Shown: piece after piece, positions 1-64,000 of the stretch
Position numbering within the stretch: position 1 is the first letter of the stretch
Layout: every line of letters starts with the position of its first letter
Assembly (NCBI GenBank): GCA_003173895.1
Contig: PJMG01000002.1
Location: 26,974 to 90,973 of the forward strand
From: Candidatus Levyibacteriota bacterium
GTDB taxonomy: Bacteria; Patescibacteriota; Microgenomatia; Levybacterales; UBA12049
Length of the DNA stretch: 64,000 nt
Direction: 5' to 3'
Made by a program: the position numbers and the translations under genes
The notes under the pieces: model-generated
The model's database searches: none
The model's input: the letters and a program-made list of their open reading frames with translations, nothing else
What the model was told of the DNA's origin: nothing

Positions 1-148
1 AAATTTCTGTATAAGGCTCCGGCTCCGGAATTAACTCCCACTTTTTAAGATTATCAATAATATTTGCTCTAAAATAAAAAAGTAAGGCACTAGCAATAAC
101 TAAAACTAAGGTAATTATTAATACCGTAATTATTAACTTTTTATTCAT
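1..148 (-). CDS. Partial CDS running off the window start. It encodes the N-terminal roughly 49 aa of a protein with one hydrophobic anchor helix, MNKKLIITVLIITLVLVIASALLFYF...
   Basis: ATG is the reverse complement of 146-148. The reading frame stays open to position 1. The N-terminus is hydrophobic. No Shine-Dalgarno sequence was seen. Confidence 0.3.
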   Translation of the reverse strand, partial: MNKKLIITVLIITLVLVIASALLFYFRANIIDNLKKWELIPEPEPYTEI

Positions 149-196
149 ATTCTTTTGTAAAATTTTACTTGCTATATGTAAGAACTGTGTAAATTT

Positions 197-1342
197 TCAT
201 AATAATGTGGATATAAGTTTATAAGTTTTTTCAACTTGTTTATCCCACGTGAAATTTTCTATAACTTTTTTGTATCCTTCTTCTCCCAATTTTTTAGCTA
301 ACTTAGAATTTTTTATAAGTTTTTCAATGGCAGTTGCTAAAGCTTCTGAGTTTTTAGGAGGGACTAAAATACCAGTTTTATTATTATCTACCACAAACGG
401 AATTCCACCAACTTTAGTAGCTATTACTGGTTTCTTTGATATCCCAGCTTCTATTAAAACAATCCCAAATCCTTCGGAATTATTTATGGTAGGAAGGACA
501 ACCAAAGAAGCATTTTTGTAGTATAAAGGCAACATTTTATCTGTTACGTTTTCTGCAAACACAATGTCTTTATTGATATTTAATTTAGTAGCAAGTCCCT
601 CAAAATAATTTTTATTATTGCCTTTACCAACAATGACTAATTTCAATATCGTATTTCTTTTTTTTAAAATACAAATGGCTGATAACAAATAATCTAATCC
701 TTTATGACTATGAGTTTTATCTAATTGCCCTACAAATAATATATAACCTGAAGAAATGGAAAATTTAATATTTCTTATTTTTTCAAACCTGTCTTTATAA
801 ACACCAGGCGGCACAATAGAAATTTTGTTTAAATATTTTTTAAGATATGGTGAATTATTTGCATAATATGCAGAAGAGCAAATAATTTTTTTGGAATTTT
901 TAAAGATAAAATTCCCAACTGTTTTGTAATAAAATTTAAGAATATTATTTATTAAGTTGGAATTTTTAAATAAATCATTTTGGTAAGTTAAAACAAAAGG
1001 AATTTTATTTACTTTAGCCAGAAATCCTCCTAAATCTGCCATAAATGGTACTGGAGTGTGTCCATTAATTAGATCCGGCTTTTCTTTATTAATAATTTTT
1101 TGAACGTAAAAAAACCATAAAATATTAATTGGTGTATTGGATAGTTTAAACCAAGTTGGTAAGCGATAAATTTTTATTCTACCTAAATTATCTTCTTCAT
1201 ATTTGTTGTTTATATGGTTAGAAGTAATAACTACCACATCAATCTTATATCGTTCATTTAACCCTCTTAAAATAGCTAAAGCATAATTTTCTAGGCCGCC
1301 AATTTTAGGATAAAAGTATGGAATAGTAACTAATATTTTCAT
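197..1342 (-). CDS. Glycosyltransferase, GT4 family (GT-B fold)
   Basis: 381-aa ORF. Its C-terminal block EGFGIVLIEAGISKKPVIATKVGGIPFVV is typical of Glycos_transf_1. Confidence 0.7.
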   Translation of the reverse strand: MKILVTIPYFYPKIGGLENYALAILRGLNERYKIDVVVITSNHINNKYEEDNLGRIKIYRLPTWFKLSNTPINILWFFYVQKIINKEKPDLINGHTPVPFMADLGGFLAKVNKIPFVLTYQNDLFKNSNLINNILKFYYKTVGNFIFKNSKKIICSSAYYANNSPYLKKYLNKISIVPPGVYKDRFEKIRNIKFSISSGYILFVGQLDKTHSHKGLDYLLSAICILKKRNTILKLVIVGKGNNKNYFEGLATKLNINKDIVFAENVTDKMLPLYYKNASLVVLPTINNSEGFGIVLIEAGISKKPVIATKVGGIPFVVDNNKTGILVPPKNSEALATAIEKLIKNSKLAKKLGEEGYKKVIENFTWDKQVEKTYKLISTLL

Positions 1343-2496
1343 AATTTATAAGCATCAATAATTTGATTAACTATTAAATTCCAATCATATTTTTTAGCAA
1401 TTGCTACTATTTTTTCTTTATTAAGTGAATGTTTTAATAAATAAGTGGCTTTTTTTGCAAATATTTTTGGATTCAAGTTAATGCTATATCCATTTACTCC
1501 ATTACTAATTAAATCTTTAGCGGCATTTGATGGATCATTGGTAGTGATAACAGGAATACCTAAAGCATTAGCTTCCAAAACTACTAATCCAAAGCCTTCT
1601 CTAGTAGATGGAAAAACAAAAATTTTGGATGATTTAATTAATTGAAATAATTTCTTGTGATCATCAAAAAAACTATATACTTTTATATTATTATTTAAAT
1701 TGTTTAATTCAATTTGTTTAATTAATACTGCTTTTTCAGGTCCATCACCAATAATTAAACATAAAATATTAGGAAATTCTTTTTTTAAAATTTTTACACT
1801 ATCAATTAAAACATTTACATTCTTATGACTTAAAAGTCTGCCTGCGAAAATTAAATCCGAAGATTCCTTATCCTTTTTAATATTTAGAAATTCATTAAAA
1901 TTTATACCACATGGAACAGTAATAACTTTTACATTTTTATTCAATAAAATTTTAAATAAATTTGTAGTATGCGAAGAAATGGAGATGATTTTATCCGGTA
2001 AATAAGAACTAATTTTTTCTATAAATGCTCCTAAAACTCCCATTTTACCCATATAAGAAATCCAATAATCTTTTCCCCACACTTCATTCCATGATGCAAG
2101 AAACTTTTTTCTTTTAAATACGCAAACAATTTTTAGAGGAAATAACACTAAGTGAGGCATGTGATCAGCATCTAAAATATCAAAATCTTCTGAAATTAGC
2201 TTGAAACAGTTTAATCCAAAAAAAATTGCTTCTTTTATAGATCTTCTTTCCCCTGAATATAGTGGATATAAAGGACTAATAGCCTTTAATATTAATCCAT
2301 TTTCTCGCTTAGTCGCCTCACCTTCCCACCATTTCATGGTATAAACAATTACTTGGTAACCCCTTTTAGCCAGTCGGGTAGAAATTTCATAGATACGTTT
2401 TTCTTTACCTCCCTTGTTATATGGATAAATAGCATCACTTACTATTGCTATTTTTTTTATTTTATTAGACAAGGGCTGCAGCATATCAATAGTCAA
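1339..2496 (-). CDS. Glycosyltransferase, GT4 family
   Basis: 385-aa ORF with block PSTREGFGLVVLEANALGIPVITT. It overlaps the downstream GT4 gene by 4 nt. Confidence 0.7.
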   Translation of the reverse strand: MTIDMLQPLSNKIKKIAIVSDAIYPYNKGGKEKRIYEISTRLAKRGYQVIVYTMKWWEGEATKRENGLILKAISPLYPLYSGERRSIKEAIFFGLNCFKLISEDFDILDADHMPHLVLFPLKIVCVFKRKKFLASWNEVWGKDYWISYMGKMGVLGAFIEKISSYLPDKIISISSHTTNLFKILLNKNVKVITVPCGINFNEFLNIKKDKESSDLIFAGRLLSHKNVNVLIDSVKILKKEFPNILCLIIGDGPEKAVLIKQIELNNLNNNIKVYSFFDDHKKLFQLIKSSKIFVFPSTREGFGLVVLEANALGIPVITTNDPSNAAKDLISNGVNGYSINLNPKIFAKKATYLLKHSLNKEKIVAIAKKYDWNLIVNQIIDAYKL

Positions 2497-3262
2497 GATC
2501 AGAACTTATAAAAAAAGGAGCGGATTTTTTACTATAGTCCGTTTGTAATCTATGTGGTTTCCAGAAAATATTTTTAAAAAACATATTTAAAATTATTAAA
2601 CCATCTCTTATAGCTTCCACTTTAGTCTCACCTTCGCGTTTGTCATAAGTTATAGGCACAGAACATATTTCATAACCTAGACGAACCATTTTAGTAATCA
2701 TTTCCATTTCAATAGAAAATCCATCAGATTCTAGATATGGTTTTAGTTCATCAATTACATTTTTTTTCCATGCAAAATATCCACTTAATACATCCGTAGT
2801 ATTTGCGTTATAAAAATGTCTAACTAAAAATGTATATCCCCAATTAGCAATTCTATTTTTTAAAAACAATGAATTCTCCTTTAATTTACCCCCTAATCTA
2901 GATCCTATTACTACATCAGCAAAATCACTTTCTAAAGGTTCTATCATGCGAATGATTTCACTCCCTTTATAAGTATTATCACCATCCAACATGACTATAA
3001 AATCAGTATCCTGACTTAAATAACTAAATCCGGTTCGTAAAGCATTACCTTTACCCTTTTTAGTTTCATTAATAACATAAGCTCCTTTTTCTCTAGCAAT
3101 AGCTTCAGTACCATCAGTAGAATTATTATTTATTACAATAATTTCTATTAAATATCCCAATTGTTTAAGCTTTGATTTTGGAAGATTATCAATGACCTTT
3201 CCTATTCCATCTTCTTCATTATGACATGGGATTAAAACTGTTAACTTTTTATTCATTTTCAT
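2486..3262 (-). CDS. GT2 polyprenyl-phosphate sugar transferase (DPM1/GtrB-like)
   Basis: N-terminal block LTVLIPCHNEEDGIGKVI with a DGD motif in MLDGDNTY. The length of 258 aa fits the DPM1/GtrB type. Confidence 0.7.
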   Translation of the reverse strand: MKMNKKLTVLIPCHNEEDGIGKVIDNLPKSKLKQLGYLIEIIVINNNSTDGTEAIAREKGAYVINETKKGKGNALRTGFSYLSQDTDFIVMLDGDNTYKGSEIIRMIEPLESDFADVVIGSRLGGKLKENSLFLKNRIANWGYTFLVRHFYNANTTDVLSGYFAWKKNVIDELKPYLESDGFSIEMEMITKMVRLGYEICSVPITYDKREGETKVEAIRDGLIILNMFFKNIFWKPHRLQTDYSKKSAPFFISSDLDY

Positions 3263-3415
3263 ACTATTATTTTATGTTTATTAAAAAACATATCAACTAA
3301 CTTAGCAATTACAATGTAAGAAATTGTCGTAATTCTTTTATAGAAAATGTGTAAGAAGATTGTAAAAGTATACTAGCGTCTGGAATTAAAAAGGGTAAAA
3401 TGTTACTATTTCTTT

Positions 3416-4213
3416 ATGAATCAATTATCAATTGATGTAAGAAATGTTTCTAAAATATTTAAAGGATTTACTGCGGTAAATAATATTTCATTCTCAGTAA
3501 AAAAAGGAGAAATTTTTGCCTTTCTAGGTCCAAATGGAGCTGGAAAAAGTACTACTATAAAGATGTTAACCACTCTTCTTAGTCCAACTAAAGGTGAAAT
3601 TTTGGTAAATGGTTTTAATACTCAAAATCAGAAAAATGAAGTTAGAAAATCTTTTGGAATAGTTTTCCAAGATCCTAGCATTGATGACCAATTAACTGCT
3701 AATGAAAATATGAGAATTCATGCTGCTTTATATAATGTTCCAAAGGAAATGGTAAAAGTACGAATAGAAGAACTTTTAAAATTTGTAGATTTATATGATA
3801 AAAGAAATGAGTTAGTAAAGACCTTTTCAGGAGGAATGAGAAGAAGGTTAGAAATAGCCCGTGGTTTACTTCACACACCAGCAGTTCTATTTTTAGATGA
3901 ACCTACTTCAGGATTGGATCCTCAAACTAGAAATAGTATGTGGGAATATATTGAAGCTATTAATAAAGAGAATAATATGACTATATTTTTTACTACACAC
4001 TATTTAGAAGAAGCAGAAAAAAATGCTCAAAAAATCGCTATTATAGATCATGGAAAAATTATTGCTCAAGGAACTTCAAAAGAGCTAGAAAAGCAAACAA
4101 AAACTAAAACATTAGAAGAAGCTTTCTTAAAAATGACTGGCAAAAAAATCAGAGAAGATGAAACTGGAAATGAAATAGCCAAATTAAGAATGGTTATGCG
4201 TCATAGACAATAA
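3416..4213 (+). CDS. ABC transporter ATP-binding protein (ABC-2/Wzt/TagH-like, short form)
   Basis: Walker A is GPNGAGKST. The ABC signature is FSGGMRRRLEIARGL. Walker B is LFLDEPTSGLD. Confidence 0.85.
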   Translation: MNQLSIDVRNVSKIFKGFTAVNNISFSVKKGEIFAFLGPNGAGKSTTIKMLTTLLSPTKGEILVNGFNTQNQKNEVRKSFGIVFQDPSIDDQLTANENMRIHAALYNVPKEMVKVRIEELLKFVDLYDKRNELVKTFSGGMRRRLEIARGLLHTPAVLFLDEPTSGLDPQTRNSMWEYIEAINKENNMTIFFTTHYLEEAEKNAQKIAIIDHGKIIAQGTSKELEKQTKTKTLEEAFLKMTGKKIREDETGNEIAKLRMVMRHRQ

Positions 4214-4219
4214 TTTATT

Positions 4220-4963
4220 ATGAAAGCAATTTATATTTTATGGCTTAGACAAGTTATTAGATATTTTAGAACTAGATCCAGAATAATTGGTGCTTTAGGT
4301 CAACCACTATTATTCTTGTTTGCACTAGGGTATGGATTAGGTCCAATTTTTGCTAAAGCAGGCAATGGAAATTATATAGAATTTTTAGTGCCGGGAGTTG
4401 TAGCACAAAGCATACTCTTTACTTCACTTTTTTCTGGTATTGACGTAATTTGGGATAAGCAATTCGGATTTTTAAAAGAAACTTTAGCTGCTCCTGTATC
4501 TAGACTCGAAATAATGTTAGGAAGATCATTGGGAGGAGCAACTGTAGCTGTTTTTCAAGGAATTATAGTTTTTCTTTTGTCATTTTTAGCAGGATTTAAA
4601 CCCAAAAATTGGGAATCTATTTTTATCATTTTTATTATGTTTTTAATGGCATTATTTTTCACAAGTCTGGGTACAGCTATAGCTTCTCTTTTAGATGATT
4701 TACAGGGTTTTCAACTTATAATGAATTTTTTAGTTATGCCACTTTTTTTCTTATCTGGTTCTCTTTTTCCACTTAATAATGCACCATATGTTTTAAAAAT
4801 TATAGCGTCCTTTGATCCTTTAAGTTTCGGCGTAGATGCTATAAGATTTTTATTAACCGGTACAACTCAATTTGGATTACCAATTGATATAACTGTGTTA
4901 TCTATTTGTACCGTAGTAATGGTAACGATGGGCGCTTGGTTATTTTCCAAAATAGAAATATAA
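4220..4963 (+). CDS. ABC-2 type transporter permease (Wzm/TagG-like)
   Basis: 247-aa protein with 6 predicted TM segments. It sits immediately downstream of the ATPase gene. Confidence 0.7.
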   Translation: MKAIYILWLRQVIRYFRTRSRIIGALGQPLLFLFALGYGLGPIFAKAGNGNYIEFLVPGVVAQSILFTSLFSGIDVIWDKQFGFLKETLAAPVSRLEIMLGRSLGGATVAVFQGIIVFLLSFLAGFKPKNWESIFIIFIMFLMALFFTSLGTAIASLLDDLQGFQLIMNFLVMPLFFLSGSLFPLNNAPYVLKIIASFDPLSFGVDAIRFLLTGTTQFGLPIDITVLSICTVVMVTMGAWLFSKIEI

Positions 4964-4999
4964 AATTATGTGTAAAGATGAATAATTAGAAAGTTAATT

Positions 5000-6082
5000 T
5001 TATTTAAAATATTTATCTCTAACTTTAAGTATAGGTTTTTCTATAAATAAATAAGTTATAGTTGAAGTCAAAAATGTAGATATCAAGGCAAAAGGAATCA
5101 AAACTACATTTGAAAAATGTTTACCTAAAATTACAATTATTAGTGTAAAAATTTCTAAATGAATTAAGTATAAAGAATATGAAATCAAACTAGTCCAAGT
5201 AATAAATTTTCCTAGATATTTAAATCTTTTAAAGAAATTTTCAATCGCTTGGCTATTTTCTATAAAAGGAATTAAAAGAGCTATAATAAAACTGATTATA
5301 CTAAAACCAAAAGTTCGAAGAAAAAAAGACTTATCTAATCCTGATTGCATAAAAACATACGTATAATAGATTCCACTTAATAATAAAAACACAAAGGATA
5401 TCAAGAACACTTTCCCTTTTTGTAATACTTTATAAAAATTATTAAAATTTAACTTTATAAAAGCTAAAAGTACACCAAAAAGTAGTGAATCAAAACGGAA
5501 AGGAATAAAAACTCTAACCACTTCAAACGCTGGATTAAATATTAAGATATAGAGAAAACGCAAAATTATTATGAGAAATATGACAAATATTAATTGAAGA
5601 AATAATTTTCTAGTAGAGTTTTTTAATAAAAATGAAATATAGAAAAATACTGGTAGTAAAAAGTAAAACCATTCTTCTATAGATAAACTCCAAGCTATAC
5701 TAAAAAAGAATCTTTCATTAAGATTGAAATTTTGTAAAAACAAAAAGTGCCATAAATGAAAATTATTATTTTTATAAACTATTTCACTACCGATTATAAA
5801 TAAAATTAAAATTCCATAATATAAGGGTAGTGTTCTTAACCATCTTTTTGCATAAAATTTTTTAACTTTTTCCCAAGAAAAATCTTTATCTAGTGATCTA
5901 AGTCCAATCTGACCAATTAAAAATCCACTTAAAACAAAGAAAATCTCTACACCATAAAAACCTAGAACCTCTAATGGATTGAGATTCACGAGAGCAGGGA
6001 AGAAATAACCTACATGATCAATTAAAACCAATATTATGGCACTGGCTCGAATAAGATCTAATCCGAAGTTTCTTGATTTCAT
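5000..6082 (-). CDS. Acyltransferase family 3 (OafA-like) integral membrane O-acyltransferase
   Basis: N-terminal block FGLDLIRASAIILVLIDHVGYFF is characteristic of Acyl_transf_3. The protein is multi-pass. Confidence 0.65.
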   Translation of the reverse strand: MKSRNFGLDLIRASAIILVLIDHVGYFFPALVNLNPLEVLGFYGVEIFFVLSGFLIGQIGLRSLDKDFSWEKVKKFYAKRWLRTLPLYYGILILFIIGSEIVYKNNNFHLWHFLFLQNFNLNERFFFSIAWSLSIEEWFYFLLPVFFYISFLLKNSTRKLFLQLIFVIFLIIILRFLYILIFNPAFEVVRVFIPFRFDSLLFGVLLAFIKLNFNNFYKVLQKGKVFLISFVFLLLSGIYYTYVFMQSGLDKSFFLRTFGFSIISFIIALLIPFIENSQAIENFFKRFKYLGKFITWTSLISYSLYLIHLEIFTLIIVILGKHFSNVVLIPFALISTFLTSTITYLFIEKPILKVRDKYFK

Positions 6083-6086
6083 AAAT

Positions 6087-6563
6087 TTATCGCATTTTTA
6101 TTTTCTTAGCAGGAATTCCACCAACTATGCACATTGAAGGAACATCTTTAGTAACTACTGCTCCTGCAGCTATTATGGCCCCTTTACCAATGTGTACCCC
6201 TGGAAGTATAAGCACATTTGCCCCAATCCAAACATTATCTTCAATTACTATCCTATTAAATGGGCCAAAACCTTGATCTATAATAGCCTTTTTTTTGTCG
6301 GAAAAATTATGATTGGCCGTAGTGATAAGCGTATTCTGACCAATTAAAACATTATTTCCAATCTTAATTAGACCGTTATATGAGTCTAATTCTACATCGT
6401 GGTTAATGTATAAATTTGATCCTAAATCAATATTTTCACCTCTTTTGAATCTAAAATTACCTAAAATAACCACATCTTTACCCACTGATTTTAGGAAAAA
6501 AGAATTAATAAAAACTCTTATTTTTACAATAGAGTAAAATAGTTTAATACGAAAAAAATACAT
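6087..6563 (-). CDS. Hexapeptide-repeat (left-handed beta-helix) acetyltransferase
   Basis: Tandem [LIV]G hexapeptide repeats are present, for example [41 protein letters not shown]. Confidence 0.7.
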
Positions 6564-6774
6564 AGGCGTATTTTATACTTATAGCAAGCTTTTTACAATA
6601 GACTAAATATTGACTTTGTTTAATTCCAGCAAGCTAATTGCTTATTGCAATCAAGCGTCATTATGCTAAAATATATCTCATAATATGTATTCCAGTAAAT
6701 AAGAAGATACCTGAATTCATTTTTGCTCTGCCCTACGTTTTCTTCGCGTAAGTATTCTGGATAACTTATATGAT

Positions 6775-9700
6775 ATGAGAAAAATATCTGTTGTTATTCC
6801 AGTGTGGAACGAGGAGCAAAATATAGCTTCTTTGGTAAAACGTGTCCATGATAGTCTGTCTAAAGAAAAAATAACTTACGAAATTGTCTTCATTGATGAC
6901 CACTCTACAGATGATACTAAAAAAATACTAAAAACACTTGCTAAGAAATATAATATATCAATTTTTGATAAAGAGGGTAAAAAAGGTAAATCATTTTCTT
7001 TAATAGAAGGTTTTGAAAAAGCTCAAAATGACATTGTAGCTATGATTGACGCTGATCTTCAATATCCACCCGAAGCACTTCCAAAAATGTTAGAAAAAAT
7101 TGAAAAGGGAGAAGCAGATATCGTAGTAGCAAATCGCGTTAAAGTTAATACTTCAAAAATCAGAAAATTTATTAGTCGTAGCTTCCGTTTTATTTTTGGA
7201 AAAGTTTTATTTGGTTTAGAAAATGATATACAAGCAGGATTAAAAGTTTTAAGAAAAGAGTTAATTTATGAAGCTAATATTAACCCAAGTTCTAGCTGGA
7301 CTTTAGACTTAGAGTTGCTTCATAAAGCTAAAAATTTAGGATATGTCATTCAAAATTATGATATATTTTTTGAAAAAAGAAAAAATGGGAAATCTAAGGT
7401 TTCTTTAGTTAAAGCGAGCTTGGAGATAGGACTAAATGCTTTATCTGTAAGACTTAAACCTCTTACACCGACTCATTTACGACCTTCTAGTAGACAATCT
7501 ATGTTAGGTGCAGGAATAAAGCACAGTGGAAGAACTTTTGTCACTCATACTACTCTTCATTATTCTCAATCTGCACTTCAAACATTTATTTTTAAACAGA
7601 AAATTTTTATTTTTATAGCAATAATAGCCACTTTAACCGGCCTTATTTTAAATCCGATTTTAACACTTCAAATAATTATTGGTATTTTAAGTTTTATTTA
7701 TTTTATCGATGTTTGTTTTAATTTTTACCTCATTATAAAAAGTCTTCATCAACCTCAGGAAATAACTACTAGCGAAGAAGAATTAGCCCAAATTAATGAA
7801 TCCAAGCTACCAATTTATTCTATACTCTGTCCACTTTATAAAGAAGCTCATATCATACCACAGTTTTTAGAATCTATTGATAAGCTGGATTATCCGAAAA
7901 ATAAACTTGATGTTATGCTTCTTTTAGAGGAAGATGATCAAACTTCTATTGATACTGTAAAACAAATGCCTCTCCCTTCTTATGTTAGAATGTTAGTAGT
8001 ACCTAATTCTCAACCTAAAACTAAACCAAAAGCGTGTAACTATGGACTAGCATATGCTAAAGGAGAATATTTAGTTATTTATGATGCAGAAGATATCCCT
8101 GATTCTATGCAACTAAAAAAAGCATATTTAGCATTTAAAAAAGTCGATTCTAAGGTTTTTTGTTTACAAGCTAAACTTAATTATTATAATCCTCATCAGA
8201 ATTTATTAACTAGATTTTTTACTGCTGAGTATTCTTTATGGTTTGATATCACTTTAACTGGACTTCAATCAATCAATACAAGTATTCCTTTGGGTGGAAC
8301 TAGTAATCATTTTAAAACCATAAATTTAAAAAAACTAGAAGGTTGGGATCCATTTAATGTTACGGAAGATGCTGATTTAGGAATAAGACTTTTTAAGCAG
8401 GGTTATAAGACTGCTATAATTGATTCTGTAACTTTAGAAGAAGCCAATAGTAAATGGGGAAATTGGTTAAGACAAAGATCTAGATGGATCAAGGGTTACA
8501 TGCAAACTTATTTGGTCCACACCAGAAATAATCTTAGATTTGCTAAGGAAACTGGTTGGCATTCTTTAATTTTTCAGCTTGTAGTAGGAGGAAAAATAGC
8601 TTTTATTCTTATTAATCCGTTCCTTTGGATAACCACGATTGCTTACTTTAGTTTAAATGCTATTGTAGGACCAACTATTGAATCTTTATATCCTCCATTT
8701 GTATTTTATATGGCAGCTTTTTCTTTAGTAGTTGGTAATTTTCTCTTTTTATATTATTTTATGATTGGAGCAGCTAAGCGTGAACAATGGAGTCTTATTA
8801 AATATATTTTTTTAACTCCCTTTTATTGGTTGATGATAAGTATTGCTGGATGCATTGCTTTATATCAGTTACTATTCAAGCCTCATTATTGGGAAAAAAC
8901 CATTCATGGCTTTTATAAAAATAAAAAGAAAGATGATGATTTAGTAGCCCGTGCTGTAGTAGAAACTAGTGCTATAGAAAATATATCATTCCCTAAAAAA
9001 GTTTGGAAGCAATTTACGTCTAAAATTTTAGAGAAATATTTTGGACAAGGTTTTATTTTGATAATTTCCACAATAATTTCCAATATAGTTAATTATTTTT
9101 ATATCGCATATTTAGGGAGAACTATAAGTTTTCAAGATTTAGCATTAGTCGGTTTAATAAATAGTTTTTATTATATTACTAGTATTCCATTTGGAGCACT
9201 ATTCTCGACAGTTTCATATAAAGGAGCATTTATAGAAGGTAAATACGGGAAAAATTCAGCGAGTACATTTTTTACTCATGCTAAAAAACAGGCTAAAATT
9301 TTCACCATTATCTTTGTAGGCATTTGGATTATTTTTTCTCCTTTTATGGCCAGTTTTTTTAACTTATCTAATATTTTACCTATTTTACTTTTTACATTCG
9401 TTTGGATTGGCGGCTCAGCATATTTTATAAATAGAGGATTTATATTTGGAACATTTGGGTTTATTTCTTTATCACTTATTTATATTTTTGAACCAATAAT
9501 AAAATTCATTTTATCTATTATTTTAGTTCATTATAACTTAGCATATTTTACATACGGTAGTATTCCAATATCATTTTTCTTAGGTTTTCTTCTTAGTGAA
9601 TTTTTAGTAAGAAAAAATAAAAAATTAACTAAAGTCGATTTAGGAAATGATAGTAAATTTCCTTATAAATTCTTTTTTATTTCTACTCTATCGGGTCTTT

Positions 9701-11469
9701 CTACCTTAACATTTTTAAGTTTCGATGTTATGCTTGCTAATCATTATTTATCTCCTATAAATGCAGGTAAATATGCTTTAGTATCAACTATTGGTAAAAC
9801 TATTTATTTGGTAGGCGGATTAGTCGCACAGTTTTTAGGCGCATATGTAAGCAGAACTGAAGGTGAAGGTAAAAACTCAAAAAGAGTTTTCTATGATTTT
9901 TTGCTTTTAACTGGGAGTTTAACAATTTTAGCATTCATATTGATAGGACTCTTGGGACACATTACTCTACCAATTCTTTTTGGTAGTAAAGTTTTAGCTA
10001 TTTTACCTTTTATTCCTGTTTTTTGTTTTGCAATTGCTTGTTTTACTATAGCCACACTTTTTTCTTATTATCACTTAAACAAGCGCATTTATTTAACTCC
10101 AATTATTTCATTTTTAATTGGAATTGTACAAATTCTTTTAATAATTAAATTTCACCAAACAATCGGCAATATCGTAGATGTTATGGCTTTGGTAGGAATT
10201 ATCAATGTATCTATTATGATCATTCTTCATATTTTTGAATCTAGAGTTAAAATTCTTGAGAGTAACATTTCAGATTTTTTTGGTCTGTTTTTAACACAAA
10301 AATTTAAATCATCTGGTAAGAAAAATTTAAATATTCTCATTTTTAACTGGAGAGACACTAAGCATAAATGGGCGGGAGGAGCAGAAGCATATTTACAAGA
10401 AATAGCAAAGCGCTGGGTAAAAGCTGGAAATTCTGTTACAATTTTTTGCGGAAACAGTGTAAATAGGCCTAAAAATGATACTATAGATGGAGTTAAAATT
10501 ATTAGGCGTGGTGGTTTTTATACTGTTTATGTTTGGGCAATCCTCTATTATATTTTTAAATTTAGGCATAAATTTGATGTAATCATAGATAGTGAAAATG
10601 GAATACCATTTTTTACTCCACTCTATTCTAGAGTAAGCAAATTTTTATTAATTCATCATGTACACCAAGAAATACATAGAAGCCAGTTAAAATTCCCTCT
10701 TTCACAAATAGCCTTATTTTTAGAGGGCAAACTAATGCCTTTTGTTTATCGCAATCAAATAGTTATTACTGTTTCACAGTCATCAAAAAAAGAGTTAGAA
10801 CAAATAGGAGTAAATAAAGATAATATTCATATTGTTCATCCCGGAGTAACTACAACTTTATTGAAAAAGAGTAAAAAAACTGCGTATCCCTCTATAGTTT
10901 ATTTAGGAAGACTAAAAGCGTATAAAAATGTGGATATCGCGCTTAAAGCATTTGCCCAGATCTTAAAAGAATATCCAAATGCTAAGTTTACTATAGCTGG
11001 AACAGGTGAAATGGGAGGAATTTTACAATATCTAACTGGCAAATTAGGGATTAAAGATAATGTAGAATTTTTAGGGGCTGTAACAGAAGAACAAAAGGCT
11101 GAAGTTTTAGCTAAAAGTTGGGTAAGCATACAACCCTCTATGATAGAAGGTTGGGGAATAACTGTTATTGAAGCCAATGCTAGTGGTACGCCAGTGATCG
11201 CTTCTAACGTAAATGGTCTAAGAGATTCAATAGTACATAATAGAACAGGTGTCTTAGTAAGAGTTAAAAATATTCAAGAATTTTCCGATGCTATTAAAAA
11301 ATGTTTCAGTGATAAGAAATTTTTAAAGACATTATCAGAGGAAGCGTATTTATGGTCAAATAATTTTTCTTGGGATATTAGCGCAGATATATTTTATAAA
11401 ACCATACTTAATGAATTAAATAAAAATGTTGAAAATATTAATTTTTATACTAAAGAAAAAGATAAATAG
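6775..11469 (+). CDS. Giant 1564-aa multi-domain glycan-assembly protein. Domains in order: DPM1-like GT2, processive GT2 synthase (D, DxD, TED, QxxRW), Wzx-like flippase of about 12 TM, and a GT4 domain.
   Basis: Domain 1 spans aa 1-235 with VVIPVWNEEQNI and DADLQYP. Two TM helices follow. Domain 2 spans aa 335-600 with DAEDIPD, TEDADLG and RQRSRW, followed by C-terminal TM helices. Residues 745-1150 hold about 12 hydrophobic helices. Residues 1175-1564 carry EGWGITVIEANASGTPVIASNVNGL. Confidence 0.8.
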   Translation: MRKISVVIPVWNEEQNIASLVKRVHDSLSKEKITYEIVFIDDHSTDDTKKILKTLAKKYNISIFDKEGKKGKSFSLIEGFEKAQNDIVAMIDADLQYPPEALPKMLEKIEKGEADIVVANRVKVNTSKIRKFISRSFRFIFGKVLFGLENDIQAGLKVLRKELIYEANINPSSSWTLDLELLHKAKNLGYVIQNYDIFFEKRKNGKSKVSLVKASLEIGLNALSVRLKPLTPTHLRPSSRQSMLGAGIKHSGRTFVTHTTLHYSQSALQTFIFKQKIFIFIAIIATLTGLILNPILTLQIIIGILSFIYFIDVCFNFYLIIKSLHQPQEITTSEEELAQINESKLPIYSILCPLYKEAHIIPQFLESIDKLDYPKNKLDVMLLLEEDDQTSIDTVKQMPLPSYVRMLVVPNSQPKTKPKACNYGLAYAKGEYLVIYDAEDIPDSMQLKKAYLAFKKVDSKVFCLQAKLNYYNPHQNLLTRFFTAEYSLWFDITLTGLQSINTSIPLGGTSNHFKTINLKKLEGWDPFNVTEDADLGIRLFKQGYKTAIIDSVTLEEANSKWGNWLRQRSRWIKGYMQTYLVHTRNNLRFAKETGWHSLIFQLVVGGKIAFILINPFLWITTIAYFSLNAIVGPTIESLYPPFVFYMAAFSLVVGNFLFLYYFMIGAAKREQWSLIKYIFLTPFYWLMISIAGCIALYQLLFKPHYWEKTIHGFYKNKKKDDDLVARAVVETSAIENISFPKKVWKQFTSKILEKYFGQGFILIISTIISNIVNYFYIAYLGRTISFQDLALVGLINSFYYITSIPFGALFSTVSYKGAFIEGKYGKNSASTFFTHAKKQAKIFTIIFVGIWIIFSPFMASFFNLSNILPILLFTFVWIGGSAYFINRGFIFGTFGFISLSLIYIFEPIIKFILSIILVHYNLAYFTYGSIPISFFLGFLLSEFLVRKNKKLTKVDLGNDSKFPYKFFFISTLSGLSTLTFLSFDVMLANHYLSPINAGKYALVSTIGKTIYLVGGLVAQFLGAYVSRTEGEGKNSKRVFYDFLLLTGSLTILAFILIGLLGHITLPILFGSKVLAILPFIPVFCFAIACFTIATLFSYYHLNKRIYLTPIISFLIGIVQILLIIKFHQTIGNIVDVMALVGIINVSIMIILHIFESRVKILESNISDFFGLFLTQKFKSSGKKNLNILIFNWRDTKHKWAGGAEAYLQEIAKRWVKAGNSVTIFCGNSVNRPKNDTIDGVKIIRRGGFYTVYVWAILYYIFKFRHKFDVIIDSENGIPFFTPLYSRVSKFLLIHHVHQEIHRSQLKFPLSQIALFLEGKLMPFVYRNQIVITVSQSSKKELEQIGVNKDNIHIVHPGVTTTLLKKSKKTAYPSIVYLGRLKAYKNVDIALKAFAQILKEYPNAKFTIAGTGEMGGILQYLTGKLGIKDNVEFLGAVTEEQKAEVLAKSWVSIQPSMIEGWGITVIEANASGTPVIASNVNGLRDSIVHNRTGVLVRVKNIQEFSDAIKKCFSDKKFLKTLSEEAYLWSNNFSWDISADIFYKTILNELNKNVENINFYTKEKDK

Positions 11470-12336
11470 ATGAAGTTAAAAAAAACATTAACAGTTACTA
11501 TTGGAATACCTGCTTACAATGAGGAAGACCACATTAAGAGTCTTCTTCTTTCTATTCTATCACAGAAACAAATAGGATTTCTTATAAAGAAAATAATTGT
11601 AGTTTCAGACGGTTCTACCGACAAGACTGTTATAAGAGCAAAATTAATTAAAGATAAAAGAATAGAAATAATTAATAGTAAAGTTAATTTAGGCCGAATA
11701 AAAAGACGAAAACAAATTATTAATTTATCTAAAACTGATATTTTAGTTTTTCTGGATGGTGATGGAATTTTAGAAAATGAAAAATCATTATTTGAACTTA
11801 TTAAAATATTTAATTCTAATGATAAAATCGCTCTGGTAGGAGGGAATCCTTATTCATTAGAAGAAGACACTTTTTTATCACATTGTTTAGCTCGACCCCG
11901 TGACATTTATACCAGAGTTAGATATCAAATTAAAAACGGAAATAATGTATTCAGTTGTATGGGAGGAATGTTAGCAATTAAAAATAATTTGTACAAAAAG
12001 TTAAAACTACCAAATGATATTTTTGCCGATGATACTTTTATTTATTTCTCTTGTTTAAAAAGCGGTTTTATATTTAGAAATTCTAAATTAGCGAAAGTTT
12101 TACATCAATTCCCACAAAGTTGGAAATCTCAGATTAATCGTAATAAAAGACATAACAAATCAAATGATGAACTTAAAAAACATTTTGATAAAAATTTAAT
12201 TAACCAAGAGTTTTATATTCCTGATAATTTATTAAATAAAGAAAGATTTAAAGAAGTGATTAAATATCCATTTTATACTTTAGTTTCATTAACAATTAAT
12301 TTTTATATTAAATTACTCTCAAAATATGAAAAATAA
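11470..12336 (+). CDS. GT2 glycosyltransferase, paralog 1 of a tandem triplet
   Basis: LTVTIGIPAYNEEDHI and VVSDGSTDKT. The start codon directly abuts the stop of the giant gene. Confidence 0.65.
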   Translation: MKLKKTLTVTIGIPAYNEEDHIKSLLLSILSQKQIGFLIKKIIVVSDGSTDKTVIRAKLIKDKRIEIINSKVNLGRIKRRKQIINLSKTDILVFLDGDGILENEKSLFELIKIFNSNDKIALVGGNPYSLEEDTFLSHCLARPRDIYTRVRYQIKNGNNVFSCMGGMLAIKNNLYKKLKLPNDIFADDTFIYFSCLKSGFIFRNSKLAKVLHQFPQSWKSQINRNKRHNKSNDELKKHFDKNLINQEFYIPDNLLNKERFKEVIKYPFYTLVSLTINFYIKLLSKYEK

Positions 12337-13234
12337 AATTACTTTAACTATTGGTATTGCTGCATATAATGAAGAAAATAATATTGGTAATTTAATTAGT
12401 TCATTGGTAAAGCAGAATTCTAAAAACTTTAAATTAGAAAAAATAATTATTCTATCCGATGGGTCTACTGATAAAACAGATCAAATAGTTAAAAATTTAG
12501 CTAAGAAAAATAGAAAAATTTTTTTAATTAACGATTATAAAAGAAAAGGTAAACCAAATAGACTAAATTATCTTTTTAAAATAAATAAAAGTGATGTGGT
12601 TGTTTGTTTAGACGCTGATATAGAGTTAAGTAGTAAAAATGTTTTAGATGAAATAATAATGTCTTTTATTAAAAATTCAAAAATTTCTTTAGTTGGAGGT
12701 AATGATATACCAAAACAACCTAGAACTTTTTTTGAATCCATTAATGATACATGGATTAATTACTGGCAGTATACCAGACGTCCTTTAAACCATTGGAATA
12801 ATCCATTAAATTGCCCAGGAAGATTGTATGCCTTGAGAAAAAATTTAGCTAAACAAATAAAAATACCATTAAATATTACAGTAGATGAAGGTTTTGTTTT
12901 TTATAAAAATAAACAATTAGGATATGACTTTCAATTCTGCCCTAACGCTATCGTTTATTTTAAAGCACCAGATAATTTTTCTGATTTCTTAAAGCAATCT
13001 CATAGATTTGGTAAAACTGGAAATCAATTAGCTAGATATTTTAATATTAAAAATAATAGACATAATGATATATCAAAATATAAAGAACTTATTTTTTATA
13101 TTCAATATTTCTTTAAATCACCTATAAAATTCCCTTTAGCGCTTTTACTCCAGATGATTGTGAAAACATATAGTACAAAGGCAAAGGAAAAATATAATAA
13201 AGGCCTATGGACTCCGATTAAATCGTCAAAATAA
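12326..13234 (+). CDS. GT2 glycosyltransferase, paralog 2
   Basis: ITLTIGIAAYNEENNI and ILSDGSTDKT. It overlaps paralog 1 by 11 nt. Confidence 0.65.
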   Translation: MKNKITLTIGIAAYNEENNIGNLISSLVKQNSKNFKLEKIIILSDGSTDKTDQIVKNLAKKNRKIFLINDYKRKGKPNRLNYLFKINKSDVVVCLDADIELSSKNVLDEIIMSFIKNSKISLVGGNDIPKQPRTFFESINDTWINYWQYTRRPLNHWNNPLNCPGRLYALRKNLAKQIKIPLNITVDEGFVFYKNKQLGYDFQFCPNAIVYFKAPDNFSDFLKQSHRFGKTGNQLARYFNIKNNRHNDISKYKELIFYIQYFFKSPIKFPLALLLQMIVKTYSTKAKEKYNKGLWTPIKSSK

Positions 13235-13235
13235 T

Positions 13236-14153
13236 ATGAAAAAAAATTTAACCATTACTATTGGTATACCAGCATATAATGAAGAAGCAAATATAAGTAA
13301 TTTATTACATGATTTGTTTATGCAAAAATTTGACAATTTTGTACTAAGTCAAATAATTATTTCATCTGATGGATCCACTGATAGAACTAATAAAATTATA
13401 AAAAATTTAAAAAACCGAAATGTAAAATTAATTGTAAATAAAACTAGAATAGGGATAGCACGTGGACTTAATCAAATAATCAAAGCAAGTAATACAGATA
13501 TTTTAATACTATTAGATGCTGATATAAGGATTATTGATAAATATTTTATAAAAAAACTTATAGAACCTATTGTTAAAACCCAAGCAGATTTAACATCTTC
13601 TAAGATTAAACCATTAGACCCTAAGAATTTTTTCTCCAAAATTCTAGCAGTCAGTATGCTTTATAAATCAATTATTTTTATTAACGTAAATAATGGCAAT
13701 AATGTTTATACCTGTTATGGACTAGCACGGGGTTTATCAAAAAGATTTTATAAAAAACTTAAATTTCCAGTATCTATTGGAAATGATATGTATTCTTATT
13801 TAGCATGCAAAAAGAAAAATTTTAATTTTATAAATGTTTCAAGTGCAATTGCTTATTATAGATTACCTGATAATTTTAATGATCATAAAAAACAAAGCCA
13901 AAGATTTTATTTTACTGAAAATGAACAAGAGAAATTATTTGATAAAAATTTTGTTAAATCCCAGACTCATATCCCATTTAGCGCCTATTTAGACAGTATT
14001 GGCAATCTAAGCCAAATTTTGATAAAATATCCTATATTAACTTTTGCCTATTTATCTATTCTTTTTTACATTAAATTAAGTAAAAAACCTGAAAATGCTA
14101 AAAATCAAAAATGGGATATAGCTAAAAGTTCTAAAAATTTATCGATAATATGA
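13236..14153 (+). CDS. GT2 glycosyltransferase, paralog 3
   Basis: LTITIGIPAYNEEANI and ISSDGSTDRT. It starts 2 nt after the end of paralog 2. Confidence 0.65.
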   Translation: MKKNLTITIGIPAYNEEANISNLLHDLFMQKFDNFVLSQIIISSDGSTDRTNKIIKNLKNRNVKLIVNKTRIGIARGLNQIIKASNTDILILLDADIRIIDKYFIKKLIEPIVKTQADLTSSKIKPLDPKNFFSKILAVSMLYKSIIFINVNNGNNVYTCYGLARGLSKRFYKKLKFPVSIGNDMYSYLACKKKNFNFINVSSAIAYYRLPDNFNDHKKQSQRFYFTENEQEKLFDKNFVKSQTHIPFSAYLDSIGNLSQILIKYPILTFAYLSILFYIKLSKKPENAKNQKWDIAKSSKNLSII

Positions 14154-14950
14154 GCGCACTATATATACCAATGAGACGAACTATGTATTTAACTTTAGGC
14201 ATGGTTAATAATATAGTTAAGTTAAAAAATAAAAATATATTTATACTTTGCTATCATAGTATTAGTAATGATGGATGGGCTTTTGCTGTTAGTTTACAAA
14301 ATTTTAAAAAACAAATTAATTATTTAAAAGATAAATACCAATTTATAACTCTTTCAGATTTATTAGATTATATTAATGGTAAAAAGAATATTGATAAACC
14401 TTCAGTAGTACTGACTTTTGATGATGGTTATAAAGACGTATTACAAACAGTTAGTTTTTTAAAAAATAAAAAAATAAAACCAACTATGTTTCTTCTTTCC
14501 GATATTAAGCATGCTAATAGGAAAGAATTAGCTACAAATCGTGCATTTTTAAATAAAGGAGAACTAAAATCATTAATTAAAAATGGTTGGGAACTAGGTT
14601 CTCATACTGCTACTCACGCTAATATGAATACCTTAAATAATAAAGAAATAATAGATGAAATTATTAATTCTAAAAAAACACTTGAAAAAGAATTAAATAT
14701 TTCAATCCAATATTTAGCTTATCCTAAAGGTAAATATAATGAAAAAATTTTATCTGCTGTAAAAAAAGCAAAATATAAAATGGCTCTAACTATGGATGAT
14801 GGAAACATTCAAAAAGGAATAAATATTTATAGAATCCCTAGAATTGGAGTGGATGGAACTCATTCATTTAGTGAATTTAAAAATCTTTTTTTACCATTAA
14901 ATATAAAAGCAAGAGAGATAATTAAATCAGTATTTTATAAACAAAAATAA
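14150..14950 (+). CDS. Polysaccharide deacetylase, CE4 / NodB homology domain
   Basis: VVLTFDDGYKDV matches the Asp-Asp motif. SHTATHANM matches the metal-binding His motif. Confidence 0.75.
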   Translation: MSALYIPMRRTMYLTLGMVNNIVKLKNKNIFILCYHSISNDGWAFAVSLQNFKKQINYLKDKYQFITLSDLLDYINGKKNIDKPSVVLTFDDGYKDVLQTVSFLKNKKIKPTMFLLSDIKHANRKELATNRAFLNKGELKSLIKNGWELGSHTATHANMNTLNNKEIIDEIINSKKTLEKELNISIQYLAYPKGKYNEKILSAVKKAKYKMALTMDDGNIQKGINIYRIPRIGVDGTHSFSEFKNLFLPLNIKAREIIKSVFYKQK

Positions 14951-14965
14951 TACGATAATAAAATT

Positions 14966-16150
14966 ATGAAAAATAAAAAGATATCAATAATAGTTAAATA
15001 CTTTTATCCAGTTACTGCTGGGATAGAAACTAATATCGCTGAAACCTACAGTGTATTGACAAAAAAGGGGTGGAATATTGATATCCATACTTCTAAAGAT
15101 ACACTTACAGAAAAAAATGTATTACCAAATAAAGATATAATTCAAGACCTAAATGTTAAGAGATATCCTTTTAGTAAATTTGGTTACTGGCCAAAAATAA
15201 ATTGGGCCCAAACAGATCTTATTTGTCTCCATAATTTTGATATTTTCCCTCATTTTCAGATACTAGTTTATTTAATGATTCGCAAATGGTTTAAAATAAA
15301 AACTGGCAAAATAGTGCTTACTCCTCATGGAGGTTTTACGCCAGAATGGTCTACATTTTCTTTTATACAAAGAACTATCAAAAAAACTTATCATAAAACA
15401 CTAGGAGCTTGGTTAATCAATAATACTGTGGATGTTACGAGAGCAGTATCTGAATGGGAGAGAGATGAGATCATAAAATATGGAGTTAAAAAAGAATTAG
15501 TAGTCATGATCCCGAATGGAGTAGAAAATGAAGCTTACAAAAATCTAGAAAAATTAGCATCTACTGATATTAAAAGAAAAGTAAAATCATTTAGAAACTA
15601 TATTATACAAATTGGTAGAATTTATAAAATAAAGAATTATGAAACTACTATCCGAGCATTAGCAAAAACTCCAAAAAATTTAAAATATGTAATAGCTGGC
15701 CCTATCCAAAAGGATAAAACCTATCAACAGTTTTTAGAAAAATTAATAGACAAATTAGCTTTAACAAATAGAGTCATTTTTTTAGGTGTAGTTAAAGGTG
15801 TAGATAAATATTATTTAATTAAGCATGCCCAAATGATGGTTCATATGGCACTTTGGGAAAGTTTTTGTAATGTGGTTCATGAAGGACTTAGCCAGGGACT
15901 GGTATGTATAGTCGCTAATAATACTGCACTTCCCTATTTAATCAAAAATGGAATTAATGGCTATTGTTTAGAAACTACAAATGAAAATAAAGTCGCAGAA
16001 AAAATAAATTTTGTTTTAAAAAATAAGAACAGTAAATTTATAATAGATATGGAAAAAAGAAATAGAAAGTATGGTTTAGAAAATTCGTGGGAGAATGTCG
16101 CGTATAAGATAAATGATTTATATAAAAATTTATTAGAGAATAATTTATGA
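14966..16150 (+). CDS. Glycosyltransferase, GT4 family
   Basis: ALWESFCNVVHEGLSQGLVCIVANNTALPYLIKNGINGY is a Glycos_transf_1-like block. Confidence 0.6.
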   Translation: MKNKKISIIVKYFYPVTAGIETNIAETYSVLTKKGWNIDIHTSKDTLTEKNVLPNKDIIQDLNVKRYPFSKFGYWPKINWAQTDLICLHNFDIFPHFQILVYLMIRKWFKIKTGKIVLTPHGGFTPEWSTFSFIQRTIKKTYHKTLGAWLINNTVDVTRAVSEWERDEIIKYGVKKELVVMIPNGVENEAYKNLEKLASTDIKRKVKSFRNYIIQIGRIYKIKNYETTIRALAKTPKNLKYVIAGPIQKDKTYQQFLEKLIDKLALTNRVIFLGVVKGVDKYYLIKHAQMMVHMALWESFCNVVHEGLSQGLVCIVANNTALPYLIKNGINGYCLETTNENKVAEKINFVLKNKNSKFIIDMEKRNRKYGLENSWENVAYKINDLYKNLLENNL

Positions 16151-16911
16151 TAGTAGAAACCATAAAAAAACTTATTAGTTCATTTTTTATTGAAACAACC
16201 GTCGTTATACCAGAGACTAATATGCTCCAAAAAAAAGTTGTTATTATCACTGGAGCAAGTGGCGGTGTTGGCAGAGCTGTGGGATTAACATTACTAAAAG
16301 AAAAGGCAATTGTGATTGCTGCTGGACGCAATATGCAGAGATTACAAAAAATATATAGTAAAAATAATGGTCACGTATTTCTTTTTTGTGCTGATGTAAC
16401 CAAAGAAAAAGATGTTAAAGAATTAGTACGCACAGTAATTAAAAAATACGGCAGAATTGATGCGCTGATTAACTGTGCAGGAGTATTTTTAGAAAAATCG
16501 ATAGAAAATACAACAGAAAAAGAATTCAGCAATATTGTAAATGTTAATATGAAAGGATTATTTTTGATGACGCGTGAAGTAGTACCATATATGAAGAAAA
16601 GAAACCAAGGGTTAATTATAAATATAGGTTCAAAAATCAGTCATAACTCTGGTGTTGCTCCTAAAAAAACGCTTTATGCAATGACCAAGTACGCTGTTGA
16701 AGGATTAAGTATTGCGTTATCGAATGAACTTCATAAATGGGGTATTAAAGTAACCTGTCTTATGCCGGGAACAATTAATACGTTTGTTTCTTTTAAATCG
16801 AAAAAATATCTTTCACCTTACTCTGTAGGTTATATTATTCTTATGATGCTACAACTTGAACAGGTTACATTTGAAAGTATCATTTTTAAATCAAAAAAAC
16901 AATATATATGA
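16147..16911 (+). CDS. Short-chain dehydrogenase/reductase (SDR)
   Basis: TGASGGVGRA matches TGxxxGxG. YAMTK matches YxxxK. The start overlaps the upstream stop as ATGA; an internal Met at 16222 is an alternative start. Confidence 0.8.
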   Translation: MIVETIKKLISSFFIETTVVIPETNMLQKKVVIITGASGGVGRAVGLTLLKEKAIVIAAGRNMQRLQKIYSKNNGHVFLFCADVTKEKDVKELVRTVIKKYGRIDALINCAGVFLEKSIENTTEKEFSNIVNVNMKGLFLMTREVVPYMKKRNQGLIINIGSKISHNSGVAPKKTLYAMTKYAVEGLSIALSNELHKWGIKVTCLMPGTINTFVSFKSKKYLSPYSVGYIILMMLQLEQVTFESIIFKSKKQYI

Positions 16912-18713
16912 AAAGCTTTAAATTAAAAATAAATAAAAAAATATTTAGCAATATAAACCTATCTATACATACTTTTATAAATAAAGTTATTTCCAAAATA
17001 AAAACAAAAGTGACTGTTTTTAAAAATTCGCCATTTTTCTTAGAAAATAAATTTATTTTAGATTATATCTCTAAATTATTTAAAGGTGTAATAAAATTTT
17101 TCCCTAAAAATAAAAGTACATTTATTACTATTTTTACACTGCTAATTTCAATTTTATTTTTCTCGACTATTATTAAAGGTGGCAAAGGAAATCCTATCTA
17201 TTATCAAGTGGAACATAATAAACAAATAGGGGGACCTTTTGAAGATTCTATAAGTTCCGCCAGATATGCTTTAACAGAATCTATTGTTCTAAATCAATCA
17301 CTTTTCCTTTCACCTAGTTTAGCAGAATTTGCAGCACCAGACGTAGTTTATTACAAAGGTAAATTTACTTCGGTTTTTACACCAGGAATTTCATTTTTAG
17401 GTGTACCTTTTTATTTTATTGGAAGTTTGCTTGGATTACCTCAATTATTTACTTATTTTGCTACTATACTTTTTGCTATATTAGATATTTTCCTTATAGC
17501 TAGAATTGCAGTAAAAGTTGGTTCTTCATATTTAGCTGGTATAATTGGCGGATGTATTTTTATATTTTGTACAAACGCTTTAACATATGGAATAAATTTT
17601 ACACAGCATGATGTAACTGCTGCAGTAGTTTTACTGGCTTTACTTAACGCATTCTCTAAAAGAAATTGGATAAATAATACTTTATTTGGTGTTCTAGTTG
17701 GAGCTAGTTTATTAATAGATATTCCAAATATTATTTTTTTGGCTCCTATTGGTTTATATATTTTGGCAAAAAGTTTTAGCTTTAAACAAATCAGAACACG
17801 TACTCAATTAATTTTTAATACTACTATTTTTGGTTTTATAGTTGGATTTATTCCCTTAATAATGCTTTTTGGTTGGTATAATTATCAGACTACTGGCTCA
17901 TATACTAAATTAGCCCAAAGTATAGGTATAACTAGTATGTTTTCTAAAAATGTCCCTCCTCAATTTGCGCCTAATAAACCATCTACGGCTCAACCAGTAT
18001 CTTTTAACTTTAATTTACATATCCCATTTGAAACACGTATTCAAGTAGAGGGTTTATACATTTTACTATTAAGTAACGAAAGATCTTGGATATTTTATTC
18101 TCCAATAGTTTTTGTTGGATTAATAGGCTTTATTTTACTTTATACAAAGATTGAAACACGATCTAAATCGCTGCTTATTTTAAGCATTATTATCGTAAAC
18201 ATACTTTTATATTCTATGTTTGATGATCCTTGGGGAGGATGGGCTTTTGGACCTAGATATTTGATACCTTCAGCAGCACTTTTAACAACTATGATTCCAG
18301 CTGCTATTGATCGTTTTAGGAAAAATATTATATTTATACTGCTATTTGTAATATTACTATATTATAGTATTTGGGTTAATGTTTTAGGAGCTTTAACCAC
18401 GTCTGCTATACCCCCTAAAGTAGAAGCGGTAGCATTACCTACACACATTCCATGGACATATAAATATAATGAACAGCTTATTAGTACTGGATTATTAACT
18501 TCTCTTATATATAATCTTTTTTTAACTAATTTAATTAGTCCCAACTTTTATTGGAATATACTTACAATTTCTATTTTTGTTTTCTTTATCATTTTATATA
18601 TTTTGCAATTTACTAAAACTGATAGAGTGGAATTTTTTCAGTCAATTTCACATGGATTTTATATTAAAAATAAATTTAAGTCAGTTTTTAATAGATTATT
18701 TAAATCACACTAA
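16908..18713 (+). CDS. GT-C fold membrane glycosyltransferase (PMT/ArnT-like), paralog A
   Basis: 601-aa multi-pass protein. Loop motif DDPWGGWAFGPRYLIP is shared with the ORF at 21620. The N-terminal loop is also similar. Confidence 0.5.
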   Translation: MKSFKLKINKKIFSNINLSIHTFINKVISKIKTKVTVFKNSPFFLENKFILDYISKLFKGVIKFFPKNKSTFITIFTLLISILFFSTIIKGGKGNPIYYQVEHNKQIGGPFEDSISSARYALTESIVLNQSLFLSPSLAEFAAPDVVYYKGKFTSVFTPGISFLGVPFYFIGSLLGLPQLFTYFATILFAILDIFLIARIAVKVGSSYLAGIIGGCIFIFCTNALTYGINFTQHDVTAAVVLLALLNAFSKRNWINNTLFGVLVGASLLIDIPNIIFLAPIGLYILAKSFSFKQIRTRTQLIFNTTIFGFIVGFIPLIMLFGWYNYQTTGSYTKLAQSIGITSMFSKNVPPQFAPNKPSTAQPVSFNFNLHIPFETRIQVEGLYILLLSNERSWIFYSPIVFVGLIGFILLYTKIETRSKSLLILSIIIVNILLYSMFDDPWGGWAFGPRYLIPSAALLTTMIPAAIDRFRKNIIFILLFVILLYYSIWVNVLGALTTSAIPPKVEAVALPTHIPWTYKYNEQLISTGLLTSLIYNLFLTNLISPNFYWNILTISIFVFFIILYILQFTKTDRVEFFQSISHGFYIKNKFKSVFNRLFKSH

Positions 18714-18715
18714 AT

Positions 18716-20341
18716 ATGATAAATATTAATCAAATCACTTTAAACGTACCAAACGGCTTATTTAAAAATACGGTTTCTAATTTTTTTAAAAAATATGCAA
18801 TTGTGTTTCTATCCATTATTTTATCTATTATTTCAATTGGTTCTTTTATACTTTTTTATAAAAATGGATTAGGGCTAGCCTACAATGATGCTAGATCACA
18901 TTTAGATATCGGCCGCCGCGTGGTAGAAGGTCTTAAACCAGGATTAGCTCAATTAGGTTCTGTTTGGCTACCTTTACCTCATATGCTCATGATTCCTACT
19001 ATTTGGAATGATTTTATGTGGCATTCTGGTCTTTCAGGTGCTTTACAATCCATGATTTCATTTGTAGGTACAGGTATTATTATTTACGTTTTCCTTAAAA
19101 AACTTAATGTTAACTTTATTGGAAGAATAATTGGTTTATTAGTTTTCGTGGCCAATTGGAACGTTTTATATCTTCAATCAACTGCTATGACTGAATTATT
19201 ACTTATTGGAACTATGACTGCTGGTGTTTATTATTTACTAATTTGGCAAGATTCAGAGAAAATTTTAGATTTAATTAAAGCCTCATTTTGGATAATGCTT
19301 TCTACTTTAAATCGTTATGATGGTTGGTTTTTATTAGTCATGGCAACTATTTTAGTAGGAATTATTACTTTAAGAAAACGCGGATATAAAGTAACTGAAG
19401 GTGTTATATTATTATTTTTAACATTAGCAGGAATTGGAATTGCATTATGGGTTTTATGGAATCTTCTTATTTTTAAAGATCCTTTATACTTTATCTTAGG
19501 CCCCTATTCTGCACATGCTCAGCAACAACAATTATCCCAAGCTGGTAACTTACCAACTAAGCATAATTTATGGCTTTCAACTTTTATATATTATTATGCA
19601 TTGGCTTTTAATGTAGGTATAGTAACACTTATCATAGGATCTATAGGAACTTTATTATTTTATTTTGATAAAAAAATTAGCTCAAACGTAAAGATTATTT
19701 GTTTAGCATTATTTGCGCCACTTATTTTTAATATTATTGCTTTATACTTTGGTTTTTCAGTTCTTTTTATTCAAGGTATTTCTGGAAATACTTGGTTTAA
19801 TGTTCGTTATGGAGTTATGATGGTCCCAACTATTGCTATTTTTATTGGCTATTTAGTAAGTAAACTTAAAAATTTTAGACCTGTACTTATAGGAGTTATT
19901 CTTATGATACTTTTCTTTTCCATGTCTAGTGCTGATGCTGTAACCGTAGATGATGCTAGAGTAGGTTCAAGCCAAGTAAATGTTAGTGCCGCTGGTAATT
20001 GGTTAAATCAAAATGCTAAAAATAAACCAGGATTTGTACTTATTTCTGCAGCTTCTCATGATGCTATAATTTTCTCATCAGGACTTCCAATGAGTAAATT
20101 TATTCATGAAGGAACTGGAGCTTATTGGTTATCTGCTACTAAAAGCCCAGATAGATGGGCTAGATGGATAGTTATGAGAACAAATGATAATACAGATCAG
20201 ACTTGGAAACTGGTTAGTAAATCTCCTGGTTTTAAACGTTTTAAGCTAGTTGGGCACTTCCCATTTGCAGATATTTATGAACTTAAGCCTCAATATCTAA
20301 ATCAACTGGAAACAAAACCTGTTTTCGGAAAACAAAAGTAA
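18716..20341 (+). CDS. Multi-pass membrane protein, possibly a GT-C-like glycosyltransferase
   Basis: 541 aa with about 11 TM helices. An extracytoplasmic loop after TM1 reads YNDARSHLDIGRRVVEG. Confidence 0.3.
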   Translation: MININQITLNVPNGLFKNTVSNFFKKYAIVFLSIILSIISIGSFILFYKNGLGLAYNDARSHLDIGRRVVEGLKPGLAQLGSVWLPLPHMLMIPTIWNDFMWHSGLSGALQSMISFVGTGIIIYVFLKKLNVNFIGRIIGLLVFVANWNVLYLQSTAMTELLLIGTMTAGVYYLLIWQDSEKILDLIKASFWIMLSTLNRYDGWFLLVMATILVGIITLRKRGYKVTEGVILLFLTLAGIGIALWVLWNLLIFKDPLYFILGPYSAHAQQQQLSQAGNLPTKHNLWLSTFIYYYALAFNVGIVTLIIGSIGTLLFYFDKKISSNVKIICLALFAPLIFNIIALYFGFSVLFIQGISGNTWFNVRYGVMMVPTIAIFIGYLVSKLKNFRPVLIGVILMILFFSMSSADAVTVDDARVGSSQVNVSAAGNWLNQNAKNKPGFVLISAASHDAIIFSSGLPMSKFIHEGTGAYWLSATKSPDRWARWIVMRTNDNTDQTWKLVSKSPGFKRFKLVGHFPFADIYELKPQYLNQLETKPVFGKQK

Positions 20342-20342
20342 G

Positions 20343-21614
20343 ATGAAAAAATATGCCCTTACAATTTCTGCATCTATTCTCTTAATGTTTTTTATTTTTA
20401 CATTAGTTTCACATAGTGTAAAATCTAATGTAACTAATAAAACTTTTTGGCCGATTCAATCAATAGATACTATGAAATATTCTAGAGATGATTCTGCTGA
20501 TTCTTCTATTTATCAAAAAATACCAATAATTGTAAGTGAAGTGGCAAACCTTCATGCGAATTATATTTCGATAGATACTCCTTATGATGATCAATTTTAT
20601 CCTGTCCTTAAAGCATGGGTAGATGAAGCCAGACAAGAACATTTAAAAATCTGGTTTAGAGGAAATTTTTCTGCTTGGGAAGGATGGTTCGGATATCAAA
20701 AGTTTAGTAATCCAAATGAAGATCACGCTTTAGTTCATGACTTTATTATTAAACATCCAGATCTTTTTCAAAATGGAGATATTTTTACTTCTGTCCCTGA
20801 GGCAGAAAATGGTGTAATAGGTGATCCACGCGGTTCTGATGAAAAAACTCAACAGTTTAATCAATTTTTAATAACTTCATATAATAACTGTGTTAGTAGT
20901 TTTGAAATTATTCATAAGCAAGTTTCATGTGGTTACTTTAGTGTAAACGGCGATGTAGCAAAAGAGGTTTTAACACCAGAGACAATTAAGCAAATTGGTA
21001 ATGTAGTAGTTATAGACCACTATGTAGATAGTTCTGCTCAAATGGATGTGGATTTGCATTTTTTAACTAATAAATTCCCTAATGCAGAAATAATTCTGGG
21101 GGAATTTGGTGCACCTATTCCGGATATTAATGGAGACATGAATGAAACTCAGCAAGCAGAATTTTTAAATCAATTACTTAATGTTTTTTATGAAAATAAA
21201 AATGTAATTGGTGGAATTAATTATTGGGTAGGTTCAGGTGGATCAACCGCTCTTTATAGAGATGATAATACTGAGAAACCAGCGGTTAAAATAATGCAAA
21301 AGTATTACGACCCTTCAGTAGTAAGTGGAATCGTAACTAATACTGATGGTACTCCATTATCTAATATCTCTATATACGGTATAAATAATTTGCTCTTAGC
21401 CACTACTGATTCCAATGGTAATTATAGTTTTCCGGCTTTTTCAGATTCTCCTATGGAGTTAAGTATTAGTGATCCACATTATCAAAAAATTGATCAGATT
21501 ATTGTACCTAAAAATAGGCAAATGACATACAATATTATACTCTCTCCTAAGAAAACTAATATTATTTATAAAATACGTCTCTTTATAAATAGTTTATTTA
21601 ATTTGTCAAAATAG
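20343..21614 (+). CDS. Secreted protein with a putative clan GH-A-like hydrolase domain and a C-terminal carboxypeptidase-regulatory-like beta-sandwich
   Basis: An N-terminal signal/anchor is present. IILGEFGAP is a candidate nucleophile motif. The C-terminal segment SGIVTNTDGTPLSNISIYG...TTDSNGNYSF resembles CarboxypepD_reg. Confidence 0.35.
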   Translation: MKKYALTISASILLMFFIFTLVSHSVKSNVTNKTFWPIQSIDTMKYSRDDSADSSIYQKIPIIVSEVANLHANYISIDTPYDDQFYPVLKAWVDEARQEHLKIWFRGNFSAWEGWFGYQKFSNPNEDHALVHDFIIKHPDLFQNGDIFTSVPEAENGVIGDPRGSDEKTQQFNQFLITSYNNCVSSFEIIHKQVSCGYFSVNGDVAKEVLTPETIKQIGNVVVIDHYVDSSAQMDVDLHFLTNKFPNAEIILGEFGAPIPDINGDMNETQQAEFLNQLLNVFYENKNVIGGINYWVGSGGSTALYRDDNTEKPAVKIMQKYYDPSVVSGIVTNTDGTPLSNISIYGINNLLLATTDSNGNYSFPAFSDSPMELSISDPHYQKIDQIIVPKNRQMTYNIILSPKKTNIIYKIRLFINSLFNLSK

Positions 21615-21619
21615 ACTGT

Positions 21620-23152
21620 ATGTTTTTAAAAATTAAAAATAATTTTGGTCTAATTTTATTAATTTTCTTTATTAGTTTTATTTATTTTCTTACATTAAGA
21701 GGAGTTAATGGAAATTTATACCCTAATGGAAAAGGTAATGAAAAAATTATATCAAACACTCCTCCTTTTGAGACATCCCTAGAAAGAGGCAGATATGCTC
21801 AAACTATAGCAATTGCTGAGAATCATACATTCATTCTAGATAAATTTAGAAATTTTATAAAACCTGATTTAGCCTGGTATAATGGTCATTATTTTTCTCC
21901 ATTCCCTCCTGGAGTTTCAGTTTTAGCTACACCCTTTTATTTAATTGGTAAGAAGACGCAGTTAAATCAACTTTTTACTTTTTCTACTTCTGCAATTTTC
22001 TCTATTCTTACGGGCATTATACTTATTTTTATTGGTAAAAAAATTAATTTTTCTAATAGATCTATTGCTCTCATGCTTTTAGTTTATTTAGTAGCATCCA
22101 ACGGTTGGGCATATGGAGTAACTTTTTCTGCTCATCCTATTTCTGCTTTTATTATTTCCACTTTTTTTTTACTAGGTCTTAATATTAAACCTGGTAAGAA
22201 TAATATTTTAAATTTTATTTTACTAGGCTTTCTTTATGGATTAAATTTTTATATTGATTATCCTAACCTTTTTATTTTAATTCCCTTATTAATTTGGGCC
22301 GTGTTTAAAAGCTTTTCTAGTCATAATGAGAAGGAAAATTATGAAATTTCTATACCTTCCAGTTTATTATTTATAATTTTGTCATTTTTGGTTTCTCTTA
22401 TACCCTTTTTTATATTTAATTTTCATTATTATCATAAATGGATTGCTCTCACTAATAGTTATAATCTAAAAGCATTGGAAGAAAGAGGAGTAACTTTTTC
22501 TTATAACCATCTTTCTAATAGCCTATTTAATAAAAAATCATATTCTACCAGATTTGATTTTATGAGTATCCCACGTGGAATTTTTACGCTAATTTTTAGT
22601 AGTGATCGAGGATTATTATTTTTCTTTCCTATTTATATCTTTGGATTTTTAGGATTTATAATGGGGCTCTTTAAGAAAAATAAATTTATAATTCCTCTTT
22701 TTCTCACTTTTTTATTTGATTTGCTTTTATATGGTTCGTTTAATGATCCTTGGGGAGGATGGGCTTTTGGACCTAGATATTTAATCCCAGTTTTACCACT
22801 TTTCGCTATATTTATAGGCTTAGCATTTGAATACTTAGAAAAGAGAACAATTTTTAAAATTATTTTTAGTTTCTTATTTATATTTAGTTCTATAGTTGCT
22901 TTAGCAGGCGCACTTACTACTAATGCTGTACCTCCTATTATAGAAAATATTCCAAATACTCCTACTAATTTCATGCTTAATTTTCAATTTTTAATGAATA
23001 ATATGACGAGCTCTTTTTTCTATAATACATTTCTTAGACATATTTTATCTCCTTTCTCTTATTACTTAGCTCTATTATCAGTGACTATTTTAGTGATTCT
23101 ATTTATAATCTGGCTCCCATTATTACATATTGCAAAAAATACGAAAATGTGA
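21620..23152 (+). CDS. GT-C fold membrane glycosyltransferase (PMT/ArnT-like), paralog B
   Basis: Shares NDPWGGWAFGPRYLIP and N-terminal loop similarity with the ORF at 16908. Confidence 0.5.
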   Translation: MFLKIKNNFGLILLIFFISFIYFLTLRGVNGNLYPNGKGNEKIISNTPPFETSLERGRYAQTIAIAENHTFILDKFRNFIKPDLAWYNGHYFSPFPPGVSVLATPFYLIGKKTQLNQLFTFSTSAIFSILTGIILIFIGKKINFSNRSIALMLLVYLVASNGWAYGVTFSAHPISAFIISTFFLLGLNIKPGKNNILNFILLGFLYGLNFYIDYPNLFILIPLLIWAVFKSFSSHNEKENYEISIPSSLLFIILSFLVSLIPFFIFNFHYYHKWIALTNSYNLKALEERGVTFSYNHLSNSLFNKKSYSTRFDFMSIPRGIFTLIFSSDRGLLFFFPIYIFGFLGFIMGLFKKNKFIIPLFLTFLFDLLLYGSFNDPWGGWAFGPRYLIPVLPLFAIFIGLAFEYLEKRTIFKIIFSFLFIFSSIVALAGALTTNAVPPIIENIPNTPTNFMLNFQFLMNNMTSSFFYNTFLRHILSPFSYYLALLSVTILVILFIIWLPLLHIAKNTKM

Positions 23153-24386
23153 TAATATAGGCTTTACTTTTACAAAAAGTATCCTGCCTTATGATATGAA
23201 AGGCGGGATTTTTTTTAACCAAAAATTAGCTTCTATTTTTAAATTTTTAGCAGTAATTCTAGTTACTTTTGTATTTGGCAGTTTTACGCTTTTTAATCAG
23301 ACTTTTGCTTCTGAGACACCAATTTTTCCATCATGTAATGCTCCTGAAGGTTCAGTAATCGCTCCTCTTACTAATGGTGATCATGGAATAGTAGGAGATT
23401 CTTCCAGTCATACAGGTTCAGACATCGTTTATTCTGTGGATTCTAGTAGAGTTCTACAATGCTTTTGTAATGGATCAAGCGGAATTCAAACTAATTGGTG
23501 GGCCATTTCTGATTATAGTCAAATAGACTCTCTAGAAGCTCAAGGTTGGATTTACGTTCCTACAGGTGAATCCTGGGGACTTTCTAATCAAGCATATCTA
23601 GCACAAAATCTAAGCTACACCTGTGGAGGTAGCAGTAATAATTCAAACAGCTCAAATGACCCAGGCGGTAACGGTGGAAATGGATCAGTTTCAGCACCAG
23701 TCTGCAATGATCCTGTACCTGGAAGCACTCCTACCATTACCAGTATCTCTCAAGGAACAAATAGTCTAACTATTACCTGGACTCCAGCTTCAAATCCTGT
23801 CAGTTACTATTTAGTTGCTTACGGTACACAACCTGGTGACTATACCTTTGGTGACCCAAATGTAGGCAATGTAACCAGTTTTACCATTCAAGGCTTATCA
23901 GGTGGAACTACATATTATGTAGTGGTTAGAGCTGTAAATGGATGTAAACCAGGTGATTTGTCTAATGAAGTAAGTGCTACTCCAGATGGAGGAATTATAA
24001 ATACTCCAGCTTTAGGTTTTAATCCTTTAGTTTTAGGGGCTACATCTTCTGCTAGCTTAGCAAAAGATATTACAGCAGGAATTCAAGCATGTGGTCAATG
24101 TTTATGGTGGCCTATTATTTTAGCTGATATAGCAGCCCTTTTACTTTATTATCTTCTCGTTAGAAAACAACCATTTAAGATAAGCAGATTATTTGTGGGC
24201 GCTGCGATTAGTATAGTTGCATATATAGTTTTCTTAATTTTAAATAAAGGTAAAGTTTGTCCTGATGGAAGTATTTACTTATTCTTCTTAAGTATTCCAT
24301 GTAGATACTTCTGGGCACTGGACGGAGTAGTTTATATATTAATCAGCTGGTTTACCAGAGGTGTTAGTTCTTCAAAAAAATCTTAA
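23130..24386 (+). CDS. Cell-surface protein with a signal peptide, Ser/Asn/Gly-rich linker, fibronectin type III domain and C-terminal TM anchor. The track ORF starts at TTG 23130; ATG 23196 (MKGGIFF...) is the more likely start.
   Basis: Signal-like segment MKGGIFFNQKLASIFKFLAVILVTFVFGSFTLFNQTFA. FN3 block TITSISQGTNSLTITWTPASNPVSYYLVAYGTQPGDYT. Hydrophobic C-terminus. Confidence 0.5.
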   Translation: MQKIRKCDNIGFTFTKSILPYDMKGGIFFNQKLASIFKFLAVILVTFVFGSFTLFNQTFASETPIFPSCNAPEGSVIAPLTNGDHGIVGDSSSHTGSDIVYSVDSSRVLQCFCNGSSGIQTNWWAISDYSQIDSLEAQGWIYVPTGESWGLSNQAYLAQNLSYTCGGSSNNSNSSNDPGGNGGNGSVSAPVCNDPVPGSTPTITSISQGTNSLTITWTPASNPVSYYLVAYGTQPGDYTFGDPNVGNVTSFTIQGLSGGTTYYVVVRAVNGCKPGDLSNEVSATPDGGIINTPALGFNPLVLGATSSASLAKDITAGIQACGQCLWWPIILADIAALLLYYLLVRKQPFKISRLFVGAAISIVAYIVFLILNKGKVCPDGSIYLFFLSIPCRYFWALDGVVYILISWFTRGVSSSKKS

Positions 24387-24417
24387 TTCAATCTAATAAA
24401 TTTGGTATAGTTAACCT

Positions 24418-24984
24418 ATGAACATCATTTTTTTTAATATTCAATGGATGGGATTTAATATTTTTTTAGCACTTTGTGCTTTGGTTTTTGCTAAGCTTAC
24501 TTTTTCTATTAAAAATAAATTTCTTAAAGCTAGTTTTGGAATTCTTTGGATCGCTTTTCTTCCTAATACTATTTATTTATTAACCGATATAATTCATTTT
24601 AAAAGTAGTTTCCTTCAAGCAGATATAATTTCAAAAATTATAGTATCAATACAATATTTAATGCTTGAATTAACTGGTGTTATAACTTTTTTCTACGCTC
24701 TATCACCTTTTGAGCACGCGCTTTATAAGAAATTTAGAACCAAAAAAAATATTCTTAACACCACCATAGTTTTAGTTAATTTTATTATTGCCTTTGGTAT
24801 AGTATTAGGCAGAATACAAAGGATAAATTCTTGGGACTTATTTACTAATTTACAAAGAGTACTAATTATTAGTTTACAAACTTTATTATCTGTAAAATTA
24901 ATGTTTTATACTATTTTGTTTGGAATATTATTAAACTTAATATATTTCAGTTATAAAAAGCTTTTATATAGTAGAAAAAAATAA
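24418..24984 (+). CDS. Small multi-pass membrane protein of unknown function
   Basis: 188 aa with 5-6 hydrophobic helices. No recognisable motif. Confidence 0.3.
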   Translation: MNIIFFNIQWMGFNIFLALCALVFAKLTFSIKNKFLKASFGILWIAFLPNTIYLLTDIIHFKSSFLQADIISKIIVSIQYLMLELTGVITFFYALSPFEHALYKKFRTKKNILNTTIVLVNFIIAFGIVLGRIQRINSWDLFTNLQRVLIISLQTLLSVKLMFYTILFGILLNLIYFSYKKLLYSRKK

Positions 24985-24985
24985 G

Positions 24986-25504
24986 CTATTTAACTTGGTA
25001 TGGATTTGGTTCACCTTCTGAAACAGCAATAGGTTGGATATTACTTTTATTAGAAACAGCTTCAATGATAGTTTGAGCAGTTTTATTATCAATACTTTCC
25101 CAAATATAAGTTTCTGGATCCTGATCTATAATTACGTTACCAACTCCATAGAGTCTTTGGATAAAATTTTGAGTAAAAGATGCATTTCTAATTTTTTGAT
25201 ATGGAATAGTTTCTGTATCTACATTGAAAACTCCTTGTTTTAACAGTATTGCATTATCTTCAATTAAATATTTTAAATTACTATATTCTAAGTAGGCTGT
25301 AAGATACACTATAAGTCCAAATAATGCAAAAAACCCTATGCTAATAGCAAAGGAAATCAAAAGATAATTTGGTACTTTTAGAAAACTGAATGAAATAAAA
25401 GAAACAGCGAATAAGAGTATGGAAAAAAATAAAAGTACTAAAATTCTAGGTAAAAGCCTGTAACTTAATGAAGCACTCCCTACTCCTATAAAATTATTCA
25501 TCAA
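24986..25504 (-). CDS. Membrane protein with a bacterial PH (bPH_2/YdbS-like) domain
   Basis: Two N-terminal TM helices followed by YQKIRNASFTQNFIQRLYGVGNVIID, typical of bPH_2. Confidence 0.45.
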   Translation of the reverse strand: MMNNFIGVGSASLSYRLLPRILVLLFFSILLFAVSFISFSFLKVPNYLLISFAISIGFFALFGLIVYLTAYLEYSNLKYLIEDNAILLKQGVFNVDTETIPYQKIRNASFTQNFIQRLYGVGNVIIDQDPETYIWESIDNKTAQTIIEAVSNKSNIQPIAVSEGEPNPYQVK

Positions 25505-25585
25505 TTAAATCAAAACATAAATTATTGTATTTTTCAATATATCAACAAACCGCTGTATAATTTTGATAAAATTAGAGTAGTATTT

Positions 25586-26758
25586 ATGAAATTAAAAATC
25601 TTTAAATTATTAAATTTTATTTTTATTATAGTATTTTTATTTCTTTACGCTTTACCCTTTATGCTCTACCCTTCAAAGGATTATGCTATTTATAATCCAA
25701 CAACTGTACCGAATAATAAAGTTGGTGCACATATTCTATTTCCTACAGAAATAGATGCTGCTGCTAATTTAGTGAATTCTAATGGTGGAGATTGGGGATA
25801 TGTAACTATACCAATCGCAATTACTGATTTAAATCTTCAGAAATGGCAAACTTTTATGGATAAAGCTAAACAGGATCACATAATTCCTATTTTACGACTG
25901 GCTACTGATGATGATTATTTTTCTACTGTCAATTGGAATAAACCAAAAGATTTAGACATTTTAGAATTTGCTAACTTTTTAGATTCACTTTCATGGCCCA
26001 CTAAAAATAGATATGTAGTCATTTTTAATGAACCAAATCGAAATGATGAATGGGGAGGACAATTAGATTCTGGTGAGTATGCCCAAATTTTAAGTTATGC
26101 TGTCACTGTTTTTAAATCTAAAAACTCTGATTTTTTTATTATTTCTGCTGGAATGGATAATGCTGCTGCTAATTCTTCTACTTCTGAGAATGAATATAAC
26201 TATTTATATGATATGAACCAAGCTGTACCCGGAATTTTTAATCAGATTGATGGATTAGGCAGTCATTCTTATCCAAATCCAGCATTTAGTGGAGCTCCAA
26301 ATGACACTTCTTATGAAAGTATTGATAGTTTTTCACATGAAGAAAATGAAATTAGTCAATTTACTAATAAGAAATTACCGGTTTTTATTACTGAAACTGG
26401 GTGGGATCAAAGTAAATTACCGTCTAGTGTAGTTTCTCAATATTTTCCTTATGCTTTTAAGAATGTTTGGAATGACTCAAATGTCATAGCTGTAACGCCG
26501 TTTTTACTTGAAGCAGGAGCACCTTTTAGTCAATTCTCTATCTTAACTTCTACCGGAGGTACGACAGATATTTCTCAAGCAATTACAGCAATTACTAAAA
26601 CAAAGGGACAACCTCAACTAAACCCAGATGTATTATCTGCCAGCATAGAAAATCCTAAAAGTTTACCTATTATCAAATTTAAAGCTACCAGTGTGGATAA
26701 TTTATCTAAGTATTTATCAGTAACTAAACAAATAGCCAAGTACTTATTGCATATATGA
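25586..26758 (+). CDS. Secreted GH5-like (clan GH-A) glycoside hydrolase
   Basis: An N-terminal anchor is present. VVIFNEPNRNDEW has the NEP acid/base motif. VFITETGWD has the TE(T)G nucleophile motif. Confidence 0.5.
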   Translation: MKLKIFKLLNFIFIIVFLFLYALPFMLYPSKDYAIYNPTTVPNNKVGAHILFPTEIDAAANLVNSNGGDWGYVTIPIAITDLNLQKWQTFMDKAKQDHIIPILRLATDDDYFSTVNWNKPKDLDILEFANFLDSLSWPTKNRYVVIFNEPNRNDEWGGQLDSGEYAQILSYAVTVFKSKNSDFFIISAGMDNAAANSSTSENEYNYLYDMNQAVPGIFNQIDGLGSHSYPNPAFSGAPNDTSYESIDSFSHEENEISQFTNKKLPVFITETGWDQSKLPSSVVSQYFPYAFKNVWNDSNVIAVTPFLLEAGAPFSQFSILTSTGGTTDISQAITAITKTKGQPQLNPDVLSASIENPKSLPIIKFKATSVDNLSKYLSVTKQIAKYLLHI

Positions 26759-27441
26759 TTACTATTATTCACGGAGAAAATATAAAGGAAAGTAGAAATT
26801 ATTTTTGGAATTTAAAACAAAAATCTCAAAATCCTATTTTTTATACTTCAGAAAATATAAATGCTTTAGATTTATTACAAAATTTAGCAAGTACTGGGCT
26901 ATTTGAAGACTCTAAAGATGTTTTTATAGAAAATCTTTTTTCATTAAAAAAACTTTCGGAAAAAGAAAAAATTATTAAAATTGTTTTAGAAAACGAAAAA
27001 AATAATCAAATAGTTATTTGGGAAAATAAAATTTTAACTCCCTCCATTTTAAAATCATTTAAAACTGCAGAAATTAAAAAATTTGATATTCCTCAGAAAA
27101 TATTCGCATTTTTAGATACTATTGGCATTGATAAAAAAAAATCTATTCAACTTTTTCACGAGATTTTAGAGAACGAAGAACCAGAATATATTTTTTTTAT
27201 GATAATTAGACATTTTAGAATTATGCTATCCTTAACTCCATCTCATACAACCACAATTGATGAAGTGAAGCGTTTAGCTCCTTGGCAAAAATCAAAATAT
27301 GAAAAGCAATTAAAAAGTATTGGTTTTGAGAGATTAAAAAATTTTTATTCTGATCTTTTTCTTACAGATTTTAAACAAAAAACTGGACAAAACCCGTTAA
27401 GCTTAATGCAAGCAATTGACATTCTTTTGCTTAAAATTTAA
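26755..27441 (+). CDS. Hypothetical protein, possibly a short DNA polymerase III delta subunit (HolA-like)
   Basis: N-terminal ITIIHGENIKESRNY and LFEDSKDVFIEN resemble the delta N-terminal domain. The similarity is weak. Confidence 0.3.
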   Translation: MITIIHGENIKESRNYFWNLKQKSQNPIFYTSENINALDLLQNLASTGLFEDSKDVFIENLFSLKKLSEKEKIIKIVLENEKNNQIVIWENKILTPSILKSFKTAEIKKFDIPQKIFAFLDTIGIDKKKSIQLFHEILENEEPEYIFFMIIRHFRIMLSLTPSHTTTIDEVKRLAPWQKSKYEKQLKSIGFERLKNFYSDLFLTDFKQKTGQNPLSLMQAIDILLLKI

Positions 27442-27459
27442 AATTAGATCTATCTAATT

Positions 27460-28818
27460 ATGACTATTGATCCTAAAATTTTTAAAGCTTATGATATCAG
27501 AGCTGTTTATCCTACAGACTTAGATGAAGAAAAAACTTATGCTATAGTTCAAGCATATATAAAGTTATTTAAACCAAAAAAAGTAGTTTTAGGTAAAGAC
27601 GTTCGAGAATCGGGACCTTCACTTTTTGATGCAGCACTTCGTGCCTTTCTAGAGGCAGGCGTCAATGTTATTGATATTGGAACTGTTTCTACCGATGAAT
27701 ATTATTTCGCTGTCGGTTCTATAGATTGTGATGGTGGCATTACCATTTCTGCTTCTCATAACCCTCGGGAATATAATGGATTAAATTTTTGTCTAAGAGA
27801 TGCTGTCCCTTTATCTTCAGAGAATGGTCTTTTAGAAATCCGAGATTTAGTTCTTAAAGATACTACTCCTCTAGTATCTCAAACCAAAGGCACCGTAGAA
27901 AAGCAGGATATAACGGAAGCTTTTCTAAAAAAAGCTATTAGTTTTATAGACCCAACTAAACTTAAACCAATGAAAATTGTAGCTAATGGAAATTTTGGTG
28001 TAGACGTAATGCTATTAAAAAAAGCAATTGAAATGTTTAATTTACCTTTAACTATATTTCCAATTAATGAAAATCCTGATGGGACATTTCCTAAAGGTCC
28101 ACCTAATCCGTTACTTCCTGAAAATAGAACTGAAACATTAGAAATGATTAGAAAAACAGGTGCAGATTTAGCTGTTTCATGGGATGCTGATGGAGATAGA
28201 TGTTTTTTCGCCGATGAAACTGCTAATTTTATAGAAGGTTATTTCATCACAGCAGTTATAGCTCAGGAATTACTTCAAAAATATCCAGGAAGTAAAATAA
28301 TAATAGACCCAAGACTTACTTGGGCTACAACAGAAGCTATTACTAAAAACGGTGGAATCCCTATAGTTTGTAAACCTGGTATGACTATTATTGCGGCTCG
28401 TATGAAATCTGAAGATGCTTTGTTTGGTGGTGAAATGTCATCTCACTTTTATTTTAGAGATAATTATTATCGTGATAATGGTATTATTCCACTTCTTTTA
28501 ATTTTAGAAATTTTATCAGAAAAAAATACTACACTTTCTCAAATAGTAGCTCCATTTATTAACAAATATTTTATAACTGGCGAATTAAATTTCGAAACAG
28601 AGAAAAAAGATGAAATTATCGAAGCAACTAAAGAAAAATATTCTGATGGGAAACAAGAATTTATAGATGGACTTTCTGTAGAATATTCTGATTGGAGATT
28701 TAATTTAAGAAAATCTAATACAGAACCACTTCTTCGTTTAAACTTAGAAGCTTTATCTAAAGATAAAATGGAAGAAAAAAGAGACGAAATAGTTAACTTC
28801 ATAAAGTCTTTTAATTAA
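27460..28818 (+). CDS. Phosphomannomutase/phosphoglucomutase (alpha-D-phosphohexomutase)
   Basis: Active-site serine loop ISASHNPREYNG. Metal-binding loop DADGDRCF. Confidence 0.85.
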   Translation: MTIDPKIFKAYDIRAVYPTDLDEEKTYAIVQAYIKLFKPKKVVLGKDVRESGPSLFDAALRAFLEAGVNVIDIGTVSTDEYYFAVGSIDCDGGITISASHNPREYNGLNFCLRDAVPLSSENGLLEIRDLVLKDTTPLVSQTKGTVEKQDITEAFLKKAISFIDPTKLKPMKIVANGNFGVDVMLLKKAIEMFNLPLTIFPINENPDGTFPKGPPNPLLPENRTETLEMIRKTGADLAVSWDADGDRCFFADETANFIEGYFITAVIAQELLQKYPGSKIIIDPRLTWATTEAITKNGGIPIVCKPGMTIIAARMKSEDALFGGEMSSHFYFRDNYYRDNGIIPLLLILEILSEKNTTLSQIVAPFINKYFITGELNFETEKKDEIIEATKEKYSDGKQEFIDGLSVEYSDWRFNLRKSNTEPLLRLNLEALSKDKMEEKRDEIVNFIKSFN

Positions 28819-28819
28819 T

Positions 28820-29695
28820 ATGCACCAAATTTCTTGGGAAGATTCTATTTGGTTTTTCGATATTGATGACACCCTTATTACTACTACGACATCTGAGATT
28901 ACTCTTTTAGGTTCAAATGCTGTAAAAGATATGTTACTCAAACAATTTTCTGAGAAAGATGCAGAAAAATTAAGAAAAGATTTTGTTAATATTTTTAATA
29001 TTTTACTTGCGGGTCATAGGGGAAATCATACTCCTGAGTATCAGAATTTAATAAATAAAATTGATGCATATCAAGTGGATATAAAAAATGAATTTGGGGC
29101 TACTAAAAGATGGAGTCGAGAAATATTTCTAAAAATAGCTGCTGATAAAAATAATTTACAGATTCCTTCTGATTTATTAAATAAAACAATTAATTATTAT
29201 TGGAAATCTATTTCTGAAAATGCGGTAGTATTACCTCATGTAAAAGAGTTTATGGATTTATTAATTAAACATAATAAAAGAATTTATTTAGTTACAGGTA
29301 GTGATGCTAGGTTAGTTTTAAAAGATAATAATCAATTTTCTTATAATCCTATTTCTTCTGAGCAATTTAAACAAAGTCGCTTATTGCCCTTAAAAAATAA
29401 AGGTATTCCTTACACTTTTGCCTGTATTGGCGACCCAATCGATAAACCTCACAAAGTTTTATTTCAAAAGGCATTTCAAATGGCGCAGAAAGATTTAGGA
29501 CATAAAATTAATCCAAAGAGTGCCATTATAGTCGGGGATTCTTACTCCGCTGATTTAGCCACACCTCTGGAACAATTAAGCTTTGGCTTAGGAATACTAT
29601 ATAAAAACGGGCTAAAGAAAACAGAAGTTATAAGTGACAATCAAATAAATCTGGGAAACCTATTAGATATTACACAATTTTTAAAAACTCAGTGA
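28820..29695 (+). CDS. HAD-superfamily hydrolase
   Basis: Motif I is FFDIDDTLIT (DxDxT). Motif IV is IVGDSYSADL. Confidence 0.5.
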   Translation: MHQISWEDSIWFFDIDDTLITTTTSEITLLGSNAVKDMLLKQFSEKDAEKLRKDFVNIFNILLAGHRGNHTPEYQNLINKIDAYQVDIKNEFGATKRWSREIFLKIAADKNNLQIPSDLLNKTINYYWKSISENAVVLPHVKEFMDLLIKHNKRIYLVTGSDARLVLKDNNQFSYNPISSEQFKQSRLLPLKNKGIPYTFACIGDPIDKPHKVLFQKAFQMAQKDLGHKINPKSAIIVGDSYSADLATPLEQLSFGLGILYKNGLKKTEVISDNQINLGNLLDITQFLKTQ

Positions 29696-29743
29696 TCAAC
29701 TATTGCCTCTAAATACTAAATCCTTTATACTTAATACTAACTT

Positions 29744-30181
29744 ATGATTGATTTATCTAAGTTTAATAAAGCTACTTTTTCTACTCAACCTTACATAAAA
29801 AAAGTTGAAAAACCATGGGGATATGAACTTCACTGGGTACCAGAAGGCATGCCATATATGGGTAAAATACTCCATATTAATGCAGGTTGCAGACTTTCTC
29901 TTCAGGTTCATGATATCAAACAGGAATCCTACTGGCTTTTAAATGGGGATTGCGATCTCTTAATGGAAAATTCTCAAGGCGAAATGGAAGTAATTCATAT
30001 GCAAAAAGGCTTTGGTTATACTACTCATACAGGCCAAAAGCACCGCCACCAAGCAGTAACTGATTGTGACATAGTAGAAGTTTCCACTGCTGAGGCTGGA
30101 ACTACTGATAGATTAGAAGATGATTATGGTAGACCTGATGAAACTCCAGAGCAAAGAAAAATAGAACGTGGCGAAGTTTAA
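29744..30181 (+). CDS. Stand-alone cupin of the mannose-6-phosphate isomerase type II (ManC C-terminal domain) family
   Basis: KPWGYE...LSLQVHDIKQESYWLLNGDC matches the MannoseP_isomer signature RPWG...LSLQxHxxRxEHWxVVxG. Confidence 0.6.
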   Translation: MIDLSKFNKATFSTQPYIKKVEKPWGYELHWVPEGMPYMGKILHINAGCRLSLQVHDIKQESYWLLNGDCDLLMENSQGEMEVIHMQKGFGYTTHTGQKHRHQAVTDCDIVEVSTAEAGTTDRLEDDYGRPDETPEQRKIERGEV

Positions 30182-30183
30182 TT

Positions 30184-30999
30184 ATGAATTATTCACCTGA
30201 AGCAAATTTTTTTAAAACAATTGCTCCTCAAATCATTAATTATGTATCTTCAGAGCTAAAAAATGTCTCGATAGTTAAGCAAAAAAGTGAAAATTTAGGA
30301 GAAATGAATTTTGTTACTCAAATTGATATTGAAGTAGAAAAAATGATAGTTGCTAAAATAAAAAAAGATTTTTCTACAGATCTAATACTCGCTGAAGAAG
30401 AATATACTGATACTAAAATTCCGGAAAAAGGACGAATTTGGGTTATAGATCCTATTTGCGGGACTGGAAATCTAGGTCGACAAATCTTACTTTTTGCTAC
30501 CAATATTGCATTAATTGAAGATAATCAATTAGTTGCAGCATGTGTAGTAGATCACCAGCAAAAAACTTATTATTGGAGCACAAGAGATAACAAAATTTAT
30601 AAAGAAAATGAACTTTATGATACTTCTAAAAAAGCTACTGGCACTATAATTGAAGTTGATTTATTCGCAGCGCAAACCAGATATGATAAGAATCTAAAAA
30701 TAGAATACGCTAATTTTATTAAAGAGCTTTATACTCAAACAGATTATGCTCTAATCACCTATAATTCTTCTTTTGGGTTTACTTATGCAGCTATTGGAAA
30801 AATTGATGGTTATGTTAGTCCAGATCATAATTTATGGGATGTAGCAGCACCTAATTTTCTTATGCTACAGGCAGGTGGAACTCTAACAGATATAAATGGA
30901 AATCCATGGAATTTTAATGCTAGATCAGTAATCGCTGCTAAGGATCCAGAGATTCATAAAAAGTTATTAAAAATATATTTAGAAAGTAAAAAAAATTAG
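30184..30999 (+). CDS. Inositol monophosphatase family protein (IMPase/FBPase-like)
   Basis: WVIDPICGTGNL matches the IMPase W(I/V)DP(I/L)DGT motif. LAEEE is an upstream metal-binding motif. Confidence 0.7.
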   Translation: MNYSPEANFFKTIAPQIINYVSSELKNVSIVKQKSENLGEMNFVTQIDIEVEKMIVAKIKKDFSTDLILAEEEYTDTKIPEKGRIWVIDPICGTGNLGRQILLFATNIALIEDNQLVAACVVDHQQKTYYWSTRDNKIYKENELYDTSKKATGTIIEVDLFAAQTRYDKNLKIEYANFIKELYTQTDYALITYNSSFGFTYAAIGKIDGYVSPDHNLWDVAAPNFLMLQAGGTLTDINGNPWNFNARSVIAAKDPEIHKKLLKIYLESKKN

Positions 31000-31002
31000 C
31001 GC

Positions 31003-31251
31003 TTGCCCATTTTTTTAAATTGTTATAAATTATTAATTACTATGTTAACGAAAAAAAATTTAGAACAAATTAGAAATATCATTTCACAAGAGGTTGAAAC
31101 AAAGCTTAAAAATGAATTAAAACCAATTAAGAAAAAATTAAATAATGTTTCTCAAGATTTATCTTACGTCATAAAATCGTTTGATGAAAGGATTTCACAT
31201 AGTGAAAGAGATATCAACATTATTAAACATCACATAGGAGTAATTCACTAA
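31003..31251 (+). CDS. Small hypothetical protein (82 aa, helical)
   Basis: ORF only. Tight spacing with neighbouring genes. Confidence 0.25.
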   Translation: MPIFLNCYKLLITMLTKKNLEQIRNIISQEVETKLKNELKPIKKKLNNVSQDLSYVIKSFDERISHSERDINIIKHHIGVIH

Positions 31252-31256
31252 AAATC

Positions 31257-32177
31257 ATGAACATACCCGATTTAGATGAAATTGTTTTAGAAACTTTAGA
31301 TTTTTTTAGTAAAAATCCACCACCTTCATTTAATCCTAAAGATTATGATCTTCCCTTTGTAGTAGGTTCAGGTAATGCATATAATACTGGCCTTATTATC
31401 TTTTCTGAGCAAGCAGCTATATTTGCAGATGAAAGCAATTTTAGAACTATTCTTCCTGCATTTGAAAAAGCAGTAACTAACAAACTCATAACTCAAGCCG
31501 TAATTATTTCTGCTTCTGGAGGAAAAGATTCTGTATGGGAAATTGAATTAGCTAAAAAATATGGTTTACAAACTACTCTTATTACTACTAAAGCTGAATC
31601 TCAAGCAGCTAAAATAGCAGATAAAATATTTGCCTTTAAATCAATTGATGAACCTTATACATATAATACTTCCACATATATGGGAATGATTTTAGGCGCT
31701 ACTCATGAAAATATCACTAATATTCAAGGAGCGATAAAATCTCTCAAATTCCCAGAGAATTTTAATGAGTATAAAAGTTATTCATTTGTATTACCAGATA
31801 AATTTTCAGCTATTTGTCCCATGCTAGATATTAAACGTCATGAATTATTCGGACCACAGGTATCTTTACGTGCCTTCCCTGAAGGACATGCCAGACATGC
31901 CAAATTCGTAATTAGAACTAAAAACGAATTAGTAATCTCAATTAATGAAAAGAATGAATTTTTTGGTGATCCAGAAAGTCGTTGGAATATTAGCTTAGAT
32001 CAAAATGTTAACTTCGCTATGATAATGGCAGTTACTTACTATATAGTAGGTAAAATACAAAAATCTAAACCACCTTATTTTAAAGAAAATATAGGTAATT
32101 ACGTTTCTGATTATGGACCTAAAGCTTACGGGCCTACCACTGCTCCATTTGATTTAATCGTTCCAGGATCTAAGTAA
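31257..32177 (+). CDS. SIS-domain sugar-phosphate isomerase-like protein. It may be a bifunctional PGI/PMI-type enzyme.
   Basis: FVVGSGNAYNTG and AVIISASGGKDSVWEIELAKKYGLQTTLITT resemble the SIS fold. The length of about 300 aa fits. Confidence 0.45.
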   Translation: MNIPDLDEIVLETLDFFSKNPPPSFNPKDYDLPFVVGSGNAYNTGLIIFSEQAAIFADESNFRTILPAFEKAVTNKLITQAVIISASGGKDSVWEIELAKKYGLQTTLITTKAESQAAKIADKIFAFKSIDEPYTYNTSTYMGMILGATHENITNIQGAIKSLKFPENFNEYKSYSFVLPDKFSAICPMLDIKRHELFGPQVSLRAFPEGHARHAKFVIRTKNELVISINEKNEFFGDPESRWNISLDQNVNFAMIMAVTYYIVGKIQKSKPPYFKENIGNYVSDYGPKAYGPTTAPFDLIVPGSK

Positions 32178-32234
32178 TATTAGATGCCAATTAACCTCCT
32201 TGTAAAAAATAATTTAAACTTGTAATCTAATATT

Positions 32235-34064
32235 ATGGATGATTTTATACTCACATTTAATCACATTTCCAATATTGATAAGAACTATTTAGGAAAAGAA
32301 ATTATAGAACAATCTACATTAGAACATGAAGGAATTATTATCAGTCCATCTATTATTTTAACTAACTCTGCACTTCTCTATTTTTTAAAGCAACAAAATA
32401 TTTTAGAGACACTAAATAATGAAAAAAATATTAAAAAAATAAAAACCATTTTTCATGATGCTAAATTTCCTGAAAATTTAGCCAAAAGAATTTTGGCACA
32501 TTATCATAAATTAGCAGGAGCTATAAAGGAATCTGAACTTAAACTTACTCCTTTTATTATTTATGGAGATCATGAAAAAGAATTAAATTCCACAGTAACT
32601 AAAGGAGAAGCTAATTTAGTTTTAGAAATTAAAGAAGTTTGGAGAGAATTTTTAGAAAATAATTATGTTACATTTGAAAATAATTTTACAGATAATAGAC
32701 CTAAAATTGTTATATTAATACAGAAAAAACCTAAGTTGGATTTAAAAGGTGAAATTTATACATCTAAATTCTTTAGGAACAGAAAAGTTATTGAAATAAT
32801 ATTAACTATTAAAGGTAAAAATAAAAAAATCATTCTTGATAAGCAAAATGAAGAAATAATAGAAGGAGAACAACTTAAAATATATAAGAAATATTTAAAT
32901 CAAATTTTTAATACTGCTAATAAAATAGATAAGCTTTTATATTTACCTAAAAAATGTGACTTTTATATTGAAAAGAATAAATTATTTATTACTCAGATTC
33001 TAGATGATTCTAGCTTTAGTAAAACAGTCGTAGAATCTGAAAAAGAAGATAGATTAATTTTAAGTGGTGAAAATATAAAACCAGGTTTGGTAAGTGGGAA
33101 AGCAGTTGTTTTTAATCATAAAATAAATCAAGCTAAAAATATTTTAATTTTAGATTTTTTTGGTCGCGAGGATTTAAAATACTTTAAAAACGCACTGGGT
33201 TTAGTTTTAACTAAAAAAGAAAATATTAGTTTACTTGAGAATTTACAGTTACCAATCATTTTTAGTAAAGAAGCAAAAAATAAAATAAAAAATGAAGATT
33301 TAATTACTATAAATGGGACTACTGGTGAAATTTTTAAAGGTGGATATATTCATCCTAAAATAATTGCTACAAATAATTATAAAACTGCAACTAAAATTTT
33401 AGTTAATTTAAATGATGAAAATATTAGTGATCTTATAAGGAATTTTTCAGATGGGATTTTTTATGAATCTACTTTTCAACCAGTTTCTCATTTTGAAAAT
33501 TTATCAAATAATGTTAATAAAAAAATTATTTATAGTCTTATTTCTGATGATACAAATTTAGAAAAAGAGTTAAAGATAATAAAATTATTAAGAAATAAAA
33601 ACAGATTAAATAATATTTCCATCTCTATATCTAACGCAAATACTATTGATGAAATTATAAATAATAAAAAAATAATTGCAGCAAATGGACTTTATAGAAG
33701 TCATACATTTGAAGAATTTTTAAAAATAAAAACTATTTCCGAATGCGAATCTTTTACAGAAATTTTAAATTTAAACTTTGATGGAATAATTTTTGATTTA
33801 AAAACTTTAACAAATTATTATTTTGGTGAAGACTTAGAAATATTAAAAGATAATCCTGAATTTGAAAATTTTATTTTAGAAACTATAAAACACTTTTCCA
33901 AAGATAATTTAAAACTTTTTATAGACTTAACAAAAGTAAGTATTTCTCATTATTTTTTAAATAAACTTATAACTATTGGCTTAACTGGATTTTTAGTTAA
34001 TAAGAGTGACTTTATAGATAAAAAAACTAAAATAAGAACTATAGAAAAGAAATTACTAGAATAA
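32235..34064 (+). CDS. PEP-utilising enzyme / pyruvate-phosphate dikinase-like protein. It appears to lack the phospho-His.
   Basis: N-terminal NYLGKE...GIIISPSIILTNSA resembles PPDK_N. INGTTGEIFKGG resembles the PEP-utilisers mobile domain. The expected GGRTSHAAI box instead reads GREDLKYFKNAL. Confidence 0.4.
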   Translation: MDDFILTFNHISNIDKNYLGKEIIEQSTLEHEGIIISPSIILTNSALLYFLKQQNILETLNNEKNIKKIKTIFHDAKFPENLAKRILAHYHKLAGAIKESELKLTPFIIYGDHEKELNSTVTKGEANLVLEIKEVWREFLENNYVTFENNFTDNRPKIVILIQKKPKLDLKGEIYTSKFFRNRKVIEIILTIKGKNKKIILDKQNEEIIEGEQLKIYKKYLNQIFNTANKIDKLLYLPKKCDFYIEKNKLFITQILDDSSFSKTVVESEKEDRLILSGENIKPGLVSGKAVVFNHKINQAKNILILDFFGREDLKYFKNALGLVLTKKENISLLENLQLPIIFSKEAKNKIKNEDLITINGTTGEIFKGGYIHPKIIATNNYKTATKILVNLNDENISDLIRNFSDGIFYESTFQPVSHFENLSNNVNKKIIYSLISDDTNLEKELKIIKLLRNKNRLNNISISISNANTIDEIINNKKIIAANGLYRSHTFEEFLKIKTISECESFTEILNLNFDGIIFDLKTLTNYYFGEDLEILKDNPEFENFILETIKHFSKDNLKLFIDLTKVSISHYFLNKLITIGLTGFLVNKSDFIDKKTKIRTIEKKLLE

Positions 34065-34075
34065 TTTAAAGAATT

Positions 34076-35329
34076 ATGGCAAAAATTAAAAATATACAAG
34101 CTAGAGAAATTCTGGCTGCAGATACTAAACCTACTATAGAAGTTTTCGTAGAGTTAAATGACGGAACTATTGCTAAATCATCTTGCCCTATAGGCTATAA
34201 AGCAGGCGAATATGAATCTTTTTCTATGTTTGAAAGAGATGATAATGGAGAAATCTTAAGTGTTAAAAAAGTAATTGAAAATATTACTAATATTATCGCT
34301 CCCAAATTAATAGGCCAAGAAGCTTCTAAACAACAGCAAATTGATCACATGCTTATAGAATTGGATGGTACTCAAAATAAAATTAAGCTTGGGGCAAATG
34401 CTATGCTAGCTACTTCTCAAGCTATAGCTAAAGCCAGCGCTAAAGTAGCTAAATTACCTTTATTTTTATATTTAAGAGAATTTATATCTAAAAATCCTCA
34501 GATTAGAATTCCAACGACTATTTTTTCTGCTATCGCGGGTAGTAAAAAAGTAAATTCTAACATAGATTTTGAGGAAATTTTAGTTTTACCTACTAGCAGT
34601 TCTTCTTTAGAAAATTCTATTAAATTATATAAAAAAATTAATCAAAAAATTTTAGATTATCTAAAATCAAAAAATGAAAAATTTCTCATTTCGCCTAGAG
34701 GAGCTTATTCTCCTAATGCACAAACCAATGAAGAAAGTTTATCTATTTTAAAAGAAATTATTTCAGATTGTGGATATCAATTAGGTTTTGATTTATTTTT
34801 GGGTGTAGATGCTGCAGCGGATAATTTTTATGAAGCTAAAAAATATAAATTGGCTGATAGAGAATCTTCATTAGATGCTAAAAGTTTAATCTCCTTTTAT
34901 GAAAGTTTGGTAACTGATTATCATATTCTTTATTTAGAAGATCCTATTTATGAACAGGACTTAGAGAGCTGGCAAAATCTAACTAATTCTATTTCTAGAA
35001 GCACAATAGTAGTTTCTGATCGCATGACGGCTACAAATTTATATCGTCTTCAAATGGCTTTAGACAAAAAATCTATCACAGGTATGTCTATAAAACCCAT
35101 TCAAACTGGTACTGTTATAGAAGCTTTAGCGACAGCCGAAGTGGCTAAAGCAGCGGGTATTAAAATCGTAGTTTCTTCTAGAACTTTTGAAACTGATGAT
35201 GATTTTATAGCAGACTTCGCAGTAGCAGTAGGTGCAGATTATATAAAATTTGGAGCTCCCACCCGTGGGGAACATATAGCTAAATATAATAGGCTTTCTA
35301 AAATTGAAGAACAAATTAAGATGCTATAA
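34076..35329 (+). CDS. Enolase-family protein (divergent enolase homolog)
   Basis: Clear enolase blocks are present: MLIELDGTQNKIKLGANAMLA, LGVDAAADNFY, ILYLEDP, SIKPIQTGTV, TDDDFIADFAV and IKFGAPTRGEHIAKYNRLSKIEE. Several catalytic positions appear substituted, as detailed in the findings. Confidence 0.6.
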   Translation: MAKIKNIQAREILAADTKPTIEVFVELNDGTIAKSSCPIGYKAGEYESFSMFERDDNGEILSVKKVIENITNIIAPKLIGQEASKQQQIDHMLIELDGTQNKIKLGANAMLATSQAIAKASAKVAKLPLFLYLREFISKNPQIRIPTTIFSAIAGSKKVNSNIDFEEILVLPTSSSSLENSIKLYKKINQKILDYLKSKNEKFLISPRGAYSPNAQTNEESLSILKEIISDCGYQLGFDLFLGVDAAADNFYEAKKYKLADRESSLDAKSLISFYESLVTDYHILYLEDPIYEQDLESWQNLTNSISRSTIVVSDRMTATNLYRLQMALDKKSITGMSIKPIQTGTVIEALATAEVAKAAGIKIVVSSRTFETDDDFIADFAVAVGADYIKFGAPTRGEHIAKYNRLSKIEEQIKML

Positions 35330-35432
35330 GATTTTATAATTTTAATTCTTACTACAAGAAATTTAATCCCACAAAGCAAATTTATTTCATGTTGTCCTTT
35401 ACAGAACAATCCTATAATGTTATAATTGTCTC

Positions 35433-36716
35433 ATGCCAGAAGTCACTAGAAGAAAACTCATAACAGGAACTGCTCTTTCTATTATAGCAGCAGAAACAGG
35501 CGTTATTTTAGGACAAAATCTAGAAAGTAATGCAAATTTTATCTTACCTCGTGAAACTATTGAGACTAACTTTAAAGATGGTTTGGAGCCTTGGTTAGAC
35601 ACATTTAATAGTGTCTCTACTCTAAGACGAAAATTAGGTGCTACTCCATCCTACTTTTACTTACGAAACGGTTCAAATATTTATAATGGAGAAGCATTAT
35701 TAGCAAAGATTGCTAGAGGAATTGCATCTACTCAGGAAAAAAATCTTTTGGCAGATGGATGGTTTAAAGAAGATATTATTAAGGTTAAAAAGGGAGATAT
35801 AATGGTCGAAACAGATAATTATGACCCTTTACTGGATAATATACGTGAACAACAGATTGAAAGAGTTCGGAACACAATTCAAATTATAATACCACCTGAA
35901 ACTAAAAACCCAATAGAGTATGAAAAGCAAATCAGAGATGCTTTAGCAGATTTTGCTTATATTGCTCCACAAATGATAGAAATGCTACCTAATACCATTA
36001 AAATTAGAAATGATATGGGAGGTTTAACTTACTATGATCAGGAATTAGTAGAACTTCCTTCATTTGAGAATAAAGAAGATTTCTGGGTAGCTCTTATTCA
36101 TGAAGCTAGACACCGAATAGAGTTTGTTTTATTAGAACATAAAAATATACTAGTAAAAGAACGTGTGGCTCAATATTTTAATACTAAATTACATGCTATC
36201 GACAGAATAGCAGAAACTTATTTACGGGCTACATGGTCAGCAGCAGAATGGTTTAAATTTGGATTTAATGATTTTATTCCTTATGACTCAAATATAGTTA
36301 ATAGTAGATATATATCAAACTTAGAAAATTACTTTAAACAAAAATATAATATTAAGTTACTTCCTAAGTATGATGGTGAAAGCGATGGAAATAGATATAA
36401 TCAATTAATTCATGCTGTAGGACAATTAGCTCTTAAAAAACCTGAAATTTTAGCAGATGATAAAATTACTAGTTTAATGCAAGTATTAGTAGACGAAATT
36501 TTCCACTTCTTAGTAGGCCCTGTACAAGGATCCAAATCTATTGGATTACCTTCTGATAAGAATCCTATCTCGAATCCTATGCATCCATATAACACTGCTA
36601 ATTTAGAAACTCAGTGGGAAGCATGGAATACATTTGGAGGAATTGATCTAGGAGGATTAGATGATGATTTCTTTAGTTTGATAAGGAGACTTCTTAAACT
36701 GGATCCTTGGTCATAA
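35433..36716 (+). CDS. Putative Tat-secreted HExxH metallopeptidase-like protein
   Basis: N-terminal MPEVTRRKLITGTALSIIAAETG has a twin-arginine motif plus a hydrophobic region. An internal ALIHEARHRIEF segment carries HExxH. Confidence 0.4.
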   Translation: MPEVTRRKLITGTALSIIAAETGVILGQNLESNANFILPRETIETNFKDGLEPWLDTFNSVSTLRRKLGATPSYFYLRNGSNIYNGEALLAKIARGIASTQEKNLLADGWFKEDIIKVKKGDIMVETDNYDPLLDNIREQQIERVRNTIQIIIPPETKNPIEYEKQIRDALADFAYIAPQMIEMLPNTIKIRNDMGGLTYYDQELVELPSFENKEDFWVALIHEARHRIEFVLLEHKNILVKERVAQYFNTKLHAIDRIAETYLRATWSAAEWFKFGFNDFIPYDSNIVNSRYISNLENYFKQKYNIKLLPKYDGESDGNRYNQLIHAVGQLALKKPEILADDKITSLMQVLVDEIFHFLVGPVQGSKSIGLPSDKNPISNPMHPYNTANLETQWEAWNTFGGIDLGGLDDDFFSLIRRLLKLDPWS

Positions 36717-36733
36717 TTGACTACTGGAAAAAG

Positions 36734-37492
36734 TTAATTATTAAATAAAATTACAAACTCTCCTTTTGGTTTTTTATTTTTATAAGCAATTAACAACTCA
36801 GATATTTTTTCTTTCTTTACTTCTTCATAAACTTTAGTTAATTCACGAGCTATAACAATCTCAATATCTCCAAATATTTCCAGTAATGCTTCCAGGTTAC
36901 CAATAATTTTATAAGGCGAGGCAAAAAATATATTTGTAGTTTTTATTAATTTTTCAGATTCTTTTATATTTTCTAGCAGTTTTAATGCATGCGATTTTTT
37001 CTCTGGTAAAAATCCATAAAAAGAAAATTTATCAGTTGGCAATCCAGACACTGAGAGTGCTGAGATTACAGAAGATGGACCTGGAACGCTAACTACTTTT
37101 ATATTATTTATTAAACATTCTCGAACTAATTTAAATCCGGGATCAGAAATAAGAGGAGTACCTGCATCGGAAACTAAAGCCACATTTTTATCATTTAAAA
37201 GTAAATTTAACATCTCTGGAATTTTTCGCATTTCTACTTCATCATAAAAAGAAATCAAAGTAGGATTACTATCTGAAACGTTTTCGTCATTGCGAGCTTC
37301 GCCAGAGGCGGGCGTGGCAATCTTTTTTTTCAAATCAAACAACCAATTTTTTCTGATGTAATCTAATAGTAATCCTGTTTTTCTAGTATCTTCACAAGCA
37401 ATAACATTCACTGAAAATAAAGTTTGGACTGCTCTTAAAGTTAAATCACCCATATTGCCGATAGGAGTTGAAACAATATATAATATTCCCAT
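36734..37492 (-). CDS. rsmI: 16S rRNA (cytidine1402-2'-O)-methyltransferase RsmI
   Basis: GILYIVSTPIGNMGDLTLRAVQTL...CEDTRKTGLLL. A low-complexity insertion of about 25 aa (KKKIATPASGEARNDENVSDSNPT) is present. Confidence 0.75.
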   Translation of the reverse strand: MGILYIVSTPIGNMGDLTLRAVQTLFSVNVIACEDTRKTGLLLDYIRKNWLFDLKKKIATPASGEARNDENVSDSNPTLISFYDEVEMRKIPEMLNLLLNDKNVALVSDAGTPLISDPGFKLVRECLINNIKVVSVPGPSSVISALSVSGLPTDKFSFYGFLPEKKSHALKLLENIKESEKLIKTTNIFFASPYKIIGNLEALLEIFGDIEIVIARELTKVYEEVKKEKISELLIAYKNKKPKGEFVILFNN

Positions 37493-37493
37493 A

Positions 37494-38102
37494 ATGAACT
37501 TTATTATACAGTTTATTTCTCATTTCGGATACTTTGCCGTATTTATTTTCATGACTATGGAATCTGCATTGATTCCTATTCCTTCAGAAGTTACACTTCC
37601 CTTCGCTGGTTTTTTAGCTCAAAATGGTCATCTTAATTTATTTGTAGTTATGATTGTGGCTATTTTAGGCGATTTAGTAGGAACTTCTATTCTTTATGCT
37701 ATAGGAGTTTTTTTAGAAGAAGAAGTAATTATTAGACTTATAGATAAATATGGCAAATTTATTTTAATATCCAAACATGAATATACGAAACTCATGGAAT
37801 GGATTAATAAACGGGGATCAATCATAATTACAGTCGGAAAACTTTTACCTGGATTTAGGAGTATCATTGGTTTACCAGCTGGCCTTTCAGAAGTATCTTA
37901 TGTTAAAACTTTAATTTTTACACTTATAGGTTCTGTTATTTGGTGTGTATCTTTCGTATTATTAGGTCTTATTTTAGGTAAAAACTGGGAAATTTTAGAT
38001 CCAATATTTAAAAAATTTGAATTAGTAATAATCTTAGCAGTAGTTTTAGCAGCACTCTGGTATATCAACCACAAATTAAAAATAATAAAGTTTAAAAAAT
38101 AA
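37494..38102 (+). CDS. DedA/SNARE-associated family membrane protein. The track ORF begins at 37455; ATG 37494 is preferred.
   Basis: YFAVFIFMTMESALIPIPSEV matches the DedA motif. There are 4-5 TM helices. Confidence 0.6.
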   Translation: MNFIIQFISHFGYFAVFIFMTMESALIPIPSEVTLPFAGFLAQNGHLNLFVVMIVAILGDLVGTSILYAIGVFLEEEVIIRLIDKYGKFILISKHEYTKLMEWINKRGSIIITVGKLLPGFRSIIGLPAGLSEVSYVKTLIFTLIGSVIWCVSFVLLGLILGKNWEILDPIFKKFELVIILAVVLAALWYINHKLKIIKFKK

Positions 38103-38143
38103 TCACTTTACATCTACTTAAATTTTCATATATAATTCCTTCC

Positions 38144-39121
38144 ATGAGTAAAGACAAAGAGAAAAATAGAGGTAAAAAAGAAATGAGTACATTACATGGA
38201 TTTGAGGAATTAGCAGCTAGTTTTAACGTAGAATTACCTAAAGAAGAAGTAGTAGAAAATCCTTGGATACAGTTTATTAATTTAAGTCCTTTAGAAAAAT
38301 GTAAAGAAGTGCTAAATTTACGTTATGAACGAGGAACTAAAAGTGGTTTAATAAGAGAAATTTCTTTTGCAATTAAAAGTGTTATGGATATGAGTACGGA
38401 AGAGCGTAAGAACCAGGGTTTGGAATTAATTGTAAATGGTCCAAGTGACGAGAGAGGTAAATTAAAACCAGATCTACCTTTAGATATTTTTGCATATTTT
38501 GTTTATGTAAAACTTAATTTGGCTAGCGGCAAAACCCATTACATTAGTAATAGTTGTGCTCCAGTTGCAGATAATATTAAAGAGGAGAATGAATCTAATG
38601 GAGATGCATTAATAAAGTTTACAAATAACATTATCGAACTAGCAGAATGTTATCCAGAAACTCCTGAACAGCAATATATGAGGTATATAAGTACTCTTAG
38701 ATATTTAGATTATCTTATTTCTAAAGAAAAACACTTCAGAGAAGTAGGCTCAGAAACTGGACTAATTGCTGGTAAAAATCGAGAGATAAGTTTTAGACGT
38801 ACAACTGGAAGAAGCAATGAATTAAATCAATGGAAAACTATAGTATTAGCTAGGTATTTGGACCTTGCTAAAACATTACAAAGTAAGTTTGGAGAGCTTT
38901 TTAAAACAAGTGAAAGTTATGATAATGTTCATACTAATCTTAGTATGGTTAATATACCTGAAGGGTTAAATAAGAATGAACCAACTAAAAGTGATAAGAG
39001 TAAGTCTATAGTAGTAGGATTAGAACCAATAAAAATGAATGCCAGATTCTTTAGAGAAGGTAAATTAATAAATGAATATACAGAAGCTTGTAATAATATT
39101 TGTAATATTTTGGGACTATAA
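38144..39121 (+). CDS. Hypothetical protein (325 aa)
   Basis: ORF with moderate-complexity sequence. No recognisable motif. Confidence 0.3.
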   Translation: MSKDKEKNRGKKEMSTLHGFEELAASFNVELPKEEVVENPWIQFINLSPLEKCKEVLNLRYERGTKSGLIREISFAIKSVMDMSTEERKNQGLELIVNGPSDERGKLKPDLPLDIFAYFVYVKLNLASGKTHYISNSCAPVADNIKEENESNGDALIKFTNNIIELAECYPETPEQQYMRYISTLRYLDYLISKEKHFREVGSETGLIAGKNREISFRRTTGRSNELNQWKTIVLARYLDLAKTLQSKFGELFKTSESYDNVHTNLSMVNIPEGLNKNEPTKSDKSKSIVVGLEPIKMNARFFREGKLINEYTEACNNICNILGL

Positions 39122-39135
39122 GTTTTAATGAAATC

Positions 39136-39765
39136 TTAAGTAAATTTCCTTATTACCGCCACGCATTTACCTTGAATAGTCAGTTGGGTTGGATAAATGG
39201 GGCGCATTTCAGAATTAGCAGGACGAAGCACTACTCGATCATTTTCTTTATAATATTTTTTAAGAGTAGCGAGATTATCATCTACTATCGCTACTATTAT
39301 ATCTCCCATTTTAATCTCACGTTCTTTCTCAATAACCACATAATCGCCATCTAAAATTCCATCCTCTATCAATGAATCACCTTTTACCTGTAAAACATAT
39401 GCTGCATATTTACTAGAGAGCAGAGACGCTGAAACTGAAAAAGTCGCATAAGGATCACTATGAGGCTCTAATGGTTTTCCTGCTGCTATAAAACCCATTA
39501 GTGGCAGTTCCACAGAGGGACCTACACGGCTCATTTTATATGAAACAGTAGGATCGATAATTTTAAGAACACGACTGTTCCCTTCTACTTTTTGAACATA
39601 ACCTTTATCTACTAGTGTTTTTATAATTTGATGGATAGTAGAAACTGCTCTATGACCTGTTGCATTCGCAATCTCAGTTAAGGTAGGTGAATAACCATAT
39701 CTATTTTGATATTGGATTAAAAATTCGAGTACTTCTCTTTCTCGTCTATATAGAACTCCAGCCAT
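39136..39765 (-). CDS. lexA: LexA repressor (S24 peptidase). The start is taken at MAGVLYRRE, and the 40-aa upstream extension of the track ORF is rejected.
   Basis: wHTH segment SPTLTEIANATGHRAVSTIHQIIKTLVDKGYV. Ala-Gly cleavage site in GFIAAGKPLE. Catalytic segment VKGDSLIEDG with Ser, and a downstream Lys. Confidence 0.85.
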   Translation of the reverse strand: MAGVLYRREREVLEFLIQYQNRYGYSPTLTEIANATGHRAVSTIHQIIKTLVDKGYVQKVEGNSRVLKIIDPTVSYKMSRVGPSVELPLMGFIAAGKPLEPHSDPYATFSVSASLLSSKYAAYVLQVKGDSLIEDGILDGDYVVIEKEREIKMGDIIVAIVDDNLATLKKYYKENDRVVLRPANSEMRPIYPTQLTIQGKCVAVIRKFT

Positions 39766-39774
39766 ACTAAATTT

Positions 39775-39791
39775 TATACGAAATTCGTATA
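39775..39791. promoter_or_regulatory. Candidate LexA operator. This is a 17-bp perfect palindrome, TATACGAA-A-TTCGTATA, in the lexA-uvrB divergent intergenic region.
   Basis: Read directly from the sequence. It lies between a minus-strand -35 (TTGACA, reverse complement of 39796-39801) and a -10 (TATAAA, reverse complement of 39772-39777). It is 20 bp upstream of the uvrB extended -10, TGGTACAAT, at 39812-39820. Confidence 0.4.
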
Positions 39792-39834
39792 TTTTTGTCA
39801 ATAGGACAATGTGGTACAATCTAATATATAATCT

Positions 39835-41826
39835 ATGAAATTTAAAGTTGTTTCTAATTTTAACCCTAGTGGTGATCAACCTCAAGCCATAAAACAGTTA
39901 AGCACCAACATTAAAAATAATGCTAAACATCAAGTGCTTTTAGGTGTTACAGGCAGTGGGAAAACCTTTACCATGTCTAAAATTATAGAAGAAGTTCAAA
40001 AACCAACTTTAGTAATAGCACATAATAAAACTTTGGCTGGACAACTTTATCAAGAATTTCGCGAGTTTTTTCCTCATAACGCAGTATCATATTTTGTTTC
40101 TTATTATGACTATTATCAACCGGAAGCTTATGTTCCCCAATCAGATACTTATATCGAAAAAGAATCTGAAATTAATGAAGAGATCGATAAACTTAGACTG
40201 GCTGCCACTGCGAATTTACTAACTAGGAAAGACGTTATCGTAGTAGCTTCTGTCTCCTGTATTTATTCTCTGGGCTCACCAGTTGAATATGGAAAGTTTG
40301 TTTTGGAAATAAAAGCTGGCATGAAAATAAATCAAAAAGATATTTTAATCCGACTCACTGATCTTCAATATGACAGAAATGATTTTGGTTTTCATAGAGG
40401 TTCATTTAGAGTCAGAGGAGAAGATATAGAACTGCTTCCAGCATATATGGATACAGGTCTTAGAATAATTATTAAAGAAAATTTTTTAAGGAAAATAGAA
40501 GAATTTGATCCTTTGACTGGAGATACTATTTCAAATATTGATGCAACAATAGTCTACCCCGCTAAACATTATATGACTGATCCGAAAACTTATGAAAATG
40601 TTTTTAAAGAAATTAGAACAGATTTAGGTAAACAAATCGAAATATTTAAAAAACAAAATAAATTACTTGAAGCTCAGAGAATCCAGCAAAGAACTAATTT
40701 TGATTTACAAATGATTCAGGAAGTAGGCTACGTAAATGGAATTGAAAATTATTCCAGATATTTTGAAGGTAGAAATCCTGGAAGTGCTCCTTATACACTC
40801 CTGGATTATATGAAAGCTTGCTCTGAAGATTGGCTTTTATTCGTGGATGAATCTCACATGAGTTTACCTCAGGTCCGTGGAATGTATAATGGCGATCGAG
40901 CGCGAAAAGAAGTCTTAATAGACTATGGATTTAGACTACCTAGCGCTTTAGATAATAGACCGCTTAAGTTTGAAGAATTTATGTCTCGAGTTAATCAAGC
41001 TGTGTATGTAAGCGCTACTCCATCAGATTTTGAAATGTCACTAGCTACTGAAACACCTAATGGGGTGGCAGAACAATTAATAAGACCTACTGGCATAGTC
41101 GATCCTATAGTCGAAGTTAGACCAACTAAAGGCCAAATTCCAGATTTAATGCAGGAGATTTTAAAACGAATTGAGAAACATGAGCGCGTTCTAGTTACTA
41201 CTTTAACCAAAAGAATGTCGGAGGAATTAACTTTTTACCTTCAAGAACGAAATATTAAAGTTCTTTATCTTCATTCAGATATAGAGACTTTAGAACGCCA
41301 GGAAATATTAGACAAACTTCGCCGCGGAGATGTAGATGTAGTTGTAGGAATTAATTTACTTCGAGAGGGTTTAGACTTACCAGAAGTTACTTTAGTGGCA
41401 ATTTTAGACGCGGATAAAGAGGGCTTTTTAAGAAGTAAAACCTCGCTGATTCAAACTATGGGCCGCGCTGCTCGAAATATAAACTCCAGAGTTATTCTTT
41501 ATGCAGATAAACAAACAGACTCTATGAAATTTGCTATTTCTGAGGTAGAAAGACGACGAAAAATCCAATTAGAATATAATAAAAAACATCACATTACTCC
41601 TAAAAATATCCAGAAATCTATAAGAGAAAGATTAGTGGAATATGAAGAAGACATTCCTGCTGAAGATGTAGTTTTTAAAGATTTAGAGAATAAAGAAATT
41701 TTACTTCCTGATGATAAAAAGAAAATGAAAAAGCTTCTTAAAGAACGAATGACTCAAGCAGCGAAAAATCTCGACTTCGAATCCGCAGCAATGTTAAGGG
41801 ATAAGATAAAAAGTTTAGATAAATAA
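39835..41826 (+). CDS. uvrB: Excinuclease ABC subunit B (UvrB)
   Basis: Walker A is GVTGSGKTFT. There are helicase motifs, a beta-hairpin region and a C-terminal UVR domain. Similarity is full length. Confidence 0.95.
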   Translation: MKFKVVSNFNPSGDQPQAIKQLSTNIKNNAKHQVLLGVTGSGKTFTMSKIIEEVQKPTLVIAHNKTLAGQLYQEFREFFPHNAVSYFVSYYDYYQPEAYVPQSDTYIEKESEINEEIDKLRLAATANLLTRKDVIVVASVSCIYSLGSPVEYGKFVLEIKAGMKINQKDILIRLTDLQYDRNDFGFHRGSFRVRGEDIELLPAYMDTGLRIIIKENFLRKIEEFDPLTGDTISNIDATIVYPAKHYMTDPKTYENVFKEIRTDLGKQIEIFKKQNKLLEAQRIQQRTNFDLQMIQEVGYVNGIENYSRYFEGRNPGSAPYTLLDYMKACSEDWLLFVDESHMSLPQVRGMYNGDRARKEVLIDYGFRLPSALDNRPLKFEEFMSRVNQAVYVSATPSDFEMSLATETPNGVAEQLIRPTGIVDPIVEVRPTKGQIPDLMQEILKRIEKHERVLVTTLTKRMSEELTFYLQERNIKVLYLHSDIETLERQEILDKLRRGDVDVVVGINLLREGLDLPEVTLVAILDADKEGFLRSKTSLIQTMGRAARNINSRVILYADKQTDSMKFAISEVERRRKIQLEYNKKHHITPKNIQKSIRERLVEYEEDIPAEDVVFKDLENKEILLPDDKKKMKKLLKERMTQAAKNLDFESAAMLRDKIKSLDK

Positions 41827-41827
41827 A

Positions 41828-42154
41828 CTAAACTGTAGCAATGTGTGATTTTCCTATTTTTTTAATTCTTTCTTCATGATTATCAAAATTTTCTTTGGTG
41901 TGATAATCACCTATTAATTTATACTCTCTACTTTTTTCCAATTCTCTTACAATATAATCCATCTTATTTAATATTTCATCTCGATAGCCCCGGGCCTTTT
42001 CGTCCATTTCCTCAAATCTTCTATCAATTTGATCAAATTTATCATCATGTTCATCTAGTTTTTTATTATTTCTCGCAATCTTTGTCTCTAAATTGTCAAA
42101 TTTTTTATCGTGTTCATCTAACTTAGAAGTTATTTTAACAAATATTTTGTCAAT
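41828..42154 (-). CDS. Unannotated small ORF encoding an acidic helical repeat protein. It has no canonical start; the first ATG gives only 59 aa.
   Basis: The minus-strand frame is open from 42202 to stop 41828-41830. It encodes the tandem peptide repeat LDEHDKKFDNL...LDEHDDKFDQI. Confidence 0.25.
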   Translation of the reverse strand: MDKIFVKITSKLDEHDKKFDNLETKIARNNKKLDEHDDKFDQIDRRFEEMDEKARGYRDEILNKMDYIVRELEKSREYKLIGDYHTKENFDNHEERIKKIGKSHIATV

Positions 42155-42159
42155 GACTG

Positions 42160-42525
42160 TTATCCACTTATATTTTCCATATGTTCTATATTGGTAACTA
42201 TATTATTCTTTACTTCAATAGACACTGCATCAATTCTTAGAGCTTGGGGTAATCTAGGATGAGTTATGGCATAGAACTGCGCCGCTTTAAAAAGATTTTT
42301 TAATTTAAAATAGTTTATAGCCTCTATCGGTGTACCAAAAGAATTGGAAGTTCTACTTTTCACTTCAAAAAAAACCATAGTGGATTCAAATGGATCTAAA
42401 GCGATAATATCAATTTCCGCGTATTTAGGTCTGTAATTCCGTTCTAAAATCTTATAACCTTTCTCAAACAAGTATTTAGCAGCAGCATCTTCACCTAATT
42501 TCCCTACAGGGTTGGAAATTTTCAT
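42160..42525 (-). CDS. yraN: YraN/UPF0102 family putative endonuclease
   Basis: GKLGEDAAAKYLFEKGYKILERNYR...AEIDIIA. Confidence 0.6.
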   Translation of the reverse strand: MKISNPVGKLGEDAAAKYLFEKGYKILERNYRPKYAEIDIIALDPFESTMVFFEVKSRTSNSFGTPIEAINYFKLKNLFKAAQFYAITHPRLPQALRIDAVSIEVKNNIVTNIEHMENISG

Positions 42526-42588
42526 ACTAATTAAAGTTTAACAAAGAAAAATAATCTTTGCGAGCTTAATCAAATTAATAACAAAAAC

Positions 42589-42867
42589 TTATTTTACTTT
42601 TCGAAGATATAAGAGGTTGGCTTGACGAACTTTAGCTTTAATATGCCCAACAACCTCTACTTTTTCTGCTAAAGGAGAAGCAAAAGGAATCACTTTTTCT
42701 ACAGCTACATTCCCTACTAATTTACGCACAGTAAAGCTTTTATTATCGCCAGATCCACGAATATCTAAAACCGTACCTTCAAAAACTTGAATTCTGGTTT
42801 TATCTCCTTCCTGAATTTTTTGGTGGACACGTATAATGTCACCTGGCCTAAACGTCGTTGTAATCAT
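42589..42867 (-). CDS. rplS: 50S ribosomal protein L19
   Basis: FRPGDIIRVHQKIQEGDKTRIQVFEGTVL...FTVRK...NLLYLRK. Confidence 0.85.
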   Translation of the reverse strand: MITTTFRPGDIIRVHQKIQEGDKTRIQVFEGTVLDIRGSGDNKSFTVRKLVGNVAVEKVIPFASPLAEKVEVVGHIKAKVRQANLLYLRKVK

Positions 42868-42916
42868 GAACTATATTATACCAAAATTATCTATACTTTC
42901 TCAAGTAATAATAGCT

Positions 42917-43906
42917 TTATGGGTGTGGACGTAATCTTCTTTTATTTTCGAGCTCAGCAGCAGCTTCGTTTTTAACTTCTGAATTAAGGATATCTACTAC
43001 AAAGTTAGTTTTATATAAATCAGCAAAGCTACCTAACATAGTAGTAGGAAGTTCACGAGAACTTTGATTTATTTCTAAATATTTTTTGGTAAAAAAAGCT
43101 CGAATTTCAAGTGATGGTCTTCTACCTGCAGGACACCCATCTGCTTCACCTAATCCAAATTCTAATAATTTATTTCTATCTAATCCCGTAGATGTAATTA
43201 CTTCACCTTCATGAGCTTTTATTTCTTTACCCTTATTTACCTGTTTTGCTACTTCTCCACTCTCTACGCCTATTCCTACTTGAAGAGAAGGCAATTCTGA
43301 AAGACTAATTTGTGAAGCCATAATTGCTAATCTTGAAACAAAATCCTCCTGAAAAATACCCAATAATTGGGCTACTACTTTATTTCCTGTACCAGCGCCC
43401 GATCTAAATAGATTTTCAGTATCAGAGTATAAAGTTCGAGCTAAACCGTTGGCTGCGGCTGAATTAATATTATTTATTAAATTTCCTAAATATGATCTCA
43501 CTTCAGAATCGCCGAGAAATTTCTTCCAAGGCTCAGAAATCGCAACATCTTTTAAAACACCACTATAATTACCTATTCCTAATTCGCCTAAAAATTGTCT
43601 GAATGATTCATAATAACCATCGAAGACATAAGTTTGATAATCCAGCAATATACTAGCAGAACCTGTTTTAAAAACTGAATTGACTTCTTTATCTAACTTA
43701 GGAGAATATGCTTGAATCTGACCTTTGTCATTTGTAACTAAATGTCTACCTGATTTGTCTGTTTGTAATTGAGGAGCAAATGGAAGCTGATTATTATTTA
43801 TTCTATCTTCATGAAAAATAGCAAAAACTGCGCCTAGATCAGCAAAGCTTTGATAGAATTTTTCGAATTCAGGATTTTGGGAAGTATACTTTTCTTCTAT
43901 CGGCAT
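42917..43906 (-). CDS. Hypothetical protein (329 aa) lying between rplS and pyrG
   Basis: Intact ORF with ordinary amino-acid composition and no recognisable motif. Confidence 0.3.
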   Translation of the reverse strand: MPIEEKYTSQNPEFEKFYQSFADLGAVFAIFHEDRINNNQLPFAPQLQTDKSGRHLVTNDKGQIQAYSPKLDKEVNSVFKTGSASILLDYQTYVFDGYYESFRQFLGELGIGNYSGVLKDVAISEPWKKFLGDSEVRSYLGNLINNINSAAANGLARTLYSDTENLFRSGAGTGNKVVAQLLGIFQEDFVSRLAIMASQISLSELPSLQVGIGVESGEVAKQVNKGKEIKAHEGEVITSTGLDRNKLLEFGLGEADGCPAGRRPSLEIRAFFTKKYLEINQSSRELPTTMLGSFADLYKTNFVVDILNSEVKNEAAAELENKRRLRPHP

Positions 43907-43949
43907 ATTGATGTCTATATTTTAACATTTTTTGTATAATTATCAAGGT

Positions 43950-45611
43950 TTAGTCTTTTACACAGGCTTTTATGAACTCCATGAAGAGTGGATGAGGTTT
44001 TAGAGGCCTACTTTTATACTCAGGGTGACCTTGGGTGCCTAAATAGAAAGGATGAACTGATTTTGGTAACTCAATTATCTCAGCTAGATTTTCTACTACT
44101 GAACGGGCTGAAATGATAAGTCCTGATTTTTCAAAATCTTTAGCAAATTCATCATTAAATTCGTATCTATGTCTGTGTCTTTCACTGGTTAAACCTTTTT
44201 CCTCATTAATAAATCCTTTATATTTTTTATAGGCATCATAAGCAATAGTTCCCTTTTTAACCTTAGCTTCCCAAGAACCTAGTCTCATAGTTCCACCATA
44301 GGCACGTCGCTCCATATGAATCTTTTGAGCTGGCATGAGATGAATAACATTATGTTTACCTTTAGGATCGTTTTCCTCAGTATTTGCGTCCTTCCAACCA
44401 ATAACATACCTAGCAAAGGCTACTGCGGCTAATTGCATACCATAACAAAGACCTAAATAAGGAATTTTTTTAATTCGTGCATAATTTGCAGCTTTTATCA
44501 TACCTTCAGCTCCTCTTTCTCCCCAACCAATTGGAACTATAATACCATCAGGATTACCGATTAATTTCTCTAAATCTTCTGTTTCTGCTTTTTGAGCGCT
44601 AATCCAGCGAGTTTTAACATTTACGTTATTTCCCCATCCAGCATGATCCAAGGCATCAAAAAGAGCTGCATAAGAATCACGGAGTTGGTAGTCTCCAGTA
44701 CCAAAATATTTACCGACAATGGCAATTTCCACAGTTTTTTTAGTTTCTTCTATAGTTTTACAAAGTTTATTCCAGTCGGTTATATTAGCAGATTTTATAG
44801 GAAGACCTAATTTTTTAAGAATTTTTTTATCTAGGTCCTGTTGCTTTAAAACTAAAGGAATTTCATAAGCTGAGGATAAGTCTGGATTAGAAATAACATT
44901 TTCTTTATCTACACTACAGAAAAGCGCAAATCTATCTTTTCGCCTCTCATCCAACATTTTTTCACTACGAGCAACTATGAAATCTGGCTGAATCCCCATA
45001 GAATTTAAAGCTTTCACAGAAAGTTGAGTAGGCTTAGTTTTTGGCTCTCCTAAATGTTTAGGGGTAGGAACATAGCTAACATGAACATGTATTACATCCC
45101 CTGGGTTTTTCCAGGCTAAAATTCTAGATGCTTCATAATATAAAATATTTTGATATTCTCCTGCTGTTCCACCTAATTCTATAGTAATAACATCTGCGTC
45201 AGTCTTTTTAGCGAGATCTTTAATTCTTTTTATAATTTCATCTGTAATATGTGGAATAGCTTCTACGTCTTCACCATTATATTCAAATCTTCTTTCTCTA
45301 TCTATAACAGTCTGATAGATTCTTCCCATAGTGACAAAACTATCTTTTCCCATGTCATGGCCTAGAAACTTTTCATAAGTTCCAATATCCATGTCTGCTT
45401 CCGTACCATCTTCACAGAGGAATGGATCACCATGCTCTATAGGATTTATGGTACCCGCATCTACATTTAGATAATTTTCAAATTTTATGGGTACTACTTT
45501 AAGACCTGTGTTTTGGAGAAGAAGTGCCATAGAGGCTGCTGTAGTGCCTTTTCCTATTCCTGAGATTAGACCCCCAGAAACAAAAATAAATTTAGTTTTC
45601 TTAGTGTGCAC
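43950..45611 (-). CDS. pyrG: CTP synthase
   Basis: N-terminal synthetase block FVSGGLISGIGKGTTAASMALLL. GATase block with the LGLCYGMQLA cysteine. Confidence 0.95.
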   Translation of the reverse strand: MHTKKTKFIFVSGGLISGIGKGTTAASMALLLQNTGLKVVPIKFENYLNVDAGTINPIEHGDPFLCEDGTEADMDIGTYEKFLGHDMGKDSFVTMGRIYQTVIDRERRFEYNGEDVEAIPHITDEIIKRIKDLAKKTDADVITIELGGTAGEYQNILYYEASRILAWKNPGDVIHVHVSYVPTPKHLGEPKTKPTQLSVKALNSMGIQPDFIVARSEKMLDERRKDRFALFCSVDKENVISNPDLSSAYEIPLVLKQQDLDKKILKKLGLPIKSANITDWNKLCKTIEETKKTVEIAIVGKYFGTGDYQLRDSYAALFDALDHAGWGNNVNVKTRWISAQKAETEDLEKLIGNPDGIIVPIGWGERGAEGMIKAANYARIKKIPYLGLCYGMQLAAVAFARYVIGWKDANTEENDPKGKHNVIHLMPAQKIHMERRAYGGTMRLGSWEAKVKKGTIAYDAYKKYKGFINEEKGLTSERHRHRYEFNDEFAKDFEKSGLIISARSVVENLAEIIELPKSVHPFYLGTQGHPEYKSRPLKPHPLFMEFIKACVKD

Positions 45612-45675
45612 GATTTATGTTAATAAAAAAATGGGCTTATGTCAATAGAATTTACTATAACAAAATATGCTTGGT

Positions 45676-46266
45676 TCACTTCCAAAAATCCTCAATGTTT
45701 ACTCCAAACTTAGAAAGAGTCTTTAAAACTGCGGGAATGGGAAGACCTACCACATTAGAATAATCGCCATTTACCTCTTCCACTAAAACTAATCCTTTTT
45801 CTTGAATTCCATATGCACCAGCTTTATCTAATGGCTCACCAGTTTTCACATAAGCTTCAATTTCTTCAGAAGATAATTTTTTAAATAGAACTTTAGATGA
45901 AACATGAGAAGTCATGGTTTTTTTAGTTTTAGTATCAATTATGGTAAAACCAGTTATAATTTCATGCCAATCTCCAGAAAATTCTTTAAGCATCTTTATA
46001 GCATTTTTTTTAGTGTGTGGTTTACCATAAATTTTATTTTTAAAATAAACTACCGTATCTGCTGCGATAATGATGGCATTTTTATATTTTTTAGCCACCA
46101 TTTTAGCTTTCTCTGAAGAATACCTTTCTGTTAATTCAATCGGAGAAAGAGTTATATTTTCCATGTCTTCGTCATAATTTGAGACATCAACTTTAAAAGT
46201 AAGACCAATTTGTTTTAAAAGCGCTTTTCTTCTGGGAGAACTAGAAGCTAAAATAATTTCTCGCAT
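45676..46266 (-). CDS. maf: Maf-like nucleoside-triphosphate pyrophosphatase
   Basis: REIILASSSPRRKALLKQIGLTFKV and a C-terminal NVVGLPI block. Confidence 0.85.
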   Translation of the reverse strand: MREIILASSSPRRKALLKQIGLTFKVDVSNYDEDMENITLSPIELTERYSSEKAKMVAKKYKNAIIIAADTVVYFKNKIYGKPHTKKNAIKMLKEFSGDWHEIITGFTIIDTKTKKTMTSHVSSKVLFKKLSSEEIEAYVKTGEPLDKAGAYGIQEKGLVLVEEVNGDYSNVVGLPIPAVLKTLSKFGVNIEDFWK

Positions 46267-46341
46267 ACCTACTTTATGATCTTATCATAAATTTCAGATT
46301 CAATTGCGTAGCAAGATAAAATTAACTAAAATTAGCTTACG

Positions 46342-46413
46342 GCCGAAGTAACTCAGTGGAAGAGTAGCTCTTTCGTAAAGAGCAAGTCGTGGGTTCAAGT
46401 CCCACCTTCGGCT
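46342..46413 (+). tRNA. tRNA-Thr, anticodon CGU
   Basis: Manual cloverleaf fold. Acceptor GCCGAAG/CTTCGGC. D-stem ACTC/GAGT. Anticodon stem GCTCT/AGAGC with loop TTCGTAA. T-stem GTGGG/CCCAC with loop TTCAAGT. Discriminator U. The 3' CCA is not encoded. Confidence 0.85.
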
Positions 46414-46447
46414 CACTTAAATTTTTAAATTTTGATACAATGCATTT

Positions 46448-47161
46448 ATGAGATCACGTATTTCTGAAAATACTGAAAAGAAAGTTAAAACCCGATTAGT
46501 TTTGACAGTATTGGGAACAATTATTATATTATTTTTAATTTTTAGATATGGAGTAAACGCTTTAATAAATTTTAGCCTATTCTTAAGTAATAGAAATTCT
46601 GCTGTACAAAATGGAAATTCTGGTCAAACAAATAATCAATTTATTTCTGCTCCCATTTTAGATGTTTCTCAAACAGCTACTAATAGTGCTTCTATTGAAA
46701 TAAAAGGAAGTGCGCAAGCAAATATTAAAATTTTACTTTTCAAAAATAATTCTCAAGTCGATCAGACTACTTCAGATAATAATGGAAGTTTTACTTTTAA
46801 AAATGAAAATTTAGATAAGGGTACTAATAATTTTACTGCTCAAGCACAAGTTAATAATTCAAAAAGTTCTTTTTCAGATCCTGCTACTGTTACCTATTCT
46901 GATTCTGCACCAAATCTAACTATTTCTAATCCATCGGACAATGCTACTTTTTCTCATGACCAAAATCCAATACAAGTTACAGGAAAAACTGATTCAAATG
47001 TAAATGTAACAGTTAATGGTTTTATAGCTCAAACAGATTTAAATGGTAACTTTTCTTATACTTTAAATTTAAATAATGGAAATAATGGAATCACTGTAGA
47101 TGCTGTAGATCAAGCAGGTAATAAAACTGAAAAAACTATTCACGTGAATTATAATCAATAA
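46448..47161 (+). CDS. Membrane-anchored surface protein with two Ig-like (Big-type) repeats
   Basis: N-terminal TM segment LVLTVLGTIIILFLIF. Two Ser/Thr/Asn-rich beta-rich repeats of about 80 aa follow (IEIKGSAQANIKILLF... and IQVTGKTDSNVNVTVNGF...). Confidence 0.4.
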   Translation: MRSRISENTEKKVKTRLVLTVLGTIIILFLIFRYGVNALINFSLFLSNRNSAVQNGNSGQTNNQFISAPILDVSQTATNSASIEIKGSAQANIKILLFKNNSQVDQTTSDNNGSFTFKNENLDKGTNNFTAQAQVNNSKSSFSDPATVTYSDSAPNLTISNPSDNATFSHDQNPIQVTGKTDSNVNVTVNGFIAQTDLNGNFSYTLNLNNGNNGITVDAVDQAGNKTEKTIHVNYNQ

Positions 47162-48353
47162 TCACTACTAAACTCCAGGTCCACACCATAATGGGGGGAT
47201 AAAAAAGAGCATTTACAAAAAGGCTTCCAATAAAAACAGTTAATATACTACAGAAAATAAACTTGTTGTCATTGTGATAATTTGACTGTTTTGAGTTTAT
47301 TGTCAAGGAACTTTTCCAGAATTTTTGCAATAACTTCTTGAACAAAAGTAAATAAAAAAACAATCCAATAACTCCAGTCGTTGCTAGTATAAAAATAAAA
47401 CTATTATCTGTCCCTGCTCCAGCATGAGAAATATCAGAGTTATTTTTTAAAAATCCTAATTTTTCTTGTTCATATCTATAAGTATTAAAACCAATACCCC
47501 AAATCGGACTTTTAGAAAATATAGTAAAAGCATGATTCAAGGAAATAAATCTTTGACTAATAGAATAAGTTCTTAATAAGTTTATTGGTTCTAGTTTAGA
47601 ATTAGTAAAAAATGCAGCAAATAATATAAAAAATAATATGAAAATTCCAAGTAAATATTTATAAATTTTATTTTTCGATATAAAAACTAAAATTATTAAA
47701 CTAATAAAAAATGCTATAAATGCTCCTCTGGAATAGGTTAAAAGTAATGATATAAATGAGATAATAATACTAATAGGAATAATTATATTTATTTTTTTAT
47801 TTCTCTTTTTAAAAAATGTAAATAAATAAATAATAAACGAAGCGATAAAAACTCCTGCAAAATCTGGATCTAAAAATGTAGAAAACAATCTGTATAAATG
47901 ATCATCCCAACCTAAATAATAAAGATTTCTTAAATTTGGATATAAAATATATTGTAAAAATCCTAATACTATAAAACTTATTCCCCAGATGAACAAAGAA
48001 TTAATTAAGAGTTTTTTATTTTTAATCCATAATTTTTTGGCTAAAAAATAAATGCTGAAATATGAAATAAAACGCCATAAATAAAGTGACGAAATTAAAA
48101 TTTGATTTACAGTAAAATTTCTAAGATTTAAGAGTAATGATAAAAAGCAAATACCTATAAAAAATAAAAAATATTTTAAATTAGAGAAAATTTGATCATT
48201 TTTGTTTTTAACATACAAAAATATCACATAAATTAATGAAAAAAAAGAAACTATATCTAAAAGGGATATTCCGATAGAATTACCTAAATAAATTCTGGTT
48301 AATTCGCCTAAAATCGACGAAACAATAATTGATAAAAAAATAACTTTCCTCAT
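47136..48353 (-). CDS. O-antigen ligase/polymerase-like (Wzy_C domain) membrane protein
   Basis: About 11 TM helices. TYSRGAFIAFFISL resembles the Wzy_C core. Confidence 0.45.
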   Translation of the reverse strand: MRKVIFLSIIVSSILGELTRIYLGNSIGISLLDIVSFFSLIYVIFLYVKNKNDQIFSNLKYFLFFIGICFLSLLLNLRNFTVNQILISSLYLWRFISYFSIYFLAKKLWIKNKKLLINSLFIWGISFIVLGFLQYILYPNLRNLYYLGWDDHLYRLFSTFLDPDFAGVFIASFIIYLFTFFKKRNKKINIIIPISIIISFISLLLTYSRGAFIAFFISLIILVFISKNKIYKYLLGIFILFFILFAAFFTNSKLEPINLLRTYSISQRFISLNHAFTIFSKSPIWGIGFNTYRYEQEKLGFLKNNSDISHAGAGTDNSFIFILATTGVIGLFFYLLLFKKLLQKFWKSSLTINSKQSNYHNDNKFIFCSILTVFIGSLFVNALFYPPIMVWTWSLVVIIDYNSRE

Positions 48354-48380
48354 AACTTTCTGTGAATCGTCAACTATACA

Positions 48381-49967
48381 CTATTTCTTATATAGTTTAA
48401 CATGAGTGACATTATTTTGATAAATTATTCTCCAATTTTTATATTTATTAGGTAAATTAGAATTCTGTGTTGCTATATAATTAAATTTATCCGAAGGCTT
48501 TAAAAATGATTGGTCAATAAATGGAAAATCCACATAATATTCGTTATGAAAACCAATTAATAACACTTTATCTTTAACTTTTATATGATTTTTAAAAAAA
48601 TTAGCGCAATCATAAAAATCACCAAAATTTAAATTTAAATTTTTGCATAAAAATTCTACTTTAGTCTCCTTAGCTAAAATCACGGGTAAATATTTATAAT
48701 TAGCGCCAAATCTAAAAATAATTGAAATAATAATAGCTAAAATAACAACAGTGATTAAAACTGTAGTTTCAAATTTCTGTTTCTTATAGAAATCAATTAA
48801 AATAGCACAAACTATAGAAAAAATTCCAGTAAATGGTAATATGAAACGTCCCCCACCAGTAAGTGGTGTAAAATACCAAGAAAAATAAATTATTATTGAT
48901 AATAATAACAAATAGAATTTCCCTTCTTTAAATTTTTTAATATTAATAAAAACAAGTGGAATAAATATTAAAAATATTGGAGACAAAGGGTCGGGGCTAG
49001 CGGTAAAAATTTTCCAAGTGATTTCTATAAAAAATAAAGGATTAAAAATACTCCAAGAATAGCCGCTGGGATAAAGCTTAGTTAGGAATGGATACATGGG
49101 ATTTCCTGTGGAAATATACGAAAAAATAAACCAAGGTAGTGGAATTAGAAAAACTACAAGGTTATAAAGTAATAAATTTTTAGTTACAAATTTACTCTGG
49201 TAAGAATTTTTTACATAAAATATTATTAAAAAAATATTTATTCCTACTAAATCAAATACAGAAATTAATTTAGTACTAATTGCTAAGCCAGTCAAAATAG
49301 ATGATTTCATTAAATCAATAACATTTCTATTTTTAGCAAAATGCAATAAATAATAAAAACTTAGAACTTCAAAAAAAGTTCTTATTAAATCTACATATGC
49401 TGTTATTTGTAACCAATCAAATGCTAGGGAGGATGAAAAAATAATACAAGCTATAATCGATAATTTTTTGGGTAAATATAATCTGCCAATTTTATAAATT
49501 ACTAAAATCGTCAATAGTCCAAATATAAAATGGAATAGTTTAGCATATATCTCTGAACCAAATGATATAAATGCAGCATATATCATTTCTGTAAATTTAG
49601 GCATTACAGAATAATAAAAAAGTCCTCCAGGAATAAAAAATATTTTATGGTTTAGAAGATAAATTTTAGGTAAAGTTAAATGGTACCATAATGCGTCAAA
49701 AGAAAGTTCTGGACCAAGCGCACCAATTAAATTAACCAATTGCTGTAATATCAGTAAACTCAAACTTAATATTATTACTTTGTCATTCTGAACTAAATGA
49801 AGAATCTCGTTCTTATTATTTAATAAATTTTTAATCAAAATTCCAACTGACAATATAATATAAATTAAAGATAAAATAATTAAAATTTGTTTATATAAAA
49901 ATCCAAAAATTCCTAGAGAAAAAATTATGTAGGAGAATATACCAGTAAGAATAGCAAATGTAAACAT
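48381..49967 (-). CDS. GT-C fold membrane glycosyltransferase (PMT_2/ArnT-like)
   Basis: 528 aa with 12+ TM helices. The N-terminal periplasmic loop GPELSFDALWYHLTLPKIY is like PMT_2. Confidence 0.45.
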   Translation of the reverse strand: MFTFAILTGIFSYIIFSLGIFGFLYKQILIILSLIYIILSVGILIKNLLNNKNEILHLVQNDKVIILSLSLLILQQLVNLIGALGPELSFDALWYHLTLPKIYLLNHKIFFIPGGLFYYSVMPKFTEMIYAAFISFGSEIYAKLFHFIFGLLTILVIYKIGRLYLPKKLSIIACIIFSSSLAFDWLQITAYVDLIRTFFEVLSFYYLLHFAKNRNVIDLMKSSILTGLAISTKLISVFDLVGINIFLIIFYVKNSYQSKFVTKNLLLYNLVVFLIPLPWFIFSYISTGNPMYPFLTKLYPSGYSWSIFNPLFFIEITWKIFTASPDPLSPIFLIFIPLVFINIKKFKEGKFYLLLLSIIIYFSWYFTPLTGGGRFILPFTGIFSIVCAILIDFYKKQKFETTVLITVVILAIIISIIFRFGANYKYLPVILAKETKVEFLCKNLNLNFGDFYDCANFFKNHIKVKDKVLLIGFHNEYYVDFPFIDQSFLKPSDKFNYIATQNSNLPNKYKNWRIIYQNNVTHVKLYKK

Positions 49968-50074
49968 TATTTAACTCTTTGAAGCAATTGATAAAAATAA
50001 TTTATAAAAACAAAAATTATCCAAATTGTTAACAATACTTTAAGATTTACCTTTCTTAATTCTTGATTCATACT

Positions 50075-50824
50075 TCATGATTCCGAATTTAGTTGCCAAA
50101 GTTTACCTCGTACTAAAAATGAATGAAAACTCATCATAATTGCAAAAACTAAACCGATCTCTCCATCTTTATATCCTTCCTTTATGAAAAAATTCTGAAA
50201 AAATTTTCCGACAGGATAAGCTATTATTTCAAAAACATTAGTTTTTTTATTTGAATCAAAAAGTTCTTGTGCTCTAATAGAACTATAAAAATTTACTGCT
50301 GATAAAAATTCTGAGACTGTTGGGTGAGGGTAGTGGTAAATAGGATTTTTTAACTCCCCTACTTCTCCATCTACTAACATTTTTTCATGTACATTACCAA
50401 TCCATGATGCTTTGTTTTTACGAGCTAAACGCAATAATTTTAAATCTTTAATTTCTCCATGTGATATTTCTCCTCCCCAAATAAAATCTACCCTCTTAAA
50501 GTAAAATCCATTAAAATTGGTATATTTAATCTTTTCTAATATTTCATCTTTTAACCGCATAGAAATTTCTTCATCAGCATCTAGAAATAAAACATAATCC
50601 ATAGTAGCTTTAGAAATAGCGAAATTTCTTTGAAGGGAAAAATTTTTTTCTAGTTTCCTTTTATATATTTTCTTGGTAAACTTTTTAGCTATCTCTATAG
50701 TTCTATCTTCTGAATAATCGTCGATAATAATTATTTCATCGCAGAAAGCTAAACTATTCAGACATTTTTCTACATTTTTTTCTTCATTTTTAGTTATAAC
50801 AATTCCCGAAATACTTGACCTCAT
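50075..50824 (-). CDS. GT2 glycosyltransferase
   Basis: ISGIVITKNEEKNVEKCLNSL...IIIDDYSEDRT and a DADE motif. Confidence 0.65.
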   Translation of the reverse strand: MRSSISGIVITKNEEKNVEKCLNSLAFCDEIIIIDDYSEDRTIEIAKKFTKKIYKRKLEKNFSLQRNFAISKATMDYVLFLDADEEISMRLKDEILEKIKYTNFNGFYFKRVDFIWGGEISHGEIKDLKLLRLARKNKASWIGNVHEKMLVDGEVGELKNPIYHYPHPTVSEFLSAVNFYSSIRAQELFDSNKKTNVFEIIAYPVGKFFQNFFIKEGYKDGEIGLVFAIMMSFHSFLVRGKLWQLNSES

Positions 50825-51016
50825 AAAATGATTTTAACATATTCCATACTAATTTCTTATCTGAATTTTTGCTGATTTTAATATTAGAGGTCTATTATAA
50901 ATTTATTATGACTACAAGAACATATTTTTCACAGAGTATTAAATATATTTTTAAAGAAGTTGAAATGATTTTTCAAGCGTGGTTTTTCGTTTTGACAGTT
51001 AAAATTTGATGAAAAT

Positions 51017-51421
51017 TTACCTTTTATATTTTTGAGCAATTTTTATCTGTAATAATGATCGACGTAGTTCTCCTTCAATTTCAGCTATTTCTTCCGCAGA
51101 AAGATTTTGTTTTAATTTTTCCTCTGCTCTTCTTTTAGCTTCTTCCGCCGCGGCTACACTAATATCTTTACCATGAACAGCGAAATCTGCCAATATAGTA
51201 GTAGATTTCTGAGAAACGTCTAAAAAACCACCTTCTACTGCGAAGTGTTCTGTTTTACCATTTATATTTAAAATAATTTCTCCTCCCTGGAGCTGTGTAA
51301 AAACAGGAACATGATTAGGTAAAATAGTTACTTCCCCACCAATAGTAGGGATGGTAGCTTCGGAAACTTCGTTATCAAAAATAGTTTTTTCTGGAGTAAT
51401 TATGCTTAAATGAAAAGTCAT
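51017..51421 (-). CDS. atpC: F1 ATP synthase epsilon subunit
   Basis: LSIITPEKTIFDNEVSEATIPTIGGEVTILPNHVP. Sits at the operon end. Confidence 0.8.
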   Translation of the reverse strand: MTFHLSIITPEKTIFDNEVSEATIPTIGGEVTILPNHVPVFTQLQGGEIILNINGKTEHFAVEGGFLDVSQKSTTILADFAVHGKDISVAAAEEAKRRAEEKLKQNLSAEEIAEIEGELRRSLLQIKIAQKYKR

Positions 51422-51430
51422 ACCAAAGAA

Positions 51431-53723
<2,293 letters not shown>

Positions 53724-53732
53724 ACGATTTTA

Positions 53733-55280
53733 TCAACTAAACGTTTTCTTAAATTGTTCTGTTGCTTTTTTAAGCAGTTCATTAACTTCTGGTGTTAATT
53801 TTTTACCAGTTTCTATTTCTGCTATTATTTTTTTGTTATGAGATCTCATAAAATTATGATATTTTTCTTCAAAAGCTGAAATTCTCTCTACTGCTATATC
53901 ATCTAGATGACCATTCGTAGCAGCCCAAATAGAAAGTACTTCATCAACTTCATCAAGAGGCTGATACTGTGGTTGAATTAAAATTTGAGATAATCTTTTA
54001 CCACGATCTAACTGTTTTTGTGTTGCTGCATCTAAATCTGACCCAAATTGTGCGAAAGCTGCTAATTCTCGATATTGTGCTAAATCTAATTTAATTCTAC
54101 CTGCTACAGATTTCATCGCACCAGTTTGAGCTGCTCCACCTACACGAGAGACTGAATTTCCTACATCCACTGCTGGTCTAGTTCCACTATTAAATAAATC
54201 ACTCTTTAAGAAAATTTGACCATCTGTAATAGAAATAACATTAGTCGGAATGTATGCAGAGATATCATCAGCTTGAGTTTCTATAACAGGAAGTGCAGTG
54301 ATAGAACCTCCACCATGTTCATCATTTAATTTAACAGCTCTTTCTAACAATCTACTATGAATATAAAAAATATCACCAGGATAAGCCTCACGGCCTGCTG
54401 GACGTTTAAGCGTTAAAGAAATTTGTCTATAAGCCCAAGCATGTTTAGTTAAATCATCATAAATAATTAATACATCCTCACCTTGTTCCATGAAATATTC
54501 TGCCACAGCTACTCCTGCATAAGGAGCTAAATATAAAAGTGCTGCTGGATCTGATGCTGTAGCACTAACGATTACTGTATAATCCAATGCTCCTGTTTCA
54601 GAAAGTTTATTAACTATTTGAGCTACACTACTTTGTTTCTGACCAATGGCTACATAAATACAAATTACTCTTTTTAACTTTTTTCCGCCGGCTGGCGGAT
54701 TTTTAGCTGTATCGTTTTGAGTTTTTTGATTAATAATAGTATCTATAGCTATAGCTGTTTTACCTAAGCCTCTATCACCGATAATTAACTCTCTTTGTCC
54801 TCGACCAATTGGGATCAATGAGTCAATGGCTTTAATTCCAGTTTTAAGTGGAGTATCTACACTTTTTCGTTCTACTATTCCTGGAGCAATTTTTTCCAGT
54901 AACATATCTTTACCTTTTTTCGGTGCTGGTTTACCATCTAAAGCATCACCAATAGGATTTACTACACGACCTAATAAATCATTTGAAGCATTAATCTTTA
55001 AAATATTTCCTGTAGTTTTAACTGTTTGTCCTTCTCTAATATTTGTAGATTTTCCCAAAAGAATAATACCTACACTATCTTCATCCAAATTAATAATAAA
55101 TCCTTTAGTTTTATCCTCGAAAATAACCTCCTCACCCATGAGGGCTTTAGACAGTCCTGAAGCGCTAATCACATCATCAGTTACCTTTTCAACTGTTCCT
55201 ATATTTTCTACTTTAGGATCTGTAGATAAACGTGATAACTTATTTTCTAGTTTTTTTATAATTTCATCAGAATTAATCAT
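53733..55280 (-). CDS. atpA: F1 ATP synthase alpha subunit
   Basis: P-loop GDRGLGKTAIAIDTI. Conserved over the full length. Confidence 0.95.
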   Translation of the reverse strand: MINSDEIIKKLENKLSRLSTDPKVENIGTVEKVTDDVISASGLSKALMGEEVIFEDKTKGFIINLDEDSVGIILLGKSTNIREGQTVKTTGNILKINASNDLLGRVVNPIGDALDGKPAPKKGKDMLLEKIAPGIVERKSVDTPLKTGIKAIDSLIPIGRGQRELIIGDRGLGKTAIAIDTIINQKTQNDTAKNPPAGGKKLKRVICIYVAIGQKQSSVAQIVNKLSETGALDYTVIVSATASDPAALLYLAPYAGVAVAEYFMEQGEDVLIIYDDLTKHAWAYRQISLTLKRPAGREAYPGDIFYIHSRLLERAVKLNDEHGGGSITALPVIETQADDISAYIPTNVISITDGQIFLKSDLFNSGTRPAVDVGNSVSRVGGAAQTGAMKSVAGRIKLDLAQYRELAAFAQFGSDLDAATQKQLDRGKRLSQILIQPQYQPLDEVDEVLSIWAATNGHLDDIAVERISAFEEKYHNFMRSHNKKIIAEIETGKKLTPEVNELLKKATEQFKKTFS

Positions 55281-55632
55281 AATTTTCGTCTATAAAATCT
55301 AAAAAATCATCTAATTTGCGCTCCAAAGAAAAATCATAGACCATGTCGGCATATTTTATCTTCGCACCTAACATTAAAAGCTTATTTTCCTCTATATGAA
55401 TATCCTTGTCTGGAAAAATATCTAAAAATAGTTGTTTGGACTTATTATAAATTGAAGCTCGAGGGATCGCAATATGTACTTTCTTTTTATCTTCCTGCAT
55501 TTTTAATTCTTTAATATATTTTTTTAGTTCACTTCGAGGTAAAAGTGAAGCAATTTTATTCACCTTTTTATCATCTAAGTTTTTTTTAGTATAACTAGCT
55601 TGTACTAAATCTTTTATATCTTTCTTTGTCAT
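55273..55632 (-). CDS. atpH: Very short (119 aa) delta/OSCP-like subunit
   Basis: Sits between atpF and atpA. C-terminal LGAKIKYADMVYDFSLERKL resembles the OSCP C-terminal motif. It appears to lack the N-terminal helical domain. Confidence 0.45.
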   Translation of the reverse strand: MTKKDIKDLVQASYTKKNLDDKKVNKIASLLPRSELKKYIKELKMQEDKKKVHIAIPRASIYNKSKQLFLDIFPDKDIHIEENKLLMLGAKIKYADMVYDFSLERKLDDFLDFIDENYD

Positions 55633-55636
55633 AGAT

Positions 55637-56140
55637 TCAATTCTTAATTTTATTCTCTTTTAAGAATTTATCGATAGCATTTTTTTGTAATTCTTCTGAG
55701 ATAGTGCTGGTAAGAGCTTTTTTTAATACTTCTACAGCTAAAGCATAAGTTTTAGCAGCTAATCTTTTTTCTGTTTCTCTATACTCTACTTGGATCTGAG
55801 CTTTCGCATCGATAATTAATTTTTCAGCGTCTGCCTTAGCATCAGCTTTAGCTTTTTCTATCATCATTAATGCTTCTTTCTTAGCATCACTTAAAATAGA
55901 ATCAGCATTTTTCTCTGCAGCTTTTAATATGTCTTTTTCCTTAACTAGAGCATTATCTAAAATTTTTTGTCCTGCTTTAGCATTTTCTAATCCTTCAGCG
56001 ATAGTTTTTCTTCTATCTTCTAACATTTTTAGGATAGGTTTATATGCAAACCTTTTTAAAAGATAAAAAAGTATTAAAAAATTAATTATTTGTGCGACTA
56101 GTAAATATGGATTTATTCCAAAACTTTTTATTATTTCCAT
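55637..56140 (-). CDS. atpF: Fo ATP synthase subunit b
   Basis: Single N-terminal TM helix followed by a long charged Ala/Lys/Glu-rich helix. Confidence 0.6.
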   Translation of the reverse strand: MEIIKSFGINPYLLVAQIINFLILFYLLKRFAYKPILKMLEDRRKTIAEGLENAKAGQKILDNALVKEKDILKAAEKNADSILSDAKKEALMMIEKAKADAKADAEKLIIDAKAQIQVEYRETEKRLAAKTYALAVEVLKKALTSTISEELQKNAIDKFLKENKIKN

Positions 56141-56258
56141 AATATTTTAATTTAAAATGCAAAATGCAAAAGTCACTTTATCATCCTGAGTGAAACGAAG
56201 GATCCTTTCGCTTTACTAATTCCGATGGGATTCTTCGCTCTGCTCAGAATGACATATG

Positions 56259-56468
<210 letters not shown>

Positions 56469-56494
56469 TTATAAATTCACCTCCTTTAATTTAA

Positions 56495-57214
56495 TCAATG
56501 TGCTTCTTCTTTATGACTAGTCATAAGAATAGACATAAAAGCCATGGTTAACATAGAAAAAACAAGCGCTTGAACTACTCCCACTATAACTTCTAGAGCT
56601 AAAAAAGGCAAGGGGGCTATAAATGCAAAAATGCTAGAAATAGTTGATATAACTATCTCTCCTGCAAATACATTTCCAAAAAGTCGGAAAGATAAAGAAA
56701 CTACTTTAGTAAATTCACCAACTAATTCTAAAAATCCTACAAATAAATATAATGGATTAAATGAAAAATAACGTGATAAATATTCTTTTATTCCTACCGT
56801 TTGAATTGCTAAAATATGAGTAGCCACTGCCGAAACTAGAGCTAATCCCAAAGTCGTATTTATATCACTGGTAGTTGCTCTAAGAAGTGGCGTAAATTCT
56901 TTGCCATGAAAAAATCCTATCGTGGCAAATCCAGGTAAGAGTCCACTTAAATTAGCTAGAATTATAACTAAGAAAAATGAAGCGAAATATGGAAAAATTT
57001 TATTTACATTTTTAGGTGAAATACTAGCAGTTAAAGAATAAAACCCATCGATAATATACTCAACCATATTTTGGAAAAATCCTGGCGTTTTTTTCAGATG
57101 TCTTAACCCAAAGAGTCCTGCAATAATTAACAAATCAACAATTAGAGTATCCAACAATGTATTAGTAAATGGGAATGCACCTATGTAAAATAGTGGTTCT
57201 CCTGCGAAATTCAT
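56495..57214 (-). CDS. atpB: Fo ATP synthase subunit a
   Basis: Conserved Arg in LSFRLFGNVFAGE. 5-6 TM helices. Confidence 0.8.
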   Translation of the reverse strand: MNFAGEPLFYIGAFPFTNTLLDTLIVDLLIIAGLFGLRHLKKTPGFFQNMVEYIIDGFYSLTASISPKNVNKIFPYFASFFLVIILANLSGLLPGFATIGFFHGKEFTPLLRATTSDINTTLGLALVSAVATHILAIQTVGIKEYLSRYFSFNPLYLFVGFLELVGEFTKVVSLSFRLFGNVFAGEIVISTISSIFAFIAPLPFLALEVIVGVVQALVFSMLTMAFMSILMTSHKEEAH

Positions 57215-57247
57215 TAAGCTTATTTTACTTGAAATTATATTTTTCCG

Positions 57248-58573
57248 TCAATGGAGAAGTTGTTTAATTACTTTTATTTTCTCTCTAACTTCTGCTAATT
57301 TCTTCTCATCCTCACGTAAAAGTTGAACTACTTCTGCTGCTAGTACAGCTTCTTTTTCATCAATATAGATCATAGGAGATGTACCTATTTGAAGACCAAA
57401 ATGAATTTGTACATTATTATCTTTATTTAAAAATGGTAAATATGACGCTACTGCTCCATTTAATTCGTAATGACCTTTATTAGGAATATCCGTATCCTCA
57501 TCTTTATTTTTGGCTAATTGAAAGTGTAAATGTCCATAAATAATTTGAGAAATTTCTAAATTAGACTCTGTTAATAGTTTTATTAGGTATTGAGTTCCAT
57601 AGATTACTTTTTGATGCTCACTAGCTTTATTAAAATCAAAATTTTCATCAGGATTTGCTTGATTATGCATTTTTCCATCTGGTTCAGCGTGAGTTATAAT
57701 TTGAATTTTTTTACCTTTTTCCCTTGCCACTTTTGCTTTATTTAAAAGATTGATAATTTTTTCGTCCTTAGCTAATTCTTCATCAGATGATCTAGCTAAT
57801 CTTACTTGTTCAGAATATGGAAGATAAATATTAAAATAATTTTCATCTTTCTCACCTTTTAAGTCATCTATAACATCTGCACCTGCCGGAGATAAAAAAT
57901 TTTTAATATTAATTCTCACATCAGCTGGTAATAAAACGGCACTATTTAATCTTTCATTATCACTGTCTGGTTTAAGTTCTGTAGGGATTCCACCTTCTTT
58001 ACCTTCCCAATTTCCTAAAATTACTTTTACATTATTACCATTTGCTATTAAATCTGTAAGTAATTGACCAAATTTATTTGCATTATAAATAACTTCGTCT
58101 TTAAATTTAACTTTTATATCTTCAGGTAAATTAGAAAGCCAATGGCCGTAATTTTGTCTAGAAAGAGCATCTATAACATAATCTGTAGCAGTTTCTATAT
58201 TAAATTCTTCTGGTTTATCCAGAAGTACCTGCATTGCTGATTGGAGATTATCATATGCTGTTCTGACTTTAGAGTCTGTTTTAGAAAGTTCTTCTTTAAG
58301 AGTTTCTAAACTAGTCGATGGATTTATACCTGATCTTTTAGTAAGAGTGTAATAGAGATCTTGCATTTGTATTAATCTAGCTGAGCCTAAAATATCACCT
58401 ATAAAAGTTATTTGCGTATCATGTAATTTAAGAAGTGGAGATAATTGATCTATCTGTCCATGCACGTCACTCACGAAAACTCTAACTTGTCCTTTTGGAA
58501 TTTGTAGTTTTTCTGCCTTTGGATCTAATCCAATAGTATCTGCAGAAGTAGGTGTAAATAGTTTTTCCGTCAT
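57248..58573 (-). CDS. Calcineurin-like metallophosphoesterase family protein
   Basis: Motif I VSDVHG. Motif II IGDILG. Motif III variant LGNWEG. Motif V IYGHLHF. Confidence 0.5.
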   Translation of the reverse strand: MTEKLFTPTSADTIGLDPKAEKLQIPKGQVRVFVSDVHGQIDQLSPLLKLHDTQITFIGDILGSARLIQMQDLYYTLTKRSGINPSTSLETLKEELSKTDSKVRTAYDNLQSAMQVLLDKPEEFNIETATDYVIDALSRQNYGHWLSNLPEDIKVKFKDEVIYNANKFGQLLTDLIANGNNVKVILGNWEGKEGGIPTELKPDSDNERLNSAVLLPADVRINIKNFLSPAGADVIDDLKGEKDENYFNIYLPYSEQVRLARSSDEELAKDEKIINLLNKAKVAREKGKKIQIITHAEPDGKMHNQANPDENFDFNKASEHQKVIYGTQYLIKLLTESNLEISQIIYGHLHFQLAKNKDEDTDIPNKGHYELNGAVASYLPFLNKDNNVQIHFGLQIGTSPMIYIDEKEAVLAAEVVQLLREDEKKLAEVREKIKVIKQLLH

Positions 58574-58634
58574 TAGAATATTATAAGATGATTTATGACA
58601 ATTAACAACTCAGAATAAAATAGAAAATTAGAAG

Positions 58635-58904
58635 TTATTTATCGTGGAAAACTGGTAAACCTCTATCACTTTTTGCTTGTTCTTTATTCATACGCTCCCA
58701 TCCTTTATCACTAATTTTATTTTCTCTTTTTAGTAATCTTAGGGTGCGTCTGCCACCATTGACCAAAGATAATGCTCTTTCTATTCCTTCAAGAATTGCT
58801 AAATTAAATTTTTCTGCTGGAGAAAGGTAATCATATGCACCACGAATTGGTTTTACTTCTGGTGTAGCTGCTGGTTGTGCGTTATCAAACTCTATAGCTG
58901 CCAT
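58635..58904 (-). CDS. Hypothetical small protein (89 aa)
   Basis: ORF with non-low-complexity sequence and higher GC than the glycan loci. Confidence 0.25.
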   Translation of the reverse strand: MAAIEFDNAQPAATPEVKPIRGAYDYLSPAEKFNLAILEGIERALSLVNGGRRTLRLLKRENKISDKGWERMNKEQAKSDRGLPVFHDK

Positions 58905-58987
58905 ATATTGTGTTTATACAGTAACACATCTTATAATAAATGTCAAGATAACTATCTTTTTTTTATATTTTTTGTTATCATCAATTT

Positions 58988-60124
58988 ATGCCCGAACAAG
59001 AAGGCCACCAACCAATTCCCGAAGCTCCCACCGATGCAGAAATTAACCAATTTAATACTATATCTCGTAAAATCACTGCATATATGGAATACCAAATGTC
59101 TCAAGGACAAACACCACATTTACCATCTGGATTAGATCCTGTAGTGGTTAGGCATTTAGTTGAAATGTGGGCTCCAACCGGCGCCCCAGCAGTGGCTTTC
59201 GCTGATGTAGTAAGGGATTTAACAGAAAAAGAAGAACATAGATTTCAGCTTATTAATGATAGTAAAGAAATTTTTGATAGAATAGCTCGTGGTGTTGAGG
59301 CAATTGTTTTAAGTCATGGTACATCTTTAGAAGCAGTTCAGGGTATTAATACAGATGAAATAGATACATCTAGAGGACCAGCTCCCAGAAAGATAGCTGG
59401 TTTTTCTTTACCGGGTCAAAAAGCTAGAGAGCGTGAAGCAGAGAATTATAGATTATTAAGATGGGAAATAGCTCCATTTCATACAGATGGACGTGAATTA
59501 CCTCAATTACAACGTATTCACTATATACGTGATGCGTCTGCTAAAGAATTTGATATTACAGAATATGAATTCCAATTAATAGATCAGGTAACTTCTGAAG
59601 GTGGTAAAAAAGCAAAGGAAGAAATTCAAGATGGGCCAATTTTTGCACTAGAATTTGATCCAGCAACCCATGAAATCAACGGAATTAAAATTTCTTGGAA
59701 ACAGATAACTCGAAATTTAGCTCTGAGTTCTCCTGATCTTTTTCTATCTATAATAAAAGCTAAAAGCCCTGCTCTATCTAATCTTATTGATCGTACTATG
59801 ATAAAACCAGAGCTACTTGCAGGAGTAACAGATGTAGACTACACTTTACAAATTGATTTAGGAAACAGTGCTTTAGGAAGATCACCATCTATTAATTTTG
59901 TAACAAAATATTTACAGATAAGCGGTAGCCCCCAAACTGAGATAACAAGGCATAATGTAGAAAATAAAAATCAGTATACTTATACTTCTGACTCTGGAAA
60001 AGAAGGATCATTCCAATTGAGAGGAAAAGGACCAGAAGAAAGTATCTCTGAGGCTGAATATATAAATATACTTAGAGGAGTAAGAGATATGATGCCTGTA
60101 GATAAAATTCGTCAAGCTAGTTAA
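58988..60124 (+). CDS. Hypothetical protein (378 aa)
   Basis: Intact ORF with no recognisable motif. It is convergent with the NTase gene at 60128-60769. Confidence 0.3.
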   Translation: MPEQEGHQPIPEAPTDAEINQFNTISRKITAYMEYQMSQGQTPHLPSGLDPVVVRHLVEMWAPTGAPAVAFADVVRDLTEKEEHRFQLINDSKEIFDRIARGVEAIVLSHGTSLEAVQGINTDEIDTSRGPAPRKIAGFSLPGQKAREREAENYRLLRWEIAPFHTDGRELPQLQRIHYIRDASAKEFDITEYEFQLIDQVTSEGGKKAKEEIQDGPIFALEFDPATHEINGIKISWKQITRNLALSSPDLFLSIIKAKSPALSNLIDRTMIKPELLAGVTDVDYTLQIDLGNSALGRSPSINFVTKYLQISGSPQTEITRHNVENKNQYTYTSDSGKEGSFQLRGKGPEESISEAEYINILRGVRDMMPVDKIRQAS

Positions 60125-60127
60125 AAA

Positions 60128-60769
60128 TTACTTAGAAACCATTAGAGAACCCATTTCATGATCTGGTATAACATATTTTGGAGCATTACCATTTCTATAG
60201 ATTCCATAATCATCATATGGAACTGTTCCTCTTATTAGAGTACCCGTTTGCATCATATGCTTACTAACATCATCTCTAATATCTCGATTAAAAATACCTC
60301 TTTGCCCATGGAAAAAATGTACCTCTATACCTGGACCATTACCGTAATTATCTTTCAACAAATCAAAAAAACCTAGCTGTTTTGCTTGTCCCCAGATATA
60401 GTCTGAAAGATCAGCAGGATGATGAGCAGGAATATCGTGCTTACCTATTTTAGTAATAGCGTTATGTACAAATAATAAATCTATATCCGAAGCTAATTGT
60501 CCGTCTTCTTTAAATCTTGGCATTTTACCTTCATAAGATAGTGAACCACCAAGAATAACACCTCCAATACCTTCCGGTAATGACATCATTTGAACAAATT
60601 CATTTAACCTATTTAGTGTATTTATACAAACCTGTCTTTCTTGTTCTTTTCCCTCAAATCTAGGGTCAGTTCTGTATCTTTCTATTAAAGTTTGGAAATC
60701 AGGGTGCATTTGTATTTCTGGCTTAGGAGAATTTTCCGTTTGTAATTCCGCAGACATAAAAGAATCCAT
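60128..60769 (-). CDS. Polymerase-beta-fold nucleotidyltransferase (NTP_transf_2-like) protein
   Basis: GGVILGGSLSYEGKMPRFKEDGQLASDIDLLFV fits the hG[GS]...[DE]h[DE]h NTase signature, with an insertion. Confidence 0.5.
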   Translation of the reverse strand: MDSFMSAELQTENSPKPEIQMHPDFQTLIERYRTDPRFEGKEQERQVCINTLNRLNEFVQMMSLPEGIGGVILGGSLSYEGKMPRFKEDGQLASDIDLLFVHNAITKIGKHDIPAHHPADLSDYIWGQAKQLGFFDLLKDNYGNGPGIEVHFFHGQRGIFNRDIRDDVSKHMMQTGTLIRGTVPYDDYGIYRNGNAPKYVIPDHEMGSLMVSK

Positions 60770-60832
60770 AATTTTAAATTAATAAATTCAATTTTAATTG
60801 TCAAGCTAGTTAAGTTTTTATATGAAATAATT

Positions 60833-62668
60833 TTACGCGGCAACTAAAAGTTTTGGTCTATAATGCTGAACTATTTCTTTAACATTTTCATATCCACCTT
60901 GATCTAAAACCGCAGCATACATCAGCTTATCTAACCAACCTTCATCTTCTTGTCCTAAAACACCAATTAATTGTTCTGTTTGCGTATGTATATTTTCTTC
61001 TCGATTATTATCTGAATGAGATTCCATATATTCATTTAACATTTGTATTACTTCATCTCTAGTTCTTAGTTTCCCTGACATAAATAAAGCTTCTGCCCAA
61101 ATTCCTGCTACTCTACGGGATTTATCATCGAGAGCATTTAACTCTAAGTTATGTTTAAACCATCTTATGTCATTTATTAACTGTAATGCCTTTTCTTCAC
61201 TATATTCATGCTTTATATCTTCGATGTACTTATTAAACCTTTGTGTATGTGTAAGACCAAAATGTCCTTCCACGAGTCCTAGATTTATATCAATATCTAT
61301 ATGACCTGCTTTAAAGAATAGCACTATTTCTTCGCCTGAACATTTTAAATAATTAAATTGAACATTTTTAAATTTAGTTTCTAAAGCTTGAGTACAAGCT
61401 TCTATAGTAATAGCTACTTTAGGATCCATTTTCTTAATATCGTCAATATTTTTTATTTCATTTAATTTTCCTACTACTATACCTTCTGGAACTCCTTTGC
61501 GGTTACCGGCTTCATCAATGCGCATATATGTATCCACATTTTTCCAATCTAAGCCAGTTTCTGATAATGAGGGAATATTAGTTACTATAACATCACAATC
61601 TGCGACATTAGTATTATTATCTTTTCCATTATCGACAGCTACATTGGTACCACGATTAAATGAACCCATATCGTGAGCTTGGCCTGATGAAGTGGGATAT
61701 GCTTCAGCTATCTTAGGGCCTAAAAGATCAGTTATAGTTTTACTTAAGTCTTGTTGTCTTTTTATTTGCTCCCACGTCATTGCTACAATTCTATCTCTTC
61801 CTAAATCTAATAAAGATCTACCCTCCCTAGTTTTACAGCTTTTTATCATATTAAAAGCATCTAATACGCGGGCTTGTTTAGGGGAAACACGTGCATCCTT
61901 AGGAGTAGGAAGCATTTCATTATAAAAGTCCTTTATAGAATTGGGATATACATCTAAACTTTCGGGATTGAATATATCGGGATGAGCTACATCATTAAGT
62001 ATAGATAATGAGTAAGTAGCATCTGATAATTGTAGTAATATTTCTATAAATTTACTCTCATCTGCTGTTAATGGTTCTTTATTTTTAGGTAAAGTATCAA
62101 GCTTTCTAACTAAATATTCGAAAGTGTCATCTGGTCGCATATCTTTTAACTGTATAGTCTGTAAAATAGCTTGAGTTTCTAATAAGCTAGGATCGAACTC
62201 ATTAGCTAGTTTAGGAATATATTTATTTAAAATAGGAAACATATCTCTTATATCTACTCTTTCTAATAAATCAGCCATATTTATATTTTGAAGGCCTACA
62301 ATATCAGCAATTCTTTTTATATGATTTAAAACAGCCACTTCAGTATAACTTCGAGCAATTTCAAAATCTCTTTTTATGAAATTTTCTGAAGCTTCTTGCA
62401 TTATAGTTTCTGCTATATCTTTTATAGTTTCTACCTTATCTGGTTGATCTACTGTAAGCGCTATAGTATGGGCTATTGTATTAGCTAGCGCATGATCTAA
62501 AATAGTATTTTTTTCATTAAAATTATTAGTACTTTGTGCTTCTTTTCCTGATTGAATTAATTTATCTCTTAAATTTTGGAGTTGAGTTTCTTTAGAAACA
62601 GGAGTTACAGACTCAAGTGTAGCTGGAGAATTTAAAGCTTCTGCTGCTTCTGGCGTCATTGTGTCCAT
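60833..62668 (-). CDS. Large hypothetical protein (611 aa) with a C-terminal nucleotidyltransferase-fold domain (OAS/CD-NTase-like signature)
   Basis: GSFNRGTNV-(12-aa insert)-ADCDVIV resembles GSxxxGTxx...SDxDhhV. A later HIDIDINL segment is a candidate third acidic strand. The N-terminal 330 aa are helical and of unknown function. Confidence 0.4.
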   Translation of the reverse strand: MDTMTPEAAEALNSPATLESVTPVSKETQLQNLRDKLIQSGKEAQSTNNFNEKNTILDHALANTIAHTIALTVDQPDKVETIKDIAETIMQEASENFIKRDFEIARSYTEVAVLNHIKRIADIVGLQNINMADLLERVDIRDMFPILNKYIPKLANEFDPSLLETQAILQTIQLKDMRPDDTFEYLVRKLDTLPKNKEPLTADESKFIEILLQLSDATYSLSILNDVAHPDIFNPESLDVYPNSIKDFYNEMLPTPKDARVSPKQARVLDAFNMIKSCKTREGRSLLDLGRDRIVAMTWEQIKRQQDLSKTITDLLGPKIAEAYPTSSGQAHDMGSFNRGTNVAVDNGKDNNTNVADCDVIVTNIPSLSETGLDWKNVDTYMRIDEAGNRKGVPEGIVVGKLNEIKNIDDIKKMDPKVAITIEACTQALETKFKNVQFNYLKCSGEEIVLFFKAGHIDIDINLGLVEGHFGLTHTQRFNKYIEDIKHEYSEEKALQLINDIRWFKHNLELNALDDKSRRVAGIWAEALFMSGKLRTRDEVIQMLNEYMESHSDNNREENIHTQTEQLIGVLGQEDEGWLDKLMYAAVLDQGGYENVKEIVQHYRPKLLVAA

Positions 62669-62746
62669 ATATTAACACGACCTATAAGAATAGTCAAATA
62701 ACATAAATAGGCTCATTTTTAACAATATACTAAGCAAATATATATG

Positions 62747-63271
62747 TCAATCTAGCATTCCCTGAGCCTTACGCCTAGTACGATCTTTTTGGTAATATTC
62801 ATTAATATCCTGTACTAAATGTTTTAAACCAAGTTTATCTAAAGCATCTTCTTTTTTCATTCCTTTAGATTTTAACAACATATTTTTAATAGTTTCTATT
62901 TGAGTTATGTCTTGAATTAGCCCCATATTAATACATGTCTGGATTAAAAAATTAAAAATTGGAGAATCTGGTGTAATGTTTCTTACATCGGAGGAAACAA
63001 AATAATCTATACCGTCAACAGTAGTTGGTATTTCTCTATCTTTATTACTTTTCAAAGTTCTTACATGATATTTATAAGGTTCAAAAATTTTATCTGCGAA
63101 GAAAGTAGTGGGTAAAGGTGCTTCTTCATAAAGCATAATTTGATTTGAGCTTATTATGATCAAAGTATGATCTCCACTCATTAAAGTGGGTAATTCTTCT
63201 AAAGCTGATTCAGGAGAAACTGGTTTAGGCTCTTGGATTATTCGAGTACCTCTTTCCAATCTATTAATCAT
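62747..63271 (-). CDS. Hypothetical protein (174 aa) lying 4 bp downstream of dnaE
   Basis: ORF only. Tightly linked to dnaE. Confidence 0.25.
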   Translation of the reverse strand: MINRLERGTRIIQEPKPVSPESALEELPTLMSGDHTLIIISSNQIMLYEEAPLPTTFFADKIFEPYKYHVRTLKSNKDREIPTTVDGIDYFVSSDVRNITPDSPIFNFLIQTCINMGLIQDITQIETIKNMLLKSKGMKKEDALDKLGLKHLVQDINEYYQKDRTRRKAQGMLD

Positions 63272-63275
63272 AATT

Positions 63276-64000
63276 TTAATTAGCCTCCATTTTTTTAATT
63301 CTAGAAACGATAATTATTGGTCTTTCATCTTTAAAATCCAGTTTCCCTTCAACAATGACTATTTTATCTTTTATTAAATCATTTTTGTTCTCAGCGAAAG
63401 TTCTAGGAAACACTATACATTCTACCGTGAGTCCTCGCTCATTACTTATAGCTAAAAACGCCATTTCCTGATTACTCTTACGTGTCATAAATTTTTTAAC
63501 GCGATCTATCATTCCACCCACGACGATTAGAGTCCCATCTTTTTCATCAGATAAAATTTCCAACTCATGCGTAATATAGTTTTTCAGCTTGGTAATATAT
63601 TGCTCCTGTGGATGAGATGTGAGATAAATCCCCAGTAATTCTTTTTCAAAAGATAATTTTTCATTTTGAGTAAAATCTTCAACCTGATCCCATTTTTTAG
63701 ATACTTTTATTTCTGTATGTTTAGATTCTTCATCACCAAAAAGTGAACCCTGACCATCTGTTTTTTGTTTCCTGATTTTAGCTACACTTTCAACTATTTC
63801 TGGAAATGTAGAAAGCATAACTACTCTTTTACCAAATTTATCCATAGCACCTGCTTTAATCAAACTTTCCAGAGTTTTTTTATTTACTGCAGCACCTTCT
63901 AAACGGTTACAAAAATCTTCCAAACTTTTAAAATCTCCTTTTTCTTTCTCGATTAAAATAGAAGAAATAGCAGCAGTTCCTACATTCTTAATCGCAGATA
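63276..64000 (-). CDS. dnaE: DNA polymerase III alpha subunit, C-terminal part. The gene continues past the window end.
   Basis: The frame stays open to the window edge (...IKNVGTAAISSIL...). FCNRLEGAAVNKKTLESLIKAGAMDKFG matches the DnaE C-terminal region, and an OB-fold segment follows. Confidence 0.6.
   Translation of the reverse strand, partial: SAIKNVGTAAISSILIEKEKGDFKSLEDFCNRLEGAAVNKKTLESLIKAGAMDKFGKRVVMLSTFPEIVESVAKIRKQKTDGQGSLFGDEESKHTEIKVSKKWDQVEDFTQNEKLSFEKELLGIYLTSHPQEQYITKLKNYITHELEILSDEKDGTLIVVGGMIDRVKKFMTRKSNQEMAFLAISNERGLTVECIVFPRTFAENKNDLIKDKIVIVEGKLDFKDERPIIIVSRIKKMEAN

Follow-up and report, generated by a model that had tools for sequence, protein, structure and literature searches.

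The window analyzed here, a 64,000-nucleotide stretch of DNA, comes from a tiny-genome bacterium of the Patescibacteria (Microgenomates type) and carries an operon of ~18 kb. We found that positions 6775-24984 (+) form a single tight run of 13 genes with inter-gene gaps of -11 to +43 nt, and all open reading frames (ORFs) described in an earlier note on this DNA are present where that note placed them. Upstream of the run, Pfam identifies two GT4 glycosyltransferases (197-1342 and 1339-2496, both (-); Glycos_transf_1, 4e-41 and 9e-37), the ATPase and permease of a Wzm/Wzt- or TagGH-like ABC-2 type exporter (3416-4963 (+); ABC_tran, 1.8e-37; ABC2_membrane, 1e-32), and an Acyltransferase_3 membrane O-acyltransferase with a hexapeptide acyltransferase (5000-6563 (-)).

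A polyprenyl-phosphate-sugar synthase-type GT2 occurs twice, as had been proposed, with dolichol-phosphate-mannose synthase (DPMS), GtrB, or ArnC as the best matches. The first, a soluble AglJ/DPMS-like GT2 and candidate polyprenyl-phosphate-hexose synthase, lies at 2486-3262, where the earlier coordinates hold and the minus strand is a detail that had been absent. It matches Pfam Glycos_transf_2 (1.9e-26), NCBIfam AglJ (1.6e-52, below the cut-off), and dolichyl-phosphate hexose transferase (2e-25); its closest solved relative is the P. furiosus Dol-P-Man synthase (5mlz, 2.3e-13), and no TM segment was predicted in it. The second is domain 1 (6775-7464 (+), aa 1-230; DPMS/GtrB/ArnC type) of a giant 1,564-aa fusion of four domains. 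Residues 1-260 of the giant protein have 5mlz (1.4e-27), GtrB sll0501, and ArnC as top solved relatives, domain 1 matches NCBIfam ArnC (1.5e-23) and PgfS (5e-21), and a TM segment follows (aa 267-295).

Domain 2 of the giant protein (7816-8661 (+), aa 348-629) is a processive BcsA/PgaC-type GT2 synthase, with matches to Pfam Glyco_tranf_2_3 and Glyco_trans_2_3, to NCBIfam PgaC (4.5e-33), and to BcsA as the top PDB entry (4.2e-11). Reading its sequence, we found the motifs DAED (DxD), TED, and QRSRW, and TM helices extending to ~aa 700. Domain 3 (8935-10344 (+), aa 721-1190) is a multi-TM module that lacks any Pfam match in the window copy; 6 of 27 orthologs match the MOP families Polysacc_synt_3 (9.8e-12), Polysacc_synt, or MatE, and the module is probably a divergent MOP/Wzx-type flippase. 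Domain 4 (10375-11352 (+), aa 1201-1526) is a GT4 (Glycos_transf_1, 4.6e-42).

The giant gene is followed by Pfam-assigned genes for three cytoplasmic GT2 glycosyltransferases (11470-14153 (+)), a CE4 polysaccharide-deacetylase-family protein (14150-14950 (+); Polysacc_deac_1, 3e-26), a GT4 (14966-16150 (+)), and a short-chain dehydrogenase (SDR; 16147-16911 (+)). Since the CE4 protein has no signal peptide or TM segment, it is predicted to be cytoplasmic. Of 81 related loci, only 26 have the CE4 gene, and a PIG-L deacetylase is present in at least one. The enzyme is closer to Bacillus CE4 and PgaB than to ArnD; hence, a lipid-linked substrate is suggested by analogy only.

Next in the operon are three membrane proteins, M1 (16908-18713 (+)), M2 (18716-20341 (+)), and, after one intervening gene, M3 (21620-23152 (+)). 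M1 and M3 are the clear paralogs that they had been taken for: they are 32% identical over ~515 residues at full length (E 2e-62) and have in common the exact string DPWGGWAFGPRYLIP (M1 nt 18225-18269, M3 nt 22745-22789), a likeness far beyond chance. The AF2 model of M3 (pLDDT 93.1) has confident matches only to GT-C enzymes, which make up all top 20 Foldseek matches, the first being ArnT (5f15, 3.9e-5). In the first outer loop of M3 (nt 21695-21910), E51, E55, and R56 are near-invariant, and R58 and P82-D83 are invariant. Among distant homologs of M1/M3, 6 of 45 match PMT_2.

M2, which had been offered as a possible extra GT-C, proves to be one by fold and remote homology. Its top Foldseek matches are STT3, ArnT, ALG12, DPY19, and PglB, with GT-C only at confidence, from an AF2 model of pLDDT 72 whose low confidence falls exactly in the conserved first loop; a soluble alpha/beta domain (aa ~417-535) lies at the C-terminus. 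Of 42 distant homologs, 24 match PMT_2. The motif YND58ARSHLD lies in the first outer loop of M2, and its D58 is invariant even at 30-40% identity. Furthermore, hhalign joins the M2 family to the M1/M3 family (E 1.6e-5). No other protein of the cluster is as conserved as M2, which shows 60-71% identity across Microgenomates in the best 80 loci of 460 GTDB species genomes encoding a relative.

An HMM check of the GT-C candidates against Pfam succeeded for ORF 48381-49967 (-), which exceeds the PMT_2 gathering score (40.7 vs 26.1 bits) and is PMT_2/ArnT-like as proposed, and failed for M1, M2, and M3, which have no passing Pfam match, including PF02366 (PMT, GT39), and no MIR domain. The sole curated sequence model that detects them is NF047440 ('LA_3751/LA_3752 family putative glycosyltransferase', Leptospira), itself an uncharacterized family; it finds the M1/M3 pair at 1e-16 and 7e-13 (M1, 6.7e-13) and M2 weakly at 4e-4, with scores (19-61 bits) far under its 200-bit cut-off. 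Since the AF2 models, the PMT_2-matching distant homologs, and the invariant acidic residues in the first outer loop (D83 with near-invariant E51/E55 in M3; D58 in M2) agree, M1, M2, and M3 are all GT-C enzymes, from two families (M1 with M3; M2) that lack a Pfam model.

Between M2 and M3 lies X (20343-21614 (+)), an N-terminally anchored extracytoplasmic protein. X has a conserved ~270-aa N-domain with an LGEFGAP motif, followed by a CarboxypepD_reg domain to which its Pfam matches are confined. The N-domain has a weak hhalign match to GH113 tails and is possibly a clan GH-A glycosidase. After M3 comes a surface protein (23196-24386 (+)) with a signal/anchor, a conserved Cys-rich domain of ~100 aa, an Asn/Ser/Gly-rich linker, fn3 (Pfam), and two C-terminal TM segments; the surface proteins with Asn/Ser/Gly-rich linkers that had been described are real. 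Alignment revealed that most homologs end in LAxTGN, a TM segment, and a basic tail, which is a sortase-type signal, and that this signal is missing from the window's own copy. The last gene of the run encodes a DUF1361 membrane protein (24418-24984 (+); Pfam), which is absent from the synteny table of related loci and thus not conserved there.

Across 81 related genomes, we found a recurring order of giant glycosyltransferase, variable glycosyltransferases, M1-type protein, M2, GH-like anchored protein, and surface protein. The M1-type gene is directly upstream of M2 in 66/74 loci, where the two mostly overlap by 4-8 nt; X is downstream of M2 in 71/81 loci, the surface protein is downstream of X in 54/81, and the giant glycosyltransferase is upstream in at least 46 of 81. 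The neighboring glycosyltransferases vary between genomes, unlike the far more conserved M2. Gene fusions cross phyla: Chloroflexota proteins join an M2 homolog to the same BcsA-like synthase domain (45-52% identity), an arrangement found in >2,300 proteins, mostly from Ktedonobacteria. Some of the Chloroflexota fusions add a DPMS-like domain or a GH113 tail, or have a GtrA gene beside them. One protein (P0295) joins DPMS-like, synthase, and M2 domains in that order, and a GtrA-family flippase gene adjoins this fusion in its locus (L085). M2 homologs are also fused to the X N-domain, GH5, GH113, or LysM. Hence, the fusions of M2 to a BcsA-like synthase and to glycoside hydrolases indicate a glycan acceptor.

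The earlier note had named polyprenyl-phosphate-mannose as the feed of the system, and this is not supported. ORF 27460-28818, proposed as a phosphomannomutase, does belong to the PGM/PMM superfamily but scores under every NCBIfam cut-off, so that PMM, PGM, and GlmM are indistinguishable for it; ORF 31257-32177, proposed as a mannose-6-phosphate isomerase type, has a weak SIS signal only and no PDB relative. Both genes sit beyond holA, outside the operon, and the window ORFs scanned against Pfam included no GDP-mannose pyrophosphorylase. The PMT_2 protein at 48381-49967 belongs to a second, separate module (47136-50824 (-)), together with a GmaR/SunS-like GT2 (50075-50824 (-); best PDB match GmaR, 1.7e-18, with SunS) and a Wzy_C/O-antigen-ligase-like protein (47136-48353 (-); Pfam).

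Polyprenyl-phosphate-sugar synthase-type GT2s together with four GT-C enzymes are the hallmark of extracytoplasmic glycosylation that draws on lipid-linked monosaccharides, so this part of the earlier proposal is well supported. We favor, with somewhat better than even confidence and from sequence and models, the reading that the operon makes a cell-surface glycan and decorates it, instead of carrying out actinobacterial-style protein mannosylation. Inside the cell, domain 1 of the giant protein would place a sugar on polyprenyl phosphate and domain 2 would make and export a beta-glycan, alongside the putative divergent Wzx-like flippase module and the GT4. The extra GT2/GT4 enzymes, the cytoplasmic CE4 deacetylase, and the SDR may diversify the sugars; for example, CE4 may convert Pren-P-HexNAc into Pren-P-HexN, as ArnD acts on Und-P-Ara4FN. 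Outside the cell, M1, M3, and M2 would transfer flipped Pren-P-sugars to the nascent glycan, GH-A-like X would trim or remodel the polymer from its membrane anchor, and the surface protein, wall-anchored in most relatives, would accompany the glycan system.

We consider it unlikely that the operon instead performs protein O-glycosylation in the manner of Ppm1/Pmt, with a DPMS-like GT2 forming Pren-P-mannose or another hexose and the GT-Cs modifying Ser/Thr/Asn-rich linkers such as that of the downstream surface protein. DPMS-like GT2 domains are indeed present, a few homologs weakly match PMT or TMEM260-like proteins, and the surface protein with its G/S/N/P-rich linker is co-conserved (54/81 loci), has a sortase-type anchor in most relatives, and is possibly the true acceptor. 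Moreover, GtrB with PgtC2 and the Pgf system provide streptococcal precedents, as their glycosylation targets are disordered Ser/Thr-rich regions (PMC12041528). However, the M2-homolog fusion partners (BcsA-like synthase, GH5, GH113, LysM) are all glycan-related and favor a glycan acceptor, the absence of PF02366 matches and MIR domains in M1, M2, and M3 argues against Ppm1/Pmt equivalence, the mannose link depends on the sub-cut-off mutase and the weak SIS ORF, and the window's surface protein has no sortase signal.

The synthase fusion would fit M2 transferring a whole polymer as well as M2 decorating one. We give a low probability, lower again, to M2 acting like a ligase or oligosaccharyltransferase (OST), moving a lipid-linked oligo- or polysaccharide to cell wall, lipid, or protein after priming by the DPMS-like domain, elongation by the synthase and the variable GT2/GT4 enzymes, and export, with M1/M3 as decorators. 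M2 has STT3, PglB, and AglB, likewise with a C-terminal soluble domain, as best structural matches, and its conservation beside variable glycosyltransferases fits a glycan that varies while its carrier and acceptor stay conserved. The domain order of P0295 also agrees, as does the lack of a phosphoglycosyl-transferase initiator among the window ORFs scanned against Pfam. Against this, M2 lacks a WWDYG-type motif and matches no OST at the sequence level, its TM-scores to OSTs are modest (~0.45-0.5, from the pLDDT 72 model), and the GtrA-family gene adjoining the fusion is typical of Pren-P-monosaccharide flipping. Finally, that M1-M3 are transporters or structural membrane proteins, for which their missing Pfam matches and a marginal FtsX match (M3, E 0.008) might speak, is effectively refuted, since Foldseek gives transporters probability <0.25 and TM-score ~0.1 and GT-C enzymes probability 1.0, homologs match PMT_2, and the loops hold invariant Asp, Arg, and Tyr.

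The operon resembles actinobacterial Ppm1 plus Pmt (GT39) O-mannosylation in its DPMS-like GT2, GT-Cs, and candidate acceptors with low-complexity linkers, and differs in the Pmt signatures and the glycan context given above. With cellulose (BcsA-BcsZ) and PNAG (PgaC-PgaB) systems it has in common a membrane processive GT2 with QxxRW, an extracytoplasmic glycosidase-like protein, and a CE4 deacetylase, which here is cytoplasmic rather than periplasmic. Among characterized synthase-dependent systems, we know of none in which the synthase has a dedicated GT-C partner, whether fused to it or encoded alongside it.

Bordetella LgmA/B/C and mycobacterial PpgS/Rv3779 are systems related to the aminoarabinose (Arn) pathway. 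Like that pathway, the locus has a DPMS-like GT2, a cytoplasmic CE4-family deacylase, and an ArnT-like GT-C (ArnT being the top structural match of M3), and in four genomes M1-type GT-Cs carry CE4 as a fused N-terminal domain. Unlike it, the CE4 enzyme is not specifically ArnD-like, ArnA and ArnB sugar-nucleotide genes are lacking, and a lipid A acceptor is not expected in these organisms. The Arn pathway proper consists of ArnC-ArnD-ArnE/F-ArnT (PMC12690121), and the logic of lipid-linked-sugar glycosylation has been described (PMC8035078, PMC12690121).

Multi-component (three-component) transmembrane glycosylation systems include CsbB/GtrB with GtcA/GtrA and YfhO/GtrX, and GacI/J with GacK (Wzx-type) and GacL (PMC8035078). 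Unlike these, the locus has three operon GT-Cs, from two families without a Pfam model, with the M1-type and M2 genes adjacent (66/74 loci) and translationally coupled; its synthase, putative flippase, and Pren-P-sugar synthase are one 1,564-aa protein; and the partner is a BcsA-type processive synthase rather than an Und-PP-linked rhamnan or teichoic acid pathway. As in the CsbB/Gac systems, a GT-A-fold Pren-P-sugar synthase, a flippase (which, like GacK, may be Wzx-type), and a GT-C that would modify a cell-wall glycan on the outer side of the membrane occur together, with an ABC-2 exporter and cytoplasmic GT2/GT4 enzymes in the same neighborhood.

We found that positions 6775-24984 hold thirteen plus-strand genes spaced by -11 to +43 nt, in a window of ~29% G+C whose proteins have their closest relatives in Patescibacteria of Microgenomates type. 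The first gene encodes the giant protein, a 1,564-aa fusion, and is followed by three GT2s, a CE4 deacetylase, a GT4, an SDR, the membrane proteins M1 (16908-18713) and M2 (18716-20341), and X, an anchored GH-like protein (20343-21614). M3 (21620-23152), a paralog of M1, a surface protein (23196-24386) and a DUF1361 protein complete the run. Upstream lie two GT4s and an AglJ-like GT2 on the minus strand, an ABC-2 exporter and two acyltransferases. The ORFs named in an earlier note on this DNA are all present, with 2486-3262 on the minus strand. Promoter and terminator scans did no better than shuffles, and Rfam returned a tRNA-Thr only.

Two DPM1-like GT2s had been proposed, and both proved closest to the Pyrococcus furiosus Dol-P-Man synthase in the PDB. 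The AglJ-like protein (2486-3262) is a soluble GT2 of 258 aa with no TM segment; ArnC alone follows the P. furiosus enzyme among its closest PDB matches, and its NCBIfam matches (AglJ, 1.6e-52; dolichyl-P hexose transferase; PpgS) are all below the equivalog cut-offs. The other is the N-terminal domain of the giant protein, of which residues 1-260 match the P. furiosus synthase (1.4e-27), then GtrB and ArnC. Its NCBIfam equivalog scores are likewise below cut-off, and it carries DADLQxPP, which we take to be the DPMS/GtrB/ArnC-type signature.

The giant protein, encoded on the plus strand from 6775, has four modules. By PDB matches and hydropathy, module 1 is a DPMS-like GT2 (aa 1-230), after which comes a TM segment (aa 267-295). 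Module 2 (aa 348-629) has the YDAED, VTEDADLG and QRSRW motifs and is flanked by TM segments at aa 595-700; its closest PDB match is BcsA, and it matches PgaC at 4.5e-33, below the equivalog cut-off. Judged by its sequence, module 2 is a predicted processive membrane GT2 synthase of the BcsA/PgaC/HAS type. Module 3 is a multi-TM stretch of 470 aa whose window copy has no Pfam match. Taking a Polysacc_synt or MatE match plus about 12 TM segments as the mark of a MOP/Wzx protein, we found that 6 of 27 orthologs match these MOP flippase models (top 9.8e-12) and that hydropathy gives ~8-10 TM segments; module 3 is a probable Wzx-like flippase. Module 4 is a GT4 by Pfam.

The earlier note had read M1 and M3 as GT-C-like paralogs and M2 as a possible further member. 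M1 and M3 are full-length paralogs (32% identity, E 2e-62) and have DPWGGWAFGPRYLIP in common, and M2 proved a real GT-C, which brings the window total to four with the PMT_2 protein at 48381-49967. Hydropathy gives 9-13 TM segments for M1, M2 and M3, and in the AF2 secondary structure of M3 and M2, TM1 is followed by a loop with short helices. For the M3 model, built from 45 sequences (pLDDT 93.1), every one of the 20 best Foldseek matches in the PDB is a GT-C enzyme (probability 0.98-1.0), among them ArnT, STT3, Pmt4, ALG9, ALG3, AftA, AftB, Emb and PIG-U; transporters in the list have a probability of <0.25 and a TM-score of ~0.1. The M2 model (pLDDT 72) matches STT3, ArnT, ALG12, DPY19, PglB and AglB, and ends in a soluble alpha/beta domain. 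M1 was assigned through its homology to M3.

Sequence searches with the window proteins were less telling. We found nothing useful for M1, M2 or M3 in Pfam at E up to 10, only chance matches in PDB-sequence profile searches with alignments of the M1/M3 and M2 families, and no BLASTP similarity of M1 to M2 or to the PMT_2 protein. hhalign, working on profiles, joins the M1/M3 and M2 families over 297 columns (E 1.6e-5). The proposed PMT_2/ArnT likeness held for 48381-49967, which passes the PMT_2 (PF13231) gathering threshold (40.7 vs 26.1 bits), and not for window M1, M2 and M3, which fall short of it; the model is matched by 6/45 M1/M3 homologs and 24/42 distant M2 relatives (E <= 0.01 or 0.001). 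Because their homologs match PMT_2, M1, M2 and M3 are probably divergent relatives of the PMT_2/ArnT-like clan. In NCBIfam, all three of these window proteins are picked up below cut-off, at 60.7, 48.3 and 19.3 bits, by NF047440 (LA_3751/LA_3752 putative glycosyltransferase; cut-off 200), a family that is itself uncharacterized. The GT39 model PF02366 matches none of the four GT-C proteins at E up to 10, with weak matches in 1/45 M1/M3 and 2/42 M2 homologs, and Pfam finds no MIR domain, a feature of eukaryotic PMTs, in M1, M2 or M3.

Conserved acidic residues were expected in the first loop, and they are there. After TM1, the M1/M3 family has invariant R58 and P82-D83 and near-invariant E51, E55 and R56; the M2 family keeps D58, within YNDARSHLD, without exception even at 30-40% identity, alongside E160, R200-Y201 and R364. 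The motifs themselves are PD (M3) and YND (M2), not the DE of GT39. Hence, from the fold models, homolog matches, hhalign link and first-loop residues, M1, M2 and M3 belong to the GT-C superfamily. We infer a polyprenyl-phosphate-linked sugar as the GT-C donor from the co-encoded or fused DPMS-like GT2 domains. M1 also has a Lys/Asn-rich N-terminal extension of ~70 aa (16908-17120), absent from M3 and most homologs (500-525 aa for most of the family), and its true start is uncertain because the annotated one overlaps the SDR stop codon by 4 nt.

X is built of an N-terminal anchor, a conserved domain and a CarboxypepD_reg domain. Neither Pfam nor the PDB gave a confident match for its N-domain, which has a weak hhalign link to GH113, and X is not similar to the weakly GH5-like ORF at 25586. 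The CE4 deacetylase has neither signal peptide nor TM segment, and we rejected a specifically ArnD-like assignment, its nearest solved relatives being Bacillus CE4 and PgaB instead. The surface protein is made up of a signal, a conserved N-terminal Cys-rich domain (FPSC..GTHGIVGD..QCFC..GIQTNWWK..WGL) that belongs to no Pfam family, an Asn/Ser/Gly-rich linker, fn3 and two TM segments. Most of its aligned homologs end in LAxTGN, a hydrophobic helix and a basic tail, which is the layout of a sortase-type sorting signal; the window protein and that of locus L007 have a Cys-containing C-terminal segment with two TM helices in its place.

A feed of Pren-P-mannose, also proposed earlier, was not borne out. 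The mutase at 27460 is PMM/PGM/GlmM-like and scores below all NCBIfam cut-offs. The supposed mannose-6-P isomerase (31257-32177) found no support as such, giving a weak SIS signal only, and no GDP-mannose pyrophosphorylase occurs among the Pfam-scanned part of the window's ORFs. The mutase and the 31257 ORF also lie beyond holA, outside the operon.

A second glycosylation module on the minus strand (47136-50824) consists of a GT2, the PMT_2 GT-C and a Wzy_C/O-antigen-ligase-like protein. Its GT2 most resembles GmaR, a flagellin O-GlcNAc transferase, and SunS, an S-glycosyltransferase, and is not DPMS-like, so it and the PMT_2 protein are not a Ppm1/Pmt pair. An Asn/Ser/Thr-rich Ig-like surface protein (46448-47161) adjoins this module. 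Beside enolase (34076-35329), a 609-aa ORF (32235-34064) with weak PPDK_N and PEP-utilizers signals (E 0.001-0.3) may be a divergent PEP-utilizing enzyme. A single tRNA-Thr(CGT) (46342-46414) and an F-type ATP synthase operon on the minus strand (51017-57214; alpha, gamma, beta and a subunits) form an ordinary housekeeping context.

M2 is the most conserved member of the run. It has >2,265 close homologs, the best 120 of them all 62-71% identical and none with a Pfam domain, and 460 GTDB species genomes encode a relative; where record titles are informative, they name Levy-, Woese-, Ames-, Gottesman-, Davies-, Curtiss- and Chisholmbacteria and WWE3. In the best 80 of the 460, M2 is 60-71% identical, against 30-55% for its neighbors, which is striking for a Pfam-less membrane protein. 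We compared the window proteins with the ORFs of 81 M2 loci and found an M1/M3-type gene directly upstream of M2 in 66 of the 74 loci with room for it, mostly overlapping by 4-8 nt. X lies downstream in 71 of 81 loci, the Cys-rich surface protein downstream in 54 and the giant glycosyltransferase upstream in at least 46; the intervening GT2, GT4, deacetylase and acyltransferase genes differ among genomes. Median identities are 64% (M2), 49% (giant protein), 39% (X) and 36% (M1), and at 50% identity all Microgenomates M2 copies fall into essentially one cluster. The operon is near-universal in Microgenomates. Many MAG records with this operon type (among loci L005-L081) are labelled 'uncultured Gammaproteobacteria', 'Pseudomonadales', 'Candidatus Eisenbacteria' or 'Bathyarchaeia', which looks like wrong labelling at submission and not like a genuinely wide distribution.

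Outside the Microgenomates group, an exhaustive M2 profile search gave 836 clusters (50% identity) at E <= 1e-30. Among the best 150 of their representatives, M2 is fused to the synthase domain of the giant protein (45-51% identity), to a DPMS-like domain, to both in the order DPMS-like, synthase and M2, to the X N-domain (41-52% identity), and to GH5, GH113, LysM or CarboxypepD_reg. The synthase-M2 fusion occurs in >2,300 proteins, chiefly of Ktedonobacteria, some with a GH113 tail, and is present in the cultured Tengunoibacter tsumagoiensis. In one metagenomic locus, a GtrA-family gene comes directly after the DPMS-like-synthase-M2 fusion. Because of these fusions and the GtrA neighbor, which is from Chloroflexota, M2 is tied to the synthase and the DPMS-like domain.

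Other partners were seen as well. In two Chloroflexota loci (L084:13680-18608; L085:8967-13859), the synthase-M2 fusion gene is followed by one for a PQQ-like beta-propeller protein that is very large (~1,630 aa), gives faint GH43_C2 and DUF1349 signals and may be a further conserved partner. In four Microgenomates genomes, the M1-type GT-C carries CE4 at its cytoplasmic N-terminus, in one case with a kinase-like domain ahead of CE4; other loci have CE4 joined to a GT2, or a PIG-L deacetylase in its place. The kinase-like fusion (L007:6606-9941, ~1,100 aa; also L043, L056 and L075) has HRDxxxxN of the aminoglycoside/choline-kinase type ahead of CE4 and the M1-type GT-C, and its kinase-like domain may phosphorylate a sugar or lipid.

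From the fusions and the GtrA neighbor, we propose that M2, with M1 and M3, would add sugars at the outer face to what the synthase makes, with X as the associated glycosidase. We consider this glycan-glycosylation model probable; its substrate assignments are all ones that we infer. To our knowledge, characterized GH113 enzymes all act on beta-mannans, so a polymer of beta-mannan type is a tentative lead from the GH113 tails that some fusions carry; the link of X to GH113 is weak.

More tentatively, the locus may encode an undescribed form of synthase-dependent assembly, in which the BcsA-like synthase works obligately with a dedicated M2-family GT-C that branches the emerging polymer or ligates it to the wall. 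For branching, the fused DPMS-like domain would supply the Pren-P-sugar. Throughout Microgenomates, the genes for the synthase and M2 occur with those for an M1-type GT-C and a GH-like protein; in Ktedonobacteria, the synthase and M2 form a single polypeptide.

The earlier note had left proteins or glycans as acceptors. That the locus serves protein O-glycosylation would suit the co-conserved surface protein, with its low-complexity linker and, in most relatives, LAxTGN, TM helix and basic tail, and has a precedent in streptococcal GtrB/PgtC2 (PMC12041528); as a main function we consider it unlikely, given the glycan-related fusions and the failed GT39 tests. That M2 acts as a ligase, or transfers a glycan en bloc in the manner of an OST, is quite improbable: its STT3-like structural matches, soluble domain and extreme conservation beside variable glycosyltransferases are in favor, but WWDxG (WWDYG-type, GT66) is absent from its sequence and consensus, no OST was found by the M2-family profile search of PDB sequences, which leaves the resemblance to STT3, PglB and AglB at the fold level, and the GtrA neighbor in Chloroflexota also argues against it. 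A non-glycosyltransferase role for M1, M2 and M3, such as the transporter identity that the earlier note had considered, is effectively excluded by the GT-C Foldseek matches, the PMT_2 matches of homologs and the conserved acidic first-loop residues.

In Patescibacteria, the envelope is the interface of these episymbionts with their hosts, and its chemistry is essentially unknown. If the partnership of synthase and GT-C is true, it would add to the known routes by which bacteria assemble polysaccharides and would define two new GT-C families for annotation; if the partnership is obligate, its product could be a major, so far undescribed envelope polymer of these ultrasmall bacteria. The relatives in cultured T. 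tsumagoiensis give an experimental handle on M2.

We found nothing relevant in the literature on GT-C proteins or these glycosyltransferases in Patescibacteria or CPR, or on LA_3751. The four-module giant fusion, the two GT-C families without Pfam coverage, and the conserved pairing of a GT-C and a processive synthase, which across phyla turns into a fusion, are new. The kind of system is already known: the locus data fit multi-component transmembrane glycosylation, in which a GT-A loads a sugar on polyprenyl phosphate, a flippase carries it to the outside, and a GT-C transfers the sugar to a wall polymer (PMC8035078). By analogy with the ArnC-ArnD-ArnE/F-ArnT pathway (PMC12690121), the cytoplasmic CE4 or PIG-L enzymes suggest that the branch would be an amino sugar, although the CE4 of the window is not specifically ArnD-like. 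In contrast to the multi-component scheme, the Pren-P-sugar synthase and the probable Wzx-like flippase are here fused to a BcsA-type synthase.

Follow-up and report, generated by a model that had tools for sequence, protein, structure and literature searches.

A maintained PEP synthase homologue without its catalytic residues, probably a pseudoenzyme, encoded beside a degenerate enolase in a Levybacteria-related bacterium

A 609-aa protein encoded in the 64,000-nt stretch of DNA analyzed here (the window) is a homologue and positional orthologue of PEP synthase (PpsA) that has lost diagnostic residues at its ATP-binding, phosphate-carrying, and PEP-binding sites, and its open reading frame is intact in three lineages. 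The reading that we favor, and regard as probable, is that of a selectively maintained PpsA pseudoenzyme that descended in place, is most likely noncatalytic, and is plausibly partnered with the dead enolase encoded immediately downstream. The two genes and the domains of the first are as follows.

32235..34064, + strand: PpsA-like pseudoenzyme ORF, 609 aa with an ATG start, positional orthologue of ppsA (hhalign, Foldseek, synteny)
32235..33014, + strand: N-terminal ATP-grasp-like domain, aa 1-260, with a degenerate nucleotide site (alignments, Foldseek to 5hv6)
33054..33347, + strand: central swivel (ex-phosphohistidine) domain, aa 274-371 (hhalign, AlphaFold model, family comparison)
33381..34061, + strand: C-terminal TIM-barrel domain, aa 383-609, from the PEP/pyruvate-binding domain (hhalign, Foldseek to 8a8e)
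34076..35329, + strand: enolase homologue, 417 aa, 11 nt downstream of the PpsA-like ORF (TIGR01060, residue alignment)

The preliminary description of this DNA had proposed homology to PEP-utilizing enzymes, and this is real by both hhalign and Foldseek, although the Pfam matches are below threshold: PPDK_N (PF01326) scores 18.6 bits against a gathering threshold of 27, PEP-utilizers (PF00391) scores 11.1 bits against 23.1, and the Pfam search gave no match to PEP-utilizers_C (PF02896). Because such sub-threshold scores neither confirm nor refute homology by themselves, profile-profile and fold comparisons were needed. With hhalign, the protein aligns to genuine PpsA over 596 columns and all three domains (99.9% probability, E=1.1e-36). 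Its AlphaFold (AF2) model is a confident three-domain fold (pLDDT 87) whose best PDB matches in Foldseek are PpsA (2OLS, E=1.3e-23) and PPDK (1KBL, 1DIK, and 5JVL, E about 1e-21); the C-terminal domain matches that of PpsA (8a8e, TMt 0.65, rmsd 3.5 A), and the ATP-grasp domain matches that of rifampin phosphotransferase (5hv6, E=8e-13). The ATP-grasp, swivel, and TIM-barrel architecture of PpsA is therefore present by hhalign, AF2, and Foldseek alike. Among NCBIfam models, the PEP synthase model NF005057 is matched at E=3.3e-11 and 42 bits (equivalog cut-off, 598) and TIGR01418 at 38.9 bits (cut-off, 739.75), both more than tenfold under the cut-offs; similarity to PPDK (TIGR01828, E=0.09) is weaker than that to PpsA, and there are weak matches to PigC and RedH. 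Neither the protein nor the enolase homologue has matches in PADLOC or PHROGs. The family profile had no matches in a scan of GTDB species genomes, and a word-indexed profile search added few sequences. The architecture is common to three independent assemblies, which rules out an assembly artefact.

In the swivel domain, three features define what has become of the phosphate-carrying site.

33162..33173, + strand: G310-R-E-D motif (aa 310-313), aligned to the T-N-P-D motif of PpsA (phmmer, MAFFT, hhalign)
33210..33236, + strand: T326-K-K-E-N-I-S-L-L334, counterpart of D-x-G-G-x-T-S-H-A-A-I-V with 3-4 aa deleted (hhalign, MAFFT, phmmer against 8a8e)
33228-33230, + strand: Ser332, in the phospho-His column (hhalign)

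The catalytic phosphohistidine had been described as missing, and it is: the protein has histidines at positions 10, 31, 74, 89, 91, 113, 295, 373, 419, 490, 553, and 572, but none within the swivel core (aa 296-372), so that a catalytic histidine hidden elsewhere in this domain is ruled out. The register originally given, with G310-R-E-D-L-K-Y-F-K-N-A-L opposite G-G-R-T-S-H-A-A-I, was off by about 15 residues; that segment aligns to the upstream T-N-P-D-x-V-P-A-M-K-x-A of PpsA, and K327-K-E-N-I-S332-L-L is the true counterpart of GG(R/K)TSHAAIV. We placed the histidine column with three sequence-based alignments together with a predicted helix starting at residue 331, and it falls on Ser332 (hhalign), Leu333 (MAFFT), or a gap (phmmer against 8a8e). 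One of the two close homologues, P0003, does have a histidine in the hhalign column (KKE-NSH---LIKELQKP); the column reads S/S/H across the three family members, and the family ancestor may therefore have kept its histidine for longer. The swivel domain is the best-conserved part of this three-member family (62% and 57% identity, compared with 41-51% elsewhere); in the former surroundings of the phosphohistidine, the charged blocks ILILDFFGRED and TKKEN are invariant. This conserved former active face (FFGRED, TKKEN) could form a new binding or catalytic site.

The losses extend to the other two sites, and out of 21 diagnostic PpsA residues the protein retains only Gln163 and Gln254. At the ATP site, the lysine of GGKGANL is replaced by Glu22, the arginine of RSS..ED by Thr105 or a gap with the whole RSSATAEDLPDASFAGQ segment gone, the Mg-ligand glutamate of the ATP-grasp fold (EWA) by Asp242, and the arginine of VQ(A)RP by Leu256; the Mg-ligand column reads D/N/D across the family. 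At the PEP site, the two arginines that hold the PEP phosphate (LLRxEF and YRxxD) and the NPxLGxRG loop are deleted, the glutamate of vEvP has become Lys499, the Asn-Asp of GSNDLT Lys523-Thr524, and the cysteine of CGQ/E Asp564. Lys499 and Asp564 are invariant in the three members at these former C-domain catalytic positions. Among wider relatives the substitutions at catalytic positions are mosaic and share no alternative motif; PpsA-like proteins with such mosaic loss, in one conserved locus, make up well over 100 clusters at 50% identity. The 609-aa protein is a clear homologue without the essential catalytic residues of its family, and because each of the three active-site regions has lost its diagnostic residues, the pseudoenzyme reading is better supported than when it was first proposed. 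The other suggestion made with it, a re-purposed ATP-grasp protein, is disfavored by the change of lysine to Glu22, the loss of RSSATAEDLPDASFAGQ, and the change of arginine to Leu256; VadK, by contrast, keeps its ATP-binding arginine and catalytic histidine (PMC13400623).

The neighboring enolase homologue, described earlier as equally atypical, passes the TIGR01060 equivalog cut-off (339.7 against 300 bits) and is full-length in fold and sequence (E=1.7e-74 to 1IYX), yet has no equivalents of Glu211, His373, His159, and Ser39. The catalytic set of enolase (yeast numbering) comprises Ser39, His159, Glu168, Glu211, Asp246, Glu295, Asp320, Lys345, His373, and Lys396, with Glu211 as the acid catalyst. 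Six of these ten positions are retained, including the Mg ligands (Asp245, Glu288, and Asp315) and both lysines (Lys340 and Lys391); the substitutions are Ser39 to Lys42, His159 to Lys158, Glu211 to Arg208 (34697-34699), and His373 to Ser368. The enolase is degenerate in the same three genomes as the PpsA-like family, with R/N/K in the Glu211 column, whereas among the 120 nearest enolases 99 have the canonical residue at every one of 15 positions compared. Database entries for nearby relatives bear the name 'phosphopyruvate hydratase'. The PpsA-like and enolase genes are probably cotranscribed, a reading with two grounds: they lie 11 nt apart, and no terminator-like site was found on the + strand between them. 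A promoter scan did not exceed shuffled sequences (48 against 40.6 +/- 6.8), and no clear Shine-Dalgarno sequence was found upstream of either gene.

The chromosomal position of the pair was compared across genomes using the following flanking genes.

27460..28818, + strand: phosphoglucomutase/phosphomannomutase (PGM/PMM), upstream cluster anchor (Pfam)
36734..37492, - strand: rsmI-type TP_methylase, downstream cluster anchor (conserved-cluster comparison)
37455-38102: DedA, between rsmI and uvrB
39136-39885: LexA, between rsmI and uvrB
39835..41826, + strand: uvrB, anchor for recovering syntenic loci in other genomes

The UvrB-anchored scan revealed no close relative and did not by itself place the taxon (best match 63%; CPR and non-CPR phyla all 54-59%), but it yielded the syntenic loci L003 and L052, and the PGM/PMM anchor is present in L001, L003, L052, L083, L084, L086, and L088. 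The gene order holA-PGM/PMM-...-[ppsA]-eno-rsmI-DedA-LexA-uvrB...CTP synthase is collinear with L086, a Levybacteria-type locus, and with L052, from Saccharibacteria, both of which have canonical ppsA-eno; the L086 PpsA has 755 aa and all 21 diagnostic residues. From this shared neighborhood the 609-aa protein is the positional orthologue of canonical PpsA, and it probably descended from PpsA in place, as opposed to having replaced it in situ. It is only 23% identical to the L086 PpsA, compared with 48-68% for enolase, rsmI, DedA, LexA, and UvrB, and its gene, the fastest-evolving of the cluster, ranks lowest in GC content (21%) and highest in FYMINK fraction (46%) when 16 genes of the window are compared. 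At the same locus, L084 encodes a full-length degenerate PpsA-like protein (732 aa, no His), L003 and L083 encode PpsA-like proteins of 392 and 355 aa without the C-domain, L087 has a 178-aa remnant, and in L088 the slot is empty. PpsA and enolase do not always degenerate together: in L084 and L003 the PpsA-like gene is degenerate but the enolase is largely canonical, and in L085 a PpsA-like gene occurs without any enolase. An upstream SIS-like gene, considered as the PGI of relatives, was rejected, there being no BLAST similarity.

In each of three lineages the PpsA-like ORF is uninterrupted, with protein identities of 49% and 41% (69% and 60% BLOSUM positives), a divergence slightly greater than that of DedA (52% and 51%), and the enolase ORF is also open in all three. 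The frame of the PpsA-like ORF has one stop, compared with 27-105 in the other five, and the chance of 609 stop-free codons at the gene's composition is about 1e-29. Since synonymous sites are saturated at 41-49% identity, we used a neutral-drift simulation of stop codons instead of dN/dS; drift to the observed divergence produced about 31-38 stops (range, 20-54), and none of 400 replicates remained open. The three open frames and the simulations argue for a gene kept by purifying selection, as opposed to a pseudogene.

From the catalytic losses in an ORF kept by selection, we infer that the 609-aa protein most likely works noncatalytically, in a structural, binding, or regulatory role, with the dead enolase as its most plausible partner. 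In an AT-rich lineage of Microgenomates-group (Levybacteria-related) CPR/Patescibacteria with a tiny genome, the last steps of glycolysis would have lost their catalytic role. The PpsA orthologue would then have lost its ATP-binding, phosphate-carrying (His), and PEP/pyruvate-binding residues, together with active-site loops amounting to about 150 residues, with its three-domain fold kept; the enolase would have lost its acid catalyst and substrate-clamping residues, and purifying selection would be keeping both proteins as intact, foldable ORFs. The analysis shows that the protein is homologous to PpsA in sequence and fold, has lost its diagnostic residues, is its orthologue by position, has evolved at an accelerated rate, and has kept an open reading frame; that it catalyzes nothing, is cotranscribed with the enolase gene, and acts with that enolase in a noncatalytic role of some kind is inferred. 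A canonical enolase, PK, or PPDK may be encoded elsewhere in the genome, outside the window.

An alternative that we consider unlikely, but which survives better than the others, is that the fold has been recruited for new ligand binding or chemistry unrelated to PEP synthesis, possibly through newly fixed residues at the old swivel active face, in the TIM barrel, or both, and with the enolase-like protein. The strong conservation of the swivel domain, the invariant ILILDFFGRED, TKKEN, Lys499, and Asp564, and the metal site and both lysines still present in the enolase-like protein are consistent with such recruitment, and there are precedents in repurposed dikinases (rifampin phosphotransferase, the PigC/HapC type, and VadK). 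However, the characterized examples retain the ATP-grasp site and catalytic histidine, both of which the 609-aa protein lacks; invariance among three sequences has little power; and the replacements themselves vary among the members (His column S/S/H, Mg ligand D/N/D, enolase Glu211 R/N/K), with no shared alternative motif among the mosaic wider relatives. A functionless relic, in reductive decay but still uninterrupted and undeleted, is less probable again. The staged losses at this locus in relatives, down to the 178-aa remnant and full deletion, are what decay would produce, as are the rapid evolution of this gene and its being the most AT- and FYMINK-shifted of the cluster, and across CPR the loss of enolase and of the PEP-pyruvate step is patchy (PMC7304191). 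Decay does not sit well with full-length open frames in three lineages at 41-49% identity when drift introduced 20-54 stops into all 400 simulations, nor with a confidently predicted fold in which 60-69% of positions are BLOSUM-positive between orthologues. Finally, a working but highly divergent PEP synthase or PPDK with noncanonical residues (phospho-Ser332 or a distant histidine, for example), for which the retained architecture and the place beside enolase might speak, is very improbable, as the histidines nearest the empty swivel core lie in a loop (His295) and a low-confidence linker (His373) of the AF2 model, ATP- and PEP-site residues are lost together with deletion of the RSS..ED, LLRxEF, and NPxLGxRG loops, the scores are more than tenfold under equivalog cut-offs, and the partner enolase also lacks its acid catalyst.

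A further and more tentative proposal, which we hold to be possible although doubtful, is that the PpsA-enolase pair of Microgenomates-group CPR has a second, nonmetabolic function, whether as scaffold, as regulator, or in host interaction as a complex, and that this function persists after catalysis is lost. Such a function would explain why more than 100 PpsA-like clusters with mosaic loss persist in one locus, and why both dead partners are conserved together in this clade as a cotranscribed two-pseudoenzyme module. There are also consequences for annotation. Automatic pipelines would mistake the pair for a functional lower glycolysis; the enolase passes its equivalog cut-off and many PpsA-like relatives still carry Pfam dikinase domains, and HMM presence/absence surveys could therefore miscount CPR glycolysis, scoring a working PEP-pyruvate end where the catalytic residues indicate none. 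Enzyme loss can be followed in stages at this single locus, beginning with an intact PpsA, continuing with full-length but dead, truncated, and remnant versions, and ending with a slot that has no gene. The dead full-length form is evidently under selection, and the locus is a clean natural setting in which to ask what purpose a large three-domain 'molecular machine' serves after catalysis is lost.

Our literature search turned up no pseudoenzyme derived from PpsA or PPDK without the histidine, the characterized derivatives that were checked all keeping it, and a search for Patescibacteria pseudoenzymes returned none. VadK (Rv1127c of M. tuberculosis), rifampin phosphotransferase (RPH), and the PigC/RedH/HapC prodigiosin ligases are likewise PPDK/PpsA-derived and no longer make PEP. 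VadK keeps catalytic His422 and ATP-binding Arg106 and autophosphorylates (PMC13400623), and an account of RPH describes a swivel domain with a phosphate-carrying histidine (PMC4844700). The 609-aa protein differs from both in having lost the ATP-binding residues and the histidine, and its third domain is still like the C-domain of PpsA; the truncated 355- to 392-aa relatives (L083 and L003) have the ATP-grasp plus swivel architecture seen in VadK. In trypanosomes, flagellar PGK-like and GAPDH-like proteins are predicted to be inactive but are retained, and have been read as what is left of a pathway segment that was lost (PMC4106842). These too are homologues of glycolytic enzymes that persist as proteins despite predicted inactivity, but they are other enzymes in another domain of life, whereas here the homologues are encoded by two adjacent, probably cotranscribed genes in a bacterial cluster. 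PPDK (1KBL, 1DIK, 5JVL) has the same fold and domain logic, and the catalytic losses relative to it are as those relative to PpsA. Canonical enolase (TIGR01060) shares with the downstream protein its fold, three Mg ligands, and Lys345/Lys396 equivalents, and differs in having Glu211/His373/His159/Ser39 where that protein has Arg/Ser/Lys/Lys. With PpsA itself (2OLS, 8a8e), the 609-aa protein shares domain order, end-to-end alignability, the best structural match, and chromosomal position, and it differs in being about 150 aa shorter and without the phosphohistidine, ATP-site, and PEP-site residues.

The PpsA-like gene and the enolase homologue that follows it are arranged as below, with no terminator-like site between them; start, strand and length of the first agree with the preliminary description.

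32235..34064, + strand: PpsA-like ORF, 609 aa, ATG start
34076..35329: enolase homologue, starting 11 nt 3' of the PpsA-like gene

Against Pfam, the 609-aa protein scores below cut-off for PPDK_N (18.6 bits; cut-off 27) and PEP-utilizers (11.1 bits; cut-off 23.1) and has no match to PEP-utilizers_C; with NF005057, the NCBIfam equivalog for PEP synthase, it reaches only 42 bits (E=3.3e-11; cut-off 598). More sensitive methods nonetheless place its homology to PEP synthase (PpsA) beyond doubt, as had been proposed for PEP-utilising enzymes generally. When a profile built from the protein plus two close homologues is compared by hhalign with one built from seven genuine PpsA sequences, the match has 99.9% probability (E=1.1e-36) and extends over 596 columns, covering all three domains. 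The AlphaFold2 model (alignment of 46 sequences) has a mean pLDDT of 87, with low confidence limited to the inter-domain linkers 261-271 and 372-380; its top PDB match is Neisseria PEP synthase 2OLS (E=1.3e-23), followed by a series of PPDKs (about 1e-21). Further matches are the rifampin phosphotransferase (RPH) ATP-grasp domain (8e-13) and 8a8e, the C-terminal domain of PpsA (TMt 0.65; rmsd 3.5 A).

The phospho-carrier His is missing, although the motif alignment first offered in support of this, which set G310-R-E-D-L-K-Y-F-K-N-A-L against G-G-R-T-S-H-A-A-I, is mis-registered. All three alignment methods (hhalign, MAFFT and phmmer) place GRED opposite the upstream PpsA motif T-N-P-D-x-V-P-A-M-K, and the counterpart of the His motif is T326-K-K-E-N-I-S-L-L334, with 3-4 residues deleted. 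The His column falls on Ser332 (hhalign), Leu333 (MAFFT) or a gap (phmmer against 8a8e). A whole-sequence residue listing finds His at positions 10, 31, 74, 89, 91, 113, 295, 373, 419, 490, 553 and 572 and none in the swivel-domain core (aa 296-372); in the model, His295 lies in a loop and His373 in a disordered linker. One of the close homologues (P0003) has the sequence KKE-NSH---LIKELQKP, in which hhalign does put a His in this column, which suggests that the window lineage may have lost its His only after the other losses.

These other losses are extensive. We compared 21 diagnostic residue columns with genuine PpsA proteins (P0004 and those of the syntenic loci L052 and L086), using residue roles as known from the enzymology of PPDK, PpsA and enzyme I. 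In the ATP-grasp domain, the Lys of GGKGANL is replaced by Glu22, the RSSATAEDLPDASFAGQ segment is wholly missing (its Arg aligning with Thr105 or a gap), the Mg-ligand Glu is Asp242 and the Arg of VQxRP is Leu256, leaving only Gln163 and Gln254. The PEP-binding domain has lost the LLRxEF Arg, the YRxxD Arg and the NPxLGxRG loop by deletion, and carries Lys499 for Glu, Lys523-Thr524 for the Asn-Asp of GSNDLT, and Asp564 for the Cys of CGQ. Key side chains thus appear from the alignments to be gone for each of the three dikinase partial reactions, which argues against the suggestion of a re-purposed ATP-grasp protein; the other option raised, a pseudo-enzyme, fits both these losses and the maintenance of the reading frame.

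That maintenance is evident from several observations. The PpsA-like frame has a single, terminal stop, the other five frames contain 27-105, and 609 stop-free codons at window-gene composition have a chance probability of about 1e-29. Full-length orthologues at 49% and 41% identity (positives 69% and 60%) occur in two other genomes. In simulations of neutral drift to these identities under the window gene's own base composition, means of 31 and 38 stops accumulate (range 20-54), and 0/400 replicates remain open. DedA, at 52% and 51% identity in these loci, has diverged only a little less, and the window sequence still confidently specifies a three-domain fold. Together, the open frames, the failure of neutral drift to preserve them, the DedA-like divergence and the confident fold speak for a folded protein under purifying selection, and so for a pseudoenzyme rather than a pseudogene. 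The best-conserved part of this three-member family is the swivel domain, which formerly bore the phospho-His (62% and 57% identity; N-domain 46% and 41%, C-domain 51% and 41%), with the invariant blocks ILILDFFGRED, TKKEN and TINGTTGEIFKGGYI.

The source genome is AT-rich (about 30% GC), and the nearest named relatives of the enolase are from Candidatus Levybacteria/Levyibacteriota and other Microgenomates-group Patescibacteria. The PpsA-like gene belongs to a cluster that such bacteria share, with the order holA - PGM/PMM - (PGI or cupin etc.) - ppsA - eno - (His-phosphatase) - rsmI - DedA - LexA - uvrB ... CTP synthase. At L086, a locus of Levybacteria type, the ppsA slot is occupied by a 755-aa protein with the canonical residue at 21/21 positions, and the enolase after it is canonical too; a Saccharibacteria MAG (L052) likewise has a canonical pair. 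Identity between the window protein and the L086 PpsA is just 23%, against 48-68% for the flanking orthologues (enolase 50%, rsmI 48%, DedA 49%, LexA 58%, UvrB 68%). Synteny and this disparity point to a positional orthologue of ppsA after strong lineage-specific acceleration; alternatively, a distant homologue may have filled the slot in situ. Among 16 window genes compared, the PpsA-like gene has the lowest GC (21.3%; GC3 10%), and its product has the highest FYMINK fraction (46%) and a GARP fraction (10%) equally low only in holA; the composition of the L086 PpsA is that of its own genome background.

States of the ppsA slot in the window and in syntenic loci of other genomes
L086, L052: canonical PpsA
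L084 (protein P0008): 732 aa, full length, without the His
L085 (protein P0013; GCA_038063415.1): 643-aa PpsA-like gene, no adjoining enolase
Window, L001, L002: 572-609 aa, all sites dead
L003, L083: 392 and 355 aa, ATP-grasp and swivel only, clear His missing
L087: 178-aa PPDK_N remnant
L088: slot empty, enolase abutted by PGI

The L087 ORF (732-1268) covers no more than the N-terminal region of PpsA (39% identity to the N-terminus of the Levybacteria protein), which suggests that across lineages the N-terminal subdomain would be the last part retained; it ends exactly at the start of an enolase carrying Glu211->Arg.

An exhaustive HMM search with the family profile recovered 656 cluster representatives at E<=1e-3; the two close homologues score 1039 and 907 bits, and the hit ranked after them only 192. 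The 148 representatives that follow (the best 150 without those two) form a sample biased to degenerate proteins because the query profile is itself degenerate; all 21 diagnostic residues are intact in 2/148 of them and the 11 core residues in 4/148, with a median agreement of 6/21. His occupies the His column in 47/127 alignable representatives, and the four ATP-site and six PEP-site residues are intact in 10/130 and 6/119, respectively. Even so, these counts mark the window protein as the extreme member of a large, heterogeneous PpsA-like cloud, not a one-off. Clustered at 50% identity, the cloud (P0008-P0155) numbers at least 140 groups, in which catalytic residues are lost in a mosaic pattern, and the contexts sampled (L083, L084 and L085) share PGM-ppsA-eno-rsmI-DedA-LexA-uvrB synteny.

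The enolase homologue is full-length (E=1.7e-74 to 1IYX) and passes the TIGR01060 cut-off (339.7; cut-off 300). It is as atypical as the preliminary description held: in yeast numbering, Ser39, His159, Glu211 and His373 are replaced by Lys42, Lys158, Arg208 and Ser368, with the Mg ligands Asp245, Glu288 and Asp315 retained along with Glu167, Lys340 and Lys391. The enolases of L001 and L002 have the same losses with other replacements (Glu211->Asn/Lys; His373->Ser/Ala), and 99/120 of the nearest enolases are canonical at all 15 checked positions. Other degenerate enolases are found beside the PpsA remnant of L087, the empty slot of L088 and the truncated gene of L083, while in L084 and L003 the PpsA-like gene is degenerate but the enolase largely canonical. 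From this pattern, PpsA seems to go first, with loose coupling to enolase, in keeping with the report of Jaffe et al. 2020 (PMC7304191) that enolase and pyruvate kinase are patchily distributed among CPR.

The surrounding genes also differ among loci. Between PGM/PMM and the PpsA-like gene lie three genes that are not in L001:

28820-29695: HAD hydrolase
30184-30999: inositol-monophosphatase-family gene, found in Levybacteria locus L088 too
31003-31251: 82-aa ORF

The 306-aa protein adjoining upstream (31257-32177) has only sub-threshold SIS-domain matches and occupies the bact-PGI_C position of Levybacteria relatives, yet BLAST shows no resemblance to these PGIs; at 71% identity to the L003 orthologue, it is much more strongly conserved than the adjacent genes. 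L003 (CAZVGS010000001.1) is labelled 'uncultured Gammaproteobacteria bacterium', probably wrongly, as its cluster is CPR-type and collinear with the window (UvrB 63%, SIS-like 71% and LexA 57% identical). Inserted between enolase and rsmI, and missing in L001 and L002, is a 427-aa ORF (35433-36716) with no Pfam, NCBIfam, PADLOC or PHROGs match; its N-terminal TRRKLITGTALSIIAA segment (a twin-arginine-like signal) and HEARH (HExxH) motif suggest that it may be a secreted metallopeptidase, and the region's best promoter-like site (35398-35426; 11/12 matches, with TG) lies just 5' of it. The LexA ORF (39136-39885, - strand; 249 aa, TTG start) overlaps the start of uvrB (39835-41826, +) by 51 nt. 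Relatives (209-217 aa) align with it only from residue 41 onward, and the true start is probably about 40 codons downstream. The DedA ORF (TTG, 37455) likewise overlaps rsmI by 38 nt, with matches beginning at residue 13-17. Elsewhere, a 1564-aa single ORF (6775-11469) fuses two GT2-family and one GT4/GT1-family modules within a glycosyltransferase-dense region (197-2496, 14966-16150), and several large ORFs in 16908-23152 (601, 541 and 510 aa), without Pfam matches at E<=1e-5, adjoin CarboxypepD_reg and fibronectin type III domain proteins and may encode cell-surface proteins.

We consider the window protein to be, fairly probably, a PpsA that has lost catalysis and is kept for a non-catalytic role, for which the probably co-transcribed dead enolase would be the most plausible partner; the role itself and the partnership are both what we infer. 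The main rival, neofunctionalisation around the conserved swivel face and/or the barrel, is unlikely, since every repurposed dikinase so far characterised still has both the ATP site and the His, and relatives do not agree in their replacement residues. Pure decay of the gene is more doubtful still, contradicted as it is by ORF maintenance. A cryptically active PpsA is highly improbable, as it would have to work without any substrate-binding residue.

The underlying biology is reductive evolution, as expected in CPR; less expected, and directly testable, are a three-domain dikinase that is dead yet under selection, the dead enolase paired with it, which still exceeds the annotation threshold, and the locus-wide series of ppsA-slot states. 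We found no PpsA-derived pseudoenzyme, nor pseudoenzymes in Patescibacteria, in the literature. The window protein behaves as a pseudoenzyme: a descendant of the PpsA family, it yet fails all catalytic criteria and curated score thresholds and should therefore not be filed as a PEP synthase. It differs from the repurposed dikinases VadK, which keeps His422 and Arg106 (PMC13400623), and RPH, described as likewise retaining such features (PMC4844700), in having lost both the ATP site and the His. The closest conceptual precedent found is that of the trypanosome flagellar PGK-like and GAPDH-like proteins, seen as remnants of a glycolytic segment that was lost (PMC4106842).

Follow-up and report, generated by a model that had tools for sequence, protein, structure and literature searches.

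The closest described counterparts of the protein analysed here are the canonical bacterial enolases (EC 4.2.1.11), such as those of Enterococcus hirae (1IYX), B. subtilis (4A3R) and Levybacteria (P0006/P0021). It has in common with them the two-domain fold, the Mg(I) ligands, K345, K396, E168 and R374 (residue numbers are those of yeast enolase, followed where needed by the residue of the protein studied), and with the Levybacteria enzymes also the genomic position. It departs from them at E211 (Arg), H373 (Ser), H159 (Lys), S39 (Lys), D321 (Arg), N347 (Ile) and S375 (Thr), and in its faster evolution. Several of these positions are known from mutagenesis. The enolase variants K345A, E168Q and E211Q were reportedly the subject of work by Poyner et al. 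in 1996. In M. tuberculosis enolase, E204A (yeast E211), E163A (E168) and K335A and D241A (the equivalents of K345 and D246) are non-functional, while S42A (S39) leaves ~5% of the activity (PMC10619443).

The enolase fold also occurs in non-glycolytic complexes, for example the E. coli RNase E degradosome (2FYM, 5OHG) and the Csm/AcrIIIA2/enolase and RibD-enolase assemblies (9NO4, 9NO2). All of these illustrate that selection can act on the fold for binding roles. These moonlighting enolases are catalytically competent. The protein studied here, in contrast, lacks catalytic residues, and its likeness to them is one of fold. More distantly, its barrel metal-ligand architecture is shared with mandelate racemase, muconate lactonising enzyme, MenC and methylaspartate ammonia-lyase. 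Our search of the literature turned up no report of CPR enolases with a substituted active site. Here we describe such a protein, encoded in a 64-kb stretch of DNA (the window) from a tiny-genome, Levybacteria-like (CPR) bacterium with a genomic GC content of 29%.

Results

The 417-aa ORF is a positional ortholog of eno

The ORF encodes a member of the enolase family along its whole length, as the sequence-only reading had proposed. Both Pfam domains are recognised (Enolase_N, PF03952, 7e-36; Enolase_C, PF00113, 3e-57), and the NCBIfam eno model TIGR01060 scores 339.7 bits against an equivalog cut-off of 300. Enolases in the PDB match residues 3-414 nearly without gaps at E ~1e-74, and the enolase-subgroup match reaches E 2e-101. 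Sequence identity is 33-35% to PDB enolases and 50-53% to Levybacteria enolases. The AF2 model (pLDDT 92.2, pTM 0.92) predicts an N-terminal capping domain and a C-terminal barrel, and Foldseek aligns this two-domain fold to solved enolases with TM 0.93-0.96 and rmsd 1.6-2.0 Å. Profiles of the other branches of the superfamily respond weakly (MR_MLE_C 34.8, MenC 25.6, muconate cycloisomerase 18.8 and MAAL_N 16.1 bits). The MenC, muconate cycloisomerase and MAAL_N scores lie far under their own cut-offs, which does not place the protein in the MR, MLE, MenC or MAL subgroups; MR_MLE_C and MenC matches of this kind are typical for any enolase and give no sign of transfer to another subgroup.

The gene stands in the order holA–PMM–cupin–[PGI]–PEPS–ENO–rsmI–dedA–lexA–uvrB, the same as around the canonical eno of related Levybacteria (loci L003, L004 and L010). 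It is thus the positional ortholog of the Levybacteria/Microgenomates eno and probably not an extra paralog. The alternative, which the sequence-only reading had named as a refuting case, that a canonical eno elsewhere in the genome serves glycolysis and leaves the window copy free to diverge, is improbable because the gene occupies the ancestral eno position. A tblastn search found no second enolase locus within the 64-kb window, and the enolase variants of other lineages likewise sit at the eno position. Duplicated genes of central metabolism are also rare in the small genomes of CPR bacteria, which counts against a redundant copy. A scan for promoters and terminators gave matches at background level only.

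Catalytic positions are replaced around an intact Mg(I) site

Residue correspondences were taken from HMMER alignments to 1iyx and 4a3r and MAFFT alignments with 120 homologs, the structural superposition contributing scores for the fold as a whole. The positions concerned are collected in Table 1. The three Mg(I) ligands are present, as are the general base K345 and the carboxylate-stabilising K396, together with R374 (R369) and E168 (E167). Around them, the motifs that carry the remaining catalytic groups are rewritten. In loop L1, SGASTG reads IGYKAG (S39 to K42), removing the second-Mg2+ ligand. The closing loop L2, canonically NGGxHA(D), reads AGSKKV (H159 to K158) and is altered throughout, including each of the columns N151, N154, G156, H158 and A159. 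The general acid is lost with the change of VGDEGG to ISPRGA (D210 to P207, E211 to R208), VGDDL becomes VSDRM (D321 to R316), SHRSGE becomes SSRTFE (H373 to S368, S375 to T370), and N347 is replaced by Ile (I342). In working enolases, H373 and H159 contact the substrate hydroxyl and phosphate.

Table 1 Features of the enolase-like locus (positions in the window)
Feature	Position	Strand	Basis or remark
PEP synthase (PEPS) degenerate ortholog, 609 aa	32235..34064	+	Weak PPDK_N/PEP synthase matches; alignment with canonical Levybacteria PEPS
Enolase-like ORF, 417 aa	34076..35329	+	ORF list, Pfam/NCBIfam, PDB search, AF2/Foldseek, synteny
K42, codon AAA	34199..34201	+	Ser39 position, second-Mg2+ ligand, loop L1
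K158, codon AAA	34547..34549	+	His159 position, loop L2
R208, codon AGA	34697..34699	+	Position of general acid Glu211; GAA in canonical relatives
D245 (yeast D246), kept Mg(I) ligand	34808..34810	+	Invariant alignment column
E288 (yeast E295), kept Mg(I) ligand	34937..34939	+	Invariant alignment column
D315 (yeast D320), kept Mg(I) ligand	35018..35020	+	Invariant alignment column
R316, codon CGC	35021..35023	+	Asp321 position, GDDL motif
K340 (yeast K345), general base kept	35093..35095	+	Alignments
S368, codon TCT	35177..35179	+	His373 position
K391 (yeast K396), carboxylate-stabilising Lys kept	35246..35248	+	Alignments

The sequence-only reading had listed the Mg ligands and both lysines as conserved, and the Ser39 loop, His159, Glu211 and His373 as substituted. 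HMMER and MAFFT agree with it on both lists; of the checks that it proposed, the multiple alignment has upheld its residue correspondences and the structure prediction has returned an enolase fold. An artefact of shifted register is ruled out, since the motifs have no indels nearby, and HMMER, MAFFT and AF2/Foldseek concur.

Could such a protein still be a working enolase with an alternative acid/base arrangement? Its TIGR01060 score exceeds the cut-off, it holds the eno locus, and the Mg(I) ligands, K345, K396, E168 and R374 are all in place. However, the TIGR01060 score of 310-340 bits falls well short of the 492-503 bits of canonical Levybacteria enolases, and the residues found at the E211 position in this clade (Arg, Asn or Lys) are none of them able to act as a general acid there. 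H373, H159, S39 and D321 are lost together with it, whereas single mutants of such residues are already non-functional or nearly so (PMC10619443). The partner genes PEPS, PGI and PGAM are, moreover, decayed or absent at the locus. We consider a working enolase very improbable. Judged by the published mutants of the same residues, the 417-aa protein probably does not catalyse the interconversion of 2-phosphoglycerate (2-PG) and PEP.

The substituted positions drift within a small variant clade

The substitution pattern is common to only three or four close relatives. A search of 5.8 billion proteins recovered three members of the variant clade, and among 1.84 billion representatives the clade forms one isolated cluster (829 bits, the next match scoring 439 bits). 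The top match in metagenome contigs is 48% identical and has a canonical active site. One further sequence, P0121, is nearly identical to the L002 protein and comes from a second assembly. Samples that hold the clade include ERR14790938 and ERR14790941. With only three independent sequences, conservation statistics within the clade are weak.

Three replacements, H159K, N347I and S375T, are fixed in the clade; being shared and derived, they are older than the split of the three lineages. Other substituted positions vary from member to member, with E211 replaced by R, N or K, D321 by R, N or K, S39 by K or N, and H373 by S or A. K396 itself is Glu in clade member P0004, a change seen again in the independent assembly P0121. 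At the E211 position the closest relatives carry the codons AAT (Asn) and AAA (Lys), and paths from GAA through AAA to AGA or AAT are visible. Recurrent Lys at this position was considered as convergence on a new function and discounted, E to K and D to N being single G-to-A transitions expected under AT-richness. Canonical relatives have 116 columns with a conservation of 97% or more. Of these, 35 differ in one or more of the variants and 81 are intact in all three; the changes concentrate in loops L1 and L2 and in the GDEGG, GDDL, KxNQ and SHRS motifs. Since the substituted positions are unfixed among the three closest relatives, the drift resembles a disabled site under relaxed constraint more than a redesigned one.

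These comparisons also bear on the two explanations offered by the sequence-only reading, whose account of the homology and of the conserved and substituted residues stands. Neither an enolase with an unusual active-site solution nor a different enolase-superfamily chemistry is favoured: the replaced positions vary among the three closest relatives and have not settled on a new motif.

No branches in the enolase tree are longer than those of the variant clade, with root-to-tip distances of 0.57-0.61 against a median of 0.43. Between the window and L004, protein identity is 69% for UvrB, 74% for CTP synthase and 70% for LexA, as compared with 51% for ENO and 23% for PEPS. Faster evolution, lost catalytic residues and decayed neighbours would all fit a gene that has lost its function and is turning into a pseudogene. 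Yet the ORF is intact in the window, L001 and L002 (and in P0121) although dS exceeds 1, and stop codons arise easily at 29% GC. The NG86 dN/dS of the enolase variants is well below 1 at 0.17-0.24, equal to that of the neighbouring rsmI (0.18-0.24), both sets of values being rough because dS is saturated. The 81 untouched family-conserved columns and the confident AF2 model point the same way, and we regard incipient pseudogenisation as having only the slightest chance. The protein instead bears two marks of a pseudoenzyme: clear homology combined with the loss of residues essential to the reaction, and purifying selection after that loss, as seen in the intact ORFs and approximate dN/dS of three lineages.

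Eroded enolases recur at the eno locus

Enolase orthologs with eroded active sites are present elsewhere in Levybacteria and Microgenomates (P0010/P0023, P0024/P0119, P0031 and P0084), and one of them, P0023, is annotated as 'phosphopyruvate hydratase' in GCA_001782475.1. Like the window protein, to which they are 46-53% identical, they sit on long branches and share its locus, its fold and D246, E295, D320 and K345. Their losses among H159, E168, E211, D321 and H373 differ, each having a substitution set of its own, and no common replacement motif was found among the different eroded lineages. Because both the set and the identity of the substitutions differ, these lineages represent independent events. 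More broadly, 52 of the 150 nearest 50%-cluster representatives differ from the canonical core at one position or more. Between 140 and 148 of the 150 representatives retain the metal ligands and K345, as against 116-117 for E211 and H373; the metal ligands and K345 are invariant across all 122 aligned sequences, non-canonical ones included; K396 and R374 are retained by nearly all non-canonical lineages.

This asymmetry would fit a repurposed enzyme. In such a protein a phospho-carboxylate or some other acid would still be enolised by the Mg(I) site with K345, K396 and R374, while K42, K158, R208 and R316 would replace the second Mg2+ and suit the pocket to a different substrate or one of greater negative charge, in a reaction other than 2-PG dehydration. 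The four substitutions do bring positive charge into the pocket, purifying selection is evident, and an intact PEPS beside the variant enolases of L009 and L012 could supply PEP. Nevertheless, the new residues vary even in the closest relatives (R/N/K twice, K/N and S/A, with K396E in one), the E-to-K and D-to-N changes need only the single transitions that AT pressure favours, and the eroded lineages do not converge on a shared motif. The buried Mg(I) network of acidic and basic residues also stabilises the enolase fold. Repurposing for another reaction is therefore possible but unlikely.

The neighbouring PEPS, PGI and PGAM positions

The 609-aa PEPS-like ORF, a neighbour not remarked on in the sequence-only reading, ends 11 nt upstream of the enolase-like start, and the two genes have decayed together. 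The phosphohistidine motif GGRTSHAAIV of PEPS is missing or replaced, as are much of the ATP-grasp domain and PEP-binding segments, the CGQ cysteine among them. Full-length homologs of this protein occur only in the three variant-enolase genomes. No recognisable PGI stands at the syntenic position; the 306-aa ORF found there is unsupported as a degenerate PGI, with no Pfam match and an hhalign probability of 0.4. PGAM is absent downstream of the enolase-like gene and present downstream in L003 and L010.

The state of PEPS varies at the other loci. In L004 a PEPS without its His domain lies beside a canonical enolase, L006 has no PEPS, L011 has a 178-aa remnant, and the eroded enolases of L009 and L012 adjoin an intact PEPS. 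A strict rule by which enolase erosion follows PEPS loss was rejected on the evidence of L009 and L012 and of the reverse case, L004. The link between enolase erosion and pathway decay is thus not strict.

Discussion

We favour, with some reservation, the view that the 417-aa protein is a disabled eno ortholog in a decaying lower-glycolysis cluster, retained as a pseudoenzyme or in a repurposed form for some task other than the enolase reaction. The part of the active site that has been lost would be the half that handles the C3-hydroxyl and the second metal (E211, H373, H159, S39 and D321), and the surviving part would comprise the Mg(I) site, K345, K396, R374 and the entire two-domain fold. 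Persisting purifying selection argues that the protein is retained for a different role, one that is most likely non-catalytic, be it a structural, binding or moonlighting use of the enolase fold; binding of Mg2+ and of a phospho-carboxylate may still be present. The loss of enolase function would then be part of a wider erosion of the PGI–PEPS–ENO–PGAM cluster in this lineage.

A counterpoint to the disabled-ortholog reading is that D246, E295, D320 and K345 are kept in every non-canonical lineage. Because some of these residues, too, might well have gone from a protein with a purely structural role, a ligand- or metal-dependent function, possibly a catalytic one, may persist. The fixation of H159K, N347I and S375T within the clade also counts against the disabled-ortholog reading. 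Taken further, the retention of the Mg(I) site and K345 leads to a conjecture that we hold to be rather unlikely: eno in Levybacteria-type CPR bacteria would be kept mainly for a non-glycolytic function, whether binding, scaffolding or an Mg-dependent reaction of a new kind with PEP or a similar phospho-acid as substrate. In the window clade, the enolase-like protein and the equally rewritten PEPS-like protein would be inherited together as a module of two genes whose function is new. If this were true, the 2-PG dehydratase machinery would be repeatedly losable, with selection still acting on the Mg(I) site, K345 and the fold.

The case of a disabled ortholog also matters for annotation. In genome-based reconstructions of CPR metabolism, an HMM match is enough for enolase to be scored (for example PMC7304191). 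Since the window gene passes both the NCBIfam equivalog cut-off and Pfam, such reconstructions would count as present a step of lower glycolysis that is probably absent, and the annotation would wrongly describe the gene product as an active enzyme of glycolysis.

The locus also offers a stepwise view of the decay of a central-metabolism cluster in reduced genomes where the ORFs are not deleted. Some relatives have a complete PEPS-ENO-PGAM set, others a PEPS that lacks its His domain, and at the far end stand rewritten PEPS and eroded ENO. One half of the enolase active site has been eroded recurrently and independently, whereas the Mg(I) site and K345 have stayed, and this asymmetric erosion may point to a role, ligand-dependent or structural, that has been retained.

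Enolase fold with a substituted active site

The window is AT-rich (GC 22–34% in 2-kb windows). The ENO-like protein, an enolase homolog encoded there, is matched by Pfam Enolase_N (7e-36) and Enolase_C (3e-57), by the NCBIfam equivalog TIGR01060 at 339.7 bits (cut-off 300) and, over nearly its whole length, by solved enolases (E ~1e-74). The sequence-only reading had aligned it by hand to known enolases and listed substitutions at catalytic positions. HMMER alignments to the enolases of E. hirae (1IYX) and B. subtilis (4A3R), free of indels near the catalytic motifs, reproduce that alignment and the listed substitutions. It had also proposed a multiple alignment and a structure prediction as checks, and both uphold the correspondence: MAFFT alignments with 120 homologs pair the same residues, and a confident AlphaFold2 model built from 68 homologs (pLDDT 92.2, pTM 0.92) superposes on solved enolases with TM 0.93–0.96 and rmsd 1.6–2.0 Å. 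A shifted alignment is thereby ruled out. D246, E295, D320, K345, K396, R374 and E168 are all kept.

Active-site motifs of ENO-like (yeast numbering, then ENO-like numbering) and residues of its relatives P0002 and P0004
Enolase motif	ENO-like motif	Change in ENO-like	P0002	P0004
SGASTG	IGYKAG	S39 to K42	K	N
GGxHAD	AGSKKV	H159 to K158		
VGDEGG	ISPRGA	D210 to P207; E211 to R208 (AGA)	N (AAT) at 211	K (AAA) at 211
VGDDL	VSDRM	D321 to R316	N	K
SHRSGETED	SSRTFETDD	H373 to S368; S375 to T370	S at 373	A at 373
IKTGA	IKFGA	K396 kept (K391)	K	E

An ortholog changed in place

The window gene order matches that of the close-variant loci L001 and L002, and also that of the canonical Levybacteria enolase loci L003, L004/L005 and L010, with neighbour identities upheld by reciprocal BLAST. 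ENO-like is therefore orthologous to canonical eno by position and has changed in situ, and an added paralog, which the sequence-only reading had considered, is rejected on the same gene order. No further enolase-like sequence occurs within the 64-kb window, and a second eno outside it is unlikely. The named best matches to ENO-like are 'Candidatus Levybacteria / Levyibacteriota', 'Microgenomates' and 'Patescibacteria group', and flanking genes are 69–76% identical to Levybacteria orthologs (UvrB 69%, CTP synthase 74–76%), which together identify the source as a Levybacteria-like CPR bacterium.

Features of the window, in order along the sequence
Feature	Position	Strand	Remarks
Cluster around the 1564-aa fusion	197..16911		glycosyltransferases, ABC-2 exporter, acyltransferases, polysaccharide deacetylase
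1564-aa fusion	6775..11469	+	two GT2 domains, one GT4 glycosyltransferase domain
Large ORFs	16908..24386	+	601, 541 and 510 aa, no Pfam match
holA	26755		
Phosphomannomutase (PMM)	27460		
HAD hydrolase			
Cupin	29744		145 aa
IMPase-like			
306-aa ORF	31257..32177	+	weak SIS-domain match (3.8e-5)
PEPS-like	32235..34064	+	609 aa, positional ortholog of PEP synthase
ENO-like	34076..35329	+	417 aa
Promoter-like site	35398..35426		strong, TTTACA-17-TATAAT with extended TG
427-aa ORF	35433..36716	+	HExxH motif (HEARH), hydrophobic N-terminal segment
rsmI	36734	-	
dedA/uptA	37455		
325-aa ORF			
lexA	39136	-	
uvrB	39835		
L19			
CTP synthase			
Strand switch	~40000..42500		+ up to 41826, - from 42160

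The 427-aa ORF, preceded by the promoter-like site, has no Pfam or NCBIfam match and lies between eno and rsmI only in the window genome, being absent from L001–L004. The large ORFs are accompanied by CarboxypepD_reg and fibronectin-III proteins and probably encode lineage-specific surface proteins. Cumulative GC skew is maximal at 40–42 kb, and the strand switch there looks like converging replichores in a terminus-like region.

Constraint outside the active site

Between the window and L004, UvrB, CTP synthase, LexA and cupin are 69–78% identical, enolase 51% and PEP synthase (PEPS) 23%; canonical Levybacteria enolases are 60–66% identical to one another. In a neighbour-joining tree the variant clade (the window protein, P0002/P0003 and P0004) has the longest root-to-tip distances (0.57–0.61, median 0.43), followed by other non-canonical enolases. 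Its ORFs are intact throughout despite dS >1. By NG86, with dS saturated and all values accordingly rough, dN/dS is 0.17–0.24 for ENO-like, 0.18–0.24 for rsmI, 0.31 for holA, 0.09 for PMM and 0.41–0.47 for PEPS-like. Canonical relatives are at least 97% conserved at 116 columns, of which 81 are intact in every one of the three variants; the remaining 35 have changed and cluster in loops L1 and L2 and in GDEGG, GDDL, KxNQ and SHRS. ENO-like thus has a selectively eroded active site within an otherwise constrained protein, and a dying pseudogene is rejected on the intact ORFs, a dN/dS near that of rsmI and the 81 untouched columns.

Within the clade, which holds only three independent members, the substituted positions are unfixed, with E211, D321, S39, H373 and K396 all differing between members; the K396E change of P0004 is seen again in a second assembly (P0121).

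A rare clade among recurrently eroded enolases

Among the 120 best matches in a search of 5.8 billion proteins, some 100 carry the canonical residue at each of 17 active-site positions, and only P0002 and P0003 (both at 68% identity) and P0004 (61%) have the window pattern. A clade profile run against 1.84 billion 50%-identity representatives recovers the clade as a single isolated cluster scoring 829 bits, against 439 bits for the next match. A JGI metagenome scan returned no relative above 48% identity, and the ten closest loci examined keep all catalytic residues except for H373S in L014. The variant clade is small and rare. Among the 150 nearest representatives (P0122–P0270), 52 show at least one difference in the core catalytic residues, a count biased by a profile that favours divergent sequences and by singleton metagenome proteins that may hold errors; K and V are the commonest replacements for E211. 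Some of these matches are long fusions of 540–888 aa.

The enolase genes of L003 and L010 lie in a cluster of PGI, PEPS, ENO, PGAM (His_Phos_1) and an AMP-binding enzyme, with PEPS of 757–758 aa carrying all three domains. The window PEPS-like protein, whose gene ends 11 nt before ENO-like, aligns with PEPS end to end and lacks the phosphohistidine motif GGRTSHAAIVSRELGIP (KKENIS----LLENLQLP stands in its place), large ATP-grasp segments and PEP-binding segments, including the CGQ cysteine. Its Pfam and NCBIfam matches are all sub-threshold, and full-length homologs (41–50% identity) are restricted to the three genomes that also carry this eroded enolase. In the window, the syntenic position has no recognisable PGI, and no PGAM lies downstream of ENO-like. 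The 306-aa ORF occupies the PGI position, and hhalign detects no similarity between it and Levybacteria PGI (probability 0.4); L001 likewise has no recognisable PGI there.

Enolase is canonical and PEPS complete in L003 and L010, while L004 pairs a canonical enolase with a PEPS (6052..7995) missing the whole His swivel domain. Eroded enolases accompany an absent PEPS in L006/L007 (P0023; in L006, none between 6942..7991 and 8001), a 178-aa PPDK_N remnant in L011 (732..1268; P0024, E211R) and an intact PEPS in L009 (P0031) and L012 (P0084, E211S). This range of states indicates that enolase erosion is recurrent; it often accompanies PEPS decay, without strict dependence. PEP synthase decay in Levybacteria itself takes several forms, namely domain deletion (L004), remnant (L011) and absence (L006).

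Retained role and classification

The lost residues comprise E211 and H373, which handle the leaving C3 hydroxyl, H159 on loop L2, which serves loop closure and phosphate contact, and S39 on loop L1, which serves the second Mg2+. In M. tuberculosis enolase, alanine mutants equivalent to E211, E168, K345 and D246 are non-functional and the S39 equivalent retains ~5% activity (PMC10619443). Because mutants at equivalent residues fail, we infer that ENO-like has lost the 2-PG/PEP reaction. ENO-like keeps the Mg(I) ligands together with K345, K396 and R374, the residues that persist best in all other eroded lineages as well. Of the 150 nearest representatives, 140–148 have the Mg(I) ligands and K345, against 116–117 for H373 and E211. 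The best explanation of this asymmetry, and a somewhat probable one, is that the buried Mg(I)/Lys network would be needed for fold stability while ENO-like serves a non-catalytic role. The same residues could instead sustain Mg-dependent binding or a partial reaction, making ENO-like a repurposed enzyme or a sensor. This we regard as unlikely, since the replacement residues vary among the closest relatives and are explained by single AT-biased transitions, both of which favour the non-catalytic role.

Fold, sequence family and genomic position all make ENO-like a homolog and ortholog of enolase, whereas its catalytic residues depart from those required for EC 4.2.1.11 and it is therefore not filed as a functional enolase. 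Pfam and NCBIfam matches give no sign of a shift to another enolase-superfamily subgroup. ENO-like is best classed as an enolase-derived pseudoenzyme or repurposed enolase, and is not categorically new. The searchable literature yielded no description of CPR enolase variants of this kind, and a CPR metabolic survey scores enolase as present or absent (PMC7304191). All variants pass TIGR01060 (window clade 310–340, other variants 413–442, canonical enolases 492–503) and P0023 is deposited as 'phosphopyruvate hydratase', so such proteins are silently counted as enolases. Recognizing eroded enolases can help annotation and shed light on how pathways decay in reduced genomes.

Follow-up and report, generated by a model that had tools for sequence, protein, structure and literature searches.

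In E. coli, the LexA box has the sequence CTGT-N8-ACAG, and in Firmicutes and Actinobacteria the Cheo/DinR box of Gram-positive bacteria has the sequence CGAAC-N4-GTTCG. The recognition helix of LexA from B. subtilis presumably carries the same S-T-(V/I)-H signature as the LexA proteins of the Levybacteria. The SOS network of the Patescibacteria was reportedly analysed by Sanchez-Osuna, Barbe and Erill in 2017 (Environ Microbiol, PMID 28618189). According to Table S2 of PMC8565304, the LexA proteins of a Collierbacterium (Microgenomates) and of a Parcubacterium were validated experimentally in this patescibacterial study, and in PMC7739468 the same study is cited among the cases in which LexA evolved the recognition of direct repeats. 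It may already cover the lexA motif of the Levybacteria. For the Alphaproteobacteria, the direct repeat GTTC-N7-GTTC is cited as LexA box in PMC8565304 and PMC7739468. Autoregulation of LexA via a site that overlaps its own promoter is described as close to universal in the introduction of PMC8565304.

The DNA analysed here, referred to as the window, is a stretch of 64 kb with a GC content of 29% (25–33% within the window) and originates from an uncultured Levybacterium, a member of the Candidate Phyla Radiation. It contains a palindrome in front of lexA, which most probably (probability roughly 0.78, as judged from sequence comparison) represents the autoregulatory LexA operator of this gene; its sequence would be specific for the lineage, and as a control element it would be of an ordinary kind. 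No new kind of regulation is revealed by this palindrome. If confirmed, it would provide a LexA-binding motif for the Levybacteria, by which the SOS regulon of uncultured bacteria with reduced genomes would become predictable from sequence alone.

The divergent genes lexA and uvrB and the palindrome between them

The start codons of lexA (minus strand) and uvrB (plus strand) face away from each other and are separated by 69 bp (39765 versus 39835). According to Pfam, the lexA product consists of a LexA_DNA_bind domain at the N-terminus (PF01726, E = 1.1e-10, residues 5–65) and a Peptidase_S24 domain at the C-terminus (PF00717, E = 3.2e-26), and the uvrB product possesses UvrB_inter, UvrB, UVR and helicase domains. 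The closest homologues of the window LexA are named LexA proteins of Candidatus Levybacteria or Patescibacteria (65–75% identity). The protein could be aligned over its full length with the solved LexA structures 3K2Z, 1JHH and 3JSO. In the alignment, A95-G96, S131 and K169 correspond to A84-G85, S119 and K156 of LexA from E. coli; Ala95-Gly96 is the predicted scissile bond and Ser131/Lys169 the predicted catalytic dyad. The features of the locus are as follows.

39136 to 39765, minus strand: coding sequence of lexA, 209 amino acids, with winged-helix DNA-binding and self-cleaving S24 domains (Pfam)
39765 to 39763, minus strand: ATG of lexA (sequence reading)
39773 to 39778, minus strand: -10 of lexA, TATAAA, 7 nt before the ATG
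39775 to 39791, no strand: proposed LexA operator, palindrome TATACGAA-A-TTCGTATA, inverted form with N3 between CGA and TCG (sequence and relatives)
39775 to 39782, minus strand: promoter-proximal half-site TTCGTATA, its TATA forming bases 1–4 of the -10; the near-invariant half
39784 to 39791, minus strand: promoter-distal half-site TATACGAA (as read on the lexA strand), inside the -35/-10 spacer; the variable half
39796 to 39801, minus strand: -35 of lexA, TTGACA, 17-nt spacer to the -10
39795 to 39809, no strand: second inverted repeat, TTGTC-AATAG-GACAA, overlapping the lexA -35 (sequence reading)
39812 to 39820, plus strand: extended -10 of uvrB, TGGTACAAT, predicted transcription start near 39827 (sequence and relatives)
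39835 to 41826, plus strand: coding sequence of uvrB, 663 amino acids, divergent from lexA (Pfam)

The perfect inverted repeat of 17 bp, TATACGAAATTCGTATA, which the earlier note had placed between both genes, is present exactly at 39775–39791 with the structure 8+1+8, and when the sequence was read, all other sequence features named in that note were likewise found in place. Within the lexA promoter, the palindrome takes up most of the -35/-10 spacer and extends four bases into the -10. This promoter, TTGACA-17-TATAAA, is near-consensus and abuts the start codon of lexA, and transcription is predicted to begin with the A of this codon or one base earlier. The lexA mRNA would therefore be leaderless or possess a leader of 1 nt. 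The suggestion that lexA is near-leaderless is supported by the relatives, since the -10 is located 6–8 nt from the ATG in 14 of the 53 related promoters, that of the window being among them. Some related lexA promoters with long leaders carry a ribosome-binding site of the GGAG type. A consensus promoter scan passed over the lexA promoter of the window because TATAAA lacks the final T which the scan requires; at the equivalent position in the relatives, the -10 is TATATT or TATAAA. Two half-sites overlapping core promoter elements of lexA, i.e. the layout of an SOS box, are present in the window as well as in the relatives.

The second inverted repeat is kept as TTTGTC-N4/5-TTGACAA at the same place, the lexA -35, in many relatives. 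It might bind another protein or consist of -35-like elements arranged back to back.

The number of perfect inverted repeats in the window was compared with first-order Markov simulations. In this DNA of 29% GC, 23 repeats had arms of 8 nt or more and loops of 0–5 nt, and a mean of 24.6 was obtained in the simulations. Near-matches to the palindrome or to its core elsewhere in the 64 kb occurred at chance level. The palindrome by itself is thus no commoner than chance in the AT-rich window, and the case therefore rests on the comparison between relatives. Two features go beyond chance, namely the position of the palindrome and its conservation at orthologous lexA promoters.

In the neighbourhood of lexA, a gene for RsmI (TP_methylase according to Pfam, MGTLYIV..PIGN) follows directly downstream on the same strand in many relatives (L021–L039, L048 and L052). 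In the window, two genes on the plus strand separate lexA from rsmI (36734–37492). Many of the metagenome-assembled genome records with a lexA-uvrB arrangement of the Levybacteria type (L003–L053) carry the titles 'uncultured Gammaproteobacteria', Eisenbacteria, Lysobacterales or Limnocylindrales, which seem to reflect a mislabelling of the taxonomy.

Conservation, geometry and specificity of the half-sites

A set of 57 lexA loci of Levybacteria with their flanks, obtained by a scan of one genome per species, was used for comparison. In an alignment of the upstream regions, TCG(T/C)(A/G)TA was fused to the -10 in 51 of 54 lexA promoters. This proximal half-site is TCGTATA in most cases, and TCGCATA or TCGTGTA is rare. 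Likewise, TTGACA, TTGAAA or TTGATA is kept 17–18 nt upstream of the -10 in the related promoters. The right arm of the palindrome overlaps the -10, and part of its conservation is therefore owed to the promoter itself. The proposal of a LexA operator of non-canonical sequence gained support, as an element conserved in the lineage is embedded in the lexA promoter.

The second half-site occurs in two forms. About 26–28 of the 54 promoters contain an inverted repeat of the type TAYRCGA-N4-TCGTATA (class A); the spacing is N4 in 21 loci, N3 in four (the window, L003, L027 and L031) and N5 in one or two, and two further sites are degenerate. In about 25 loci (class B) the mirrored arm is missing, and a second TTC(G) of the same orientation precedes the first by exactly 11 bp (TTCG-N7-TTCG). 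Clear examples of the latter are L052, in which TTCGTATATTT occurs twice, and L050, L049 and L053 with TTCG-N7-TTCG; L182 (TTTCGACTTAT-TTTCGTGTAAA) is a further locus of this class. Offset profiles agree with this division. In class A, an inverted copy fits best at the N4 offset, with a mean of 6.3 of 8 identities, and in class B a direct copy fits best at an offset of 11 (4.7 of 8 identities), all other offsets reaching 3.5 at most. A protein search with the divergent LexA of L050, which was aimed at other Microgenomates, returned only more Levybacteria.

The core CGAA-N-TTCG, which the earlier note had emphasized, is indeed present in the window, but in the relatives only CGA...TCG and the TA/TATA flanks are kept, and the central bases between CGA and TCG vary. 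Judging from this comparison, the core is an accident of the spacer in the window genome. Its interpretation as a shortened form of CGAAC-N4-GTTCG had to be abandoned as well, because CGA and TCG are 3–5 nt apart in the lineage and 8 nt apart in the Cheo box.

The predicted recognition helix of the window LexA comprises residues 40–46 (A40-V-S42-T43-I44-H45-Q46), and its S-T-I/V-H is nearly constant across the LexA proteins of both the inverted-repeat and the direct-repeat class. When the LexA proteins were placed in a neighbour-joining tree, three groups were distinguished: the basal clade has direct repeats, a large one has N4 inverted repeats, and the third, to which the window belongs, is mixed. 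This grouping suggests that the operator switched its orientation at least twice, with no obvious change of the recognition helix. The variation of the spacing (N3, N4 or N5) and the flipped orientation among the relatives would be unusual for a rigid dimeric operator and count against its interpretation as a LexA operator. As a tentative explanation, which we regard as possible but not as the probable one, one half-site could be fused permanently to the -10, and its partner could have flipped several times between the inverted form (N3–N5) and the direct form (11 bp) under the same helix; such an operator may control little beyond lexA in these reduced genomes. If this is true, the loci form a natural series in which a single LexA dimer accommodates inverted as well as direct geometries of its half-sites. 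The occurrence of inverted and direct operators among LexA proteins which are about 60–75% identical and share one helix bears on the evolution of LexA motifs, and the variants are a compact natural set for binding assays. This polymorphism is a moderately interesting side result.

The specificity of the element for lexA was examined in 940 kb, comprising the window and the lexA loci of Levybacteria. All 27 intergenic sites that matched the palindrome with a score of 17 of 20 or higher were located at lexA promoters. With a matrix of the half-site that permitted either orientation, 33 strong paired sites were detected in the 940 kb, all of them at lexA promoters except for one, which lies inside a gene. 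The heptamer TCGTATA occurred in 72 intergenic and 67 coding copies, although intergenic DNA makes up only 11.5% of the sequence. This intergenic excess is due to the lexA promoters, as only about eight intergenic copies lie away from lexA. Among intergenic matches, the longer TCGTATAWWWT is nearly confined to lexA promoters. Weaker paired sites were not enriched in the remaining 476 intergenic regions (12 versus about 20 in shuffled sequences). Since the element is rare away from lexA, it does not belong to the promoters of these genomes in general.

The proteins encoded beside the stray copies of TCGTATA bear by eye no resemblance to repair proteins. In L017, a lone TTCGTATA (1996–2002) is located 131 bp upstream of a gene for a protein of 99 amino acids, which resembles a GIY-YIG nuclease domain. 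In L047, GGTACGAAATTCGTACT (6084–6100) shares the core TACGAA-A-TTCGTA with the window and lies in an unrelated intergenic region, flanked by two small open reading frames. The lexA promoter of this genome has the direct-repeat form, and its TACGAA-A-TTCGTA site may have arisen by chance.

Proposed control of lexA, alternative explanations and other SOS genes

In the proposed mechanism, a LexA dimer would bind two half-sites of the TTCGTATA type, one of which is fused to the -10 hexamer of lexA while its partner is located in the -35/-10 spacer. Since the half-sites occupy these parts of the promoter, bound LexA would keep RNA polymerase off the strong leaderless lexA promoter. Upon DNA damage, RecA would stimulate the self-cleavage of LexA at Ala95-Gly96 by Ser131/Lys169, and the lexA promoter would be released. 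We infer from the position and conservation of the palindrome that LexA is its binder; repression upon binding and the triggering of cleavage by RecA are inferred, too.

It is also conceivable that the conserved TTCGTATA is an element of promoter recognition, for example an odd -10 or -15 region or a -10 used by an alternative sigma factor, and that the palindrome is incidental. Sigma-W promoters of B. subtilis have CGTATA as -10, the invariant half coincides with the -10 of lexA, perfect palindromes are common in the AT-rich DNA of the window, and about half of the relatives lack the palindrome. Nevertheless, this explanation is very improbable. TTGACA-17/18-TATAWW is already a near-consensus housekeeping promoter, its -35 is devoid of the AAC signature of ECF-type promoters, and the distance from a TGAAA-like -35 to CGTATA, as worked out from the sequences, is about 14 nt and not 16–17 nt. 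Moreover, the mirrored TAYRCGA in 26–28 spacers and the TTCG located 11 bp upstream in the other promoters would be left unexplained, and in the direct-repeat class the promoters function although their spacer has another sequence. Of the 476 other intergenic regions, nearly all are without the element, the roughly eight single TCGTATA copies aside, and the uvrB promoters of the same genomes use TGnTAnAAT without TTCG. Another DNA-binding protein that controls lexA could also be the one which uses the palindrome as its operator, given that LexA is named as the binder by sequence comparison, and that the TTGTC-N5-GACAA repeat and the upstream TTGAC-like repeats show that the region may carry other sites. 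This is very improbable, too, as the site is essentially confined to lexA, in very small genomes with few regulators, and as the DNA-binding helix of LexA shows the same degree of conservation as the half-site; furthermore, the autoregulation of LexA at its own promoter is the near-universal case according to the introduction of PMC8565304. An operator used by LexA itself is thus the preferred reading of the palindrome.

The earlier note had treated the operator as shared with uvrB. The promoter of uvrB in the relatives is of the extended -10 type; TGnTAnAAT was found at a distance of at most 32 nt from the ATG of uvrB in 40 of 43 loci, nearly all at about 6–10 nt. TGGTACAAT was taken as the uvrB promoter of the window because it matches this conserved promoter. 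A plus-strand AGGACA-18-TATAAT, which the consensus promoter scan had listed, was rejected as uvrB promoter, as transcription would start downstream of the uvrB ATG. With TGnTAnAAT 6–10 nt before the ATG, uvrB is generally arranged as a leaderless gene (e.g. in L037, L013 and L030), and the window is an exception, with 14 nt from the extended -10 to the ATG and without a ribosome-binding site (39812–39834).

A single LexA operator might repress both promoters and thereby make lexA and uvrB a minimal SOS unit under joint control. In favour of this, uvrB belongs to the classical SOS genes of E. coli and B. subtilis, and not only the window but also 41 of 53 related loci examined have lexA and uvrB in divergent arrangement. 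In the window, the operator extends from -52 to -36 relative to the predicted start of uvrB, and LexA bound there could clash with RNA polymerase at the -35 region. In every relative, however, the operator is located at -65 to -1167, too far for steric repression; the region between both genes is shortest in the window (69 bp) and exceeds 1 kb at the other extreme. Moreover, the uvrB promoter lacks a recognizable -35, and promoters of the extended -10 type need few upstream contacts; no separate site of the TTCGTA type was found near any uvrB promoter of the loci examined, and in one clade, uvrA, which directly follows uvrB, is preceded by a promoter of its own that lacks the motif. A joint control of both genes is therefore doubtful. 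An operator shared with uvrB is not a trait of the lineage, since uvrB has its own extended -10 and the operator is at least 65 nt away in all relatives, and because of this distance, co-repression is not what maintains the synteny of lexA and uvrB. Control of uvrB by the operator is not established. In the window genome only, LexA might hinder the polymerase at the upstream edge of the extended -10 promoter of uvrB, which we consider rather unlikely; owing to the unusually short intergenic region of 69 bp, any such effect would be secondary and specific for this genome.

On the uvrB side, a block with the sequence GGGGTCAAAAT (ATTTTGACCCC on the lexA strand) is conserved about 45–50 bp from the operator (L029, L030, L034, L037, L039, L054 and others). 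It is preceded by TTTG(A/T)C-like repeats at intervals of roughly 10 bp. In compact loci such as the window, the extended -10 of uvrB lies at the position equivalent to this block.

Other genes of the SOS response were sought as further targets of the operator. A tblastn search with a RecA query yielded no recA in the window or in the 57 loci. With a UvrA query, uvrA was found by tblastn in nine loci, and the motif was absent upstream of the gene in all nine. The basal clade has uvrA behind uvrB. Among the promoters of further DNA-damage genes, the nine of uvrA and those of uvrB in the loci examined were without an operator of their own. A metagenome scan for the operator followed 66–96 nt downstream by the RecA motif FGKGxxM yielded no recA of Levybacteria; the three loci obtained were two recA genes of Coriobacteriia and one chance match inside a gene. 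A scan of the collection for TATACGA-N3-5-TCGTATA gave at least 120 matches, and those listed were chance matches in viral contigs.

The two Coriobacteriia metagenome contigs carry TACGAATGTTCGTA just after the -10 of recA. In both L178 (2752–2882) and L179 (6115–6239), TTGAC(T/A)-17-TAGTAT/TAGGAT and then ATACGAATGTTCGTAAG are located upstream of recA, and the palindrome TACGA-N4-TCGTA is kept in both. In an actinobacterial lineage, TCGAAC-N4-GTTCGA is the expected box.

Comparison with known LexA boxes

The direct-repeat form in about 25 lexA promoters of the Levybacteria, TTCG-N7-TTCG with a period of 11 bp, resembles the alphaproteobacterial box. The repeated tetranucleotide, however, is TTCG and not GTTC, and the LexA proteins of the Levybacteria are placed outside the alphaproteobacterial clade. 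The form in the window differs further, as it is inverted and therefore has no head-to-tail arrangement with an 11-bp period.

With the Cheo box, the half-site of the window has CGA/TCG (TTCG) in common. In contrast to this box, GAAC...GTTC is absent both in the window (CGAA-A-TTCG) and in the relatives, and TA/TATA flanks are conserved instead. The shared TTCG and the S-T-(I/V)-H helix are compatible with descent from the Cheo type.

From the box of E. coli, the site in the window differs in sequence and in the spacing of its half-sites; in addition, one half-site is fused to the -10, and the mRNA is predicted to be leaderless. Unlike in the E. coli system, no other member of a regulon was seen for the motif of the window in the regions examined. 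The protein itself corresponds to LexA from E. coli in its winged-helix and S24 domains, its Ala-Gly bond and its Ser/Lys dyad. Following the general model of LexA function as given in PMC8565304, steric exclusion of RNA polymerase would be expected at lexA in the window. As in an autoregulatory SOS box of the E. coli type, the dyad site of the window is located inside the promoter of the repressor's own gene.
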